Below, in pieces: positions 1-64,000 of a DNA stretch of 64,000 nt (position 1 is its first letter; each line of letters opens with the position of its first letter). The DNA comes from an uncultured Christensenellaceae bacterium. Its GTDB lineage: Bacteria; Bacillota; Clostridia; Christensenellales; UBA3700. The position numbers were made by a program, and so were the translations under genes. The DNA is taken from assembly GCA_944380305.1 (NCBI GenBank), contig CALWHF010000006.1, positions 24,422 to 88,421 of the forward strand, in the 5' to 3' direction. Under the pieces are notes generated by a model. It was given only the letters and a program-made list of their open reading frames with translations, was not told where the DNA came from and ran no database searches.

Positions 1-140
1 TTTTGGTTTATGCCTTCGTCGATGACCTGAGCCATAACGAGCGGCACGACGAGCTCGAATATCGCTTCGAGCAATTTGAAAAACGGACCCCATATGAGGT
101 GCGCTTTATAGTTCTTCAGATGGATCGCCAATCTTTTCAT
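1..140 (-). CDS. ABC transporter permease/ATP-binding protein (MdlB-like), 5' part; runs off the window
   Basis: Manual translation from ATG at 140 (minus strand): MKRLAIHLKNYKAHLIWGPFFKLLEAIFELVVPLVMAQVIDEGINQ, a typical N-terminus of Firmicute ABC exporters. Not in the ORF track. Confidence 0.8.
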   Translation of the reverse strand, partial: MKRLAIHLKNYKAHLIWGPFFKLLEAIFELVVPLVMAQVIDEGINQ

Positions 141-308
141 TTTCACTCTCAAATATTGACATTTTTTATCTTATAAAATACAATAATAACTGCGGACGGC
201 AAAAAAAGCATTAAAAAACGCGGTTTTTCTCGCGTTTTTCCTCTTATCCGTCCGTATATACAGTATATATATTTGCGTCGCAAAATGCAAATATTTGGGA
301 GATCAAAA

Positions 309-2234
309 ATGAAAGACGGTTTTGTCAAAGTTGCCGCATTCAGCCCCGAAGTCAGGGTCGCGGACTGTTCGTTCAACGCCGCAAGGATATGCGACGGCAT
401 AAATAAGGCTTTCGAAGACGGCTGCAAGGTCGTCGTTTTTCCGGAACTCTCCGTCTGCGGGTATACTGCGGGAGACCTGTTTCTTCAGAGTACGTTGACG
501 GACTCGGTCGAAAAAGCGGTTGAGACGATAAAGGATCATTGCGTCGGCAGACAGATATTCGTCGCGGTCGGCGCGCCGGTCGCGATAGCGGGCAAATTAT
601 ATAACTGCGCGATCGCGATATACGACGGAAAGATACTCGGCATCGTGCCCAAACGCAACGTGCCGTCTTACGCCGAATTTTACGAGGGCAGATATTTTGA
701 GTCGGGCGAAAAACTCGACAACGTCGATAAGACCGTGTATTGCGGCGACGAAGTCGACGTATGTTCGAAAGCCGTGTTCAGATGCCGCAATATGCGCGAT
801 TTCTGCATAGGCATAGAGATATGCGAGGATATGTGGATCGCGGGCGGTCCCGCGGATACGCTCTGCGCGGCGGGTGCGACAATAATATGCAACCTTTCCG
901 CGAGCGACGAGACGGTGGGAAAGGACGACTACCGCAGACTTCTGGTTAAAAGCGCGTCGGGCAAGTGTAATTGCGGCTACGTCTACTGCGACTGCGGCGA
1001 CGGCGAAAGCTCGACGGACCTCGTGTTCTCGGCTCACGATATGATCGCCGAAAACGGTACGATACTTGCAGAGAGCGAACCTTTTGCGGGCGGTTACGCC
1101 GTCAGCGAGATAGACGTCGCAAAGCTTGTGTCTGAAAGGATAAGACAGAATACCGCGCCTTCGGAGCCGCTCAGAGAGATATATTTCGATTGCGTGAAGA
1201 GCGAAACGCGTCTCACCAGAAAAGTCGACAAGACTCCGTTCGTACCGAGCGGGGAAAACGACAGGTCGGCAAGGTGCGACAGAGTGTTCGAAATACAGGC
1301 GAGAGGACTCGCAAAGCGTATGCGTCATACCAATTGCAAGCATCTCGTGATCGGGCTTTCGGGCGGTCTGGACAGCGCGCTCGCGCTCCTCGTCGCGTGC
1401 AGAGCGGTCGAGATCGTCGGTCTTGAAAGGAGTAACATCACCGCACTCACGATGCCGTGTTTCGGCACGACGAAACGTACGCGATCGAACGCAGAAAAAC
1501 TCGCTCGGGCACTCGGTACGAAATTCGCGAAAGTGGATATTTCGAAGACGGTGAAAAGACATTTCGCGGATATAGGTCACGACGGCGTCACGGGCGACGT
1601 CGCTTTCGAGAACGCGCAGGCGAGAGAACGCACTCAGGTGCTGATGGACTTCGCGAATATGTCGGGCGGGCTCGTGGTCGGCACGGGAGACCTTTCGGAA
1701 CTGGCTCTCGGCTGGGCGACCTATAACGGCGATCATATGTCGATGTACGGCGTCAACGGTTCAGTGCCCAAGACTCTGGTCAGACATCTCGTACGTTATT
1801 ATGCCGAAAACTACGCTAATCTCAAAGCGAAACGCGCGCTCGAGGACATTCTCGATACTCCCGTAAGTCCCGAACTAATACCTGCGAAAGACGGTGAGAT
1901 CGCTCAGAAAACAGAGGAAATCGTCGGACCGTACGAGCTGCACGACTTCTTCCTTTACAATATCGTCAGGTGGGGGTTCAGCCCGTCCAAGACCTTCCGT
2001 CTCGCGAAATACGCGTTTGACGGCGACTTCGACGACGCGACGATATACAAATGGCTGAAGACCTTTGTTTCGCGTTTCTTCGCACAGCAGTTCAAGCGCA
2101 GTTGTCTTCCCGACGGACCTAAGGTCGGCAGCGTGGATCTGTCTCCGAGAGGCGGCTGGCGTATGCCGAGCGACGCTTGCAAGGACGAATGGATAAGAGA
2201 TCTTGAGATCTGCGATCCGTCTGCAAAGAGATAA
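309..2234 (+). CDS. nadE: Glutamine-dependent NAD+ synthetase
   Basis: N-terminal nitrilase/glutaminase domain (VVFPELS, EICEDMW) and synthetase motifs GLSGGLDS, ENAQARER, GTGDLSELALGW, QQFKRSCLPDGPK. ATG 309 follows GGAG. Confidence 0.96.
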   Translation: MKDGFVKVAAFSPEVRVADCSFNAARICDGINKAFEDGCKVVVFPELSVCGYTAGDLFLQSTLTDSVEKAVETIKDHCVGRQIFVAVGAPVAIAGKLYNCAIAIYDGKILGIVPKRNVPSYAEFYEGRYFESGEKLDNVDKTVYCGDEVDVCSKAVFRCRNMRDFCIGIEICEDMWIAGGPADTLCAAGATIICNLSASDETVGKDDYRRLLVKSASGKCNCGYVYCDCGDGESSTDLVFSAHDMIAENGTILAESEPFAGGYAVSEIDVAKLVSERIRQNTAPSEPLREIYFDCVKSETRLTRKVDKTPFVPSGENDRSARCDRVFEIQARGLAKRMRHTNCKHLVIGLSGGLDSALALLVACRAVEIVGLERSNITALTMPCFGTTKRTRSNAEKLARALGTKFAKVDISKTVKRHFADIGHDGVTGDVAFENAQARERTQVLMDFANMSGGLVVGTGDLSELALGWATYNGDHMSMYGVNGSVPKTLVRHLVRYYAENYANLKAKRALEDILDTPVSPELIPAKDGEIAQKTEEIVGPYELHDFFLYNIVRWGFSPSKTFRLAKYAFDGDFDDATIYKWLKTFVSRFFAQQFKRSCLPDGPKVGSVDLSPRGGWRMPSDACKDEWIRDLEICDPSAKR

Positions 2235-2277
2235 TAACTAAGATAAGATAAAATCAGGCTGAATATCAAACGAAAAT

Positions 2278-2307
2278 AAATCCGTCCGCGAAACGCGGGC
2301 GGATTTT
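2278..2307 (+). terminator. Rho-independent terminator after nadE
   Basis: aaatccgtccgcg-aaa-cgcgggcggattt stem followed by T residues. Confidence 0.7.
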
Positions 2308-2411
2308 CCGTGTCGCAGACCGGATAGGACGGGGGAAGGGCAGCGTCCGATATAATGCGTAGCGGCGAATCAGCGGCATTGTCCGATAAACAATGCGACG
2401 AAATTTGCAGA

Positions 2412-2589
2412 CCGACTTATGCCGTCGTCACACGACAAAGTTGATGTTCATATAAAAAGCCACAAAATGCGGTAGCTGACTTATGCCGCCGCCACGCGGC
2501 CGTCACACGGCAAAGTTGATGTTCATATAAAAAGCCACAAAATGCGGTAGCCGACTTATGCCGCCGCCACGCGGCCGTCACACGACAAA
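2412..2589. repeat. 75-bp tandem direct repeat (~2.3 copies), intergenic
   Basis: The unit cgtcacacgRcaaagttgatgttcatataaaaagccacaaaatgcggtagcYgacttatgccgccgccacgcggc starts at 2426, 2501 and 2576 (partial), with a partial copy at 2412-2425. Confidence 0.92.
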
Positions 2590-2617
2590 AAGCGCGACCC
2601 CTTTCGGAGCCGCGCTT
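2587..2617 (-). terminator. Terminator of the minus-strand lipoprotein gene
   Basis: aaaaagcgcg...cgcgctt hairpin; the A-tract reads as a U-tail on the minus strand. Confidence 0.6.
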
Positions 2618-2639
2618 AACGTTGTGTTCTTTTTGACGA

Positions 2640-3656
2640 TTACAGCAGACCGTTCTTGATCGATTCGGAATTGCTCATATCGTTGTCTCTCTCGCTGTAA
2701 GAGTAGAAGACGTTGGATACAGACTCGGCAGAACCTGTGTACCAGATGATCGCCGCACCGATCTTGCCGTTCCAGCTTTCGTCGGTGGAGTAGTACTTGA
2801 GGAGTCCGCATTCCCAGATCTGCACTTTAGCCTTGATGTAATTGACGCTCATGTTCTTGCCGCTGTTGTCCTGTTCGAGTCTTGCGATCGTAGTGGAATC
2901 GGCGTTGGCAACGTCTTTGTCGATCTCGAAAGTCAGCTCATAGTATACGTCGCCGTTCTTGGTCGTCTTCTTTTCGATCTTCGCGCTGTCTGCCGAAACT
3001 ATGTTTTTGCAGTTCCAGTTCGCGCAGGTCTTCTTTGCGTCTTCGAGATTGTGCAATCCGGGCGAGATAGTACCTTCGCTACCGAACTGGCTGTGTTTTT
3101 TCCACGCGGAGTTGTCTACGCTGAGGAGGCCGCTTTCTTCATCGTATTTGATGTCCTTTCCGTCGGCTTCCATGCGGTAATAGGTATTGCCTGCGGGGTT
3201 GTATCTGAGAGCCGCGTTTCTGACGAACATTACCTCGGTAGAGCCGAAATTGTGGTTGACGGGCAGTTTGAGCGTCATGTCGTCTTTCGCGTTTGCGTTC
3301 TGCTTTCTGAGTCTCTGATAGATAAGAGTGCCGCTCTTGTCTTTGATCGTCGTGGTACCCTTGGTGTAGTTGAAATATGTATAGCGGTTGACGAAAGATT
3401 CGTTGTACTCAGCCGCGTTCATGATCTGCTGTATCTTTTCGGCATCCGACAGGGTGGTGTCGTTGATTATCGGAAGGATAGCAGTGTGAACGCTTGCGGC
3501 AACGCTTTCATCGGGAGCTACTTCGTAGTCCTGCAATACGTTGGGGATACCTTCGAACTCGTTGACGTTGTATTCGCCGTCGTCGCAGGCAACAGCCAAC
3601 AGACCTACCGAACCGATCAGCGTCAGAATGGTGATCAGTGTGATGATTTTCTTCAT
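2640..3656 (-). CDS. Lipoprotein of unknown function (beta-rich, possibly LolA/LppX-like fold)
   Basis: Signal peptide with lipobox LAVA-C and RBS GAGGA. The C-terminal alternating beta-strand pattern (YELTFEID...AKVQIWECGLLKYY...VFYSYS) is reminiscent of LolA-like lipoproteins; the fold is inference. Confidence 0.75.
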   Translation of the reverse strand: MKKIITLITILTLIGSVGLLAVACDDGEYNVNEFEGIPNVLQDYEVAPDESVAASVHTAILPIINDTTLSDAEKIQQIMNAAEYNESFVNRYTYFNYTKGTTTIKDKSGTLIYQRLRKQNANAKDDMTLKLPVNHNFGSTEVMFVRNAALRYNPAGNTYYRMEADGKDIKYDEESGLLSVDNSAWKKHSQFGSEGTISPGLHNLEDAKKTCANWNCKNIVSADSAKIEKKTTKNGDVYYELTFEIDKDVANADSTTIARLEQDNSGKNMSVNYIKAKVQIWECGLLKYYSTDESWNGKIGAAIIWYTGSAESVSNVFYSYSERDNDMSNSESIKNGLL

Positions 3657-3745
3657 AATAATCCTCTTCTCTTTTTATTCAAACGGCAGAACCGTTTGTT
3701 ATCGATAAATAGACGCGTGCGGGCACATGCCTTTTCGCTGTAATT

Positions 3746-3860
3746 ATTATATTATCAACGACAATGCCTTGTCAATCACAGCGAGCGTACAAAATATGGA
3801 CGAAACGGACAAGGTAATTTTCTGTTCGGCATTGACAACGCCGTTTTACATACCGTATAC
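3746..3860. promoter_or_regulatory. Divergent sigma-A promoters (lipoprotein / alpha-mannosidase)
   Basis: Minus strand: TTGACA (3775-3770) with TATAAT (3751-3746). Plus strand: TTGACA (3832-3837)-17-TATACT (3855-3860). Confidence 0.65.
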
Positions 3861-3877
3861 TTTTATCAGAGGTCGAT

Positions 3878-6820
3878 ATGGTAGAGAAATTTTTATTGTA
3901 TCCGTCTCACTGTTGCGCGCTTGCGAGGGTGAGAAACGGCATATTTACGAAAGCAGGCAGACTGTTTGCCGAAGTCGTCGTCGGAGACGAACCGATAACG
4001 ATAGAAGAGGCAGAGGCAAAAGGTTTTTCCGAGATAAGAAAAAACGATATTTGGGCGACGGATTACGGCTGCGCCGTATTCCGCTTTTCGGGAGAGATAC
4101 CGTCGTCCGCTAAGGGCAGGAAGGTTGCCGCGCTCGTCGATATACAGGGCGAAGGACTGGTAATCGTTGACGGCGTGCCGACGCAGGGCATAACGCACGT
4201 TTCGGACGGTATCGACTGGGTGCAGAGTGCGAGAGGAAAGCAGGAGATACCGCTTTCGGATTGCGCGGCAGGCGGCGAGAAGATATTGTTTTACGTCGAC
4301 GCGGGGTATAACGGAAAAAAGAAAAAAGCGAATACTTATGCGAAATTCCGCCGTGCGGACATAGTGACGGTTGACGAAACCGCAAGGGCTTTTTATTACG
4401 ACGCGCTCCAGCTTTTCATGCTCCTTCTGACATATAAAGAAAACGAATATCTGACGGATGAAAGGGCAAAAGAGATAGACAAGGCTTTGAAAAAGGCTTT
4501 TTCGCTGTATTTTGGGAAGGACGCCGCGGGTGCGGCAAAACTTCTCGGCGAGACTGCCCGCAAGAGCATAACGTACAAGGCTCCCGCATACACGGCGGTC
4601 GGGCACGCTCATCTCGACCTAGCGTATCTTTGGCCGATAAGGGAGACAAAGAGAAAGGGCGCGCGTACGTTCGCCAATCAGCTTGCGAACCTTAAAAAAT
4701 ATCCCGATTACGTCTTCGGTGCGAGCCAGGCGCAGCTTTTTCAGTGGATGAAAGAGCTGTACCCGACGATATATGCCGACGTAAAGAAAGCCGTTGCGGA
4801 AAACAGGATAGAGATACAGGGCGCGATGTGGACTGAGAACGACTGCAACATTCCTTCGGGGGAGAGCATTATCAGACAGTTTCTTTACGGAGAGGAGTTC
4901 TTTAAGAATGAGTTCGGCAAAACGAGCAGCGTCGTATGGCTTCCCGACGTGTTCGGCTACCCCGCATCACTGCCTCAGATATTCAAAGGGTGCGGCAAAG
5001 ACTATTTCGCTACGATAAAGCTGACGTGGAACAGCCACAACAAATTTCCGTACAAGACCTTCGAGTGGGAGGGGATAGACGGCAGCAGGATATTGTCGCA
5101 CATGGCACCGCAAGGCAATTACAATTCTTCGGCGACGCCCATGGCTTTCGTCAAGTCGTTCAAGGGCAACCCGCAGAGCAGAGACGTGGAGCACGCGTTG
5201 ATGATCTTCGGGATAGGCGACGGGGGAGGAGGCCCGGGCGAAGCTCCTCTCGAACTTCTGTCGAGAGAAAGAGATCAGGACGGTCTCGCTCCAGTGAAGT
5301 TTGGTTCTGCGGCAGGATTTTTCGACGAGCTTGCGGCGGACAAAGACGCAAAGATACCCGTCTACAAAGGCGAGCTGTATCTCGAAAAGCATCAGGGGAC
5401 GTATACATCGCAGGCGAGAAACAAGCTTTACAACAGGCTTATGGAGCAGGAGCTGCATACCGTTGAATGGCTGAGCGCGCTTGCCGCGGTAAAGGGAATA
5501 AAGACGGACATAAAAAAGACGGACGAAATATGGAAAGAAGTGCTCTTGTATCAGTTCCACGACATAATCCCCGGCAGTTCGATAAAACGCGTGTTCGACG
5601 AAAGCGTGGCTCGGTATAAGATAATGCACGACGAGATAGTCGGAGAGAGAAACAGATTGCTGTCCGCAATGAAAAAAGAGGTAGGAAAGAGCGTCGTCAA
5701 TCCCGTAGACTTTGAGAGGAAAGAATACGTCAAAGACGAAGGAAAATGGTACGTCGCAGAGGTCGGACCGTACAGCGCGGCGAAACTCGAAGAGTGCGAC
5801 GATACGGGAGTTTCGGCGGGAGAAAACTATATCGCAAATGACAGGATAAAGGTGACTTTCTCTAAAGAAGGTTGGATAGAAAGCGTGCAGGAAATCGACA
5901 CGGGCAGGGAAATTTGCGGAGGATATTTCGACAAACTCGTTGTATATGAAGATCCGAAACTGTTCTACAACGCATGGGACATAAGAGAGGATTACCGCGA
6001 TCTTCCCAGTACTCCGATGACCCTTGTCGAGAGCAGGTGCTACACCGACGGACCGACTGCGGTAAGGGAGGCAACTTTCGTTTACGGGGCGTCCGCGCTG
6101 GTGCAAAGGATAGTGTTGGCAAAGGGAGAAAAATTAGTCTCTTTCGACAATACGGCTGACTGGCACGAGGACTTCAAAATGCTGAGGGCGGAATTCAGAC
6201 CATCGGACTATTCGGATACCGTAAACTGCGACATTCAGTTCGGCAACGTGGACAGATCGACGCTGGACGACACCGCTTTGCGCAAGGCGCAGTTCGAGAT
6301 ATGCGCGCACAAGTTCGTCAACGTGGACGGAGAAAACGGGGGCTTTGCCGTGCTGTCGAACTGCAAGTACGGGTACAGGGTAAAGGACGGATACATTTCG
6401 CTCAATCTGCTGAGAAGTCCCAAGAGACCCGATCCCGAATGCGACAGAGGCAAACACTATTTCGGCTTCGCCATGTATCCGCACGCGGGGTCGTGGAAGG
6501 AGAGCGATCTGGTCAAGAGGGCGTATTGTTACAACTATCCGCTGATAGTCTGCGACTTCCTGCCTTCGCTCGAAAGACTGGTGGATGACGGCAACGAAAA
6601 CGTGATAGTCGAGACCGTCAAGCCGTCGAGGGACGGCAAGGGCATAGTGGCGAGACTTTACGAGAGATACGGCGAGGACGCAAAAGCCAGATTGCGAGTC
6701 GGTTTCAGAAACAAGGCTGCGTACGAAACGGATATGCTCGAGAGAAAAAAGAAAAAGACCACGAACTCAGACGTCGACTTCGGAGGCTATGCAATAAAGA
6801 CGTTTTATTTTGAATTGTAA
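3878..6820 (+). CDS. Alpha-mannosidase, glycoside hydrolase family 38
   Basis: GH38 motifs GHAHLDLAYLW, WLPDVFGYP, GDGGGGP, GELYLEKHQGTYTSQ and QFHDIIPGSSI. No signal peptide. Confidence 0.95.
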   Translation: MVEKFLLYPSHCCALARVRNGIFTKAGRLFAEVVVGDEPITIEEAEAKGFSEIRKNDIWATDYGCAVFRFSGEIPSSAKGRKVAALVDIQGEGLVIVDGVPTQGITHVSDGIDWVQSARGKQEIPLSDCAAGGEKILFYVDAGYNGKKKKANTYAKFRRADIVTVDETARAFYYDALQLFMLLLTYKENEYLTDERAKEIDKALKKAFSLYFGKDAAGAAKLLGETARKSITYKAPAYTAVGHAHLDLAYLWPIRETKRKGARTFANQLANLKKYPDYVFGASQAQLFQWMKELYPTIYADVKKAVAENRIEIQGAMWTENDCNIPSGESIIRQFLYGEEFFKNEFGKTSSVVWLPDVFGYPASLPQIFKGCGKDYFATIKLTWNSHNKFPYKTFEWEGIDGSRILSHMAPQGNYNSSATPMAFVKSFKGNPQSRDVEHALMIFGIGDGGGGPGEAPLELLSRERDQDGLAPVKFGSAAGFFDELAADKDAKIPVYKGELYLEKHQGTYTSQARNKLYNRLMEQELHTVEWLSALAAVKGIKTDIKKTDEIWKEVLLYQFHDIIPGSSIKRVFDESVARYKIMHDEIVGERNRLLSAMKKEVGKSVVNPVDFERKEYVKDEGKWYVAEVGPYSAAKLEECDDTGVSAGENYIANDRIKVTFSKEGWIESVQEIDTGREICGGYFDKLVVYEDPKLFYNAWDIREDYRDLPSTPMTLVESRCYTDGPTAVREATFVYGASALVQRIVLAKGEKLVSFDNTADWHEDFKMLRAEFRPSDYSDTVNCDIQFGNVDRSTLDDTALRKAQFEICAHKFVNVDGENGGFAVLSNCKYGYRVKDGYISLNLLRSPKRPDPECDRGKHYFGFAMYPHAGSWKESDLVKRAYCYNYPLIVCDFLPSLERLVDDGNENVIVETVKPSRDGKGIVARLYERYGEDAKARLRVGFRNKAAYETDMLERKKKKTTNSDVDFGGYAIKTFYFEL

Positions 6821-6825
6821 AACGA

Positions 6826-6855
6826 GACGCGTCGGATGACCCCGACGCGTTTTTT
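6826..6855 (+). terminator. Rho-independent terminator
   Basis: gacgcgtcgg-atgacc-ccgacgcgtt followed by a T-tract. Confidence 0.8.
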
Positions 6856-7027
6856 CATGTCCGTGTACGGCAAAGCATTATTTTGAAAAGATTACATAGC
6901 GTGGTTCCCTGTTCGCGTCATGCACCGAGAGGCATCGGTTTTCAGTTGTTGCTCAAAGCGGAAGAGAAAAGAAAAGCAACAAGGCGCACGAGCGGCAAAA
7001 CAAACGAGTTATGTCAATTTTTGGCTA

Positions 7028-7056
7028 TTGACACATATATATTCGTATGTTATCAT
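7028..7056 (+). promoter_or_regulatory. Sigma-A promoter of a three-gene membrane protein operon
   Basis: TTGACA-17-TATCAT with extended TG. Confidence 0.65.
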
Positions 7057-7104
7057 TATAAAAAAGCAGCCGCTCGATTTATCCGGCGGATTACGAGGAA
7101 GGTC

Positions 7105-7524
7105 ATGGATCTGAACGATAAACTCAGGACAGGGGGAGCTCGACTGGGAAACATCTTTTTCGGGATAGCGGCAACGGCGACGGTAATGACGCTTTTTACG
7201 GCGTTCAGTCCGTTGATGATGGCGTTTTACCTGCTTATGCTCCTCGTGCTGATACTGATCACCCTGGGCACGATCTTTATTATGGTCGAAGACTTCGGCA
7301 GCTTTTTCAGCGGTTCGGCGCAGGCATATGGGTCTTTTACCGAGAGTGCTATCAAAGCAATGCCGTATCTTGCAGCCGTAGCGGTGGTTGCTGCTGCCGC
7401 GGCTATAATATTGCTGATGCTTGACGTCAGGACAAAAAAACATACGTCTAAGATCGCGGGGGCAGTCGTCTGTATCGTACTTTCGGTAGTGTTCGCGTTG
7501 CTTTCGAAGGCGGTGATGAAATGA
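7105..7524 (+). CDS. Hypothetical membrane protein (~4 TM)
   Basis: ATG 7105 after GAGGAAGG. Hydrophobic segments. The ORF-track start at 6883 lies upstream of the promoter. Confidence 0.75.
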   Translation: MDLNDKLRTGGARLGNIFFGIAATATVMTLFTAFSPLMMAFYLLMLLVLILITLGTIFIMVEDFGSFFSGSAQAYGSFTESAIKAMPYLAAVAVVAAAAAIILLMLDVRTKKHTSKIAGAVVCIVLSVVFALLSKAVMK

Positions 7525-8024
7525 GCAGACTTAACATTAAAGTGAGAAGTCTTGCGGGAATGTCGCCCGTGGTGAAAGTGGACGGCAAACGGATACGTTG
7601 CAAGAAAAACAGTTTCGGTAATTACGATGCGGTCGTAAACGTAGAAGACGGAGCAAGACTTACTTTGTCGTGCTGGGACACCATACTCAGCCCGTTGTGG
7701 CTGGTGTGGGAGATGTTGTTTTTCGCGATAAGTCTGTTCGGCATTTTCGACTTTCAGAGAGACAAGCTGAAAAGGGCGGCGGAATTCGAGGCGGTATTGC
7801 ATCCGAAGGAAAACGGTACGGCTGCCGTCACGCTGATCCGTTCGACGGGCGAAGGCAGTCCCGCTGTCAAGCTCGAATGCGATTTCGATGCCGAAGTTGT
7901 GAAAAACGAATATTTTGCGCTCGAAACGGTAAAAAGGAGGCGCACGATCGCCTTGATAATAAAAATAGCAATCTGGATCGCTCTTATCGGCACGGCGATA
8001 GCCGTAGTCGCAAAGACGTTCTGA
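7521..8024 (+). CDS. Hypothetical membrane-anchored protein
   Basis: ATGA overlap with the upstream gene; internal hydrophobic helix and C-terminal TM segment. Confidence 0.75.
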   Translation: MSRLNIKVRSLAGMSPVVKVDGKRIRCKKNSFGNYDAVVNVEDGARLTLSCWDTILSPLWLVWEMLFFAISLFGIFDFQRDKLKRAAEFEAVLHPKENGTAAVTLIRSTGEGSPAVKLECDFDAEVVKNEYFALETVKRRRTIALIIKIAIWIALIGTAIAVVAKTF

Positions 8025-8042
8025 TAAAACGGAGGGAAGTTT

Positions 8043-8537
8043 ATGATCACGTTGCAAATAAAGAACAAGATGTTTTCAGTCAGAGGTCATTCGACGGTCA
8101 AAGACGAAAACGATGTCGACAGATACGTCGTCAAAGGTAAGTTCTTTTCTCTCGGGAAGAAAAAACGCATCTACGATATGGACGGAAATCTGTTGTACAC
8201 GGTAAAGAACAAACTCATAAGGTGGTTCATGAACAGCTGCTATATATACGATGCGGAAGGCAACAAAATCGCCCGCATCAAGCAGAAGTTCAAACTGTTC
8301 AAAAAGGAGTTCAAACTGACGGGATACGCCGAAGAGATAGAGATCAAGGGCGATTTCATTCAGAAAGTGCTCGAGATATACAAGAACGGCGAAAAGATCG
8401 GCGAGGCGGGCAAGAAGTTCTTTTCTCTCGTCGACAGTTTCAAACTCGAATGTTACAAGGACGAGGACGCGCCGTTGCTTGTTGCGCTCATCGTTGCGAT
8501 AGACAATATCAACGACAAGAACGTCGCAGATTCCTGA
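8043..8537 (+). CDS. LURP-one-related / tubby-scramblase-like protein
   Basis: Repeated beta-strand pattern (YVVKGKFFSLGKK...IKQKFKLFKKEF...KKFFSLVDSF) and terminal LLVALIVAID helix; RBS GGAGG. Confidence 0.85.
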   Translation: MITLQIKNKMFSVRGHSTVKDENDVDRYVVKGKFFSLGKKKRIYDMDGNLLYTVKNKLIRWFMNSCYIYDAEGNKIARIKQKFKLFKKEFKLTGYAEEIEIKGDFIQKVLEIYKNGEKIGEAGKKFFSLVDSFKLECYKDEDAPLLVALIVAIDNINDKNVADS

Positions 8538-8617
8538 GGCGGATAAACGCGTGCATTGTCGCTTGCTTTCGCAACGGGGAAACGCGAGGAATGCGTTCGA
8601 TGTAAATATAGAAATAT

Positions 8618-8697
8618 AAAAAACGCGCCTTTTTGAGGTGAACCCCAAAAGTTGGACACTTTTGGAGGTGCACATCATTTTACGGGCGCGTTTTTTT
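8618..8697. terminator. Bidirectional terminator between convergent genes, with an insertion in its loop
   Basis: aaaaaacgcgcc ... gggcgcgttttttt. Confidence 0.7.
8634..8677. mobile_element. 44-bp IS3-like miniature inverted-repeat element or IS footprint
   Basis: TGAGGTGAACCCCAAAAGT-TGGAC-ACTTTTGGAGGTGCACATCA has TG...CA ends and imperfect terminal IRs resembling IS3/IS150-group ends, flanked by TTTT on both sides. Confidence 0.6.
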
Positions 8698-8712
8698 ATT
8701 TCTTTTGTGATG

Positions 8713-11088
8713 TTATTTCGCGGCTTTTTTCGCTTCGTTGACGTAACGCATGATCTCGCTCACGCCCGCGTATTTTTCAAAGCCGTCCGTACCTGCGACC
8801 ACGAGAGTGGGGGCCTGACGTATGCCGTAGGTCTCAACGAGGTTTGCGTTTTCATCCGCGAGCATCTTGACGTACCGCACGCCGTTATCCGCAAGGAACT
8901 TTTCGGCTATTTTACAGTTGGGGCAAGTCTTTGTCGCGAACAGCATCAGCTGTGCGTCGCCATTCGCGCGGCGGGTCTCCTTGACCTCGTCGGCGACTTT
9001 CTTGCCTTTCTTGAGGCAGGAGTGAGCGATGTCGTAGACCTTTCTGTCCTTGAATTCCTGCGACTTGCCGTCGTTCCAGTTCTGGACGGGGCGGTAGTAG
9101 CCGGTGATACGGCTGTAAACCTCGGTCTTGCCTCCGCATATCGGGCAGACGTACTGCTCGCCCGCGAGGTATCCGTGATCCTTGCATATCGAGTAGGTCG
9201 GAGAGAGCGTGTAGTAAGGCAGTTTGTAGTTGTCCGCGATCTTCTTGACGAGAGCCGCCGCAGCTTTCCAGTCGGGGAGTTTTTCGCCGAGGAACGCGTG
9301 GAACACGGTGCCCGAAGTGTACAGGGTCTGGAGTTCGTCCTGAATGTCGAGCGCATCGAAGATGTCCGAAGTGAAACCGACGGGCAGGTGCGAGCTGTTG
9401 GTGTAGTACGGGGTGCCGTTCTCGTTCGCGGTCACGATGTCGGGGAACTGCTCCTTGTCGTGCTTTGCGAAACGGTACGAGGTGGACTCTGCGGGAGTTG
9501 CCTCGAGGTTGTACAGATCGCCGTATTCCTCCTGATAGTCGGAGAGTCTTTCACGCATGTGGTTGAGCACCTTCTTCGTGAATTCCTGCGCTTCGGAGCT
9601 GGTCATATCCTTTTTGATCCACGCCGCGTTGAGCGCAGCCTCGTTCATGCCGACGAGACCTATCGTCGAGAAGTGGTTGGCGAACGTGCCGAGGTAACGC
9701 TTGGTATAGGGATACAGACCCTCGTCGAGGAGCTTGGTTATGACCGTACGCTTCGTCTTGAGCGAGCGGGCGGAGATGTCCATGAGTCTGTTGAGACGCT
9801 TGAAGAATTCCTCCTCGTTCTTCGACTGGTAGGCGATACGCGGCATGTTGATCGTCACGACGCCGACCGAACCCGTGGATTCGCCGCTGCCGAAGTAGCC
9901 GCCCGACTTCTTTCTGAGTTCTCTGAGGTCGAGACGCAGTCTGCAACACATACTGCGGATGTCGCTCGGCTCCATGTCGGAGTTGATGTAGTTGGAGAAG
10001 TAAGGCGTGCCGTATTTGGAGGTCATCTCGAACAGAAGTCTGTTGTTCTCGGTATCTGACCAGTCGAAGTCGCGGGTTATCGAGTAGGTCGGGATCGGGT
10101 ACTGGAAGCCTCTACCGTTCGCGTCGCCCTCGATCATGACCTCGATAAACGCCTTGTTGACCATATCCATTTCCTTCTTGCAGTCCTTATATTTAAAGTC
10201 CTGCTCCTTGCCGCCGACGATAGCGGGCAGTTCCGCAAGATCCTTGGGGACGACCCAGTCGAGGGTGATGTTGGAGAACGGAGCCTGCGTACCCCAGCGA
10301 GACGGGGTATTGACTCCGTAGATGAAGGATTCGATGCACTTCTTGACCTGATCGTAGGTCAGGTTATCCTTCTTGACGAAGGGTGCGAGGTAGGTGTCGA
10401 AAGAGGAGAATGCCTGCGCGCCCGCCCATTCGTTCTGCATGATACCGAGGAAGTTGACCATCTGGTTGCAGAGAGTGGCGAGGTGGCTTGCGGGAGCGGA
10501 AGTTATCTTGCCGGGGATGCCGCCGAGACCTTCCTGAATGAGCTGCTTGAGCGACCAGCCCGCGCAGTAACCGGTCAACATGCTGAGGTCGTGGATATGA
10601 ATATCCGCGTTTCTGTGCGCCTTGGCGATCTCGTCGTCGTAGATCTCGCTGAGCCAGTAGTTGGCGGTGATCGCGCCGCTGTTGGAGAGTATCAGACCGC
10701 CTACGGAGTAGGTGACCGTGGAGTTCTCCTTCACGCGCCAGTCGGTAGCCTTGACGTAGCTGTCTACGAGAGACTTGTAGTCGAGCATCGTGGACTTCAT
10801 ATTGCGGATCTTCTCTCTCTGACGTCTGTACAGAATGTACGCTTTCGCGACGTCGGAGTAGCCCGCCTGTATGAGTACGGACTCAACGCTGTCCTGGATG
10901 TCTTCGACCGCGATCTTGCCGTCCTTGATCTTGGGCTCGAAGTCTGCGGTGACTTTGAGCGCGAGCATGTCTATCACGCTCGGATGATACTGTTTCTCGT
11001 TCGCTTCGAACGCTTTTGTGATCGCTACGGCAATCTTCTTGATGTCGAATTCGGCGACTGCGCCGTCTCTCTTGATGACCTGGTACAT
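8713..11088 (-). CDS. nrdD: Anaerobic (class III) ribonucleoside-triphosphate reductase with N-terminal ATP cone and C-terminal glutaredoxin-like domain
   Basis: ATP cone (VIKRDG...VEDIQDSVE), SMCCRL finger loop, EATPAES, Zn ribbon (CxxH...CPIC), glycyl radical loop RITGYY, then LFATKTCPNC...IRQAPTL redoxin domain. Confidence 0.96.
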   Translation of the reverse strand: MYQVIKRDGAVAEFDIKKIAVAITKAFEANEKQYHPSVIDMLALKVTADFEPKIKDGKIAVEDIQDSVESVLIQAGYSDVAKAYILYRRQREKIRNMKSTMLDYKSLVDSYVKATDWRVKENSTVTYSVGGLILSNSGAITANYWLSEIYDDEIAKAHRNADIHIHDLSMLTGYCAGWSLKQLIQEGLGGIPGKITSAPASHLATLCNQMVNFLGIMQNEWAGAQAFSSFDTYLAPFVKKDNLTYDQVKKCIESFIYGVNTPSRWGTQAPFSNITLDWVVPKDLAELPAIVGGKEQDFKYKDCKKEMDMVNKAFIEVMIEGDANGRGFQYPIPTYSITRDFDWSDTENNRLLFEMTSKYGTPYFSNYINSDMEPSDIRSMCCRLRLDLRELRKKSGGYFGSGESTGSVGVVTINMPRIAYQSKNEEEFFKRLNRLMDISARSLKTKRTVITKLLDEGLYPYTKRYLGTFANHFSTIGLVGMNEAALNAAWIKKDMTSSEAQEFTKKVLNHMRERLSDYQEEYGDLYNLEATPAESTSYRFAKHDKEQFPDIVTANENGTPYYTNSSHLPVGFTSDIFDALDIQDELQTLYTSGTVFHAFLGEKLPDWKAAAALVKKIADNYKLPYYTLSPTYSICKDHGYLAGEQYVCPICGGKTEVYSRITGYYRPVQNWNDGKSQEFKDRKVYDIAHSCLKKGKKVADEVKETRRANGDAQLMLFATKTCPNCKIAEKFLADNGVRYVKMLADENANLVETYGIRQAPTLVVAGTDGFEKYAGVSEIMRYVNEAKKAAK

Positions 11089-11154
11089 AATATCTCCTTC
11101 TTATTCGCGGCTTTATCCGCGAGTAAGATTCATTATATCATCAAGGCAAAGCTG

Positions 11155-11204
11155 TGTCAATATATTGTGGCAATATTTTTTGACAAACTACAATATATTG
11201 TGGT
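11155..11204 (-). promoter_or_regulatory. Tandem NrdR boxes upstream of nrdD
   Basis: caatatattgtgg at 11158 and 11191 (33 bp apart), matching the NrdR consensus acaCwAtATaTwGtg on the minus strand. Confidence 0.85.
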
Positions 11205-11366
11205 TTTTGTGTTTTATGGCATATTTTGAAAAATCGGAAAAAACGCGCAGAAACGGTGTCGGAACGCCCTCAGAGACGAAAAGGACGCGAAATCGGGGCA
11301 AAAGAGAAGTCCCCGCAAAATCGCGGGGACACTACATATTGGAGGCGGGCTTAAGATGTCGTCGGT

Positions 11367-12053
11367 TCAGTTTTCTCCTCTTATTTTCACCGAAGGGACG
11401 AGGGGGCGCATTATCTCTGTGAAGCGGCGCAGTTTTTCGTCCGAGCAGGGGGAGAGATTGCCGTATGGTACGGCGTCGCTGTCCTTGAAGTTTTGCAGAT
11501 AATAGCGTTTCGCGCCCGCTATCCATTGAGAGAGCTTCAGCATATCCTCTTCGCGGTGCAGTTCGTCGGCGACGGTAGTGCGCATTTCGTAATCCACGGC
11601 GTCCGAGATCAGGTATTTCACGCTTTCGTCAATTTTTGAGACGTCGATCGCGGTGCCCGCAGTCAGAGCGTAACGCTCTTTGCAGTTCTTGACGTCCATC
11701 GCGACGGTGTCCACGAGTCTGCTTTCGACGAGATTGCGCAGTTTGTCGGGATAGGAACCGTTCGTGTCCAGTTTTACCGAGTAACCCAGTTCCTTTATCT
11801 CGGAAAGCAGGGCGGATATATCGTCGTGTACGAGAGGTTCTCCTCCCGTCACGCATACGCCGTCCAGCACTCCTTTGCGTTTTTTCAGAAAGGAGAGAAG
11901 TTCTTTAGGATCGACGTCTTCTCCTTTGCCGTTCACTATCTCCCAGTTCTGACAGAACGGGCAGCGGAAATTGCAGCCCGCGAGGAACACCGTGCAGGCG
12001 ACTTTCCCCGGGTAATCGAGAAGAGTGGTCTTCTGAAGTCCGGCTATTACCAT
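11367..12053 (-). CDS. nrdG: Anaerobic RNR activating protein (radical SAM)
   Basis: IAGLQKTTLLDYPG, CNFRCPFC radical SAM motif, TGGEP, KLDTNGS; adjacent to nrdD. Confidence 0.93.
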   Translation of the reverse strand: MVIAGLQKTTLLDYPGKVACTVFLAGCNFRCPFCQNWEIVNGKGEDVDPKELLSFLKKRKGVLDGVCVTGGEPLVHDDISALLSEIKELGYSVKLDTNGSYPDKLRNLVESRLVDTVAMDVKNCKERYALTAGTAIDVSKIDESVKYLISDAVDYEMRTTVADELHREEDMLKLSQWIAGAKRYYLQNFKDSDAVPYGNLSPCSDEKLRRFTEIMRPLVPSVKIRGEN

Positions 12054-12248
12054 AAAACCTCCTTTATCGCCGCGTCGCCTCAGTGCGGCGTGCGGTCGCT
12101 GCGCTCCTTAGCGCGTGTATAGATACCATATATATTCCACATATCCGGTCTGAATGCGGCGTTGTTTGCGTTTCGTGCGACGAGTCGCGGTTTCTGCGCA
12201 AAGACGGCAAAAAAAGCGGGCGTTGCCGCCCGCGCCGTTTCGTCAGCG

Positions 12249-13016
12249 TCAGTCGCTGTTGTATTTTTCCGTCCTAGGGATCTGCGTATATTCCTTGGGG
12301 CTGACTCCCGTGACCTTCTTGAACACTCTGGAGAAATAGAGCTGGTCGCTGAAGCCGCACATTTCGGCTATCTCGTATATCTTGTAATTATTGATATTCT
12401 TGCTGAGCAGCAGTTTCTGCGCGAAGCCTATACGCGTCACGTTGAGGAACTGAAGAGGGGAGATGCCCTTTTCCTTTATGAATTGCCTGCGGATATAGTC
12501 TTTGCTGAGAGGGAAGGTCGCATATACGTCGTCGAGCGAGAAGTTGGGGTCGGAGAAGTTTTCGACTATGCTGCTTGCGATCATCTCGACGTGCTGAGAA
12601 CAGTTGTCGCTGCCCGCGAAACTCGAGATCATGTTGAGCGTCAGCTCCGTGAACGAAAGTATGATGTTCGCCTGGTTTGGCACTTCGGCGTTGAAGTAGC
12701 GGTAGCACAGCGTCAGCACGTTGAAAATGTCCTTCTGCGGGTTGTCGCTGAGAATGATCGCCTTTTTGAAAGAGGGCGTCCAGTTCGCAACCGTCAGGTA
12801 TATGTTTTTGAATCCCATCTTGGAATCGTTGGTGTGCAGAGTATGCGGGGGAATGATGACCATCTGATTGCGCGAATATTCTATCGCGTCGCTGCCGTCG
12901 AAGAAGGTTATCGTTCCGTCTCCGTTCGTGCAGTAAATGATTTCCCAATAATCGTGCTGGTGCTGGGAAACGTGAAAGGTCTTCATGTTCTTTCCAATAT
13001 AATTAATGATCGGCAT
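12249..13016 (-). CDS. AraC family transcriptional regulator with N-terminal cupin
   Basis: HQHDYWEIIYC cupin and EIAEMCGFSDQLYFSRVFKK HTH; divergent from the sugar operon. Confidence 0.93.
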   Translation of the reverse strand: MPIINYIGKNMKTFHVSQHQHDYWEIIYCTNGDGTITFFDGSDAIEYSRNQMVIIPPHTLHTNDSKMGFKNIYLTVANWTPSFKKAIILSDNPQKDIFNVLTLCYRYFNAEVPNQANIILSFTELTLNMISSFAGSDNCSQHVEMIASSIVENFSDPNFSLDDVYATFPLSKDYIRRQFIKEKGISPLQFLNVTRIGFAQKLLLSKNINNYKIYEIAEMCGFSDQLYFSRVFKKVTGVSPKEYTQIPRTEKYNSD

Positions 13017-13035
13017 AAATTCACCTCCGAGTATT

Positions 13036-13113
13036 ATTCTAGCGCATTTAACCTATTTTGTCCATAATTTTTTTACAATTTACCTTGAAAAATTTTTCCC
13101 TTTAATTTATAAT
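13036..13113. promoter_or_regulatory. Divergent promoters for the AraC regulator and the eda operon
   Basis: Plus strand: TTGAAA(13085)-17-TATAAT(13108). Minus strand: TGGACA(13064)-17-TAGAAT(13041). Confidence 0.7.
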
Positions 13114-13187
13114 AAATTTATCGGGCGTAACGCGCCCGCAAGTGCGGCGTATTCAAAGGTTTTGCTTTTCGCCGACGGAGGAGATCA

Positions 13188-13829
13188 ATGGACAAGTTTG
13201 AAGTTTATTCGGCAATCAAAAAAGAGGGCGTTGTGGTCGTCATAAGAGGCGACAGCGTCGAGCAGGCTCTGAAGACGGTAGACGCCTGCTACAAGGGCGG
13301 CATAAAGTTTATCGAAGTGACTTTCACCGTTCCGCACGCCGACGCGATAATATCCGCGCTTTGCGAGAAATACAAGGGCACAGACATGGTGGTCGGCGCG
13401 GGCACGGTCCTCGACGCAGAGACCGCGAGAGCGGCGATTCTTGCGGGAGCGCAGTTCGTGTTCAGCCCCAGTTTCGATGCCGCAACGATAAAACTGTGCA
13501 ACCGATATGCGGTAGCGGTAGTGCCCGGCGTATTCACTCCGACCGAGGCGGTCGCGGCTCTCGAGCTGGGCGCGAATTTCGTAAAACTTTTCCCGGGAGA
13601 CGTAGCTACGCCTGCGGGACTCAAGGCACTCAGAGGACCTTTGCCGCAGCTTCAGATAATGCCGACCGGCGGCGTAAGTCTCGCCAACGTGGAGGACTGG
13701 TTCAAGGCGGGCGCGGTCGCGGTAGGCGCAGGCTCGTTCGTGACCAAGGGCGCGAAGAAAGGCGACTACGAAGAGGTCGAGAAGACGGCGAGAGAGCTTG
13801 TCGAAAAAGTCAGGAACATCAAGAAATAA
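13188..13829 (+). CDS. eda: KDPG/KHG aldolase
   Basis: IEVTFT, VGAGTVLD, VKLFPG, MPTGGVS motifs. Confidence 0.93.
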   Translation: MDKFEVYSAIKKEGVVVVIRGDSVEQALKTVDACYKGGIKFIEVTFTVPHADAIISALCEKYKGTDMVVGAGTVLDAETARAAILAGAQFVFSPSFDAATIKLCNRYAVAVVPGVFTPTEAVAALELGANFVKLFPGDVATPAGLKALRGPLPQLQIMPTGGVSLANVEDWFKAGAVAVGAGSFVTKGAKKGDYEEVEKTARELVEKVRNIKK

Positions 13830-13844
13830 GAGAGGTTTGACGAT

Positions 13845-14867
13845 ATGAGTATATTGACGGTAGGAGAGATAATGCTCAGACTTCAGCCGTACGGATACAA
13901 GAGATTCGCGCAGGCGGAGGCGTACGAAGCCGTTTACGGCGGAGGAGAGGCGAACGTCGCGGTGTCGCTTGCTCAATTCGGCGAGGACGTTTCGTTCTTC
14001 ACGAAACTGCCCGCAAACGCTATAGCCGACAGGTGCGTGGGAGAACTGCGCAGATACGGCGTGGACACGAAGAAGATCGTACGCGGCGGCGAAAGAATGG
14101 GCATTTACTTTTGCGAGAAGGGCTGTTCTCAGCGTCCGAGCAACGTGATATACGACAGGGCGCACAGCGCGATCAGCGAGATCGAGCCGGAGGACGTGGA
14201 CACCGACAGATTGCTCGACGGCGTCGAATGGCTGCACTGGACGGGCATTACTCCCGCGATCTCCGACAAGACCGCGAAGGTGCTCGCGATCATCCTCGCG
14301 GCAGCAAAGAAAAAGAATATAAAGGTGTCGTGCGACCTCAATTACCGCAAGAAACTGTGGAGCAAGCAGAAGGCGAACGAAGTTATGTCCGAGCTTGTAA
14401 AGACGGTGGACGTGCTGATAAGCAACGAAGAGGACTGCAAGGACGTGTTCGGCATAGAGGCGGACGACAGCAATATAAGCGGCGGCAAGCTGAACAAGGA
14501 GGGTTACGCCGCTCTCGGCGCGAAGGTGCTTGCGAAGTTCCCCGCGCTTTCGGGCATAGCGTTCACTCTCAGAGAGAGCCACAGCGCGAGCCGCAACGGC
14601 TGGTCGGCGATATACGTCACGAGAAACGCGGTATTCGAGAGCAAACATTACGAAATAGACATCGTAGACAGAGTGGGCGGCGGCGACAGTTTCGGCGCGG
14701 GACTCATCTACGGGCTCAGGAACGGTCTCGGAGAACAGGCGGCACTCGAATTCGCGGTCGCGGCATCCTGCCTCAAACATACGGTAGAGGGCGACTTCAA
14801 CGTCGTTTCCGTTGCCGAAGTCAAAAAACTCGCGGAGGGCGACGGCAGTGGTAGAGTACAGAGATAA
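13845..14867 (+). CDS. kdgK: 2-keto-3-deoxygluconate kinase (PfkB family)
   Basis: GEIMLRL, GGGEANVA, CDLNYRKKLW, IVDRVGGGDSF. Confidence 0.92.
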   Translation: MSILTVGEIMLRLQPYGYKRFAQAEAYEAVYGGGEANVAVSLAQFGEDVSFFTKLPANAIADRCVGELRRYGVDTKKIVRGGERMGIYFCEKGCSQRPSNVIYDRAHSAISEIEPEDVDTDRLLDGVEWLHWTGITPAISDKTAKVLAIILAAAKKKNIKVSCDLNYRKKLWSKQKANEVMSELVKTVDVLISNEEDCKDVFGIEADDSNISGGKLNKEGYAALGAKVLAKFPALSGIAFTLRESHSASRNGWSAIYVTRNAVFESKHYEIDIVDRVGGGDSFGAGLIYGLRNGLGEQAALEFAVAASCLKHTVEGDFNVVSVAEVKKLAEGDGSGRVQR

Positions 14868-16218
14868 CGTGATAAAACTTCTTGGTTCCGAAAGAGCCGA
14901 AAAGATATACGCGGCGGTCAAGGATCTGCCGATAATCGATTATCATTGTCATCTGTCTCCCAAAGAGATATTCGAGGACAAGCCTTTCGACGACATCGGC
15001 GAGATATGGCTTGCGGGCGATCACTATAAGTGGAGACTCATGCGCGGCTACGGCGTCGACGAGAAATATATCACGGGCGACGCGTCGTGGGAAGAAAAGT
15101 TCGACAAGTTCGCCGAGGCGGTCGGTTACGCGCTCGGCAATCCCGTAAAGGACTGGGTCGCGGCTGAGCTGATGTTCTTCTTCGGCATCACGACCCCGCT
15201 GAATAAGGATACCGCGAAAGAGATAAGAAAGCAGGCAAACGCGGTGATAAAAGAGAAGAAGATCTCCCCCCGCAAGCTGATAGAGGCGGCGAACGTGGAG
15301 TATATCGCGACGACCGACGATCCCTGCGACAGCCTCGAGTGGCACGACAGGATAGCAAAGGAAGGCGTGCTCAAAGCCAAGGTCGCGCCGACCTTCAGGG
15401 TGGACAACCTCGTATCTGTGGAAAAAGCGGATTACGCGGCGTACCTTGCAAGGCTCGCGGACGCGAGCGGCGTGAAGATAATCTCTCTCGCAACGTTGCG
15501 CGAGGCGGTCGGGAAAAGGCTGGATTTCTTCGTGAGCAAAGGTTGCAGATTTTCCGATATAGGAGTGGCAGGATTCCCGTGCGGCGTCGCGGACGAGAAA
15601 GCGGCGGCGGAAACCTTCGCGAAGATACTGTCGGGCGGCAAGGCTTCTGACGAGGAGATAAGCGCGCTCAAGGGTTATCTCTACGTCTATCTTGCGGCCG
15701 AGTACAAAAAGCGCGGCATCACTATGCAGATGCACCTCGCCGTGACCCGCAATTCGAACAGCGCGATGTTCGCAAAGTGCGGCGCGGACAGCGGTTTCGA
15801 CTGCGTCGGTAATTCGATAGACACCGACAAGCTGACCGCGGTGATAGACAGGATGAACGCGGGAGACGGCCTCCCCGAGACGATAATCTACACTCTCAAC
15901 CCGACGATGTACTATACGCTGATCACGATGATAGGCGCGTTCAGGGGAGTGCACCTCGGCGTCAGCTGGTGGTTCTGCGACCACAGACGCGGCATGAGAG
16001 AGACTTTTGACAGGCTGACAGAGCTGGGTCATATCTGCTCGATGGTGGGCATGCTGACCGACAGCAGGAGTTTCCTGTCCTATACCAGACACGACTATTA
16101 CAGGCAATGTCTCTGCGACTTCCTCGCGGACAATTCGTCCGAAAGGGACGGCGACGCGCCGACAGAGGTCGCGAAGAGGTTGTGCTATTATAACGCAAAG
16201 GAACTTTTGGAGGAATAA
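14848..16218 (+). CDS. uxaC: Glucuronate (uronate) isomerase
   Basis: PIIDYHCHL, GDHYKWRLMR, TTDDP, WWFCD, GMLTDSRSFLSYTRHDY. Likely GTG start at 14848 after GGAGG. Confidence 0.95.
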   Translation: MVEYRDNVIKLLGSERAEKIYAAVKDLPIIDYHCHLSPKEIFEDKPFDDIGEIWLAGDHYKWRLMRGYGVDEKYITGDASWEEKFDKFAEAVGYALGNPVKDWVAAELMFFFGITTPLNKDTAKEIRKQANAVIKEKKISPRKLIEAANVEYIATTDDPCDSLEWHDRIAKEGVLKAKVAPTFRVDNLVSVEKADYAAYLARLADASGVKIISLATLREAVGKRLDFFVSKGCRFSDIGVAGFPCGVADEKAAAETFAKILSGGKASDEEISALKGYLYVYLAAEYKKRGITMQMHLAVTRNSNSAMFAKCGADSGFDCVGNSIDTDKLTAVIDRMNAGDGLPETIIYTLNPTMYYTLITMIGAFRGVHLGVSWWFCDHRRGMRETFDRLTELGHICSMVGMLTDSRSFLSYTRHDYYRQCLCDFLADNSSERDGDAPTEVAKRLCYYNAKELLEE

Positions 16219-16220
16219 TT

Positions 16221-17270
16221 ATGGCATTCAGAATGACTTTCAGATGGTACGGCGAAAACGACAAGGTCACGCTTGACGACATCAGGCAGATACCTTGTGT
16301 CGAAGGCGTGGTATCGGCGATATACGACGTTCCCGTCGGCGAGGTCTGGCCCGTAGAGAAGATCGAGAGACTCAAGAAACTCGCAAACGACAAGGGGCTG
16401 ACCTTCGAAGTCGTCGAGAGCGTGCCCGTTCACGAGGACATCAAGCTGGGCAACGCCAACGCGGCGAGACTCATCGAGAACTACAAGGAGAACGTCAGAC
16501 GTCTCGGCAAGGCGGGAGTCAAGTGTATCTGCTATAACTTCATGCCCGTGTTCGACTGGCTGAGGAGCAATCTCGCGAAGGAACTGCCTGACGGCTCTAA
16601 CGCGCTCGCGTACGATCACGAGACCGTGCTTGCGATGAACCCGCTGACCAGCGAGCTTTCGCTGCCCGGCTGGGACGCGAGCTATACGAGAGAGGGACTC
16701 AAAGGACTTCTCGAGCAATACAAAGACATAGACGACGAAAAGCTGTGGGAGAACATGACGGTATTCCTCAAAGAGGTCGTCCCCGTAGCGGAGGAGAGCG
16801 GAGTCAAAATGGCGATACACCCCGACGATCCGCCGTGGGGTATCTTCGGTCTGCCCAGAGTCATCATCGACGAGAAGAATCTCAAGAGATTCCTGTCCAT
16901 CGTCGACAGCCCGAGCAACGGCATAACGCTGTGCACAGGCTCTCTCGGCGTCAACCCGAAGAACGATCTCGTATCCATGATAAAGACCTGCAAGGGCAGA
17001 ATGCCTTTCGTGCACCTGCGCAACATCAAGATCACGGGCGATCACTGTTTCGAAGAGAGCGGTCATCTCAGCGAAAAGGGAAGCCTCGATATGTACGATA
17101 TAATCAAAGCTCTGTACGACGGCGGTTTCGACGGTTACGTCCGTCCCGACCACGGCAGAATGATATGGGGAGAGACGGGCAGAGCGGGTTACGGTCTGTA
17201 CGACCGCGCGCTCGGAGCGATGTATCTGCAAGGCATTATCGAGGCGGTCGAAAAGAACGCAAAGAAGTAA
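16221..17270 (+). CDS. uxuA: Mannonate dehydratase
   Basis: MTFRWYG, CYNFMPVFDW, AIHPDDPP, RPDHGR, GYGLYDRALG. Confidence 0.96.
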   Translation: MAFRMTFRWYGENDKVTLDDIRQIPCVEGVVSAIYDVPVGEVWPVEKIERLKKLANDKGLTFEVVESVPVHEDIKLGNANAARLIENYKENVRRLGKAGVKCICYNFMPVFDWLRSNLAKELPDGSNALAYDHETVLAMNPLTSELSLPGWDASYTREGLKGLLEQYKDIDDEKLWENMTVFLKEVVPVAEESGVKMAIHPDDPPWGIFGLPRVIIDEKNLKRFLSIVDSPSNGITLCTGSLGVNPKNDLVSMIKTCKGRMPFVHLRNIKITGDHCFEESGHLSEKGSLDMYDIIKALYDGGFDGYVRPDHGRMIWGETGRAGYGLYDRALGAMYLQGIIEAVEKNAKK

Positions 17271-17320
17271 TAAACAAGGATAATATTAAGAATCAATATA
17301 AATAAGGAAGGAGAAAAATC

Positions 17321-18154
17321 ATGTCGGTCTACAAGAACAAAGTGGTGGTCATCACCGGCGCGGGCGGCATCCTGTGCAGCGAGATAGCAAAAGAATACGC
17401 GAAATACGGCGCGAAGATAGCAGTGCTCGACCTCAATCTCGAGGCGGCGCAGAAAGTCGCGGACGAAATAGTCGCGGACGGCGGCGTGGCAAAGGCGTAC
17501 AAGGTCAACTGCCTCGACAAGGAGAACATGGAGCAGGCGAGAGTCGAGATCAACAAGGACCTCGGCAAGTGCGATCTTCTCGTAAACGGCGCGGGCGGCA
17601 ACAACCCCAAGGGCACGACGACCAACGACTACTTCGATATGGCGGACGTAGAGAACCCTGACGTCAAGAGTTTCTTCGACCTCGACGGCAACGGCGTGGA
17701 CTTCGTGTTCAAACTCAACTTCCTCGCGACGTTCCTGACCACGCAGGTGTTTGCGAAAGACATGGTGGAAAGAGGCGGCAACATCATCAACATCTCGTCG
17801 ATGAACGCTTTCAGACCTCTGACCAGGATACCCGCGTACAGCGGCGCGAAGGCGGCGGTCAGCAACTTCACGCAGTGGCTCGCGGTACACTTCGCGAAGG
17901 CGGGCATAAGGGTCAACGCGATTGCTCCCGGTTTCTTCGTGACCAACCAGAACAGAGCGTTGCTGTTCAACCCCGACGGCACTCCTTCGGCTCGTGCGGA
18001 AAAGATACTGCGCGGCACCCCGATGGGCAGATTCGGCGAGGCGAAAGAGCTGATGGGCACTATGTTGTGGCTCGCAGACGACGAAAAGGCGGGGTTCGTG
18101 ACGGGTATCGTCGTTCCGATAGACGGCGGTTTCTCGGCATATTCGGGAGTCTGA
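17321..18154 (+). CDS. uxuB: D-mannonate oxidoreductase (SDR type)
   Basis: ITGAGGILC, NGAGGN, PLTRIPAYSGAKAAVSNFTQWLAV; genomic context. Confidence 0.88.
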   Translation: MSVYKNKVVVITGAGGILCSEIAKEYAKYGAKIAVLDLNLEAAQKVADEIVADGGVAKAYKVNCLDKENMEQARVEINKDLGKCDLLVNGAGGNNPKGTTTNDYFDMADVENPDVKSFFDLDGNGVDFVFKLNFLATFLTTQVFAKDMVERGGNIINISSMNAFRPLTRIPAYSGAKAAVSNFTQWLAVHFAKAGIRVNAIAPGFFVTNQNRALLFNPDGTPSARAEKILRGTPMGRFGEAKELMGTMLWLADDEKAGFVTGIVVPIDGGFSAYSGV

Positions 18155-18178
18155 TTATACGGAAAAACAGGAGAGATT

Positions 18179-19456
18179 ATGAGTACGGTAGCGGTTTTGG
18201 GACTGGGAAACAGAGGCAAGAATTACGGCGGTCATCTGAACAAGCTCGAAGGAGTGAAGATCGTCAGCATCTGTGACAAATATCAGGCAAAGATAGACAA
18301 AGTCAAGTCGGCGTGGAACGTGCCCGACGACAAGTGTTTCACCGACGAGGACAAGTTTTTCGCGCAGGGCAAGATAGCGGACGTGATGATCATCGCTACG
18401 CAGGACCGCGATCACTACGGTCATGCGATCAAGGCACTCAATCTGGGATACAATCTGCTTCTCGAAAAGCCGGTCAGCCCCAGCATAACCGAGTGTCTCG
18501 AGATAGAGAAACTGGCGAGAGAAAAGGGACTCAAGGTCCTGGTCTGCCACGTTCTCCGCTATGCGAATTATTACCGCAGGATAAAGAAGATAATAGACAG
18601 CGGCGTACTGGGCGAGATCAAGCTGATCAAGCATGACGAGCATATCTCGTGGTGGCATTTCTGCCACAGCTACGTCAGAGGAAACTGGCGCAGAGAGGAG
18701 GAAACGACCCCGATGCTGCTCGCGAAATGTTGTCACGACATGGATCTGCTGTACTGGTTCGCGGGCGCGAAGTGCAAGAGTCTTTCGTCGTACGGCGACC
18801 TCAGTTATTTCACGAAGGCGAATGCGCCAAAGGGTGCTACCGCGACGTGTTTCGACTGCCCGCATAAAGACACCTGTATATTCGAGTGCGAATATCAGTA
18901 CGTCGGCAGAGGACGCAAAGGTCACAAATTCCCGTGGGGAACGTACGCGTTCTGCACGACGGGCAAAAAGGCGGACGTTATAGAGGCTCTGAAGAAAGGC
19001 GAAAGAGGCAAGCTATGGTCTAGATGCGTATTCGGTTGCGACAACGACGTCGTAGATTGCCAGACCGTGAACATGGAGATGGAGAACGGCGTCAAGATTG
19101 TTATGACCGCCAACGCGTTCAACGAGAAAGACCACAGACATACCGAGATCAGAGGTACGAAAGGCGAACTCATCGCCGACGATACGGGCAGCGTGATCAC
19201 GCTCAAGCTGTTCGACCAGAAACCTAAGAAGATCATCGTCAACATAATTCCTGTAATAAAGGGACATTACGGCGGCGACCAGGGCATAACGAAATCCACC
19301 GCGGATATGCTTGCGGGCAAACTCGACCCTAACGGGCAGTATACCTGGATAAAGGATACGATAGAGAGTCATCGCATAGTTGCGGCGGCAGAGCTGTCGA
19401 GAAAGAACGGCGGCAGAAAAGTGGATATGACGGAGATACCCGACATAGAGAAGTGA
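18179..19456 (+). CDS. Gfo/Idh/MocA family oxidoreductase (YteT-like, Cys-containing insertion)
   Basis: GLGNRG Rossmann motif, LLEKP, HSYVRGNWR, LLAKCCHDMD, GHYGGD. Confidence 0.9.
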   Translation: MSTVAVLGLGNRGKNYGGHLNKLEGVKIVSICDKYQAKIDKVKSAWNVPDDKCFTDEDKFFAQGKIADVMIIATQDRDHYGHAIKALNLGYNLLLEKPVSPSITECLEIEKLAREKGLKVLVCHVLRYANYYRRIKKIIDSGVLGEIKLIKHDEHISWWHFCHSYVRGNWRREEETTPMLLAKCCHDMDLLYWFAGAKCKSLSSYGDLSYFTKANAPKGATATCFDCPHKDTCIFECEYQYVGRGRKGHKFPWGTYAFCTTGKKADVIEALKKGERGKLWSRCVFGCDNDVVDCQTVNMEMENGVKIVMTANAFNEKDHRHTEIRGTKGELIADDTGSVITLKLFDQKPKKIIVNIIPVIKGHYGGDQGITKSTADMLAGKLDPNGQYTWIKDTIESHRIVAAAELSRKNGGRKVDMTEIPDIEK

Positions 19457-19457
19457 T

Positions 19458-19910
19458 ATGGCGACTCTGTTCGACAGGGTGTGTGTTCTGACGAAAAAAG
19501 ACCAGAGCACGCATCGCAAATTATATTTCGAAGTGCCTGAAGGCGCGAAGAAACTACATATAAGCGTCCGATACGAACCCAAGTATAATTACGACGAGGA
19601 ATACGGGCTGGATTTGATCGAACGGAGCATGCTGAAACAAGCGGGCGAACCTCTTATGACGAGAGGAGAAATGCGAGCCGCGTTGCCTCTCGACAATCAC
19701 CTGTCGTTTTCGCTCGACTCCCCGTCGGGAGCTGCAGGAACGGCGCACAGAGGCAATAACGTACAGAATTTTACGATATGCGAGGACAGCGCGGACGGAG
19801 GGTTTTACCCGTGCCGCATAGAGCAAGGAGTGTGGACCTTCGTCATCAGCGTGACCTGCATAATCACGGACAAAATAGAAGTCGCGGTGAAGATAGAGGC
19901 GGAAGCATGA
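19458..19910 (+). CDS. Hypothetical beta-sandwich protein, like the accessory domain of CehA/McbA-type PHP hydrolases
   Basis: Translationally coupled on both sides; LHISVRYEP...SLDSP...GFYPCRIEQGVW pattern. Confidence 0.7.
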   Translation: MATLFDRVCVLTKKDQSTHRKLYFEVPEGAKKLHISVRYEPKYNYDEEYGLDLIERSMLKQAGEPLMTRGEMRAALPLDNHLSFSLDSPSGAAGTAHRGNNVQNFTICEDSADGGFYPCRIEQGVWTFVISVTCIITDKIEVAVKIEAEA

Positions 19911-20869
19911 AATATTACAGATGCGAGCTGCATACGCACACGACTTCGTCCGACGGAAAGATGACGCCCGAGGAACTCGTCGACAGGGCTCTGGCGTGCG
20001 GCTACGACGCGATCGCTCTGACCGATCACAACACGACGGCAGGAGTTAAAAGAGCCGTCGAAGAGGGCAGGAGACGGGGGCTTACCGTTATCCCCGGGAT
20101 CGAGTGGACGACGTTTTGGGGACACTTCGCGGTGACGGGCGGAAAAAGCGACGTGCTGTGGAGAGACATTACCCCCGAAAACGTCGGCGAAAAGATAAAA
20201 AGAGCACAGACTCTGGGCGACATCGTGACGATAGCGCATCCGAGACGCATGGGCTATCCGCTTTGCAGCGGCTGTCATTGCGATTACGATATAGAGAGTA
20301 TATCGGGCGCGGACTGTTACGAAGTCTGGTCGCACTATTATCCCAACGAGGGCGTGGCGGCAAGACAGCAGAAAGAGCAATGGCTTTCTCTTCTCGCTGA
20401 AGGGCACAGGCTGAGCGTAGTATACGGATACGACTGGCACAACAGAGACGACGTGCCGCCTTCGTACGCGTGCACATACGTCGGATCGGAAGGCAAGGAC
20501 GCAGACAGCATCTTGCGGGGCGTGAAGAGCGGAGCGACATACATCTCGATAGGCGTCGAGGTAGAATGCAAGGCGGTGTCGGGAGGCAGAGAGTACGCGA
20601 TAGGCAGCGAGATCGCGTCGGAAGAGACCGAAATAGAGCTGAGCTGCTTTAGGTCAGAAGATTACCGCTCGGACAAACCGACGAAACTTACGAGAGCGGA
20701 GATAGTCACGGAACTGGGCAAAGAGAGTTTCCCGATAGCATTCGGGGAGAAAATAAAGGCAAAAGCGACGTTTGAAAGATTCTGCGTCGTATGTATATAC
20801 GGAGAGAGAAAACGCGAAGAGCAACTGCTTGCGATAACCGGCGCGTTTTACAGGGGAGGAAACGGATGA
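19907..20869 (+). CDS. PHP-domain metallophosphoesterase (CehA/McbA family)
   Basis: ELHTHTTSSDG, ALTDHNT, GIEWTTFWGH, AHP, GYDWH. ATG 19907 overlaps the upstream stop (ATGA). Confidence 0.88.
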   Translation: MKYYRCELHTHTTSSDGKMTPEELVDRALACGYDAIALTDHNTTAGVKRAVEEGRRRGLTVIPGIEWTTFWGHFAVTGGKSDVLWRDITPENVGEKIKRAQTLGDIVTIAHPRRMGYPLCSGCHCDYDIESISGADCYEVWSHYYPNEGVAARQQKEQWLSLLAEGHRLSVVYGYDWHNRDDVPPSYACTYVGSEGKDADSILRGVKSGATYISIGVEVECKAVSGGREYAIGSEIASEETEIELSCFRSEDYRSDKPTKLTRAEIVTELGKESFPIAFGEKIKAKATFERFCVVCIYGERKREEQLLAITGAFYRGGNG

Positions 20870-21519
20870 TCACGGCACACGGGGGCGCGCTCGGCACTGG
20901 GCGCAACTCGAAAATCTACTTTGAAAACATAAGCACATTCAAAGCGGACGCCATAGAAGTGGACGTACACAGGAGAGGAGGGCTGCTTTATCTCAGCCAT
21001 CTTCCCGCTCCCTTTTCGTACAAAAAGAAGATAACTCTCGCGCAGGCGTTCGCGTTTGCGAAAAAGAACAACGTGAAGATCAACTGCGACCTCAAGGGGA
21101 AGGGGCTGGTGTCGGACGTGATAAAACTTGCCAAAGAGATGGACGTCACCGACCTCCTGATATTCACGGGTTCGGTCAGACTGACTGACAGCGAAGTGCT
21201 TACAGAGGGCGAAGCGTGGGTCAACAGGATCAAGGGACTGCCGTACAAGGCGAAGAACGTCGAGAAAATAAAAAAGGCTCTCGACGACACGAAGAACCCG
21301 CATTTCGCGGGACTTAACATCAACAAAATGTACGCCACGGACGCGTTTCTCTCAGAGTGCGCGAGGTGCGGCGTAAAGCTGTCGATATTCACCGTCGACA
21401 GTTACAGGGAGCTCAAGAGGCTCGTGCCTCTGAGACCCGCAAACATCACGACGAATTATCCCGTCGTAGCGTCTACGATACTTTTCGAGACGAGCATGGC
21501 GGAAAAGGAGAATAAATGA
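20866..21519 (+). CDS. Glycerophosphodiester phosphodiesterase family protein
   Basis: ITAHGGA, AIEVDV, INCDLK, IFTVD, ITTNYP. ATG 20866 after GGAGG. Confidence 0.85.
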   Translation: MITAHGGALGTGRNSKIYFENISTFKADAIEVDVHRRGGLLYLSHLPAPFSYKKKITLAQAFAFAKKNNVKINCDLKGKGLVSDVIKLAKEMDVTDLLIFTGSVRLTDSEVLTEGEAWVNRIKGLPYKAKNVEKIKKALDDTKNPHFAGLNINKMYATDAFLSECARCGVKLSIFTVDSYRELKRLVPLRPANITTNYPVVASTILFETSMAEKENK

Positions 21520-22658
21520 TAAGGGTTGCCGTTACGGGAATAGGAAGAATGGGCGGAAAACACGCGTCCAACTTCGTAAAAGGCGCGGTCGCAAACGCGA
21601 AACTCGTCGCCGTCTGCGATACCGACGAAAAGGTCGCAGACAGATTCAGAGCGAATTATTCGGGTGTCGCGACGTATACCGATTACGACGAAATGCTCGA
21701 AAAGGAAAAGCCCGATGCGGTCGTCATCGCGACCCCGCACTATTCTCATTCTGAGCTTGCGAAAAAAGCTCTCGTCAGAGGTATAAGCGTGCTTGTCGAA
21801 AAGCCGATAACGGTGACGGTGAAGGACGCGAATTCTCTTATAGCGACTGCGAAGGCGCACCCCGAGGCGATCTTCGCGATAATGTACAACCAGCGCAGCA
21901 ATTCGATATACGCCCGCGCGAAAAAGATAATCGAGAGCGGCAGGCTGGGAGATATTCAGAGGGCATCGTTCACTATAACCGACTGGTACAGGACGCAGTA
22001 TTACTACAATATGGGCGGTTGGCGCGCCAGCTGGTCGGGCGAAGGCGGCGGCACTCTGATAAATCAGTGCGTGCACCAGCTCGATATACTTCAATGGCTG
22101 CTCGGTATGCCCGAGAGGATAATCGCGAGATGCAAGACGGAGGGCAGGAACATAACTACCGAAAACGACGTGATCGCTATGTTCTGTTATAAGAATTTCG
22201 ACTGCGTATTCACCGCGTCGACTCACGAGCTGCCGGGAGAGAACAGGTTTGTGATAGTGGGTTCGAAAGGCACTCTCGTGATTACCAGGCACAAGGCGGT
22301 CTGCAAGTTCCTCAGAATGGACGAGAAACAGGTCAACGCGAGAGCGAAACGCGATTACGGCAACAGAGAGGACAAGAAATACGACAAAGAGTACATGTTC
22401 TACGGCATAAGGAATTATCTGACGGACGCGCTGTACGGTCAGCAATGCAACATTTTGAGAGATTTCGTCGCAGCGGTAGGAAAGAAAGACGCGTCGTTGC
22501 TCAGAGCGCGCGGAGAGGAGGGCGTCAACGCGCTCAACATAATAAACGCGATAAACATGTCGGCGTGGAAGGGAAAGGAAGTGACCGTTCCCGTCGATCC
22601 CGAAGAATACGATAAAATGCTCGCCGAAAAGATAAAGGGCGAGAAAAAGATAAAGTAA
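21516..22658 (+). CDS. Gfo/Idh/MocA family oxidoreductase
   Basis: GIGRMG, IATPHYSH, VEKP, WRASWSGEGGGTLINQCVHQLD. Confidence 0.92.
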   Translation: MIRVAVTGIGRMGGKHASNFVKGAVANAKLVAVCDTDEKVADRFRANYSGVATYTDYDEMLEKEKPDAVVIATPHYSHSELAKKALVRGISVLVEKPITVTVKDANSLIATAKAHPEAIFAIMYNQRSNSIYARAKKIIESGRLGDIQRASFTITDWYRTQYYYNMGGWRASWSGEGGGTLINQCVHQLDILQWLLGMPERIIARCKTEGRNITTENDVIAMFCYKNFDCVFTASTHELPGENRFVIVGSKGTLVITRHKAVCKFLRMDEKQVNARAKRDYGNREDKKYDKEYMFYGIRNYLTDALYGQQCNILRDFVAAVGKKDASLLRARGEEGVNALNIINAINMSAWKGKEVTVPVDPEEYDKMLAEKIKGEKKIK

Positions 22659-22689
22659 TTTAATTTGCCGATGAGGAGGATATAAATTT

Positions 22690-23637
22690 ATGGCAAACAT
22701 CAGGATTTCAGGTTTTTACGACGAGGTCAGTTCCAATCTCGACGAACAGATAAAGCTGATCAAAGAGCTGGGCGAAAGCTATCTGTGCCCCAGAGTGGTG
22801 GACGGCAAGAACATCGCCAACTATACCGAGCAGGAGTTCAGGAGCACGATCAAGCCGCGCCTCGACAACGCGGGTATCAAATTCTCCTCGATAGGCTCCC
22901 CGATAGGCAAGATAGGTCTGTACGACGACGAGGCGTACGAGGCTCAGCTTGCGAAACTCAAAGAGCTGGTCAAGATCTGCAAGGATATGGATTGCAAATA
23001 CATAAGGATGTTCTCGTTCAGAGTCAAGGCGAGCGGCGACTACAAGGCGTATTTCCCCGAGGTAGTCAAGAAGCTGCGCGGATTCCTCAAGGTCGTCGAG
23101 GGTACGGACGTGATACTCCTGCACGAGAACGAAAAGAGAATTTACGGCGATACTCCCGAGAGATGTCTCGAGCTTTACAACGAGATCAATCATCCGCAGT
23201 TCAAACTCGCGTTCGACGCGTCCAACTTCATACAGTGCGGCGTAAACGTGCCCAAGGCGTACGAGATGCTCAAGGATTATGTCGTATATTACCACATCAA
23301 GGATTGCTCTCCCGAGAAGGTGGAAGTCCCCGTAGGTCTCGGACTCGGCAATTACAAGGAGATGATAAAGGATCTTATCGTAAACAGGAATTACGACGGT
23401 TTCATGACTCTCGAGCCGCATACGGGCAAGTACGCGGATCACAAAAAGCTGTTCTACGTCCTCGGCTGGATCACCTGGATGCTGCCTTACGTCGGCAACT
23501 GGAACAAGGTGTTCAAGCGCATCAACGCGGCTAAGGGCATAGAGCCTATGCAGACGGTCACGAGAAAGGATATATTCATGTGGCAGTACAACGGACTCAA
23601 GGAAATAATCGACGAAGTCGAAAAGGAGAATAAATAA
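22690..23637 (+). CDS. Sugar phosphate isomerase/epimerase family (xylose-isomerase-like TIM barrel)
   Basis: ISGFYDE, GSPIGK, LLHENEK, FDASNF, HIKD, LEPH metal ligands. Confidence 0.9.
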   Translation: MANIRISGFYDEVSSNLDEQIKLIKELGESYLCPRVVDGKNIANYTEQEFRSTIKPRLDNAGIKFSSIGSPIGKIGLYDDEAYEAQLAKLKELVKICKDMDCKYIRMFSFRVKASGDYKAYFPEVVKKLRGFLKVVEGTDVILLHENEKRIYGDTPERCLELYNEINHPQFKLAFDASNFIQCGVNVPKAYEMLKDYVVYYHIKDCSPEKVEVPVGLGLGNYKEMIKDLIVNRNYDGFMTLEPHTGKYADHKKLFYVLGWITWMLPYVGNWNKVFKRINAAKGIEPMQTVTRKDIFMWQYNGLKEIIDEVEKENK

Positions 23638-24800
23638 TGGATAAGGTAAGGTACGGTATCGTAGGTATCGGCAAGCAGGGAAGCAACTATGCGAAGAGGC
23701 TCTTCAAGGGCATGGACAAGAACGGTCAGCTCGTCGCGGTGTGCGATATTGCCGAAGATCGCAGAAAGTGGGCTGAGACCGCGCTCCCCGGGGTAAAGGT
23801 ATTCGGCGATTACAAAGAGATGTTCGCGAGCAAACTCATCGACGCAGTGATCATCGACACGCCGCACTATGCGCACCCGACGATAGCGATAGACGCACTC
23901 AAGGCGGGTCTCCACGTCCTCAGCGACAAGCCCGCGGGCGTATTCACCAAGGCGGTCAGAGAGGCGGCGGAATTCGGCAAGACCAAGCCCGAACTCAAAT
24001 TCGGTCTGCTTTACAATCAACGTACCAACAAGGTCTACAAGAAGGCGAAAGAGATAATCGAGAGCGGCAGACTGGGCAATCTCAAGCGTATCGTCTGGAT
24101 AATCACCAACTGGTACCGTCCTCAGGCGTACTACGACCAGGGCGGCTGGAGAGGCACCTGGGCAGGTGAAGGCGGCGGCGTGCTGATCAATCAGGATCCG
24201 CATCAGCTCGACCTGTTCACATGGCTTGCGGGCGTTCCGATAAAGAAAGTCTGGAGCAACGCAAAGACGGTCGGCAGAAAGATCAACGTGGAGAACGACG
24301 TCACCGCGGTCTGCGAATTCGAGAACGGCGCGACGGGCGTGTTCATCACCTCGACGCATGACGCTCCCGGCACCAACAGGCTCGAGATCACCGGCGACGG
24401 CGGCAAGATAGTCATCGAGGGAAGCAACGACGTCAGCATGAAACTGAAGTTTACCGAGAACAGCGTCGCCGAGCCCGAATTTTCCAGGACAAACAAAGTG
24501 TTTATGGGCAAGATACCCAACAAGGTGTCCAAATACAAGCTGGGTCTTGTAGACATTATCAAGGGCATTATCGAGCAGCAGCACATCGTGGTCGTCCGCA
24601 ACTTCTCCGAGGTCGTACTCGGCAAGACGGACAAGCTGGTCGCACCGTACGCGGACGGTCTCAACGGTCTCGGTTTCTCCAACGCGATACACCTTTCGGC
24701 GTGGACGGGCAAAGAGGTCGTGTATCCGTACGACGAGGATTTGTATATCAAAGAGCTAGACAAGAGAATAGAAGAAGAAAAGAATTCCGGCGTGAAGTGA
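23637..24800 (+). CDS. Gfo/Idh/MocA family oxidoreductase (paralogue of 21516-22658)
   Basis: GIGKQG, TPHYAH, SDKP, WRGTWAGEGGGVLINQDPHQLD. Confidence 0.92.
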   Translation: MDKVRYGIVGIGKQGSNYAKRLFKGMDKNGQLVAVCDIAEDRRKWAETALPGVKVFGDYKEMFASKLIDAVIIDTPHYAHPTIAIDALKAGLHVLSDKPAGVFTKAVREAAEFGKTKPELKFGLLYNQRTNKVYKKAKEIIESGRLGNLKRIVWIITNWYRPQAYYDQGGWRGTWAGEGGGVLINQDPHQLDLFTWLAGVPIKKVWSNAKTVGRKINVENDVTAVCEFENGATGVFITSTHDAPGTNRLEITGDGGKIVIEGSNDVSMKLKFTENSVAEPEFSRTNKVFMGKIPNKVSKYKLGLVDIIKGIIEQQHIVVVRNFSEVVLGKTDKLVAPYADGLNGLGFSNAIHLSAWTGKEVVYPYDEDLYIKELDKRIEEEKNSGVK

Positions 24801-24822
24801 TTTCGCGGATAAGGAGAAAAAT

Positions 24823-26757
24823 ATGAATTACAAACTCAAAAGCGGCAAGATAATCACGACGGGCAAACTGCACGAGAGAGCTTTCTACGACGTCAGCAAC
24901 AACCGTATCACGGCGCAGTTCGACGGCAGAGGAGGCATCTCGAAGTATGCGGTCATGAACAAATTTTCCGTATTTACCAACTACTACTCGATGTACACGG
25001 TGGACGGCGTGCCCTTCGACTATATGGAGGACAAGGTCGTCACTATGGAAGGAAAGAGACAGATCACCGAGATCGAGCACGAGAAGTGCAAGCTGACGAT
25101 CACTCAGTTCCTCGACAACGAGAGCAACGCGATCTACGTCGAGACCGCGGTAGAGGCAAAGCAGGACATCGATTTCGACAACACCGTCAACTTCGGCATC
25201 AATTACGAGAGCTACGTCCAGCAGCTTCTCGCCAACAGACTCAGCCCGAAGACGATAGCTACCGTGCTGACAGGGTTTATCAAGAGCAAGAAGAACGGTC
25301 TGACCTTCAACGGCGCGAGCGCGAAACTGCACGGGGACGTTCTCGGCGACTTCTACATCGACTTCGCGATAAGCGAGGGCGCACAGGCGGGAGAAGCGGA
25401 GAGAGGTTTCCACAATCAGTTCAGCTACGGCGCAAAGCTGCGCGCGGGCGAGCTGAGAAAGTTCAGATACGTCGTCAGCGCGGGTACGAGAAACGACTTC
25501 ACGTTCTGCGACGTGACCGAATGTCTCAACAAGTTCGACGTTGCGGCGAAAGAGGCGCAGAAGTACATAGACGATCTCGTCTGCCCCGATTGCGTCAAGG
25601 GCGACGACTTTATGGAGACCTATTACAAATCCTTGCTCAATTGCAGCATTTCCAATTACAAGGAGCTGGGCAAGTTCAAAGGTTTCCTCGCGGGCATAGT
25701 ATATCAGTTCCCCGCAAGAACGTATTACCGCGACGCGTACTGGACGGTGCTGTCGGTGCTCCCCGTCAGACCCAAGCTCGTGCGCAACGAGATAGTCACT
25801 CTCGGCAACGGCATCAACAAGAAAGGTGAGTGCCCGAGCGCGGTTAAGTTCAACTTCAAGAATTACTGGGGCAATCACTACGATTCTCCGTCATTCTTCG
25901 TAGCCATGATATACGATTACGTCGTGCACACGGGCGACCTTAGCGTACTCAGCGAGTCCTGCGCGTGCGGCACGATCATCGAGGCGGCAAAGCTCGTGCT
26001 CGACAGACTGGAGCAGGAGACCGATTCTACGGGACTTCTCGTCAAAGGCGGAGAGTACAACCGCCGCGACTGGTGCGACAACGTGTTCCGTAGCACCTAC
26101 GTCACCTACGACGAGGCTCTGTATGCGCGCGCCCTGTTCGCGATGAGTGAGCTTTGCGACGCCTGCGGTCTGGACGGCAACGGTTATTACGCGAAGTACG
26201 TCAAGGTCAAAAAGGCGATCAACGACCTGCTGTGGGACGAAGAAAAGGGATATTACGTCAACTACAAGAGCAAGGAGTTCACGGAGGACAACCTGTCCAT
26301 AGACACGGTGGTCGCGGTACTGTTCGGCATAGCGGATGAGGAGAGATCCAAACGCGTGCTCGAGAATATGGAGAAGATGCTCGAGTCCAAAAACAACAAG
26401 CAGCAGAAGGCAGGCGACTTCGGCACTCTCAGCGTATATCCGTTCTACAAGAATACGAAGGATATCGTGCAGAAGTCATCGCTCCCGTACTACTACCACA
26501 ACGGCGGCGACTGGCCGTATCTTTCCTGCGTTTATGCGTATGCGAAACTCATGTACGGTATGGACTACAAGTATCCGCTGACGAGATGGTTTGAGTACAA
26601 CCTCGATCAGGGCAATTACACTCCCGTCGAGTTCTTCAGCCCCGTTCATCCGCAAGGCTCGCTGCTTCAGGCGTGGTCGAGCACGGGTGCGTTCGTACTG
26701 TCGTACAACGACGGCAACTTCTTCCGCAAACAGCTTGGCGACAAACGCGTCAAGTAA
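24823..26757 (+). CDS. (alpha/alpha)6-barrel glycoside hydrolase, amylo-alpha-1,6-glucosidase (GDE_C)-like; specificity unknown
   Basis: RTYYRDAYW, DSPSFF, YVVHTGD, DWCD, LWDEEKGYY, YHNGGDWP, QAWSS. Confidence 0.82.
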   Translation: MNYKLKSGKIITTGKLHERAFYDVSNNRITAQFDGRGGISKYAVMNKFSVFTNYYSMYTVDGVPFDYMEDKVVTMEGKRQITEIEHEKCKLTITQFLDNESNAIYVETAVEAKQDIDFDNTVNFGINYESYVQQLLANRLSPKTIATVLTGFIKSKKNGLTFNGASAKLHGDVLGDFYIDFAISEGAQAGEAERGFHNQFSYGAKLRAGELRKFRYVVSAGTRNDFTFCDVTECLNKFDVAAKEAQKYIDDLVCPDCVKGDDFMETYYKSLLNCSISNYKELGKFKGFLAGIVYQFPARTYYRDAYWTVLSVLPVRPKLVRNEIVTLGNGINKKGECPSAVKFNFKNYWGNHYDSPSFFVAMIYDYVVHTGDLSVLSESCACGTIIEAAKLVLDRLEQETDSTGLLVKGGEYNRRDWCDNVFRSTYVTYDEALYARALFAMSELCDACGLDGNGYYAKYVKVKKAINDLLWDEEKGYYVNYKSKEFTEDNLSIDTVVAVLFGIADEERSKRVLENMEKMLESKNNKQQKAGDFGTLSVYPFYKNTKDIVQKSSLPYYYHNGGDWPYLSCVYAYAKLMYGMDYKYPLTRWFEYNLDQGNYTPVEFFSPVHPQGSLLQAWSSTGAFVLSYNDGNFFRKQLGDKRVK

Positions 26758-26838
26758 AATAAGGTAGAATAGCGGCAAACACGTCCTTAAACGGGGCGAC
26801 CGCATATAAAATACAAAATAAAATTGGGAGGTTATGAG

Positions 26839-28425
26839 GTGGAAGACACGACAAACACCATCGATCAGGCGGGCGTCACTCCGGGTGCCCCTGCCGAAGA
26901 GGAAGTACTGAGCGTTGAGGATCAAAAACTCATCAATCAGAAATTTCTAAAACCCAGAGATTACATACTGTTCTCGCTCGCGAGATTCGCAAGCAGTGCG
27001 GTCACGGGTCTCGTTCAGGGTTATTTGTTGTTCTATTACACTGCGTGTATGGGCATTTCTCCTACTGCCGTAGGAACGATGTTCCTTATCACAAAGATTT
27101 TCGACGGTCTGAACGACCCGGTTATGGGTATTATCGTTGACAGGACCCGCACCAGATGGGGCAAAATGAGACCCTATCTTGTCTTTGGTGCGGTGCCGTG
27201 GGCAATAGTCACGATTTTGCTGTTCTTTCCTATATCCAACTGGTCGAGCGTCGGAAAAATCGTCTGGATGTATTTTACATACATAATGTATGATATTACG
27301 GGTACGATAGTGGGCGTTCCTCTTGACGGTATACCGGCTGTTGCGTCTCCGAATATGGACGAACGTTCGAAAATCATTTCTATCAGCCGTATCCTCGGTT
27401 CGATAGGCGAGCAGTCAGCGCTGGTGCTCATTTCTATAGGACTTATTCTTACAAACGACGATTATGCCAATACGTATTTCATAGTTGCGATCATTATCGG
27501 CATTCTCGGACCTCTGTTCATGGTCCTCGGCGGTGTAAGAGTAAAGGAAAGATGCGAACCTACAGAAACTACGCCCAGTCTGATAGAAGGCTTTAAATAT
27601 CTGTTCAAGAATAAACCGTTCCTGCTGTTGATATTGTCCAACCTGCTTACATTCTTCAGAAACCTTGTAAGCGCGGCGATCATGTATGTTGTCGCATATA
27701 TTTACAGCAACGGATCTTTGCAGATAGCTTTCGCGCTCCCCGGTGCAGTAGCTTCAATGATAGGTATGTTGTTCGCGCCGAGACTGAAGAGAATGATGGA
27801 CTCAAAGAAGCTGTTTATCTTTGCGACGATATGGCACTCTGCGGCGCTGGCGGTCATATTCTTCATTTACATAATCGGCGGCACCAACTGGATACTCATC
27901 GCGGCTCTGATGTTCTTTGCGATGCTCCCCGTGGGCGTGCTCAACGTCGTACCGCACCTTATGGCAACGGATACGCTGGACTACTGGGAAGACAAGTGCG
28001 GCGAACGTCTCGAAGGCATTACGTTCTCGCTTATGAGTCTGAGAAGCAAGGTGTCATCGGGCTTCAAGGATTATTTCCTGTCATGGCTGCTTGCGTTCTT
28101 CCTGTTCTCGCAGCCGCTGTCGTTCCTGTCAGACCACAAGCCTGAACAGACGGAATTCACCAAGCTGGGATTGTTTATGATATTCACTATAATTCCCGCT
28201 ATAACCAACCTGATCTCTATCGTTCCCATGCTATTCTACAACCTTTCGGGAAAGAAGATGGCGCAGATCGAAGCAAGACTCGCTCACAAGAGAAAACAGG
28301 AATATGTAGCCAAGATGGCTGCCGAAGGCGCCGCCCTTGACGGAGAAGCCGGCTCGGAACGCTATATAAGCGACAGCGTGATAGACGAGATTTCTAAATC
28401 TCAGACAGAGCAGAAGGAGGAATAA
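26839..28425 (+). CDS. MFS transporter, glycoside-pentoside-hexuronide (GPH/MelB) family
   Basis: KIFDGLNDPVMGIIVDRTRTRWGKMRPY, DTLDYWE..G.R.EG; ~12 TM segments; GTG 26839 after GGAGG. Confidence 0.92.
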   Translation: MEDTTNTIDQAGVTPGAPAEEEVLSVEDQKLINQKFLKPRDYILFSLARFASSAVTGLVQGYLLFYYTACMGISPTAVGTMFLITKIFDGLNDPVMGIIVDRTRTRWGKMRPYLVFGAVPWAIVTILLFFPISNWSSVGKIVWMYFTYIMYDITGTIVGVPLDGIPAVASPNMDERSKIISISRILGSIGEQSALVLISIGLILTNDDYANTYFIVAIIIGILGPLFMVLGGVRVKERCEPTETTPSLIEGFKYLFKNKPFLLLILSNLLTFFRNLVSAAIMYVVAYIYSNGSLQIAFALPGAVASMIGMLFAPRLKRMMDSKKLFIFATIWHSAALAVIFFIYIIGGTNWILIAALMFFAMLPVGVLNVVPHLMATDTLDYWEDKCGERLEGITFSLMSLRSKVSSGFKDYFLSWLLAFFLFSQPLSFLSDHKPEQTEFTKLGLFMIFTIIPAITNLISIVPMLFYNLSGKKMAQIEARLAHKRKQEYVAKMAAEGAALDGEAGSERYISDSVIDEISKSQTEQKEE

Positions 28426-28429
28426 CGCT

Positions 28430-29665
28430 ATGAAAAAAAGATACATTTCAATACTTGCGATAGTTGTCGTTGCCGTTTTGCTCTGCACCGTGTTCATGGC
28501 CTGCAGCCAGAGCGAAGAGGATTATTACAACGATATAGCCAAAGACGTGGAGAAGTTCAACGAGCAGTATGACGATATCCTCGCAAATCTCAACAAAGCT
28601 AATTTTTCTGTCAGTTTCAGCTTCAATACGCATTACAATGCGGCTATAACCAGAGGAAGCAAAGACAGCAAAGGCTGGGACAGCTTTGAAAACGCATACA
28701 ACAGCTTTTACGATTCTATAGGAAAAGAAGATCCCAACATCTTCGACAACATTCTAGGCACTAAAACCGACGCGCAGAAGGCTATCGACGATCTCGGAGT
28801 GCAGAAAAATGCCTGGATGGATTCTTATACCGAATTTACTTATATGCAGAACGGCAGTAAGAACTTTTACCTCAAGATGGTTTCCTATCCCTCTATCTGG
28901 GAGAACTATTACGATTCGTTCATAGAGGCTCTCAACGATCAGAGCGTTCTGAACGAGGGACTCAGCGGGGACAGCGACAAGGTAAAGTGGCAGACGATCG
29001 ACGAGACGATCAAGAACAAGATCGAGTATGTGCTTAAAGTCGAAAACGGTGTCAGCAACGGCGTTGAATATGACGGCATCGAACAGTTGTCTGCCATCGT
29101 AGGTATCGTAAGCGGACAGATGCCCGTGGACGATTGTTATACCTTCACCAACGGCAACAAGATCTATACCAACGTTATGCAGGCTCAGTATATCACAGCC
29201 TACAAGCTGGGCGAGGAGAACAACGTGACTCACGACGAAATCGTTGCTCCCGAATACGGAACAGAGGAGTGGGACGCGTTTATTGCGGAATTCCCGGATA
29301 TAATAAAATCCTGGAATGAGAAGGCGGACGAGATCTTCAGAAACAACCTGCTGGGCATGAGTGACGAGCTTCGTATCGACAAATCCGAAAACGTTGATGG
29401 TAAATACTGGTCAGGCTTCGGAAAAGATATCGTTTACAATTGGGAAAACGTGGGCGCGTTGAAGATAACCCGTTATACTTACAACTACAAGAAGAGCAAA
29501 TCGAGACTCGACCAGATAGACTATTACACCGAGTACGTAAAGCCCTACTACACAGAGAAGAGCGCGGCGGACTCTACGCTGGAACTGAAAGGAGACGTCT
29601 ATTACAAATCCCACATCGTTGCCAATTTCGAATACTCGGACGGAGCGGTCAGTTTTCCGCAATAA
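28430..29665 (+). CDS. Lipoprotein of unknown function, last gene of the sugar operon
   Basis: Signal peptide with lipobox FMA-C, RBS AGGAGG, beta-rich C-terminus ending FEYSDGAVSFP. Confidence 0.78.
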   Translation: MKKRYISILAIVVVAVLLCTVFMACSQSEEDYYNDIAKDVEKFNEQYDDILANLNKANFSVSFSFNTHYNAAITRGSKDSKGWDSFENAYNSFYDSIGKEDPNIFDNILGTKTDAQKAIDDLGVQKNAWMDSYTEFTYMQNGSKNFYLKMVSYPSIWENYYDSFIEALNDQSVLNEGLSGDSDKVKWQTIDETIKNKIEYVLKVENGVSNGVEYDGIEQLSAIVGIVSGQMPVDDCYTFTNGNKIYTNVMQAQYITAYKLGEENNVTHDEIVAPEYGTEEWDAFIAEFPDIIKSWNEKADEIFRNNLLGMSDELRIDKSENVDGKYWSGFGKDIVYNWENVGALKITRYTYNYKKSKSRLDQIDYYTEYVKPYYTEKSAADSTLELKGDVYYKSHIVANFEYSDGAVSFPQ

Positions 29666-29679
29666 CCCGAAAAGTCGAT

Positions 29680-29716
29680 AAAAAACAAGGAGCGGTCAAC
29701 GCTCCTTATTTTTTTT
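29680..29716 (+). terminator. Terminator of the sugar operon
   Basis: aaggagcg-gtcaa-cgctcctt followed by a T-tract. Confidence 0.8.
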
Positions 29717-29808
29717 CCGTCAGCTGACGATAACGCTATTGATTTTACGTTTGAATGGTATATAATGATATTGATATTTTTGCAAAACTCAACGGCATAA
29801 GGAGAAAG

Positions 29809-32319
29809 ATGAAAAACGTAATTTTCAATATTGACGGAATGAGCTGCGTCGTATGCAGCGGCAGCTGCAAAAAAGCTCTGCTCGCGCTCGACGGGGTAAA
29901 ACGTGCCGACGTGAATTTCGCCAGCGGGAAAGCGGTGGTCGAATACGACGACAAAAAGCTGACTGAGGACGACCTCGCAGCCGCGGTGGCGAAAGCGGGG
30001 TATAAGGCGCGTTTCGAAAAGAAAGAGGAAGACAAAAAGGGGTTCGACAAAGAGCTTGTCGCGACGCTCGCGAGAGTGGTTCTCGGCGGAGTGCTTTTGC
30101 TGTGGTCGATGCTGCCTATGCTGGGAGTCCCGTATCCCGACGCCGTTTCGCCTGACGGAAACCCGTTTGTTTACGCTCTCGTGCAGATAATACTTTGCGT
30201 GCCCGTAATGGCACTCAGCTACAAGATATATTTCAGAGGTTACCGCAATCTGTTCCGACTCGACCCGAATATGGACACGCTCGTCGCGGTAAGCACCACG
30301 GCGGCTTTTGCGTACAGCGTGTACGGCTTCGTTCTCGTATGTCAGGGCGACGCGCACGCGGCGCATCAACTGTATTTCGAATCGGCGGCAGTGATACTCG
30401 CGCTGATCTCGCTCGGCAAATATCTCGAGAGCCGCGCTCTGAAAAAAACGGGCAAGGCGATAGAAGAACTGACCAGACTTGCGCCCGATTACGCTTTCGT
30501 GTTGAGAGACGGCGCGTTTGTTCGCATCCCCGCGTCCGAGGTCGTCAAGGGCGATACCGTCAGGGTCGCGGCGGGCGAGAGTTTTTGCGCCGACGGAGTG
30601 ATCATCAAAGGATCGTCGGCGGTGCAGGAGAGCATGATCACGGGAGAGAGCCTTCCTGTGGACAAGACGGTGGGAGACAAGGTGATCGGCGGTACGGTCA
30701 ACGGCAACGGAGTGATAGAGTTTGAAGTGACGGGTGCGGGAGAGGAGACCATGCTCTCGCGTATAATCACGCTCGTCGAAAACGCGCAGAATTCCCGCGC
30801 GCCGATAGCTAAACTCGCAGACAAGGTCTCCAAGGTATTCGTGCCCGCGGTAATGGCGATAGCGGTCGTCGCGAGCGTTGCGTGGGCGATAGCGGGATAC
30901 GATTCGGCATTCGTGATAAAGATATTCGTTTCGGTACTGACGATAGCGTGCCCGTGCGCGCTCGGACTTGCGACGCCGACCGCAATAATCACGGGCAGCG
31001 GCAACGGCGCGAAGATGGGAGTGCTGTTCAAGAACGCGGAGGCACTCGAAAGATCCGCACACGTCGATACGGTCGTATTCGACAAGACGGGAACGATAAC
31101 CGAAGGGGTGCCGAGAGTCGTCGGAGTATATGCGACCGACGGCGACGAAAACGCGCTTTTGTCCCTTTGCTCGGCGGTCGAGAGCGGCAGTACGCATCCT
31201 CTGGCGAAAGCGGTATGCGACTATGCCGAGGAAAAGGGAGTGCAAAAGACGGTCGCGGAGGAAGTAAACAATTTCAGCGGTTTCGGTCTGACGGCGAAGG
31301 CGGGCGGCAGAAAAATACTTTGCGGCAAGAGCGCGCTGCTTACTCGGAACGGGATAGATATTGCTCCGATACGGGGATTTCTTGACAACTGTTACGACAG
31401 CGGCAGCAGCGTGATAGCGGTCGCAGAGGACGGTAAGGCGACGGGATGTATCGCACTCGCCGACGACGTCAAGGAGAGCGCGGCTGAGGCGGTCGCGGCT
31501 CTTGCAGGACTTGGGATAAAGACGGTCATGCTGACGGGAGACAACGCTAAAGCCGCCGAATATATCGCAAAGAAAGTGGCTATAGACGAAGTGATAAGCG
31601 AGGTCCTGCCGCAGCAGAAAGCGGAAAAGATAAAAGAACTGAAGGATAGAGGCGCGTTCGTCGCCATGGTCGGGGACGGTATCAACGACGCTCCCGCGCT
31701 GACCGAGGCGGACGTAGGCATAGCCGTGGGCGAAGGCAGCGACGTCGCGATAGAGAGTGCGGACGTCGTGCTCGTCGGCGGAGACGTCAGAGTGGTAGCG
31801 GACGCGATAGAACTGGGCAGAGCGACGCTCAGGAACGTCAAGGAAAACCTTTTCTGGGCGTTTGTATACAACGTGCTGGGCATACCGTTCGCATGCGGGG
31901 CGTTCTACGCTCTCGGCGGATTGTTGCTCAACCCGATGATCGCGGGGCTTGCGATGAGCTGTTCGTCGGTATGCGTCGTGCTGAACGCGCTGAGACTGGC
32001 TTATTTTAAGCCCAAACGCTTGAAAAATGTACGGAAAAGTGCGATAATAGACGAGAAAAAACAACTGGGCGAGACGTGCACGCAAGGTTGCCCGCTCGCG
32101 AAGGAAACGTATATGACGACCCTGATCAAAGTGAACGGAATGATGTGCTCGCATTGCGAAGCGAGAGTAAACAAAGCTGTACTGGCACTCGAAGGAGTGA
32201 AAGCCTGCGTCGCAAGCGCGGCGGACGGCAGCGTAAAAGTCGAATACGACGAAAACCAAGTCTCTTTGGCGCAGATCAAAGACACGATAACCGCACAGGA
32301 CTACGAGGTGATCGGCTGA
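29809..32319 (+). CDS. copA: Copper-translocating P1B-type ATPase with N- and C-terminal HMA domains
   Basis: GMSCVVC, TGES, CPCALG, DKTGT, GDGINDAP, YN and M motifs in the TM segments, C-terminal GMMCSHC. ATG 29809 after AAGGAG. Confidence 0.93.
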   Translation: MKNVIFNIDGMSCVVCSGSCKKALLALDGVKRADVNFASGKAVVEYDDKKLTEDDLAAAVAKAGYKARFEKKEEDKKGFDKELVATLARVVLGGVLLLWSMLPMLGVPYPDAVSPDGNPFVYALVQIILCVPVMALSYKIYFRGYRNLFRLDPNMDTLVAVSTTAAFAYSVYGFVLVCQGDAHAAHQLYFESAAVILALISLGKYLESRALKKTGKAIEELTRLAPDYAFVLRDGAFVRIPASEVVKGDTVRVAAGESFCADGVIIKGSSAVQESMITGESLPVDKTVGDKVIGGTVNGNGVIEFEVTGAGEETMLSRIITLVENAQNSRAPIAKLADKVSKVFVPAVMAIAVVASVAWAIAGYDSAFVIKIFVSVLTIACPCALGLATPTAIITGSGNGAKMGVLFKNAEALERSAHVDTVVFDKTGTITEGVPRVVGVYATDGDENALLSLCSAVESGSTHPLAKAVCDYAEEKGVQKTVAEEVNNFSGFGLTAKAGGRKILCGKSALLTRNGIDIAPIRGFLDNCYDSGSSVIAVAEDGKATGCIALADDVKESAAEAVAALAGLGIKTVMLTGDNAKAAEYIAKKVAIDEVISEVLPQQKAEKIKELKDRGAFVAMVGDGINDAPALTEADVGIAVGEGSDVAIESADVVLVGGDVRVVADAIELGRATLRNVKENLFWAFVYNVLGIPFACGAFYALGGLLLNPMIAGLAMSCSSVCVVLNALRLAYFKPKRLKNVRKSAIIDEKKQLGETCTQGCPLAKETYMTTLIKVNGMMCSHCEARVNKAVLALEGVKACVASAADGSVKVEYDENQVSLAQIKDTITAQDYEVIG
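32020..32115 (+). promoter_or_regulatory. Putative internal promoter and RBS within the 3' end of copA
   Basis: TTGAAA(32020)-17-GATAAT(32043) with extended TG; AAGGA at 32101; in-frame ATG at 32113. Confidence 0.5.
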
Positions 32320-32320
32320 T

Positions 32321-33349
32321 ATGTTCGAGAAAGTCAAGACGATAATGACGTCCGAAGAGCTGAAGACGCTCGTTCCCGTCAGTGCGGAGATAGCAAAGAT
32401 AAAGGCAGAAAGAGACAGGACGGTCATGGATATAATCGCGGGTAGAGACAAGCGCATGCTCGTGATCGTCGGACCTTGCTCGGCAGACAACGAGACGGCG
32501 GTATGCGACTATGTCTCCCGTCTAGCGAAACTCGCGGACGAGATAAAGGAAAAGATATTCGTCGTTCCCAGGATATATACCAACAAGCCGCGCACCAAAG
32601 GCGAAGGCTACAAGGGCATAATGCACAATCCCGATCCGCACAGGAAGGAAACGGATATACAGGCGGGCATAATCGCTCTGCGCAAAATGCACCTGAGAGC
32701 GATCTCCGAGAGCGGGCTTTCCGCCGCGGACGAGATGCTGTATCCCGAAAACCACGTCTATCTCGACGACCTTCTGACCTACGTCGCGGTCGGCGCGCGT
32801 TCGACCGAGAACCAGCAACACAGGCTCGTCGCGAGCGGAGTGGACATTCCCGTCGGGATAAAGAACCCGATGAACGGCAGCATGCCCGTCACGCTCAATT
32901 CGATATACGCGGCGCAGATCCCTAGCGAATTCAAGTACCGTACCTGTCAGGTAAGGACTCAGGGCAATCCGTACGCGCATGCGATACTTCGCGGCAGCGT
33001 GGACGTATACGGCAACAATATCCCCAACTATCACTACGAGGATCTGATCAGATTCCACGATATGTATCTCGCGCAGAACCTGAAGAACCCCGCCGTCATC
33101 GTGGACAGCAATCACAGCAACAGCGGCAAGAACTATCTCGAGCAGATAAGGATAGTCAAGGAGGTCGTTGACAACATCAGACATTGCGACAAGATACGCT
33201 CGCTGGTCAAGGGATTTCTGATTGAGAGCTATATCGAGGACGGCTGTCAGCAGCCAGGCGGGGACGAGTACGGCAAGTCGATCACGGATCCTTGCCTCGG
33301 CTGGGAGAAGACAAGAGACCTTCTGCTTTCGGTCGCCGACAAGCTGTAA
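32321..33349 (+). CDS. 3-deoxy-7-phosphoheptulonate (DAHP) synthase, class I
   Basis: IVGPCSAD, KPRT...GYKG, VGARSTENQQHR, DSNHSNS, YGKSITDPCLGW. Confidence 0.93.
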   Translation: MFEKVKTIMTSEELKTLVPVSAEIAKIKAERDRTVMDIIAGRDKRMLVIVGPCSADNETAVCDYVSRLAKLADEIKEKIFVVPRIYTNKPRTKGEGYKGIMHNPDPHRKETDIQAGIIALRKMHLRAISESGLSAADEMLYPENHVYLDDLLTYVAVGARSTENQQHRLVASGVDIPVGIKNPMNGSMPVTLNSIYAAQIPSEFKYRTCQVRTQGNPYAHAILRGSVDVYGNNIPNYHYEDLIRFHDMYLAQNLKNPAVIVDSNHSNSGKNYLEQIRIVKEVVDNIRHCDKIRSLVKGFLIESYIEDGCQQPGGDEYGKSITDPCLGWEKTRDLLLSVADKL

Positions 33350-33407
33350 AATGAAACGGGAAGAGGATATATTATATCGATATAATTTTATATCATATAT
33401 AAATCAA

Positions 33408-33441
33408 ATAAAAGAACGGCGTAAAATCGCCGTTCTTTTAT
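33408..33441. terminator. Bidirectional terminator
   Basis: ataaaagaacggcg-taaaat-cgccgttcttttat, a perfect 14-bp IR between convergent genes. Confidence 0.85.
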
Positions 33442-33498
33442 TTTCCTTTATTGCATTAAACGTGGTGATTTGAGCGGGAGTGCGCAAAACGCGCCAGC

Positions 33499-33993
33499 TC
33501 ATCCGGCTATTTCTTCCGTTATCTCTGCGACGTACACGTCGTGATAATCTTTTTCGGGATACCATTTGCCGATATTGCTCTCGTCGACAAAACATTTTTC
33601 GTCGAGTGTCTGACGGTACATCTTTCTGCAGACGAGGGTCAGTGACGCCTCTTTGAAAACGGGTGCTCCGCCGACGGATTTTACGGTCAGACCGCTCTTT
33701 GCGAGCTTGTCTTCGTCTCTGCCCGAGACCTTTCCCATATATCCCAGCATCTTTTTGTATGAGTCGTCGAAGAAGGAGAGGGAGAATACATCCGCGTCGT
33801 CTACGAATTTTTTTGTGTATCTCTGCGGACGTATGAACACGAACGCTACTTTCTTTCCCCACAGGACTCCGAGTCCTCCCCAGGACGCGGTCATGGCGTT
33901 GGTTTTGCCGTTTTTGTCGGTAGCGGCGACGAGCATCCACTTTTCGCCGATAAGGGAAAATACTCTCTTTTCGGTCATATCTGTTTTATCCAT
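33499..33993 (-). CDS. Flavin reductase-like (flavoredoxin) protein
   Basis: NAMTASWGG, FIRPQRYT, SGRDEDK, DYHDVY. ATG 33993 after GGAGG. Confidence 0.88.
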   Translation of the reverse strand: MDKTDMTEKRVFSLIGEKWMLVAATDKNGKTNAMTASWGGLGVLWGKKVAFVFIRPQRYTKKFVDDADVFSLSFFDDSYKKMLGYMGKVSGRDEDKLAKSGLTVKSVGGAPVFKEASLTLVCRKMYRQTLDEKCFVDESNIGKWYPEKDYHDVYVAEITEEIAG

Positions 33994-34183
33994 AGTTTTT
34001 TTACCTCCGCAAAACATTATATCGCGGTTTTGTGCAAAAAGCAAGGCTCGCGGAATAACGTATTGAAACCGTCGGCACGGTTATGGTATAATGAAAAAAG
34101 AATTTACCGGGAAAAACGAAAAAACGAGGGACGAATGAAGTATAAGGGATAAAAGACGTTTATCTGAGAAGGAGGACGGAGCA

Positions 34184-35860
34184 ATGAAGAGAAAAATTTT
34201 CACGATCGCGGTTCTGACGGTCATACTGACTGTCGTGCTTTGCGCGATACCCGCGGCGTCTGCGAATTCGGCTCAGATGAGCTGGAGCGGCGTCAGCGGT
34301 ACAGGCGCGCTCGTCGTGGGCGAAGACTGTCCTGTCAGAGTGAACGGCGAAAAGCTCGTGTTCGACATACCGCATTTTCCCGAAAGAAATTATTTCGGCA
34401 AAGACGGACTCGCGGAATACGGGGCGAAAGTCAGCGCGACCTACGAGTTTGAAAATCCCGCGGATTACGACGTAACGGTAAGACTTGCGTTTCCGTTCGG
34501 GGTGTTGCCCGACTATGTGGACAGAGCCTGCGACGTGTCGTCGGATTACGCCGTGACCGCAGACGGGAAGGTCGTGGAAAAGAAGGTCAGGTATACGTTT
34601 ACGAAAAGCAACTGGAGCGGCGATTTCGACGCAAAGAAGTCTGTCGCGTTGCTCGAAGACGAGAAGACGTCGGCGGGCTGGGCAGACGGCAACTGCACCG
34701 TGGTTCTGTACGAATACAAATTCTCCGACGCGAAAAACAACGTGATAAGCGCGTTCGTTGAGTCCTCAAACAACGGCAAGTCCGACTTCTTCGGCGATTT
34801 CACATATTACAGCTCGTCCTCTTCGAGGAGAATGTACGGGCGCGAAATAACCAACGGCACGGTATTTTCGTTTTATCTGATCTTTTCGGGAGAAGAACCC
34901 GAGTTTTCGCTGCACGCAGAGGTCGGCTCCAAGGAGATCTCGTGCAATATCGAAAAGGTCGGGGAGACCCGCATGACGCTCGAGGAATACGCCGAAAAGA
35001 CATATCCTTTCGAAAACGACGGCAGCGAGAGTTCGCATACGGACTGGTTCAACCTGGTGGCGAACGCGGTATATGCGGGAGAATACGGCGTAAACGGCTT
35101 GTTCGGGCAGAATACCGTGCGATTCCTCGAAGACAACGTGCTTTACTGGTACGAATACGAGCTGACCGTGCCCGCGGGAGCAAAGGTCACCAATACCGTG
35201 ACCGCTCCGCTGTTCCCGTCGAGGAACGACGGCTACGAGCCGAGCGTGTTCACATACGACTATCTGCTGTCGCCCGCAAAGGCGTGGGCGTCGTTCGGCA
35301 CTCTTGACGTCGAAGTGAATATGCCGTATTATCTGCTCGACGCCGAAAAACTCGGTTTCGAAAAGACCGAGAACGGATATAAGGCGCATTTCGACTCGTT
35401 GCCTGACGGCGAGCTGTCTTTCAGGGCAAGCGAGAGCGCGCAACCCGAAAAGAGAAACCCGTACGCCGCCATGACGCTGCTGATCGTGCTGAGCGTGCTC
35501 ATTCTCGCGCTGGGGGTAGCGGGCATCGTCGTAATAATCGTGCTTGCGGCGACGGGGGCGCAAAGGAAGAACTTCCGCGAGACCGATCCCGAAAGAAAGC
35601 GCAGGAACACTCTCGAGGCGGGTGCAACGGGCTTCATATCGTCGGTCGCATACGCACTCGCGTTGTCTTTGCCTCCTGTGGCGGTATCCACTCAGTCTCT
35701 CGACTCCGGCGGGATCATAGCCCTCGCAGCGTCTTTCGTACTGATAGCGGCGGCGGTGTTCGCACTGTCGGTCAAACTCCTTTTCGTGAAGGAAGAGCCG
35801 AGAGATCGCAAGAATGAGGACGAAGAACAATGCGGAGAGGGACGCGAAGAAGAGAAATGA
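34184..35860 (+). CDS. Secreted, membrane-anchored hypothetical protein (C-terminal TM helices)
   Basis: Signal peptide (ASA-NS), YEFENP, YLLSPAKAW motif, ~3 C-terminal TM segments; RBS AGGAGG. Confidence 0.78.
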   Translation: MKRKIFTIAVLTVILTVVLCAIPAASANSAQMSWSGVSGTGALVVGEDCPVRVNGEKLVFDIPHFPERNYFGKDGLAEYGAKVSATYEFENPADYDVTVRLAFPFGVLPDYVDRACDVSSDYAVTADGKVVEKKVRYTFTKSNWSGDFDAKKSVALLEDEKTSAGWADGNCTVVLYEYKFSDAKNNVISAFVESSNNGKSDFFGDFTYYSSSSSRRMYGREITNGTVFSFYLIFSGEEPEFSLHAEVGSKEISCNIEKVGETRMTLEEYAEKTYPFENDGSESSHTDWFNLVANAVYAGEYGVNGLFGQNTVRFLEDNVLYWYEYELTVPAGAKVTNTVTAPLFPSRNDGYEPSVFTYDYLLSPAKAWASFGTLDVEVNMPYYLLDAEKLGFEKTENGYKAHFDSLPDGELSFRASESAQPEKRNPYAAMTLLIVLSVLILALGVAGIVVIIVLAATGAQRKNFRETDPERKRRNTLEAGATGFISSVAYALALSLPPVAVSTQSLDSGGIIALAASFVLIAAAVFALSVKLLFVKEEPRDRKNEDEEQCGEGREEEK

Positions 35861-35942
35861 GGTAAAAGACACAAAAAACGCAAATTTGCTGCATAACGGC
35901 GTTTAACCGTTTTATCCATAAAAAAATACGATTAGTCGATAC

Positions 35943-35969
35943 GGCGGGGCTTACGGGTCCCGCCTTTTT
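35943..35969 (+). terminator. Rho-independent terminator
   Basis: ggcggggc-ttacgg-gtcccgcc followed by TTTTT. Confidence 0.7.
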
Positions 35970-36026
35970 CGGATATAACGTACCTTTTTTCCGTGCGGGA
36001 TACAGAGTAAAAAACGCTTATGACTG

Positions 36027-36190
36027 TTGCGCGGACGGCGGTGATGTGATATATTCAAGTATGTAATTCGAAAATTTTATTTGCGTTTCTGCGGAAAAGG
36101 CACGGACAGGTATCAAAACCGCGAAAATGTAAATAAAAGAAACATCACGGGTAAAACGGCATAGATTGTAAAGCAAGCCGTTTTCGGAGG
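36027..36190 (+). promoter_or_regulatory. Promoter and structured 5' leader of the GlmU-domain/glmM operon
   Basis: TTGCGC-17-TATATT with extended TG. 20-bp stem 36075-36094/36119-36138, and 8-bp stem 36153-36160/36177-36184 just before GGAGG. Confidence 0.5.
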
Positions 36191-36194
36191 GAAC

Positions 36195-36803
36195 ATGAAA
36201 TTAATAGACGAAAAGACAACGTACATTTCGCCTGAGGCGAAAATCGCAGAGACCGCGGTGATCTATCCCAACAATACCATTCTCGGGGATACGGTCATAG
36301 GAGAGAACGCCGTGATCATGCCCAACTGCATAATCGACGGATGCAGGATCGGAGACAACGTAAAGATCACTGCCAGCGTCATGGAAGGCGCGACGATCGC
36401 GGACGGTACTACCGTGGGTCCGTTCGCATATCTGCGCAAGGGGTCGGACGTGGGCAAGGAATGCCGCGTGGGCGATTTCGTGGAGATCAAGAACGCCAGG
36501 ATAGGCAACGGAACCAAGGTCGCGCATCTGACGTATGTCGGTGACTGCGAGCTCGGCGAGAAATGCAATATCGGTTGCGGAGTGGTATTCGTGAACTACG
36601 ACGGCAAGAACAAGCACCGCACAAAAGTGGGGGATCATTGCTTTATCGGCAGCAATTGCAACGTGATAGCTCCCGTGGACATTGCGGACGGCAGTTACAT
36701 CGCGGCGGGCACCACGGTAACGGAAAGCACGCCCAAGGACAGCCTCGTCGTAGGCAGAGCGCGTCAGGTAGTAAAGGAAGGACGCGGAAAAGGAAGATTC
36801 TGA
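36195..36803 (+). CDS. Stand-alone GlmU C-terminal domain (glucosamine-1-phosphate N-acetyltransferase, left-handed beta-helix)
   Basis: VGPFAYLR, GDFVEIKN, HLTYVGD, NIGCG..VNYDG.NKH, FIGSN, IAAGTT, ARQ; no uridylyltransferase domain. Confidence 0.88.
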   Translation: MKLIDEKTTYISPEAKIAETAVIYPNNTILGDTVIGENAVIMPNCIIDGCRIGDNVKITASVMEGATIADGTTVGPFAYLRKGSDVGKECRVGDFVEIKNARIGNGTKVAHLTYVGDCELGEKCNIGCGVVFVNYDGKNKHRTKVGDHCFIGSNCNVIAPVDIADGSYIAAGTTVTESTPKDSLVVGRARQVVKEGRGKGRF

Positions 36804-36816
36804 GAGGTAGAAAGAT

Positions 36817-38118
36817 ATGTATTTCGGAACGGACGGTATAAGAGGCGTAGCCAACGTAGAGCTGACTTGTTCGCTCGCGCTGAGCGCGGGAAACGCGCTG
36901 GCGAGCCTTAAGAAGAATTGCAGAGTACTGATAGGCATGGATACCCGCGTGTCGGGCGATATGCTTTTGCACGCGGTCGCAACGGGCGTCATGCAGGGAG
37001 GCGGAGACGTGCTCGACGTGGGCGTCATGCCTACCGCGGGAATAGCTTATCTGACCCGTTACTACAAGGCGGATTACGGCGTGGTCATAAGCGCGTCGCA
37101 TAATCCTGCCGAATACAACGGCATCAAGGTTTTCGACTCCGAAGGCTACAAACTCGGAGACAAGCGCGAAAGGGATCTCGAGCAGAGAATGGCACAGCCG
37201 CACGTCGCAAAGTCGATCGCGACGGGTAAGTATATATTCATGCACGACGCGGCGGCCGATTACGTCAGATTCCTCGCGACGCAGATAGAAGGACTGAAAG
37301 GACTCAGGGTGCTCGTGGATTGCTCCAACGGGGCGGCAGGCAGGGTCGCAAAGAGCGTGTTCGAACAGGTCGGCGCGAGCGTAGTTGTCATCAATACGTC
37401 TAATGCAGGCATCGACATCAACGAAAACGTAGGCGCGCTGTATGCCTCGAACCTCTCGGACAAAGTCAGGGACGGCGGTTTCGACGTGGGATTCGCCTAC
37501 GACGGCGACGCGGACAGACTCATCGCCGTGGACGAGAACGGGAACGTCGTGGACGGCGACCATCTTCTGTACGTTCTCGCATGCGACGCAAAGAAGAAAG
37601 GCACTCTCGATACGGGGTCGGTCGTGGGTACGCACCATACCAACATGGGCGTGCAGGAGGCACTCGAAAAGCACGGCATAAAGCTGGTAAGAGCGGATAT
37701 AGGCGACAAATATGTTCTCGAACAGATGCTCAAGGACGGTTCTCCTCTCGGAGCCGAGCAGTCCGGGCATATAATTCTCGGCAAGCGCACAACGACGGGA
37801 GACGGTATACTCGCATCGCTCGTGATAGCGCAGATAATCGCGGATTCGGGAAAGACGCTTTCGCAGCTCGATGATGCAGAAGGTTACGCTCAGGCGAACA
37901 TCAACGTACCCGTTTCGGATAAGCTGAGGATAATCAACAGCGAGGCGGTGGCGGCTGAAGTAGGCAAAGTCTACGAGCAGTTGAAAGGACAGGGCAGGGT
38001 GCTTTTGCGCGCTTCGGGCACAGAGCCGAAGATAAGGATAATGGTCGAGTGCAAGAGTGCAGGAAAGGCTAAAACCCTGGCAAAACACCTCGAAAGCGTA
38101 CTGAAAAGTTTAAGGTAA
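36817..38118 (+). CDS. glmM: Phosphoglucosamine mutase
   Basis: YFGTDGIRG, ISASHNP, DGDADR, AEQSGH, RASGTEP. Confidence 0.95.
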   Translation: MYFGTDGIRGVANVELTCSLALSAGNALASLKKNCRVLIGMDTRVSGDMLLHAVATGVMQGGGDVLDVGVMPTAGIAYLTRYYKADYGVVISASHNPAEYNGIKVFDSEGYKLGDKRERDLEQRMAQPHVAKSIATGKYIFMHDAAADYVRFLATQIEGLKGLRVLVDCSNGAAGRVAKSVFEQVGASVVVINTSNAGIDINENVGALYASNLSDKVRDGGFDVGFAYDGDADRLIAVDENGNVVDGDHLLYVLACDAKKKGTLDTGSVVGTHHTNMGVQEALEKHGIKLVRADIGDKYVLEQMLKDGSPLGAEQSGHIILGKRTTTGDGILASLVIAQIIADSGKTLSQLDDAEGYAQANINVPVSDKLRIINSEAVAAEVGKVYEQLKGQGRVLLRASGTEPKIRIMVECKSAGKAKTLAKHLESVLKSLR

Positions 38119-38150
38119 TTTTAATTTTACAAAAATTTTACATTATTTTA

Positions 38151-38179
38151 TTGAAATACAAAATTATAGGTGGTAAAAT
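38151..38179 (+). promoter_or_regulatory. Sigma-A promoter
   Basis: TTGAAA-17-TAAAAT with extended TG. Confidence 0.65.
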
Positions 38180-38238
38180 CTTATTGATAGGGGTTATACT
38201 GCCTATATTTTATTATATAGAAATGTGGAGGTTTGGTT

Positions 38239-41200
38239 ATGAGAAAGAACAGATTTCTGATTCTTGTCGCTCTCGTTCTCGTCTGCGCTCTGTTTGCCGT
38301 TACCGTCATCGGCTGTAACGACAAAACTGCTCAGCCCGGCAACGACACCGATGCGGTCGTACCCGGCGGCGATACGGGAGAGAACGAAGGCAACGAAGAA
38401 ACGGGAGAGGTCGACAATCCCAGCGCGGGAGGCGGCTGGTCGCAAGGCGGCGGCAGCTCTTCTTCCGAAGGTAAGACGTTTGTCATGAACAACGTCGACG
38501 CGTACATAAATTTCGAGGTCAAGGCTGACAGCGCGGACGACATCGTCGTCACCGACGGCAATGACAACGCGATCAACGTCGACATCAAGGGCGGCAACGG
38601 CGTTTACACCGTATGGGCACCCAACGGCGGTTACACGAAGGGTAACATTTACAAGATTAAACTTTCGGGCAATGCGACTTTCGTCAACTACGACGAAGAC
38701 GTGAGAGTCGTCAAATTCTCCATTGCCAACACTGCTAACAACATCAAACTCAATGCGGGTCTTCTGACCTATCCCGAGAGCGCGATCCTCGACAAGCAGG
38801 GCATGCTCGACAGCGAGAAGACCGATGCGGAAGGCGTTACGACCGGTCAGATGGTCCTTCAGATCAATTCCGCAAACGCACTCGAAAAGGGCACCGTCTT
38901 CCTCGTACAGATGAACGACGGCAGTCAGGCTGCTTACAAGGTAGTCTCTTCGTCCGTTTCGGGTATGCAGACCGGCAACTGCCTCGTCAACTACGTCAAG
39001 CCCGATCTCAGCGAGATATTCGAGGAGTTCGAGTACAGCGGCACCAGCAAGATGACCGAGGACAGCAACGTCGATTTCGACTATATGGACGGCAAGGAGA
39101 CTCTTGACAACAGCGAGCTCGCAATGAGCATCGTTTCGATTTTCGGCTCTGCTCCCGAATTCAACGTTTCCACTCCTAAATTCGAAGACGGCAAGGTCAT
39201 CGTAGACATCACGATCACGATCCCCAACGTCGTTACCGTCGAGGGATACGCGTCCAGCAACCTCGTGATCACCGTGCACAACGAGATCGAGGTCGAGGCT
39301 AACGCAAACATCAACAAGGAGACCGTGGCGGAAGCGTTCTCGCTCAGCGCGGTCGTCAGAAACGACATCACCACGACCGTTTCGCTCGGCGCGAACGGCG
39401 GTTATACCGGCTCGGTCAACGTACCCGAGCTGATGGATAAGCTCATCACTCTCGCAAACGAGAGCAGAGACGACGCTACCGCGATCCCGCTGCTCAAGTG
39501 GACCGTTCCCATCGCTAACGGCGTTGCGTCCATCACCTATGACGCGGATCTCGTGTTCAGATTCAGCGTGGCGGGCGACATCAATGCGGCGGCACACGCT
39601 CAGCTCGACTACGAAGTCGGTGTCATGTACACCAAGGCGGACGGCATCGACGCTTACGCGAACGAGCTTGAGGGCAACGGTTTCGACAGCGTCAACGTGA
39701 ACCTCGGCGGTCAGGCAGAACTCAAAGTCGGTCTCAGACAGTCGCTCGGATTTGACGTTCTCGCGGGCGTTCTCGGCATCGGTATCGAGGCTGAAATAGG
39801 CAATTACAACAGACTGTACGGTTACGGAGAATCCTCCAACCTCATCGACGAGGCAGACAATTACTTTGTCGGCGGCGTCTATTTCGAGGGCGGTTTCTAT
39901 TACGACGTAGACCTCAATTACGGCATCAAGATAGGCAGCCTGCTCAATCTCGCTGACAAAGCGGACATCGTGAGCGGTGAGATCAAGGGTTACGAGGCGG
40001 GCAACAGATACCTCGTCCTCGGCGTCGGTGCGACGGTAGAGAAGTATTCGCTGACCGCGCTCAACACCAACGTGCCTTCTATCTACTACAAGAACATGTA
40101 CGACCTGGTCACCAAGTCCAGATACACCGAGGTCGCTGCCGCTGAAGAATTCAACTTCACCAGTGCGAGTGCGGATCTCGTCATCGAAAACAACGTGATC
40201 AAGGTTGGCAAGACCATTGCGGAGACCGACGTCGTTGCGACCTATGCGGCAAACAACGATCTCAGCGTACTCGTCAAATACGACTTCTCGCTCAGCAAGC
40301 CCGTTCTCGAAAACGATACGATCGTTCTCAGCAAGGGTGCTTACTCCAAGGCTGACGCTACCGTGACGTTCGGCGTCAGATATGACGGCTTTGTCAGCGG
40401 TGCGGCAAGCGTTACCAGCGCGACCGAAGGCGTTGACCTCAGCGTGGTTTCCACCGACGGCAACAAGGCGACCGTATCCGTTCCCGTCAAGCAGCTGCTC
40501 GTTCTCAGCAACGGCATCAACGAGATCGACATGGTCGTGGACGGCAATGACCTGACTCTCAACGTGGACGTACAGGGCAAGGTTGTCTGGAATCAGTTTG
40601 CTAACGGCAACGAATACAGCATCTTCACCGCAGATCAGATACTCGACATGATCGACAGCAAGGCGTCTTTCGACGGCGTTGTTCTGACGATCACCGACAA
40701 TATCGACATGAAGGGCGCGGAGATAGCTCCGATCACCACCTTCAACGGCGTTCTCCAGGGTAACGGAAAGACGATCTCCAACTACACCGTAAACGCTTTC
40801 GCGGGTGAGAATGCGGGCTTCGTCGGCACCAACAACGGCACGATCGACAACATCGTATTCGCGGGCGACGTCAATGTGGCTCTCGAGGCGACCACCGGTA
40901 AGGATTACGCGGTTGCGGGTATAGCGGCTGTCAACAAGGGCACCGTCAGCAACTGCAAGTACGTCGGCGACGTCAACGTATATTCGTACGGTCTCGCGGC
41001 ATTCGTAGACTTCGACGTAGCGGCTGTTACCGCTGTCAACGAAGGCACGCTGACCGCAAACGGCGCGGCTGAAGAGCTGACGACCGTCAAAGTCACCGTC
41101 AAGTTCGACCTCGCAAACGTCTCCGTGAACATAGGCGATACGACCTCCACGAGCAACGACATCGCTACCGTGGTCAAGGCGATCTCCTGTGAGAAGGGTG

Positions 41201-41241
41201 TCAAGGACGTACCTGTCGTAACCAAACACAATGTGAAATAA
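38239..41241 (+). CDS. Large multidomain surface lipoprotein with C-terminal GLUG-like beta-helix region
   Basis: Lipobox VIG-C, low-complexity linker, beta-rich domains, ITDNIDM...FNGVLQGNGKTISN...GFVGTNNGTI...AGIAAVNKGTVSNC. ATG 38239 after GGAGG. Confidence 0.8.
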   Translation: MRKNRFLILVALVLVCALFAVTVIGCNDKTAQPGNDTDAVVPGGDTGENEGNEETGEVDNPSAGGGWSQGGGSSSSEGKTFVMNNVDAYINFEVKADSADDIVVTDGNDNAINVDIKGGNGVYTVWAPNGGYTKGNIYKIKLSGNATFVNYDEDVRVVKFSIANTANNIKLNAGLLTYPESAILDKQGMLDSEKTDAEGVTTGQMVLQINSANALEKGTVFLVQMNDGSQAAYKVVSSSVSGMQTGNCLVNYVKPDLSEIFEEFEYSGTSKMTEDSNVDFDYMDGKETLDNSELAMSIVSIFGSAPEFNVSTPKFEDGKVIVDITITIPNVVTVEGYASSNLVITVHNEIEVEANANINKETVAEAFSLSAVVRNDITTTVSLGANGGYTGSVNVPELMDKLITLANESRDDATAIPLLKWTVPIANGVASITYDADLVFRFSVAGDINAAAHAQLDYEVGVMYTKADGIDAYANELEGNGFDSVNVNLGGQAELKVGLRQSLGFDVLAGVLGIGIEAEIGNYNRLYGYGESSNLIDEADNYFVGGVYFEGGFYYDVDLNYGIKIGSLLNLADKADIVSGEIKGYEAGNRYLVLGVGATVEKYSLTALNTNVPSIYYKNMYDLVTKSRYTEVAAAEEFNFTSASADLVIENNVIKVGKTIAETDVVATYAANNDLSVLVKYDFSLSKPVLENDTIVLSKGAYSKADATVTFGVRYDGFVSGAASVTSATEGVDLSVVSTDGNKATVSVPVKQLLVLSNGINEIDMVVDGNDLTLNVDVQGKVVWNQFANGNEYSIFTADQILDMIDSKASFDGVVLTITDNIDMKGAEIAPITTFNGVLQGNGKTISNYTVNAFAGENAGFVGTNNGTIDNIVFAGDVNVALEATTGKDYAVAGIAAVNKGTVSNCKYVGDVNVYSYGLAAFVDFDVAAVTAVNEGTLTANGAAEELTTVKVTVKFDLANVSVNIGDTTSTSNDIATVVKAISCEKGVKDVPVVTKHNVK

Positions 41242-41256
41242 TCGGGACTTTCCGGT

Positions 41257-41293
41257 AAAAACGGGGCAGTCGAAAGGCTGTCCCGTATTTTTT
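41257..41293 (+). terminator. Rho-independent terminator
   Basis: acggggcagtc-gaaa-ggctgtcccgt followed by a T-tract. Confidence 0.8.
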
Positions 41294-41380
41294 ACGCCGT
41301 TACACACATTTTGTGCCGTGAAAATTGACTGAAAGGAATAAATAAATTATAATAAAATAAACAAACGTGCGGAGAAATTT

Positions 41381-42559
41381 ATGAAAAAGGTTTTGATTTT
41401 GACTATTTGTTTCGTGCTTATCGTATCTTCGCTTACGCTTGCGGTGGCATGCGACAACAACGATAAAGCAGGTTCGGTCAGAGAAGTGGATATGTCTTTG
41501 CGCACAGATACGAAGTACGGGCTTTATTGGTACGGCGACAGCGGTGAGCTCGACGATGCTGTGATCTCTGCCGAGAACCTGCCGACGCAATACTACGATC
41601 CGTCCAAGCCGACGCTGATATATTCCCACGGCTGGAAACCCGCAGGCGAAGACAAAGAAACGCTGTCGACTCTCGCCAAGACCTATTCCAAGACCGGAGG
41701 GGATTCGGGCAACGTCAATTACGTCAAGGAGCTCAAGGAGCTGGGCTATAACGTGGCTTTCTGGGACTGGCATGACTACGCTAAAGATCTCGATATGTTG
41801 CATAATGAGATATGGGTCGTGAGATCGGCAGAGAATATCGAAGATAAAGACAGCAATTACTATGCGGCGGTATCCGCTCTCGACGGGAGATCGTTTGCGG
41901 GCGAACTCGTCAGATCGATGTGTGCCGTAATGAAAGACGCGACCGATCAGGAGGTCGTATTGGTCGGTCATTCTTTCGGCGGTCAGATGGTTACCGCGGC
42001 GGCATATACTTTGTATAAACTGGCGGAAGAAGGAGTGATTACCAATAAAAACATCCTTCCCGACAGGGTCTCTCTTGCAGATCCCTATATGACAGGCGTC
42101 AATATGTCGGGACAGATGGACATGCTCGAAGAAAGCATATCGAGTCAGCCCGTTGCGAAAAAGGCTGCCGATTCGTTCGAATATGTAAATTCGCAGGGTG
42201 CGGTCATTGACTTCAACGGTGCGATGAATACCATAACATACAACGCGTACGAGGGGATTACGGGCATAAAGGATAAAGAACTGCGTGCACAGGTCACCGA
42301 AAAGATCAAGAACAATACTGTTTATATACTGCAAAAATGTCTGACGAGAGCATACGGCGGTATGGGAGACGTCCACAACGTGTCTCGCGATTATGTCCTG
42401 ACCTGCTTTATAGAGGGAAAGAAAGGCAATATTACCGCAGTCCCCAACGTCTCTATGACGGCGAGTGAGCTCAAGGCTTACGTCGGCAGACAATTCGATC
42501 TTAACGGCGAAGGTTTCCTTATAGAGGAATATTCGGCGACCGAAGTCGTTGCCGATTGA
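41381..42559 (+). CDS. Lipoprotein alpha/beta hydrolase (lipase/esterase-like)
   Basis: Lipobox AVA-C, PTLIYSHGW oxyanion motif, VGHSFGG nucleophile elbow, LADP. Confidence 0.82.
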   Translation: MKKVLILTICFVLIVSSLTLAVACDNNDKAGSVREVDMSLRTDTKYGLYWYGDSGELDDAVISAENLPTQYYDPSKPTLIYSHGWKPAGEDKETLSTLAKTYSKTGGDSGNVNYVKELKELGYNVAFWDWHDYAKDLDMLHNEIWVVRSAENIEDKDSNYYAAVSALDGRSFAGELVRSMCAVMKDATDQEVVLVGHSFGGQMVTAAAYTLYKLAEEGVITNKNILPDRVSLADPYMTGVNMSGQMDMLEESISSQPVAKKAADSFEYVNSQGAVIDFNGAMNTITYNAYEGITGIKDKELRAQVTEKIKNNTVYILQKCLTRAYGGMGDVHNVSRDYVLTCFIEGKKGNITAVPNVSMTASELKAYVGRQFDLNGEGFLIEEYSATEVVAD

Positions 42560-42590
42560 CGTCTGTTTGCAGCTATTCAATAAAGATATG

Positions 42591-42621
42591 AGACGTCCGC
42601 GTTTTCGCGGACGTCTTTTTT
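42591..42621 (+). terminator. Rho-independent terminator
   Basis: agacgtccgcg-tttt-cgcggacgtct followed by a T-tract. Confidence 0.85.
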
Positions 42622-42896
42622 ATCCGAAAGCGAGGATCGTAAACCGTCGCCAGATATACGACGCGGTCATAATGCGGGTAAATATTTATAGAAAAAGACG
42701 GTGTCTAGCAAAACCTTCGCCAATTTCGGGGGAGAGGAGTCAGCATCGCATTCTGAGCCTGCTCGGGACGATCTGAGGACAAACCGCCGTGCGGACGAAT
42801 GCGACGCTTTGACGATGCGATTTCGTCTTATTCGGCGTCTGGCGGCGTTTACGCGCGTGCGCGGGCGCGTGCAGATGACCTGTTTGATTGCGAATA

Positions 42897-43042
42897 CATG
42901 AATAATATCGCGCATAATTGCATAAAAATACGGCAATTTGTATAAATTGACTGTTGCGCATATATAATACTGTAATTTTTATAAAAAAATTGTGAATAAA
43001 TATGTCAAAATGCTTGCAATAAAAATTTATTTGTTATAATAT
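42897..43042 (+). promoter_or_regulatory. ARG boxes (ArgR) and promoter of the arg operon
   Basis: TGAATA/TGCATA/TGTATA half-sites at 42899, 42919 and 42939 (20-bp period), and tgtgaataaatatgtca at 42991. TTGCAA at 43014 with TATAAT/TAATAT at 43035-43042. Confidence 0.65.
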
Positions 43043-43072
43043 AGTTACAACAAACGCACGAGAGGTGTATTT

Positions 43073-44287
43073 ATGGATAAGATCAAAAAAGTCGTATTGG
43101 CATATTCGGGAGGTCTTGATACCTCGATAATCATTCCGTGGCTCAAGGAGAATTATGATGGCTGCGAGGTCATCGCTGTCGCGGGCAACGTGGGTCAGGG
43201 CGCGGAGCTCAAGGGGCTCGAAGAAAAGGCGATCAAGACGGGCGCGAGCAAACTTTACATCGCCGATCTGACCGACGAATTCGTCGACGATTATATTTTC
43301 CCGACGCTCAAGGCGGGCGCGGTTTACGAGAACAAATATCTGCTCGGCACGAGCTTTGCCCGTCCTATAATCGCAAAGAGGATCGTTGAGATCGCTCTTG
43401 CCGAAGGCGCGGACGCTATCTGCCACGGTTGCACGGGCAAGGGCAACGATCAGGTGAGATTCGAGCTGACGATCAAGGCGTTCGCTCCCAACATGAAGAT
43501 AATCGCTCCCTGGCGTATATGGGATCTCAAGTCGAGAGACGAGGAGATCGACTATGCAGAGGCACACAACGTACCTCTTGCGATCAACAGAGAGACCAAC
43601 TACAGCAAAGACAAGAACATCTGGCACCTGTCTCACGAAGGTCTCGATCTCGAGAATCCTGCAAACGAGCCGAATTACGACAAAATACTCGAGCTCGGCG
43701 TCAGCCCCGAGAAAGCTCCCGACAAGGCGACCTACGTCACCATCGGTTTCGAGAAGGGCGTGCCCGTATCCATCGACGGCAAGAAGATGAAGGGCAGCGA
43801 CATAGTCGCGTATCTGAACAAGGTCGGCGGCGAGAACGGTATCGGTATCGCGGACATCGTCGAGAACAGACTCGTCGGAATGAAGTCGCGCGGCGTATAC
43901 GAGACACCCGGCGGCACGATACTCTATCATGCTCACGAAGTGCTCGAGACGCTGTGTCTCGACAAGGAGACCGCTCATTTCAAGCAGCACGTTGCGGTCA
44001 AGTTCGCTGATCTCGTTTACAACGGTCAGTGGTTCACTCCGCTGAGAGAGGCTCTCAGCGCGTTCGTGGACAGCACTCAGCAGACCGTTACGGGCGAAGT
44101 AAAACTCAAGCTCTACAAGGGCAACATAATCAACGCGGGCGTGACCAGTCCGTACTCGCTGTACGACGAGGACATCGCGACTTTTGCGGAAGACGAATGC
44201 TACGACCAGAAGGACAGCGCGGGCTTCATCAACCTGTTCGGGCTGCCGATAAAGGTCAACGCACTTATGAAGGCTAAGAAAAAATAA
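43073..44287 (+). CDS. argG: Argininosuccinate synthase
   Basis: [33 protein letters not shown]. Confidence 0.97.
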
Positions 44288-45675
44288 TGGCAAAAATGTG
44301 GCAAGGACGGTTTTCGAAGGAACTCGACGAGAAGGTCAACGACTTCAATAGTTCGATTTCCTTTGACAGCCGTATGTACAAAGAAGATATATCGGGCAGT
44401 ATAATACACGCGACGATGCTCGGCAAAAAGGGTATCATATCCGAAGAAGACAGCCGACTGATAGGCAAAGAGCTTTCCGCTATCTATGAAGAAATAGAGA
44501 GCGGAAAACTCGCTTTTGACCCGACCGCGGAAGACATACACATGTTCATCGAATCCGTGCTGACCGAAAGGCTCGGAGAGGTGGGCAAGAGACTGCACAC
44601 CGCGCGTTCGAGGAACGACCAGGTCGCTCTCGACCTCAGGATGTATCTGAGGGGTCAGATAGATCGGATCGTCGGCATGATAAAGGCTCTGATAAAGACG
44701 CTTGTCGATAAGGCTGAAGAGAATCTCGAGACGGTCATGCCGGGATATACGCACCTTCAGAGGGCGCAACCGATCACGTTCGCGCATCACCTGATGGCGT
44801 ACGTCGAGATGTTCAAGCGCGATATGGTCAGGATGTTCAACTGTTTTTCGCTGATGAACGAGTGCCCGCTCGGCAGCGGTGCGCTGGCGACCACGACCTA
44901 TCCGATAGACAGAGAGTTCACGGCAAAGCACCTGGGTTTCGACAATCCGACTTACAACAGCCTTGACGGCGTCAGCGACCGCGACTACGCGATAGAACTT
45001 GCGAGTGCGATCTCGATATGCATGACACATCTTTCGAGACTTTCAGAAGAGATCGTGCTGTGGAGCAGCTGGGAGTTCAAGTTCATAGAGCTTGACGACG
45101 CGTATGCGACGGGTTCCAGCATAATGCCCCAGAAGAAGAATCCCGACATCTGCGAGCTGATACGCGGCAAGACGGGCAGGGTCAACGGCAATCTGACGAC
45201 GTTGCTTACGATGATGAAGGGACTGCCGCTTGCATACAACAAGGATATGCAGGAGGACAAAGAGGCGATATTCGACAGCGTGGACACGGTGAAGCTGTGC
45301 CTTTCGACGATAAAACCGATGCTCGACACGATGACCGTCAACAAGGAAAACATGAAAAAGGCGGGCGAAAAGGGCTTTATCAACGCCACGGACTGTGCGG
45401 ATTACCTGGTCAAAAAGGGACTGGCTTTCCGCGACGCGTACAAGATAGTCGGCACTCTTGTCGGAATTTGCGTGGACAAGGGTACAACGCTTGACAAACT
45501 CGACCTTGCCGAGTATAAAAAGATATGCGACGTTTTCGAGGCGGACGTCTACGAGGCGATAGATCTCGCGACGTGCGTCAAGGGACGCAACGTGACGGGC
45601 GGACCCGCGCCCGAAGCGGTAAAAAAACATATAGAACTGATAAAGAGTACCGTTCTCAAAGAGGAGAAAGAATGA
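44287..45675 (+). CDS. argH: Argininosuccinate lyase
   Basis: HTARSRNDQ, PGYTHLQ, GSSIMPQKKNPD. Confidence 0.97.
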   Translation: MAKMWQGRFSKELDEKVNDFNSSISFDSRMYKEDISGSIIHATMLGKKGIISEEDSRLIGKELSAIYEEIESGKLAFDPTAEDIHMFIESVLTERLGEVGKRLHTARSRNDQVALDLRMYLRGQIDRIVGMIKALIKTLVDKAEENLETVMPGYTHLQRAQPITFAHHLMAYVEMFKRDMVRMFNCFSLMNECPLGSGALATTTYPIDREFTAKHLGFDNPTYNSLDGVSDRDYAIELASAISICMTHLSRLSEEIVLWSSWEFKFIELDDAYATGSSIMPQKKNPDICELIRGKTGRVNGNLTTLLTMMKGLPLAYNKDMQEDKEAIFDSVDTVKLCLSTIKPMLDTMTVNKENMKKAGEKGFINATDCADYLVKKGLAFRDAYKIVGTLVGICVDKGTTLDKLDLAEYKKICDVFEADVYEAIDLATCVKGRNVTGGPAPEAVKKHIELIKSTVLKEEKE

Positions 45676-46706
45676 TAAAAGCAGGAATAGTCGGTGCGAC
45701 GGGTTACGCGGGCGTTGAGCTTGTCAGGCTGTTGCAGTCGCATCCCGAAGTCAGAATAACCGGCATCAGCTCGGTCAGCTACGAGGGCAAGAGCATAAGC
45801 GAGGTGTACCCCAATCTTTACGGGATATGCGACGACACGCTCGAGTCCGAAGACGCGCTCGTAGACAAATGCGACGTCATATTCGCGTCGTTGCCGCACG
45901 GTCTCAGCGAAAGGCTCGCGAAGAAGTGCGTCGCGAAAGGCGTAAAACTGATCGACCTCGGTGCGGACTTCAGACTGGACAGCGAAGAAGAATACTCGAA
46001 GTGGTATAAAAAAAGCTACGAAGAGAAGGATCTGCACGCAAAGAGCGTATACCTGATCCCCGAGCTTATGCGCGCTCAGTATAACGGTCAGCCGATAATC
46101 GGCAATCCCGGTTGCTATCCGACGAGCATCGCGCTCGGGCTTGCTCCGCTTATGCAGAGCGGCATCGTCAAAGACGACGGGATAGTCATAGACAGCAAGT
46201 CGGGCGTTACGGGCGCGGGCAGAGGTCTTGCTGACAACACGCATTATCCCAACTGCAACGAGGCGTTCTCGCCGTACAAGATCGCGGCGCACAGGCATAC
46301 TCCGGAGATAGAGCAGACTTTGTCCAAGCTCGCGGGCAAAAAGGTCAACGTGACGTTCGTGCCGCATCTTCTTCCCGTGAACAGGGGCATAGTCTCCACG
46401 ATATACGCATCTCTGACGGCGGAAGTCGGCGCGGAGGAGCTGCACAAGCTGTATACCGATTTTTACGCGCGCGAAAAGTTCGTACGCGTATTACCTCTCG
46501 GCAAGGTGGCGAATCTGCGCGACGTCAGGATGAGCAACTACTGCGATATATCCGTTCACGTCGACGGACACACGAACAGGGCAATAATCGTCGCCGCGAT
46601 AGACAACATGGTCAAAGGCGCGGCGGGTCAGGCTATACAGAATATGAACATAATGTTCGGATTAAAGGAGGATTGCGGTCTGGATTTCGTTCCGCCCGCT
46701 TTTTAA
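45672..46706 (+). CDS. argC: N-acetyl-gamma-glutamyl-phosphate reductase
   Basis: GATGYAG, NPGCYPT, SGVTGAG, DNMVKGAAGQA. ATG 45672 after GAGGAG. Confidence 0.96.
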   Translation: MIKAGIVGATGYAGVELVRLLQSHPEVRITGISSVSYEGKSISEVYPNLYGICDDTLESEDALVDKCDVIFASLPHGLSERLAKKCVAKGVKLIDLGADFRLDSEEEYSKWYKKSYEEKDLHAKSVYLIPELMRAQYNGQPIIGNPGCYPTSIALGLAPLMQSGIVKDDGIVIDSKSGVTGAGRGLADNTHYPNCNEAFSPYKIAAHRHTPEIEQTLSKLAGKKVNVTFVPHLLPVNRGIVSTIYASLTAEVGAEELHKLYTDFYAREKFVRVLPLGKVANLRDVRMSNYCDISVHVDGHTNRAIIVAAIDNMVKGAAGQAIQNMNIMFGLKEDCGLDFVPPAF

Positions 46707-46707
46707 G

Positions 46708-47925
46708 ATGAAGGATATACTCGGAGGAATTTGCGCGCCCAAGGGTTTCATGGCGAGCGGCGTGCATTGCGGAATAAGAAAGAATAAATCCAAGCGAGAT
46801 CTCGCGCTGATAGTCAGCGACGTCAAGGGTACGGCTGCGGCTGTCTATACGACCAACAAGGTCAAGGGCGCGCCTATCGCGGTCACGAGAAAGAATATAG
46901 CCGACGGCTACGCGCAGGCGGTGATCTGCAACAGCGGCAACGCCAATACCTGCAACGCGGACGGAGAGATAAAAGCCGAGGCGATGTGCGCTCTGACTGA
47001 GAAGTTTGCGGGCGTCGCGTCAAGCGACGTGATCGTGGCGTCTACGGGTGTTATCGGGCAGATACTTCCGATAGAGCCGATAGAGAGCGGCATGACGGCT
47101 CTCGTAAACGGGCTTTCGGACAACGGCTCGGGCTACGCCGCAGAGGCGATAATGACGACGGATACCGTCAAGAAGGAATACGCGGTCGAGTTCGAACTGG
47201 GCGGCAAGACCTGCCGTATCGGCGCGATAGCAAAGGGCAGCGGAATGATCCACCCGAATATGGCGACCCTGCTTTGTTTCCTTACGACGGACGCGGCTGT
47301 CGCTCCCGACGTGCTGCATACCGCGCTGACCGAAGTGATAGCCGATACTCTCAATATGGTCAGCATAGATGGCGACACGTCTACGAACGATATGGTCTCG
47401 GTCATTGCCAACGGCAGGGCGGGTAACGCATATATAGTCAAAGCGGAGGGCGAGGATTACGCGGCATTTTGCGACGCGCTTCTCTGCATAATGACCAAGG
47501 TCTCCCGCGCGATCGCAAAGGACGGCGAGGGTGCGACGAGGCTCATGGAATGCAAAGTGACGCACGCAAAAGACAAGGCTACCGCGAAGATAATCGCAAA
47601 GAGCGTTATATGCAGCAGTCTTCTCAAGGCGGCGATATTCGCAGCGGACGCCAACTGGGGCAGGATACTCTGCGCGATAGGCTATGCGGATGCCGACTTC
47701 GACATAAATTCGATCGACGTAGATCTTTGCTCGAGGAAGGGCACGATAGCCGTATGCAGAAACGGCAACGGCGTCGAGTTCTGCGAGGAGACCGCGAAGA
47801 AGATATTGTCCGAGGACGAGATCCTCATCGCGGTGGATTGCAACGACGGCGAAGGAGAAGCCGTGGCGTGGGGTTGCGACCTGACCTACGATTACGTTAA
47901 AATAAACGCGGATTACAGAACCTGA
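46708..47925 (+). CDS. argJ: Glutamate N-acetyltransferase / ornithine acetyltransferase
   Basis: NSGNANTC, STGVIG, KGSGMIHPNMAT, DGDTSTND, DGEGAT. Confidence 0.96.
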   Translation: MKDILGGICAPKGFMASGVHCGIRKNKSKRDLALIVSDVKGTAAAVYTTNKVKGAPIAVTRKNIADGYAQAVICNSGNANTCNADGEIKAEAMCALTEKFAGVASSDVIVASTGVIGQILPIEPIESGMTALVNGLSDNGSGYAAEAIMTTDTVKKEYAVEFELGGKTCRIGAIAKGSGMIHPNMATLLCFLTTDAAVAPDVLHTALTEVIADTLNMVSIDGDTSTNDMVSVIANGRAGNAYIVKAEGEDYAAFCDALLCIMTKVSRAIAKDGEGATRLMECKVTHAKDKATAKIIAKSVICSSLLKAAIFAADANWGRILCAIGYADADFDINSIDVDLCSRKGTIAVCRNGNGVEFCEETAKKILSEDEILIAVDCNDGEGEAVAWGCDLTYDYVKINADYRT

Positions 47926-47932
47926 GGTGAAT

Positions 47933-48784
47933 ATGGACATTTCTACCAAAGCACAGATACTCAGCGACGCGATGCCGTATATTCAGAAGTACTACGACAA
48001 GATAGTCGTGGTCAAATACGGTGGCAACGCTATGCTCAACGAGGAGCTGAAAAACGCGGTCATGCGCGATATAGTAATGCTCTCTCTTATCGGCGTCAAA
48101 GTCGTGCTCGTGCACGGCGGAGGACCCGAGATCAGCGATATGCTGAAGAGAGTCGGCAAAGAGAGCAAGTTCATAGGCGGGCTCAGATATACCGACGAGG
48201 AGACTGCCGAGATAGTTCAGATGGTGCTTGCTGGCAAGATAAACAAAAACCTGGTCGGTATGCTGACTCGTCACGGCGGCAAGGCTCTCGGGTTCTGCGG
48301 CATAGACGGCAACATGTTCGTATGCAAGAAGGCAAAGGGAGAACAGGACCTCGGCTTTGTCGGCGAGATAACCGACGTCAACGCTCAGCCCGTGCTCGAC
48401 GCGCTCGACAACGGTTACATACCCGTAGTCGCCAGCGTATCTTCCGACGCAGAAGGCAATATCTACAATGTCAACGCCGATACCGCGGCTGCGAGGATAG
48501 CTGCGGCACTCAAGGCTGAAAACCTGATACTCATGACAGACATCAGAGGACTTCTGATGGACAAGAACGACGAGAGCACGCTGATAAGCGAAGTCAACGT
48601 CAGCGACGTTCCGTCTCTTAAGAAAAAGGGTGTCATCGGCGGAGGAATGATCCCCAAGGTAGACTGTTGCGTAGAGGCGGTAAGGCGCGGCGTCAAACAA
48701 TCTATAATCATCGACGGCAGAATACCGCACGCGATACTCATCGACATGCTGACGAGCGAAGGCGTCGGCACGCTTTTCAAATAA
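47933..48784 (+). CDS. argB: Acetylglutamate kinase
   Basis: VVKYGGNAM, VHGGGP, NVNAD, GGMIPK. Confidence 0.96.
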   Translation: MDISTKAQILSDAMPYIQKYYDKIVVVKYGGNAMLNEELKNAVMRDIVMLSLIGVKVVLVHGGGPEISDMLKRVGKESKFIGGLRYTDEETAEIVQMVLAGKINKNLVGMLTRHGGKALGFCGIDGNMFVCKKAKGEQDLGFVGEITDVNAQPVLDALDNGYIPVVASVSSDAEGNIYNVNADTAAARIAAALKAENLILMTDIRGLLMDKNDESTLISEVNVSDVPSLKKKGVIGGGMIPKVDCCVEAVRRGVKQSIIIDGRIPHAILIDMLTSEGVGTLFK

Positions 48785-48792
48785 GACTGACT

Positions 48793-49956
48793 ATGGACAT
48801 AAAGGCAAGCGACAAACAATACGTTATGGGAACGTACAACCGTTTCGATCTGCTGATCACGGCGGGCGAGGGTTGCTATTGTTTCGACGAAAAGGGAAAT
48901 AGATATATCGACCTGACCAGCGGCATAGGCGTCAACTGTCTCGGCTACTGCGACAGGGAGTGGGCGGATGCGGTCGCTGCTCAGGCGCGAACGCTCAGCC
49001 ATACTTCAAACCTCTTTTATACCGAGCCGTGCGTCAAGCTTGCGAAAGAGCTTTGTCTGCGTACGGGAGCGTCAAAGGTCTTCTTCGGCAACAGCGGCGC
49101 GGAGGCTAACGAGGGCGCGATCAAGGTCGCGAGGAAGTATTCGTACGACAAGTACGGCAGCGGCAGGAGCACGGTGATAACGCTGAAAAACTCGTTCCAC
49201 GGAAGGACGATAACCACTCTCGCGGCTACGGGACAGGACGTGTTCCACAATTATTTTTTCCCGTTCACGGAGGGGTTCAGATACGCCGAAAGCGAAAATA
49301 TCAAAGCTCTCGAGGCAGAGCTCGACGATACGGTCTGTGCGGTGATGATAGAGTTCATCCAGGGCGAAGGCGGAGTAATAGCACAGGATAAGGAATATGT
49401 ATCCGCGCTCAGAAAAATTTGCGACGAAAAAGACATACTTCTCATCGCCGACGAGGTGCAGACGGGCGTAGGCAGGACGGGTACCTTCCTCGCAAGCGAA
49501 GGTTACGGCGTGAAACCCGACATCACGACTCTTGCGAAAGGGCTGGGCGGCGGACTTCCGATAGGTGCGGTGCTGGTATACGGAAAGGCGGAAAGCGTAA
49601 TGGGATTTTCCTCGCACGGCAGCACGTTCGGAGGTAACCCCGTCGTATGCGCGGGCTCGCTCAAGGTGCTCGAAAGGATCGACGACGCGTTCCTCGCGGA
49701 CGTAAGGAAGAAGGGAGCGTTTGCAATGAAAAAGCTCGAAGGCGCGAAAGGTGTCGAGAGTATCAGCGGCAAAGGTCTCATGATAGGAGTAAAACCCGTC
49801 GACAAGAAGTCGGCGGACATAGTAAAAGCGGGAATAGAGCGCGGAGTGCTGATGCTGACGGCAAAGGACAAAGTAAGGCTCCTGCCCCCGCTCACGATAA
49901 CGGAAAAACAACTGGACGAGGCGTTGGACGTGCTGCTTGCAATCCTCGCCGAATAA
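48793..49956 (+). CDS. argD: Acetylornithine aminotransferase
   Basis: NSGAEANE, SFHGRT, DEVQTGVGRTG, LAKGLGGG. ATG 48793. Confidence 0.94.
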   Translation: MDIKASDKQYVMGTYNRFDLLITAGEGCYCFDEKGNRYIDLTSGIGVNCLGYCDREWADAVAAQARTLSHTSNLFYTEPCVKLAKELCLRTGASKVFFGNSGAEANEGAIKVARKYSYDKYGSGRSTVITLKNSFHGRTITTLAATGQDVFHNYFFPFTEGFRYAESENIKALEAELDDTVCAVMIEFIQGEGGVIAQDKEYVSALRKICDEKDILLIADEVQTGVGRTGTFLASEGYGVKPDITTLAKGLGGGLPIGAVLVYGKAESVMGFSSHGSTFGGNPVVCAGSLKVLERIDDAFLADVRKKGAFAMKKLEGAKGVESISGKGLMIGVKPVDKKSADIVKAGIERGVLMLTAKDKVRLLPPLTITEKQLDEALDVLLAILAE

Positions 49957-49965
49957 AGGAGAAAT

Positions 49966-50868
49966 ATGAAACATCTGCTCAAAATGCTCGATCTGCAGAA
50001 AGACGAGATATTCTCGATACTCAATCTCGCGGATCAGCTCAAGTTCAATCAGAAACACAATATTCCCCACAAACATCTCGAGGGCAAGACTCTGGGTATG
50101 ATATTCCAGAAGGCGTCCACGAGAACGAGAGTGTCGTTCGAGACGGGCATGTATCAGCTGGGCGGACAGGCTCTGTTCCTTTCGTCCAACGATCTTCAGA
50201 TAGGCAGAGGCGAACCCGTACAGGACACCGCGCGCGTGCTTTCCAGATACCTTGACGGCATCATGATAAGGACGTTCGCGCAGCAGGAAGTAGAGGATCT
50301 CGCAAAATACGGCTCTATTCCGATAATCAACGGTCTGACCGACTTTGCTCATCCTTGCCAGGTGCTTGCCGACTTGATGACGATAAGAGAATACAAGGGC
50401 GCATTCGACACCCTCAAATTCTGTTATGTCGGCGACGGCAACAATATGGCTAATTCGCTGACCGTAGGCTGCCTCAAAATGGGCATGAAAGTCTCTCTCG
50501 GCTGCCCGAAGGCTTATTCACCCGACAAACAGGTGCTCGACTTCGCGAAAGAGTACGGCGACAAGTTCGAGCTTACGGACGATATTTACGCCGCGGCTAA
50601 AGACGCCGACGTGATCTATACCGACGTGTGGGCGTCCATGGGGCAGGAAAAAGAAAGAGAGGAGAGAGCAAAAGCGTTCAAGGGCTATTGCGTGGATTCT
50701 AAGCTGATGGAAGTCGCAAAGCACGACGCAATGGTCATGCACTGTCTGCCCGCTCACAGAGGAGAGGAGATAAGCGCGGAAGTGTTCGAGGCTCATCCCG
50801 AAATATTCGACGAGGCGGAAAACAGACTGCATGCTCAGAAAGCTGTGCTCGTCAAACTTCTCGGCTGA
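49966..50868 (+). CDS. argF: Ornithine carbamoyltransferase
   Basis: STRTR, HPCQ, SMG, HCLPA, NRLH. Confidence 0.96.
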   Translation: MKHLLKMLDLQKDEIFSILNLADQLKFNQKHNIPHKHLEGKTLGMIFQKASTRTRVSFETGMYQLGGQALFLSSNDLQIGRGEPVQDTARVLSRYLDGIMIRTFAQQEVEDLAKYGSIPIINGLTDFAHPCQVLADLMTIREYKGAFDTLKFCYVGDGNNMANSLTVGCLKMGMKVSLGCPKAYSPDKQVLDFAKEYGDKFELTDDIYAAAKDADVIYTDVWASMGQEKEREERAKAFKGYCVDSKLMEVAKHDAMVMHCLPAHRGEEISAEVFEAHPEIFDEAENRLHAQKAVLVKLLG

Positions 50869-50869
50869 C

Positions 50870-51559
50870 ATGCGTTATATCCGTGACATAGAGAATAAAA
50901 AATACAAAGGTCTGAGACTTTGCCAGGCGGAACTTACCGACTACGGCAAAGTCTTTGCTTTTCTCGACGGCTGCAGGAACGCTCTCGACAGGATAGAATT
51001 TTTCTATCCGTATACCGAAGAAGAACTCAGGGCGGTGCTGGAAAACGGGATGTTTATGTGCGCTCTCGAGAATAACGAAATAGTCGCGACCTGCGCCGTG
51101 GATACCGACGAAGGCTATGCAAAACAGCTTGCAGAGATAATAAAGACCTCTACTTGCGGGAAAGAAAACCCGGGGCTCGCGTACGAGGCTAGCGGGCTTA
51201 TGGTCAGAGAAGATCACAGGGGGGCGGGGCTTGCATCGTATATGCTTGACAGGGCGGTAGAGTTCGCCGAAAGCAGAAAAATCAATCTTTGCGGGGTCGT
51301 TCATTATCTGAATAAGGCGAGTATGGCGACTTTTTTCGGCAGAAAATTTTTACTGAGCGGCATTTTCGAGCCGATAAACGGCTATAAATTTGTATATTTA
51401 TTAAAAAAATTCAAATTTTACTATTCAAAGCCTGAAAGATATGGTAAAATAGATATAACGGAAGTGGAAGAGCAAAAAGCCGCATTGCAAAAGGGTTTGC
51501 AAGGGTTTGCGCTTGACGGAGACACCGTTTTATATTCGGAAATAAGCCTTCGGGCTTAA
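50870..51559 (+). CDS. GNAT family N-acetyltransferase-like protein
   Basis: MVREDHRGAGLA acetyl-CoA motif; VH..NKAS. ATG 50870 directly after argF. Confidence 0.78.
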   Translation: MRYIRDIENKKYKGLRLCQAELTDYGKVFAFLDGCRNALDRIEFFYPYTEEELRAVLENGMFMCALENNEIVATCAVDTDEGYAKQLAEIIKTSTCGKENPGLAYEASGLMVREDHRGAGLASYMLDRAVEFAESRKINLCGVVHYLNKASMATFFGRKFLLSGIFEPINGYKFVYLLKKFKFYYSKPERYGKIDITEVEEQKAALQKGLQGFALDGDTVLYSEISLRA

Positions 51560-51603
51560 ATAAAACAAGTGGGCAATCTAAGTTTGCCCGAGGAGGAAAT
51601 TGT

Positions 51604-51873
51604 ATGAATAAAAGTGAATTGGTTGCTGCTGTCGCAGAAAAAGCCGGCGTAACTAAAGAGGTTGCAGGCAAGTGCCTCGACGGTGTTCTCGACGCGGTTG
51701 CGGATGCTCTCAAGAACGGCGAAGAAGTCGCTCTCGCGGGCTTCGGCAAATTCGAAGTAAAGGACAGAGCAGAGAGACAGGGCGTCAACCCCGCTACCGG
51801 CGAAAAGATCACGATCGCGGCAAGCAAGGCGGTTGCTTTCAAGGCAGGAAAGACCCTGAAGGACAGCCTGTAA
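51604..51873 (+). CDS. hup: DNA-binding protein HU
   Basis: MNKSELV, GFGKF, RQGVNPATGEKI, FKAGK. Confidence 0.96.
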   Translation: MNKSELVAAVAEKAGVTKEVAGKCLDGVLDAVADALKNGEEVALAGFGKFEVKDRAERQGVNPATGEKITIAASKAVAFKAGKTLKDSL

Positions 51874-51894
51874 TATTTGCTGAACAAAAAAATC

Positions 51895-51921
51895 GGAGAG
51901 CGTCAGGCTCTCCTTTTTTTT
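51895..51921 (+). terminator. Terminator after hup
   Basis: ggagagc-gtcag-gctctcc followed by T8. Confidence 0.85.
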
Positions 51922-52304
51922 ATTTTCGAAAGAAAAAGTAAACTTTATCGACAGGGCGAGATCAAAGCGGTAACCCCGTATAATCATACGCGTAAAAGTA
52001 TAATTCAGATTAATAGACAAACGTGATTTATTGCGCCCCGCAAAGTCTCTTGCCTGAGGCGACGCGAAAAGGAATACGGGATAACAAAGGTGCGAATATG
52101 GCTGGTAACGTGCGGGTCGAAGACAGACAAACGTTATCCGTACGGAGTTACCGATAACGCGAAAAGATTTTGAAAAGAGGAAAACGCGAGACAGCGTTCA
52201 TAATAAAATCTTTTAATAAAACGCGCAAACGTGCAAAAAATAAATATGATAAAAAGCGGTTATAGCGTAAAAACGGTATTTGATGCACCTGCTTGCGGTA
52301 TAAA

Positions 52305-52352
52305 ACACAATATATTGTTTTTACAAAAATTAGCATATACAAAATGTTGCAT
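52305..52352 (+). promoter_or_regulatory. NrdR-like tandem boxes overlapping the pflB promoter
   Basis: acacaatatattgttt (52305) and atacaaaatgttgcat (52337), 32 bp apart. The second overlaps TTGCAT (putative -35). Confidence 0.5.
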
Positions 52353-52390
52353 TTTGCCGAATGCTATGATACAATGACATTGCAATAGAA

Positions 52391-52500
52391 AGGTAGCTGT
52401 GCGACTGACGGATAATACATAGTTTACTATGGTGGAGCACAGCGGTTTAAGTCGACCGTCTGGGCAAAATCAACAAAAAGTCCCGGCGGTATTTTTATTT
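52391..52500 (+). ncRNA. ZMP/ZTP (pfl) riboswitch with terminator expression platform
   Basis: GCTGTGCGACTGACG...GGAGCACAGC P1 and GTCGACCGTCTGGGCA 3' hairpin/pseudoknot. An alternative accgtctggg/cccggcggt stem is followed by a T-tract. Lies upstream of pflB. Confidence 0.9.
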
Positions 52501-52523
52501 CAGCGGGACAAAGGAGAGAATTT

Positions 52524-54749
52524 ATGAACAACGAATGGCAGGGTTTCAAGAAAGGCAACTGGTGCAAAAAGATCGACGTGAGAGATTTTATCGTCAGGAA
52601 TTACACGCCTTATCTCGGCGACAAGTCCTTTTTGTCGGGACCTACCGCAAGGACTTCTGAGATAAAAGCCAAGGTCGACGACCTTCTCGTAAAGGAGGCT
52701 GAAAAGGGAGTGCTCGACGTAGACACGGAGAACGTCGCGTCGATCCTTTCATTCGCTCCCGGATATATCGACAAGGAAAAGGACATAATCGTGGGTCTTC
52801 AGACCGACGCGCCGCTCAAACGCGCGATCAACCCGTTCGCGGGCAAGAGAATGAGCGAAAAGGCGTGCGACGCATACGGTTATAAGATGTCCGACAAGAT
52901 CAAGACCGAATTCAAATACCGCACTACGCACAACGACGGCGTTTTCCGCGTTTATACCGACGAGATGAGGGCTGCGAGACACGTCGGAGTCATTACAGGT
53001 CTTCCCGATGCGTATGCGAGAGGCAGGATCATAGGCGACTACCGCAGGATCGCGCTGTACGGCATGGATTACCTGATCGAGTGCAAAAAGGCGGATAAAA
53101 AAGAGCTGGGCAAGAACGACATGAGCGCGGAGAATATCCAGCTTATGGAAGACGTGCAGAAACAACTCGAATTCATGGAACAGCTCAAGCAGATGGCGGC
53201 GCAATACGGCTGCGACATTTCCAGACCCGCCGCGAACGCGAAAGAGGCGGTGCAGTGGCTTTACTTCGGCTATCTCGGCGCGGTAAAAGAACAGAACGGC
53301 GCGGCAAACTCGATAGGCAGGATCTCTACCTTCCTCGACATTTATTTCGAAAGAGACCTCAAAAACGGCACTCTGACCGAAGAAGGAGCGCAGGAGATAA
53401 TAGATGACCTCGTGCTCAAACTCAGGCTCGTCAGACACCTGCGTACACCCGAGTATAACGATCTGTTCGCGGGTGATCCTACATGGGTCACGACTTCCGA
53501 GGGCGGAATGTGCGAGGACGGCAGACCCATGGTCACCAAAAACTGTTTCCGCATATTGCAGACGCTTTATAATCTCGGCAGCAGCGCAGAGCCCAACATC
53601 ACCGTGCTGTGGGCGCAGAAACTGCCTCAGGGCTTCAAGGATTTCTGTGCGCAGGTATCCATCGATACCGACTCCATTCAGTACGAGAACGACGACGTAA
53701 TGCGTCCCGCGTTCGGCGACGACTACGCTATAGCCTGCTGCGTATCCGCGATGAAAGAGGGCAAACAGATGCAGTTCTTCGGCGCGAGATGCAATCTTGC
53801 GAAAGTGCTCCTGATGGCACTCAACGGAGGTAAGGACGAGATCTACGGTATACAGGTCGCGCCTGCAGGCAAAGTTTTCGACGAGGGCGTGCTCAACTAC
53901 GACGAAGTGCTCAAGGCGTATAAGAAGTATATGAAGTGGATGGCAAAGCTCTATGTCAACACCCTTAACATAATCCACTATATGCACGACAAATACGCGT
54001 ACGAGAGGCTTATGATGAGCTTGCACGATACGCACGTCGAAAGGCTGATGGCTTTCGGCATATGCGGTCTCAGCGTGCTTGCGGACAGCCTCAGCGCGAT
54101 CAAATACGCGAAGGTCAAGGCGGTCAAGGACGAGCGCGGCATCATCACCGACTTCGTGACCGAAGGCGATTTTCCCAAGTACGGCAACGACGACGACAGG
54201 GTAGACGCTATCGCGAAGTGGATAGTGGAGAGTTTCTACAAAGAGCTTGTCAAGACCCCGACTTACAGAGGCGCGAAACACACGCTGTCGATACTGACGA
54301 TAACTTCCAACGTAGTCTACGGCAAAAAGACGGGATCCACTCCCGACGGCAGAAAGCGCGGAGAGCCGTTCGCACCAGGTGCTAATCCGATGCACGGCAG
54401 AGACTGCGAAGGCGCGCTCGCCAGCCTGAACTCGGTTGCGAAACTCGATTACGGCTGTTGCAGAGACGGCATATCCAACACTTTCTCGATCACGCCCGAC
54501 ACGCTCGGAGAGAACGAGCAGGACAGAATAAGCAAGCTGACGGCTATGCTTGACGGATACTTTATTCAGGATGCTCATCATCTCAACGTCAACGTGCTGC
54601 ACAGGCAGAAGCTCATCGACGCGATGAACAATCCCGCGCTTTATCCCAACCTGACCATAAGAGTCAGCGGATACGCGGTAAACTTCAACAAGCTGAACAA
54701 GAATCAGCAACAGGAAGTCATCAACCGTACCTTCCACGAAAAATTCTGA
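52524..54749 (+). CDS. pflB: Pyruvate formate-lyase (formate C-acetyltransferase)
   Basis: [30 protein letters not shown], glycyl radical RVSGYAV. Confidence 0.97.
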
Positions 54750-54753
54750 AGAT

Positions 54754-55491
54754 ATGACAGATAAGCAGCCGACGGCGAATATCCATTCTTTCGAAAGCTT
54801 GGCGACGCTCGACGGCAAGGGCATCCGCTACGGGATATTTTTCGTCGGTTGTCCGTTTCGTTGCGTTTACTGTCACAATCCCGATACGTGGAGCGGTGAA
54901 GGAAAGAGATATACCGTCGACGAGCTGGTAAAGAAGATCGTCAGATACAAGCCTTATTTCGGCAAGGACGGCGGCGTAACGCTGAGCGGTGGGGAAGTCC
55001 TCGTCCAGAGTGCTTTTGCGGCGAAACTCGAAAAGAAACTTGCGAAAGAGGGTATCGGTGTCGCGCTCGACACGTCGGGAGGAGTACCTCTTACAGACGA
55101 CGTTAAAGACGCTTTATCGCATGCGGAGATGGTAATTCTCGATCTCAAATTCTGGGACGACGAGCATTACGTCAGATATTGCAACGGCAGCATTTCCACG
55201 GTACTCGATACGCTTGAGTTCTGCGAGCAAAAAAACGTGCCCGTGTGGATAAGAACGGTAATGGTTCCCGGAATAAACGACAAAAAAGAGTGCATTGACA
55301 AGTACGCCGAAACAGTCAGAGGATATAAATGCGTCAAGAGGTATCAGCTGCTCGCATTCCATACCATGGGCTTTTCAAAATACGAGAAACTGGGTATAAA
55401 AAATCCGCTGGAAGGAACGCCCGCTCTCGATAGAAAAAGGCTGGACGAATTGCAGGCGTATCTGGATGCGAAGGAGATAACGAATGAATAG
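54754..55491 (+). CDS. pflA: Pyruvate formate-lyase activating enzyme
   Basis: DGKGIR, CPFRCVYCHNPDTW, SGGE, LDTSG. Confidence 0.94.
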   Translation: MTDKQPTANIHSFESLATLDGKGIRYGIFFVGCPFRCVYCHNPDTWSGEGKRYTVDELVKKIVRYKPYFGKDGGVTLSGGEVLVQSAFAAKLEKKLAKEGIGVALDTSGGVPLTDDVKDALSHAEMVILDLKFWDDEHYVRYCNGSISTVLDTLEFCEQKNVPVWIRTVMVPGINDKKECIDKYAETVRGYKCVKRYQLLAFHTMGFSKYEKLGIKNPLEGTPALDRKRLDELQAYLDAKEITNE

Positions 55492-55954
55492 AGAGCAGAG
55501 GATGCAGCTCGCTTACGAGAATTTCAAAAAGGGATACAACTGCTGTCAGTCGGTCGTGCTGGCGTTTGCTGACGTGTTGCCGCTCGACGAAGAGATTCTG
55601 GAAAAAGTGACCCTGGGTTTCGGCGCGGGTTACGGCAGGACGAGAAATCTCTGCGGAGCGGTCAGTTCTTACGGTTTCGTACTCGGGCTGCTGCACGACA
55701 AGCGCGCTACTCTTGCGGACGACAAGACAGACGTTTACAAACATATCACGGATCTCGACAATAAGTTCAAGGAGCTGAACGGATCGGATAACTGCGGAGA
55801 ACTTCTCAGAAACGTCAGAAATCTCACCTCGGGATACGTTCCGCAGGTCAGAGACGAGGAATATTACAAGGTGCGCCCCTGCGCTAAATTCGTGATAGAC
55901 AGCGCGGGTCTTCTGCACGACAAACTCGTTGAGACGGGTGCGATAAAAGAGTGA
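55484..55954 (+). CDS. C-GCAxxG-C-C family putative redox protein
   Basis: GYNCCQSV, GFGAG, LCGAVS, NCGEL, PC. Confidence 0.85.
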   Translation: MNREQRMQLAYENFKKGYNCCQSVVLAFADVLPLDEEILEKVTLGFGAGYGRTRNLCGAVSSYGFVLGLLHDKRATLADDKTDVYKHITDLDNKFKELNGSDNCGELLRNVRNLTSGYVPQVRDEEYYKVRPCAKFVIDSAGLLHDKLVETGAIKE

Positions 55955-55972
55955 TTCCGCAATAAAATTTAT

Positions 55973-55998
55973 GATCCCGCAGATGCGGGATCTTTTTT
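55973..55998 (+). terminator. Terminator of the pfl operon
   Basis: gatcccgca/tgcgggatc stem followed by T6. Confidence 0.8.
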
Positions 55999-56080
55999 AT
56001 TGTTTCAAAGCGGAGAGAGAAGAGTGCGTCGACTACATTCCCTTTATTATATAAAGAGCGCGAATGCACATACTCGCATT

Positions 56081-56458
56081 ATGCGGTGGGTACTCAAAAA
56101 GATATACAGAATAGCAGGCAACGCGTACTGGAAGATATTCGGAGGCTTTGCTCTTTCGTTGATATGGTTCGTCCTGGGTGCGCTGTTTATATTGTCCGTG
56201 ATAGGCATAAACTTCGGAGTCAGATGCGTAAGGACGGGCATATTCGTGTTCAGACCTTTCGGAAAACAGACGGTCACGGTATTCGATAAGCCTGTCGCCG
56301 ACACACTGTGGGCATTGACCGCTGGCGCAGTACTCGGAGTAGTGTCGGTACTCGGTGCGCTTACATCATTGGTCGGTATCGTCACGGCACCGCTCAGTTT
56401 GCAATGGATAAAAGTGGCAAGAGTTTCGCTGTTTCCGTTTTCGACATATATCAGATAA
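56081..56458 (+). CDS. YccF-domain inner membrane protein (start uncertain)
   Basis: GNAYWKIFGG...SVIGINFG...F.PFG, duplicated in the second half (W....G...L.PF). Confidence 0.72.
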   Translation: MRWVLKKIYRIAGNAYWKIFGGFALSLIWFVLGALFILSVIGINFGVRCVRTGIFVFRPFGKQTVTVFDKPVADTLWALTAGAVLGVVSVLGALTSLVGIVTAPLSLQWIKVARVSLFPFSTYIR

Positions 56459-56669
56459 TTTCCGCGCCCGTGTTTGTTTTTGATATAAATCATAATGATG
56501 TCGCTTTGATTTTTTTCGGGCAAAAAAGAGTTTGACGCAGAGTTTCGGCGTTTTTATTGCGTTGTTTAGTAGTTTCGGGACGGAGCGGAAGCGTGCTTAT
56601 GCAGACGCTTTCGGGAAGGAATTTTAATAGAAATTTTTGCCGACAGCTATTGCAGTAATTTTATTATAA

Positions 56670-59765
<3,096 letters not shown>

Positions 59766-59922
59766 CGGGCGCGCGAGCGCGCTTGCGATGCGGATATTCC
59801 CGCGCAGGCGTTTCTACCTCAAATATGGTTATTTATTAATGTACGCGCGCGCGTTGTAAGAAAGTATTTATTTATAATATTAATGTTTTTAATAAAATTT
59901 ATAAATATTTTCTTTATTACTA

Positions 59923-59951
59923 TTGAAAACCGGACAAGTATATGCTATAAT
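59923..59951 (+). promoter_or_regulatory. Strong sigma-A promoter with AT-rich upstream tract
   Basis: TTGAAA-17-TATAAT with extended TG. Confidence 0.75.
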
Positions 59952-59991
59952 ACAGATATAATATTGTGGCGGCAAACGGAGGAAAGTTTTT

Positions 59992-60216
59992 ATGGCAAAA
60001 GAATTCGATTACGAAGTAGTCAAGACTTACGGCAGTCTTTCGGAATCCAGCAAGGGTTGGAAGAAAGAGATCAAACTCATCAGCTGGAATCAGAAAGAGC
60101 CCAAATACGACATCAGAGAATGGTCTCCGGACGGCGAGAAGATGGGCAAGGGTGTGACTCTTTCCAAAGAAGAACTCGTCAATCTCAAAGCTCTTCTGGA
60201 CGATATTCTCGACTGA
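59992..60216 (+). CDS. YdbC/PC4-family ssDNA-binding protein
   Basis: GWKKE...ISWN..EPKYDIREW...KMGKGVTL. Confidence 0.9.
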   Translation: MAKEFDYEVVKTYGSLSESSKGWKKEIKLISWNQKEPKYDIREWSPDGEKMGKGVTLSKEELVNLKALLDDILD

Positions 60217-60266
60217 CGAAAGTCGGATCTTTACTACATACTGACTGATTTATGCGGTATATCACT

Positions 60267-60296
60267 ATACGGTAGTTTTTGCTACCGTATTTTTTT
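60267..60296 (+). terminator. Rho-independent terminator
   Basis: atacggtag-tttttg-ctaccgtat followed by a T-tract. Confidence 0.8.
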
Positions 60297-60487
60297 ATTT
60301 TTCATGACACGTTATTTGAAATTCTCGACGCAAGACTTTGCGATACACGTCGTCAGCGGTTTGAAGTCTCAAATATCGAAAGCAGTCGTTTTAAGGTAAA
60401 ATTTACATTTTCTGTTGTTGACAAAGCAGAGTCGCGGTAATATAATGAATAAAGTCGGATAAGGGAGAATAAACGGGAGGTGCGTTT

Positions 60488-61894
60488 ATGGGTTACGTTT
60501 TCAGCTATAACATCTTTTTACACCTTGCATTGATCCTGTTGCTTACGAAAGTGCTCGGCATATTGATGAGAAAGATCGGTCTGCCGCAGGTCGTAGGCGC
60601 ACTTATCGCAGGTATAATCATAGGCGTCAGCGGTATCATCAAGGACACGAGCGAGCTCAAACCGTTTGCGGAGATTGGAGTGGTCATGATAATGTTCACT
60701 GCCGGTATGGAGACGAATTTCAAAGAGCTAAAGAAAAACGGAGTAGCGTCAGTGCTCATCACTAGCCTGGGCGTCATAGTTCCGCTTGCCGTAGGTTTCG
60801 GCGTTTCGTGGATAATCCCCGGTCTCGAACTCAAAGAAAGATTTTTCTTCGGCGTCATATTGGCAGCTACATCGGTCGGCATTACGGTCGCAGTTCTCAA
60901 GGAGATCGGCAAGATACACGGCAAGGTCGGCGCGAGCATAGTTACGGCGGCGGTTCTCGACGACATCATTGGCATAGTAATTCTTGCGTTCGCTACAGGC
61001 GAAGTGGATTCGGGCACATGGGGATACAAGATCGTCGATCTGTTCGGAGATCCCGCAAACGTATCGTCGGGAGTGCAGGTACTTATCAACGTTGTGCTGT
61101 TCTTTGTCATTGCGATAGCGTTCGGCATTGCGATACATTTTATTTTCAAATTCCTCAGCAAGAAATTCCCTCATACGAGAAGGCTGTCGATATTCGGTCT
61201 CGCGACCGCGTTTCTGTTCGCATGGTTTTCTGAAGAGCTCTTCGGCGTTGCGGCTATCACGGGTGCGTTCGTTGCGGGTATGATGATGTCCAACATGAAA
61301 CAGACCGAGTACGTCGAGCGTCGTATAGATATGAGCGCGTATATGCTGTTCAGCCCGATTTTCTTCGCCAACATCGGCATATGCCTGGACTACAAGTCGC
61401 TTGTCGACAATTTCGGATGGACGTTGATCCTGTTCAGCCTCACGTTTGTGATATGCGGTATGGCCGCTAAACTCGTCGGTTGCGGTGCGGGCGGACTCAT
61501 ATGCAAATACAAGCCCCACGAGAGTCTCGAGGTAGGTCTCGGCATGATGGTCAGAGGAGAGGTTTGTCTTATCGTCGCGCAGAAAGGTATCGAGGAGGGT
61601 ATCATGGATCCCGCATATCTTCCCGCAGTCATTCTTCTCGTCATAATGTCGTCGCTGCTGACTCCGATATTCCTGAAACTGACTTTCAAGAAATTCCCCG
61701 ACGAAGTGGTGGACGACAAATACGTTACGCCTGCGTCGCCAGTCGCAGCCAACATAATAAAAGAAAAGCTCGAGAAGGATATGCCCGTTCTCGACGAGAC
61801 CATAAGTTCCGAGGCGAACGATGTCGCAATCGATCAGATGAGCGAAGTAGAGCAGCACAAGGAAGAGGCTCGTTCTGAAGAAGAAAAGAAGTAA
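60488..61894 (+). CDS. Cation:proton antiporter (CPA2, NapA-like)
   Basis: LPQVVG, AEIGV, ATSVGIT, AAVLDD, GMMVRGEV. Promoter TTGACA-17-TATAAT at 60418-60446. Confidence 0.92.
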   Translation: MGYVFSYNIFLHLALILLLTKVLGILMRKIGLPQVVGALIAGIIIGVSGIIKDTSELKPFAEIGVVMIMFTAGMETNFKELKKNGVASVLITSLGVIVPLAVGFGVSWIIPGLELKERFFFGVILAATSVGITVAVLKEIGKIHGKVGASIVTAAVLDDIIGIVILAFATGEVDSGTWGYKIVDLFGDPANVSSGVQVLINVVLFFVIAIAFGIAIHFIFKFLSKKFPHTRRLSIFGLATAFLFAWFSEELFGVAAITGAFVAGMMMSNMKQTEYVERRIDMSAYMLFSPIFFANIGICLDYKSLVDNFGWTLILFSLTFVICGMAAKLVGCGAGGLICKYKPHESLEVGLGMMVRGEVCLIVAQKGIEEGIMDPAYLPAVILLVIMSSLLTPIFLKLTFKKFPDEVVDDKYVTPASPVAANIIKEKLEKDMPVLDETISSEANDVAIDQMSEVEQHKEEARSEEEKK

Positions 61895-61913
61895 ATCTCA
61901 TATACGAACAACC

Positions 61914-61942
61914 GCGCGTCGCTGAAAAGCGGCGCGTTTTTT
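61914..61942 (+). terminator. Rho-independent terminator
   Basis: gcgcgtcgct-gaaa-agcggcgcgt followed by a T-tract. Confidence 0.75.
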
Positions 61943-61980
61943 TGCCTTTTTTATCCTGTAACTCAAAACATATCTGAAAG

Positions 61981-62009
61981 TTGATTAATCCGCGCGCGTA
62001 TGCTATAAT
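61981..62009 (+). promoter_or_regulatory. Sigma-A promoter placing the TSS at or near the ATG (leaderless)
   Basis: TTGATT-17-TATAAT with extended TG; ATG 8 nt downstream; no SD sequence. Confidence 0.65.
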
Positions 62010-62016
62010 GTAGTCG

Positions 62017-64000
62017 ATGAAAAAACGCAGTTACGCAATAGCCGCGGTCGTACTTCTGATCGCCATAGTCGCGCCCTTCGTTTTAGGTGCATGTTCGGTA
62101 CTTTCGCTCACGCTGAAAAGACCGACGCTCAGCTATGCCGACGGAGTGGTCGAATGGGGGGCAGTAGGGTACGCGAATTCGTATTCGGTGTCGTTGTACG
62201 CAGATGACGACGGCGCAGTGGGAGACAAGATCTCGGGACCCGAAACCGTGACGAACACGAATTACGTCATAAGAGATTACGGTATCGTCTGGATAGGGGT
62301 CAAGGCGGTAAGCTCTAGACAATTTTTCGAAGATTCGGCAGAGGCGTTCCTGCGGGTAGAGAAGAAAGACACGTCGAGCGACGTGACCGTACCCGACGAT
62401 CCCGTGAAGCCCGACGATCCGACGGAGCCCGACGATCCGTCCGTACCCGATAAGCCGACAGATCCTTCAGAAGGAAGCGACGCGTTGCCTTCGAGCGCAC
62501 CCGATCTCGGGCTCCCCGCGGGAGCGGTCAGAAAATTCAATTACGTCGTTTACGGCGGTGACGGCATATCCGTCGCGATGACCGATAATACCGATAAGGT
62601 GACAAGACTTTTCGTCAACGGCGGAGAACTCGTCGGAGGATGGAGATACGACTCGGCAAACAATGCGGTAGAGCTCGAAAAAGACCTGTTCTCCGATATT
62701 TCCGCAGGCATAGATACAGAATTTACCGCTATGACCGAAAGCGGAGAGATTTTCGATTTTTACGTTACCGTGACAAACAAATCTAAAATGCCCGCAGGTA
62801 TCGATCTGCCGAGTTACGGCGCGTATCTGTTCTGCAAAAACGCGTCAGACGCATCCGAAGGCGTAAAGGTTGCATTCGATTCGTCAGCAAGCGTTCAGGC
62901 AGTCAGCATGGACGGAACGAAAGTGCAGTACACGACCGCGAATTATTCGCTGACGTCGACAAGCGTCACTTTCAAAGAAAAATATCTTGCGTCTCTCGGC
63001 TACGGTTTGCATGAGGCGGAGCTGTTCACGACCAACGGAATAATAGACTTTTATCTGTTCGTATATTCTACGAGCATTATGTGTTATGATCTTTATTACG
63101 AATTCGACGATTGCTATCCGTCTCTCGTTCTCGGCTGGAGCGTCGATTATCCGATAGACAAGTTCGAAGTGGTAGTCAACGGCACCGTGTATTCGGACGA
63201 GAATTATCCCGAGCGCTTCGACGGCAATACTTTCGATCTGACGGGACTTTGCGTCGGGTCGATAAGCGCGAGCGTAAGAAGTTACGTCGACGGCGTCGCT
63301 ACTCCCGCTGTCAGCGCGTCGCTTGCGTATGCAGACAACACGTCGAAGATAGCGGCGTATCTGGATAAAGAGCAGGGTTTCGAATATCTCGGGGAAAAGC
63401 ATAACAGATACATCGACAGCGACGAGGAAATGGATCTCCTCGCGTACTATATGATTCTTTACAACGACGATCTCCCGACCAGGGTCTTCAATACCGTGAG
63501 CGGGGAGAAGGAAATGACTTACGTCGAAGTGTTCGTAGATCCGTCGCTCGGAGTTTCGGACGCAAGCGACGTGATGAGGATTTTTGCAGAATCGTGCGCG
63601 AAATACAAAGAGTCTACAAAACATTCTTACGCCGCGCTCGGGGCTGACGGTGCGTACTGTCTGGGGATGCTGATGGTTTCGCAAAACGAGGCTTTGTATG
63701 ACAGCACCACGCAGTATTCCGAGGCTGAGGGAAACGAGTTCCATCTGACACGTTCGACGCGCGCATCCGATTTCGATGACTTTGCGATAAACGACAGAAA
63801 AGAGGTTTCGGTAGAAAGCAGCGATCAGCTGTTCTTCGCGGCAGAGGCGGGGTATCAGCCCGTACCCGTGGCGGGAAGCGTAGCCGAAAATCTGTATAAG
63901 CTTGCTAAAGACGTCTGCCGCACATGGATAGACGACTCCATGACCGATTACGAGAAAGTCCACGCTATCTACGACTGGCTGGGCAAAAACGTGATCTACG
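62017..64000 (+). CDS. Lipoprotein with Pro/Asp-rich linker and transglutaminase-like domain (3' truncated by the window)
   Basis: Manual translation: MKKRSYAIAAVVLLIAIVAPFVLGA-C lipobox, PDDP repeats (~62392-62465), ending in frame with MTDYEKVHAIYDWLGKNVIY. Absent from the ORF track because it has no stop in the window. Confidence 0.82.
   Translation, partial: MKKRSYAIAAVVLLIAIVAPFVLGACSVLSLTLKRPTLSYADGVVEWGAVGYANSYSVSLYADDDGAVGDKISGPETVTNTNYVIRDYGIVWIGVKAVSSRQFFEDSAEAFLRVEKKDTSSDVTVPDDPVKPDDPTEPDDPSVPDKPTDPSEGSDALPSSAPDLGLPAGAVRKFNYVVYGGDGISVAMTDNTDKVTRLFVNGGELVGGWRYDSANNAVELEKDLFSDISAGIDTEFTAMTESGEIFDFYVTVTNKSKMPAGIDLPSYGAYLFCKNASDASEGVKVAFDSSASVQAVSMDGTKVQYTTANYSLTSTSVTFKEKYLASLGYGLHEAELFTTNGIIDFYLFVYSTSIMCYDLYYEFDDCYPSLVLGWSVDYPIDKFEVVVNGTVYSDENYPERFDGNTFDLTGLCVGSISASVRSYVDGVATPAVSASLAYADNTSKIAAYLDKEQGFEYLGEKHNRYIDSDEEMDLLAYYMILYNDDLPTRVFNTVSGEKEMTYVEVFVDPSLGVSDASDVMRIFAESCAKYKESTKHSYAALGADGAYCLGMLMVSQNEALYDSTTQYSEAEGNEFHLTRSTRASDFDDFAINDRKEVSVESSDQLFFAAEAGYQPVPVAGSVAENLYKLAKDVCRTWIDDSMTDYEKVHAIYDWLGKNVIY

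Follow-up and report, generated by a model that had tools for sequence, protein, structure and literature searches.

Which compound feeds the 16-gene operon of this chicken-gut Christensenellales bacterium, and how is glucuronate released from it? In the window (the whole stretch of 64,000 nucleotides that was analysed) the genes are tightly packed on one strand, opposite an AraC gene, with intergenic distances of -7 to 66 bases based on their coordinates. All genes that the first-pass annotation had named within 12249..29665 were recovered in their places by domain and family searches. The following features were identified.

3878..6820, + strand: GH38 alpha-mannosidase, no signal peptide (Pfam GH38 N, middle and C domains)
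12249..13016, - strand: AraC-family regulator, divergent from the operon (HTH_18, HTH_AraC and AraC_binding domains)
13085..13113, + strand: promoter-like site, TTGAAA, 17 nt spacer, TATAAT (pattern scan, 11/12; consensus match only)
13188..13829, + strand: eda, KDPG/KHG aldolase (NF005119, 286 bits, cut-off 238)
13845..14867, + strand: PfkB kinase, probable KDG kinase, kdgK (PF00294; role assigned by context)
14812..16218, + strand: uxaC, glucuronate isomerase (NF002794, 493 bits, cut-off 387)
16221..17270, + strand: uxuA, mannonate dehydratase (NF003027, 492 bits, cut-off 191)
17321..18154, + strand: SDR-type D-mannonate oxidoreductase, uxuB role (NF006132, 428 bits, cut-off 281)
18179..19456, + strand: gfo1, Gfo/Idh/MocA oxidoreductase of 425 aa, conserved insert rich in Cys (Pfam)
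19458..19910, + strand: orf150, 150-aa ORF, N-terminal domain of the PHP enzyme as a separate gene (overlaps the PHP start)
19907..20869, + strand: PHP-family metallo-phosphoesterase, CehA/McbA-type (NF038032, 183 bits, cut-off 80; PF02811)
20866..21519, + strand: minimal, divergent GDPD-family phosphodiesterase, 217 aa (orthologue profile)
21516..22658, + strand: gfo2, glucuronide 3-dehydrogenase paralogue (Gfo/Idh/MocA; 8TDI, E 9e-70)
22690..23637, + strand: xylose-isomerase-like TIM barrel (PF01261)
23637..24800, + strand: gfo3, glucuronide 3-dehydrogenase homologue, P2B11 Oxido1-like (Gfo/Idh/MocA; 8TDI match)
24823..26757, + strand: six-hairpin (alpha/alpha)6 glycosidase, cytoplasmic, of no defined family (weak multi-family matches)
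26824..28425, + strand: GPH-family cation symporter (TIGR00792, 274 bits, cut-off 231)
28430..29665, + strand: orphan lipoprotein, 411 aa, conserved symporter partner (lipobox ..VFMAC|S)
29687..29707, + strand: terminator-like hairpin with a 3' T run (8 pairs, 5 of them G-C, by pattern scan; consensus match only)

An AraC homologue occupies the same position in relatives L119, L120 and L125-L130. Contigs from the RNA libraries of three studies cover 24-26 of the 30 bins of the cluster and span the gfo1/orf150, PHP/GDPD, GDPD/gfo2, gfo2/TIM and gfo3/GH/GPH junctions.

Curated cut-offs were passed by four of the five hexuronate enzymes. For the PfkB kinase, NCBIfam gave NF041633 as the best match, through that model's kinase portion (525 bits, under the cut-off of 700). 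The start codon of uxaC is uncertain, the family match beginning at residue 23 of the ORF.

A Pfam search of the operon found none of the GH2, GH67 or GH115 domains, and the glucuronate feeder had originally been regarded as missing. It is present as a glucuronide 3-dehydrogenase system of the P2B11 type, published in 2024. P2B11 (Iso1-Oxido1-Oxido2-Iso2) was found on a human-gut fosmid and, according to the excerpted text of its description, cleaves alpha- and beta-glucuronides and, slowly, 6-phospho, 6-sulfo and sulfoquinovosyl glycosides as well; Oxido1 is PDB 8TDI (bioRxiv 10.1101/2024.03.25.586180). The product of gfo3 matched 8TDI along its entire length (residues 1-382; E 1e-102, 347 bits) and keeps the equivalents of all six active-site residues that the preprint names (Asn147, Trp179, Arg181, Tyr185, Asn205 and His209). 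The same six are retained in gfo2, which is 41% identical to gfo3 and, judged by its sequence, is possibly a reductase or a second dehydrogenase. The closest solved structure to the TIM-barrel protein is AsbF, a 3-dehydroshikimate dehydratase (E 5e-8), and the protein probably fills the 'Iso' role, acting as a lyase or hydratase on 3-keto-glucuronide. Among sampled Clostridia genomes, 145 of 399 carry gfo3-like genes; in 16 hand-picked Clostridia loci the gfo3 homologue is adjoined by a TIM homologue in 15 and by uxuA and uxuB in seven. Since gfo3, gfo2 and the TIM gene resemble P2B11, the pathway is not wholly undescribed, contrary to what had been proposed: that part of the proposal is superseded by a published system, while it stands for the accessory block, which is conserved and not accounted for by that system.

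From homology, active-site conservation, synteny and presence in RNA libraries we infer the activities, the step order and the substrate. The compound would be imported by the GPH symporter and its lipoprotein partner. C3 of the glucuronosyl residue would then be oxidised by gfo3, and the TIM-barrel enzyme would eliminate the aglycone and/or hydrate the glycal, after which gfo2 would reduce 3-keto-glucuronate to glucuronate. UxaC, the SDR-type UxuB, UxuA, KdgK and Eda would turn this into pyruvate and glyceraldehyde-3-phosphate. Such an oxidative route would need no classical glucuronidase and would act on glucuronides of either anomer, alpha or beta. Import and the oxidative core are well supported, the enzyme activities being predicted.

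The accessory block is made up of gfo1, the two-part PHP esterase, the GDPD, the six-hairpin glycosidase and the GPH symporter with its lipoprotein. In gfo1, C184, C185, C224, C227, C233, C283 and C287 are invariant across nine orthologues. The small orf150 was absent from the gene list of the first-pass annotation, and neither Pfam nor NCBIfam returned a family for it. In 18 loci it is fused in frame with PHP, giving ORFs of 493-534 aa (in the L016 fusion the PHP domain lies at residues 181-240), and presence of the two is concordant in 64 of 65 loci. The GDPD protein, searched singly, had no Pfam match; PF03009 was matched by 10 of 14 aligned orthologues (best E 1.3e-6), and the profile of all 14 matched PDB 2pz0 (E 5e-8) in an alignment that pairs the His, Glu-x-Asp, His and Asp/Glu-x-Lys positions. 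No variation is seen at the catalytic residues His5, Glu31, Asp33, His45, Asp75 and Lys77 of the GDPD; in its HRG motif, a different residue takes the place of Arg. The six-hairpin glycosidase gave weak, near-equal scores to GDE_C, GH94, trehalase, MGH1-like and GH78 families; its best solved relative is the GH78 enzyme RhaB (E 1.7e-8, over 150 residues only), and the motif NRRDWCDN is invariant. The lipoprotein matched no Pfam or NCBIfam family and only eight homologues were found by word search. In 33 loci the symporter is directly followed by a lipobox ORF, and BLASTP links these ORFs and the lipoprotein into one family.

Conservation was counted in 65 related loci, each of which extends 8 kb or more upstream of its glycosidase gene. 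The genes gfo2, TIM, gfo3 and gfo1 were present in 59, 50, 50 and 46 loci, respectively. The accessory genes co-occur with the uxa/uxu genes (GDPD in 61/65, PHP in 49/65 and uxuA in 49/65), as the initial reading had supposed. The set recurs in order in most loci, more than expected by chance, and is kept across dozens of Christensenellales genomes. In a Stercoripulliclostridium group, orf150-PHP-GDPD-gfo2-GH lies beside GH20, an aminotransferase and two class II aldolases, and no match to TIM, gfo3, uxu or GH38 was found near the block.

What carries the glucuronate may be Man/HexN-GlcA-inositol-phosphate, the head group of plant GIPC-type lipids or a similar inositol phosphoglycan, an identification made tentatively and rated somewhat below an even chance. 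GIPC head groups are described as GlcNAc(a1-4)GlcA(a1-2)Ins-1-P-Cer or Man-GlcA-IPC in the excerpted text of PMC8099651. The GH38 and/or the six-hairpin glycosidase would strip the distal alpha-linked sugar, the phosphodiester would be cut by GDPD, the remaining phosphate would be removed by the two-part PHP enzyme, and freed inositol would be handled by the canonical iol pathway, encoded by iolJCBDEAG on another contig. Taken as a whole, an AraC-controlled operon for uptake and cytoplasmic dismantling of a glucuronate-based anionic glycoside, jointly with a GIPC-like outer layer, is close to being as probable as not, though slightly under that mark.

Indirect support for a GIPC-like substrate comes from the GH38 neighbour, the iol adjacency and the iolJCBDEAG genes in the genome; these three are new here. 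The upstream GH38, already placed in the neighbourhood by the first-pass annotation, has nrdD and nrdG, on the opposite strand, between it and AraC, and its homologue adjoins araC in all six relatives fetched from outside Stercoripulliclostridium. A link to inositol genes was also borne out in some relatives, a full canonical iol operon adjoining the cluster in three (L118, L119 and L120), with GH38 within or ahead of it. The order in L119 and L120 is iolJ-GH38-iolCBDEAG-araC-eda-kdgK-uxaC-uxuA-uxuB-gfo1. In L118/L051, GH38-iolCBDEA (IolE 394 bits, cut-off 290; MMSDH 544 bits, cut-off 448.5) runs into gfo1-orf150-PHP-GDPD-TIM-GH-GPH-lipoprotein; uxu, gfo2 and gfo3 are absent from that cluster, and gfo1 is the only Gfo enzyme retained. 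In the source genome the iolJCBDEAG array lies on another contig (IolD 873 bits, IolE 423 bits), and the iol operon is likely the sink for inositol, if released. All cluster enzymes look cytoplasmic, no signal peptides having been found on them, and no ceramidase, lipase or lipid-tail enzyme is encoded in the cluster; the step from a ceramide-linked head group to a soluble, importable substrate is thus unaccounted for. Glycerophosphodiesters are the classical GDPD substrates, and the expected action of this enzyme on glycerol-linked rather than ceramide-linked diesters counts against GIPC.

Unlikely, yet the strongest competitor, is an explanation with the same oxidative core in which the accessory block serves an inositol-free phosphodiester glycan and the iol neighbourhood is a coincidental insertion. 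Candidates are glycerophosphate-substituted or teichoic/teichuronic-acid-derived oligosaccharides and 6-anionic glycosides. The classical GDPD activity, with family membership supported by the profile, agrees with it, as do the slow P2B11 reactions on 6-phospho, 6-sulfo and sulfoquinovosyl glycosides (bioRxiv 10.1101/2024.03.25.586180, excerpted text). The Stercoripulliclostridium block, with its GH20, aminotransferase and aldolases, also favours it and does not fit well with GIPC. Linkage points the same way: of 49 relatives' genomes examined, just three have iol beside the cluster and a fourth has it 17 kb off, leaving it unlinked in 45 (it sits on a separate contig or, in one closed chromosome, at a distance of 972 kb). 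Weighing against the GIPC-like reading, the iol-adjacent rows of the glycosidase tree cluster no more than shuffled labels. Against the inositol-free explanation, GH38 is kept beside the operon, and the L051 lineage retained the accessory block right behind iol, having lost uxu, gfo2 and gfo3. IolE exceeded its cut-off in 5/5 and 39/44 glycosidase-carrying genomes (44/49 combined; it is absent from four of the 44) versus 17/201 in the order sample; the genomes compared are related to one another and not independent. In that evenly drawn sample, however, just 3 of the 12 genomes with the glycosidase carry IolE, compared with 14 of the 189 glycosidase-negative ones.

Another, improbable, reading is that the operon feeds not on plant GIPC but on inositol and glucuronate glycolipid anchors, in deacylated form, from other microbes or the host. 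These could include glycerophosphoinositol mannosides (PIM-type, GroP-Ins-Man) and Man-GlcA-glycerol. GroP-Ins would then be cut by GDPD, while mannose removal would fall to GH38 and the six-hairpin enzyme and cleavage of GlcA-glycerol to the oxidative module. The ingredients (Man, GlcA, Ins and a phosphodiester) are those of the GIPC-like explanation, a glycerol-linked diester fits GDPD, and once deacylated the compounds are soluble and of a size suited to a GPH symporter, in agreement with the all-cytoplasmic enzymes. However, two different lipids are needed for one operon, and the weak iol linkage is shared with the GIPC-like explanation. Least probable by far is oxidation or isomerisation of inositol itself by the Gfo/Idh/MocA and TIM proteins (as IolG and IolE/IolI, the initial family assignment, or IolG/M/N/O-like, Thermotoga-type) feeding uxa/uxu: reference entries in PMC3750489 point to a Thermotoga inositol pathway that leads to tagaturonate, and the Gfo proteins weakly match the IolG model, but at 71-114 bits against a cut-off of 355, the TIM protein has no IolE match at E 0.01 or better, gfo2 and gfo3 match 8TDI with complete active sites, UxaE, UxaA and UxaB homologues are not among the cluster genes, and a complete canonical iol operon is already in the genome.

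The operon may be compared with known systems. With the Ashwell pathway (UxaC, UxuB, UxuA, KdgK, Eda) it shares the full glucuronate set, but its reductase is of the SDR type rather than the long-chain UxuB, altronate-branch genes are lacking and, unlike the usual GH2, GH67 and GH115 feeders, its feeder is oxidative. The Bacteroides/Alistipes 3-keto-glycoside pathway (BT2156-2160, AL cluster) belongs to the same mechanistic class, non-Koshland cleavage via a 3-keto intermediate; those systems take neutral glucosides, according to the excerpted text of bioRxiv 10.1101/2024.03.25.586180, the operon Gfo proteins score only 42-71 bits with the NCBIfam BT_2158 and BT_2159 models (cut-offs 650-750), and the operon has no DUF1080 protein. 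The canonical Bacillus subtilis-type iol pathway (IolG, IolE, IolD, IolB, IolC, IolJ, IolA) is encoded in the same genome and adjoins the operon in three relatives, but no operon gene is a member of it, the IolG scores being well under the cut-off and IolE unmatched. In the agrocinopine acc operon, AccF is a GDPD-family phosphodiesterase and AccG a phosphatase; by its general description it likewise combines a GDPD-type diesterase and a phosphomonoesterase for an imported sugar phosphodiester, but the phosphatase family and transporter differ and acc has no glucuronate or redox module. P2B11 likewise unites two Gfo/Idh/MocA paralogues with xylose-isomerase-like TIM genes, and an anomer-independent sequence of C3 oxidation, elimination, hydration and reduction is expected. 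Its two Iso genes, likened here by description, flank the oxidoreductases, whereas a single TIM gene lies between gfo2 and gfo3; and where the excerpted P2B11 text gives 'no apparent nearby transporter/regulator' (bioRxiv 10.1101/2024.03.25.586180), the operon has a transporter, a regulator, a hexuronate pathway and the accessory block.

The source genome (1.94 Mb, 33 contigs, 92% complete) carries 16 co-directional ORFs between a promoter-like site and a terminator-like hairpin, with intergenic gaps of -7 to 66 bases. Every gene listed in the first-pass annotation was confirmed by family scans, and the operon genes lie tightly packed between these two signals, in the order eda, PfkB kinase, uxaC, uxuA, SDR-type mannonate oxidoreductase, gfo1, orf150, PHP, GDPD, gfo2, TIM, gfo3, glycosidase, GPH symporter and lipoprotein; gfo1 to gfo3 are Gfo/Idh/MocA genes, TIM is a xylose-isomerase-like gene, and orf150, a 150-aa ORF, is present besides the genes named earlier. 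The glycosidase is 95% identical to the copy in a chicken-gut Christensenellaceae MAG. Judged from the translations, signal peptides are absent from all operon enzymes and the lipoprotein alone is extracytoplasmic. The features that frame the operon, and the RNA-library contigs that span its gene junctions, are as follows.

8713-12053, minus strand, nrdD and nrdG (anaerobic ribonucleotide reductase and activase), between the GH38 gene and araC
12249-13016, divergent from the operon, AraC-family regulator gene
13085-13113, promoter-like site, 11/12 consensus positions (pattern match)
19070-19514, RNA contig across the gfo1/orf150 junction
20517-20891, RNA contig across the PHP/GDPD junction
21078-21632, RNA contig across the GDPD/gfo2 junction
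22438-22780, RNA contig across the gfo2/TIM junction
24790-27045, RNA contig across the gfo3/glycosidase/GPH junctions
29687-29707, terminator-like hairpin (pattern match)

RNA-library contigs from three studies cover 24-26 of the 30 bins of positions 11500-30500, mostly at 99% identity or better, and most of the lipoprotein gene is without such cover in three of four runs. The contigs fit a transcribed polycistronic unit, with the limits that a single transcript is not provable from contigs and that such libraries may contain DNA. Downstream of the operon (29755-33349) lie genes for a heavy-metal P-type ATPase with HMA domains and a DAHP synthase, whose synteny extends to the closest relatives and to some more distant ones (e.g. 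L014, L015, L017 and L022, relatives' loci fetched around glycosidase homologues); they are probably unrelated to the operon.

The glucuronate (Ashwell) enzymes predicted from the operon form a complete set. UxaC (493 bits, cut-off 387), mannonate oxidoreductase (428, cut-off 281), UxuA (492, cut-off 191) and Eda (286, cut-off 238) were all recognised by their models, and the KDG kinase at the PfkB level and by context only. This hexuronate tail is a textbook pathway.

In a PDB sequence search gfo3 matched 8TDI, "P2B11 glucuronide-3-dehydrogenase", over residues 1-382 (E 1e-102, 347 bits) and gfo2 matched the same entry at E 9e-70, while gfo1 is a distant relative (E 1e-7). All six residues Asn147, Trp179, Arg181, Tyr185, Asn205 and His209 of this enzyme, Oxido1, are kept in gfo3 and in gfo2; the residue numbers used in the P2B11 preprint equal 8TDI chain positions plus ten. 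The gfo2 and gfo3 products are 41% identical, and the sole separator of their genes is the single TIM gene (PF01261), whose product has AsbF, a 3-dehydroshikimate dehydratase, as its closest solved relative. The elimination carried out by AsbF likewise takes place next to a 3-keto group.

Such genes are common. Of 399 genomes sampled from class Clostridia, 145 carry homologs of gfo3 (E 1e-60 or better), and among 16 homologue loci chosen by hand (top hits, tandem pairs, closed genomes and fused forms) a homolog of the window's TIM gene (36-50% identity) adjoins gfo3 in 15 and uxuA and uxuB are adjacent in seven. On the IolG model TIGR04380 (cut-off 355) gfo1, gfo2 and gfo3 scored 71, 114 and 100 bits, and TIM had no match to the IolE model TIGR04379 at E 0.01 or better. 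The first-pass annotation had placed the Gfo and TIM enzymes with IolG and IolE/IolI; these scores and the homology to 8TDI speak against that placement. It had also counted the usual glucuronate feeders as absent, and the P2B11-type gfo2 and gfo3 with TIM in the operon would supply a known system for this role. A Thermotoga-type oxidative inositol route linking Gfo and TIM enzymes to uxa/uxu genes was dropped for gfo2 and gfo3, given the 8TDI match. Because of that match, the conserved active site, the inositol-model scores below cut-off and the wide occurrence of the module, gfo2-TIM-gfo3 with uxaC-uxuB-uxuA-kdgK-eda is read as an oxidative route from glucuronide to pyruvate and not as inositol chemistry.

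As read from sequence homology, this core probably comprises import of a glucuronide, oxidation at C3, elimination and/or hydration, reduction and the Ashwell pathway. The symporter and lipoprotein would import the glucuronide, gfo3 would oxidise C3, the TIM enzyme would eliminate the aglycone and/or hydrate the product, and gfo2 would restore glucuronate, which the Ashwell pathway would take to pyruvate and glyceraldehyde-3-phosphate.

Several related genes were seen outside the operon. In seven sampled genomes the frame that holds a gfo3 match stays open for about 670-690 aa (G007, G081, G220, G272, G348, G244 and G150), which suggests a glucuronide 3-dehydrogenase fused to another domain. 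In a genome of the same order (locus L102), nrdD and nrdG stand beside a bare gfo3-TIM-gfo2-GPH cluster. Five genes with a GH2 catalytic domain are present in the source genome (contig positions C2:106588, C6:82135, C1:338054, C23:4552 and C12:38564), and the one at C6:82135 falls inside the window at about 57714-58568.

Conservation of the whole gene set was determined from a glycosidase profile scan of species-representative genomes, which gave 278 relatives. The best 80 of the 278 loci were used, window proteins were mapped on them by tblastn (E cut-off 1e-10, query coverage of 40% or more), and genes were counted in those 65 loci whose sequence extends 8 kb or more upstream of the glycosidase.

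Occurrence of operon genes in 65 loci around glycosidase homologs
GDPD, 61/65
gfo2, 59/65
TIM, 50/65
gfo3, 50/65
uxuA, 49/65
uxuB, 49/65
PHP, 49/65
orf150, 48/65
uxaC, 47/65
gfo1, 46/65

Both uxuA and GDPD were present in 46 of these loci, uxuA without GDPD in three, GDPD without uxuA in 15 and neither in one. The accessory block is thus real and conserved with uxa/uxu genes, and the rare co-occurrence that the first-pass annotation had named as a refuting outcome is not what is seen. Variants were also identified. Termite-gut loci (L071, L081, L083) are without gfo1, PHP and GDPD, and another group (L010-L013, L039, L040, L043-L049) is without PHP and orf150. The Stercoripulliclostridium variant (L070:5502-21915, repeated in L058 and L077) begins with GH20 and keeps orf150-PHP-GDPD-gfo2-glycosidase, with a short PHP of about 227 aa; after the glycosidase come genes for a 1250-aa Big_3/MBG surface protein, a 533-aa class-III aminotransferase resembling glutamate-1-semialdehyde aminomutase, two FucA-like class II aldolases, GPH and a 417-aa protein which is not a lipoprotein. 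In Stercoripulliclostridium genomes uxaC is located elsewhere, away from the glycosidase locus, and no other cluster query gene was matched in its surroundings in two of them.

The two predicted phosphoesterases were compared with family models. The window's GDPD-like protein is very divergent and alone had no Pfam match; 10 of 14 orthologs match PF03009 (best E 1.3e-6), and with a profile of the 14 the GDPD structure 2pz0 is hit at E 5e-8. The catalytic positions His5, Glu31, Asp33, His45, Asp75 and Lys77 are invariant, and the Arg of the HRG motif is replaced by Gly. PHP matches the CehA/McbA metallohydrolase model NF038032 with 183 bits (cut-off 80). The presence of orf150 agrees with that of PHP in 64 of 65 loci, and in 18 loci the two form one in-frame ORF of 493-534 aa, the PHP domain of the L016 fusion lying at residues 181-240; the window's orf150 is therefore taken to be the N-terminal domain of this enzyme, encoded here by a gene of its own. 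Two apparent long forms of GDPD were rejected. A PHP-GDPD fusion in L051 is an artefact, its 526-aa ORF being the GDPD frame, which has no stop on its upstream side through the whole of the PHP gene: the one Pfam domain in it is GDPD (residues 373-513), and PHP itself is read in a different frame, with its ORF ending at 8288. The 603-aa GDPD ORF of L034 is only apparent and contains a stop codon.

The 644-aa glycosidase can be placed, by its profile matches, in the six-hairpin clan. All 12 family members compared hit GH94, GDE_C, trehalase and MGH1-like models about equally (best E 6e-11 to 5e-7), GH78 was matched by 10 of 12 and GH116 by 4 of 12, and matches of the PDB profile span 80-170 residues, part of the barrel only. 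No single family was clearly best among GH133/GDE_C, GH94, GH37, GH63, GH78 and GH116. The gene is rare (2 of 399 class genomes, 12 of 201 order genomes), a protein atlas search found neither the sequence nor a homolog, and distant relatives are annotated as "hypothetical", "amylo-alpha-1,6-glucosidase" and, once, "aminotransferase". One distant homolog (L100, G661:C1:198500-218400, minus strand), in a genome of the same phylum with 72% GC, lies in an array whose order is IolB equivalog (217 bits, cut-off 205), unknown gene, ABC sugar importer, LacI, glycosidase, GPH and BshB1-like PIG-L deacetylase (172 bits, short of its cut-off of 182.5). Neither IolD nor IolE was above cut-off in that genome, and the array is a weak lead.

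The product of gfo1 (18179-19456) carries an insert in which seven cysteines are invariant in nine orthologs (C184, C185, C224-x2-C227-x5-C233 and C283-x3-C287) and which could be a metal or iron-sulfur site. To our knowledge such a site is not a known feature of Gfo/Idh/MocA enzymes. The closest solved relatives of gfo1 align to the Rossmann half only, and in the L051 lineage it is the sole Gfo enzyme retained beside TIM.

The GPH symporter matches TIGR00792 with 274 bits (cut-off 231), and a symporter of at least 40% identity follows the glycosidase in 46 of the 62 loci with enough downstream sequence. The window's lipoprotein has a clear lipobox. A lipobox protein of 250-460 aa lies directly after the symporter in at least 33 of 52 loci having a next ORF, a lower bound since ORF picking missed some copies seen by tblastn; all 33 and the window's lipoprotein form one BLASTP-linked family, for which a word-based database search with the latter returned eight homologs only and no domain or family. 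A second GPH symporter of the source genome (C11:4505-5797) has a lipobox protein of 240 aa directly downstream, and a clear lipobox ORF starts directly downstream of two only of the 11 GPH matches listed in this genome. Symporter-lipoprotein pairing may be more general in this lineage.

Upstream of araC, the GH38 gene (3878-6820) to which the first-pass annotation had pointed, ~5 kb from the operon, proved to be a conserved member of the neighbourhood. GH38 homologs (53-79% identity) stand beside araC, in the flank beyond eda, in six of six further non-Stercoripulliclostridium genomes; nrdG and nrdD are inserted between them in L130, as in the window, and GH38 abuts araC in five other relatives. 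No GH38 match was obtained in two Stercoripulliclostridium flanks. In the window GH38 is followed by three small co-directional ORFs (6883-8537), of 213 and 167 aa without family and of 164 aa, the last LURP-one-related/Tubby-like.

Inositol genes adjoin the cluster in some relatives. In L051 gfo1 is immediately preceded, on its own strand, by the end of IolD, IolE (394 bits, cut-off 290) and methylmalonate-semialdehyde dehydrogenase (544, cut-off 448.5). A longer flank (L118) reads GH38-iolC-iolB-iolD-iolE, and uxu, gfo2 and gfo3 are all missing from this locus. In the genomes of L028 and L042 (flanks L119 and L120) the order is iolJ-GH38-iolC-B-D-E-A-G, araC on the opposite strand, then eda-kdgK-uxaC-uxuA-uxuB-gfo1, and in the genome of L061 iolCBDEG shares a contig with the glycosidase, at a distance of about 17 kb. 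In the source genome a complete iolJ-C-B-D-E-A-G array occupies positions 59478-67661 of contig C1, with IolD at 873 bits (cut-off 715), IolE at 423 (cut-off 290) and IolB at 70 bits on the equivalog model and 141 on the Pfam KduI/IolB family.

IolE is above cut-off in 5 of 5 and 39 of 44 genomes carrying close glycosidase relatives, counts in which related genomes are not independent observations, and in 17 of 201 genomes of an even sample of the order. Within that sample it occurs in 3 of 12 glycosidase-positive genomes (some incomplete, some with distant copies) against 14 of 189 negative ones. The iol operon adjoins the cluster in only 3 of 49 relatives' genomes; otherwise it is on another contig or, in a closed chromosome, 972 kb off. 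In a FastTree of 73 glycosidases (L042 left out) the iol-adjacent rows fall on three separate branches, and their label was no more clustered than shuffled labels.

Around the core an outer layer of steps is proposed more tentatively: the substrate may, as a possibility somewhat short of even, consist of a distal alpha-linked sugar, inositol and a phosphodiester, matching the head groups of plant GIPC sphingolipids. GH38 and/or the six-hairpin glycosidase would remove the distal sugar, GDPD and then PHP would remove the phosphodiester and then the phosphate, and the freed inositol would enter the iol operon. These head groups are given as GlcNAc(a1-4)GlcA(a1-2)Ins-1-P-Cer or Man-GlcA-IPC (PMC8099651), and candidate enzymes for the sugar, GlcA, phosphodiester, phosphate and inositol steps are predicted in the genome.

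That all these steps jointly constitute the first bacterial pathway for eating plant GIPC, or similar inositol phosphoglycan, head groups is possible but less likely than not. The GPH symporter with its dedicated orphan lipoprotein would capture and import the phospho-glycan, which might even be a lyso-lipid by analogy to members of this transporter family that carry lipids. The alpha-linked sugars would be stripped by GH38 and by the first member of a new glycoside hydrolase family, the P2B11-type oxidative module would break the GlcA-alpha-1,2-inositol bond, which no classical glucuronidase is known to cut, and a minimal GDPD and the two-part PHP enzyme would free inositol for iol. Against GIPC stands the predicted cytoplasmic location of all enzymes: among them no extracellular or lipid-acting, and no ceramide- or acyl-cleaving, enzyme for release from ceramide was identified, so the step yielding an importable solute would lack explanation. 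GDPD would cut a glycerol-linked diester more naturally, the Stercoripulliclostridium variant fits poorly, and the rarity of iol adjacency, the unclustered iol-adjacent label on the glycosidase tree, the relatedness of the genomes counted and the three IolE-positive genomes among the 12 also weigh against it.

GIPCs are described as the predominant glycosphingolipids of plant membranes (PMC12201980) and are said to make up as much as 40% of all plant sphingolipids (PMC8099651); herbivore and omnivore guts would therefore receive a constant supply. If the outer reading is true, "non-Koshland" glucuronide cleavage of the P2B11 type would have a substrate in nature and a physiological purpose; the locus would also define a new glycosidase family and a transporter-lipoprotein pair and tie small-genome Christensenellales to a specific dietary lipid. 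If the core alone is true, the locus adds another member to an already widespread module and still bears on glucuronide reactivation by gut bacteria without a GUS enzyme.

Among the papers listed by the literature searches there was no bacterial GIPC-head-group pathway and no gut bacterial GIPC route, nor the combination of the core with a family-less glycosidase, minimal GDPD, two-part PHP, Cys-rich Gfo and symporter-lipoprotein pair, neighbouring GH38 and, in some lineages, iol genes. The earlier description of the pathway as undescribed is overstated; the ingredients of the earlier interpretation are probably right and its Gfo/TIM assignment was wrong. P2B11 is described in its preprint as a fosmid cluster, Iso1-Oxido1-Oxido2-Iso2, from an unidentified Gram-positive gut bacterium, which hydrolyses both beta- and alpha-glucuronides via a 3-keto intermediate with stimulation by Mn2+ or Co2+, Oxido1 being its central enzyme and both "Iso" proteins, of TIM type, raising the rate (bioRxiv 10.1101/2024.03.25.586180). 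The window shares with it an Oxido1 homolog with a full active site and a second oxidoreductase paralog nearby. The order differs: two TIM-type genes flank the oxidoreductases in P2B11, and the window has one, between them. Its redox core is best regarded, from these homologies, as a member-like variant of the P2B11 system.
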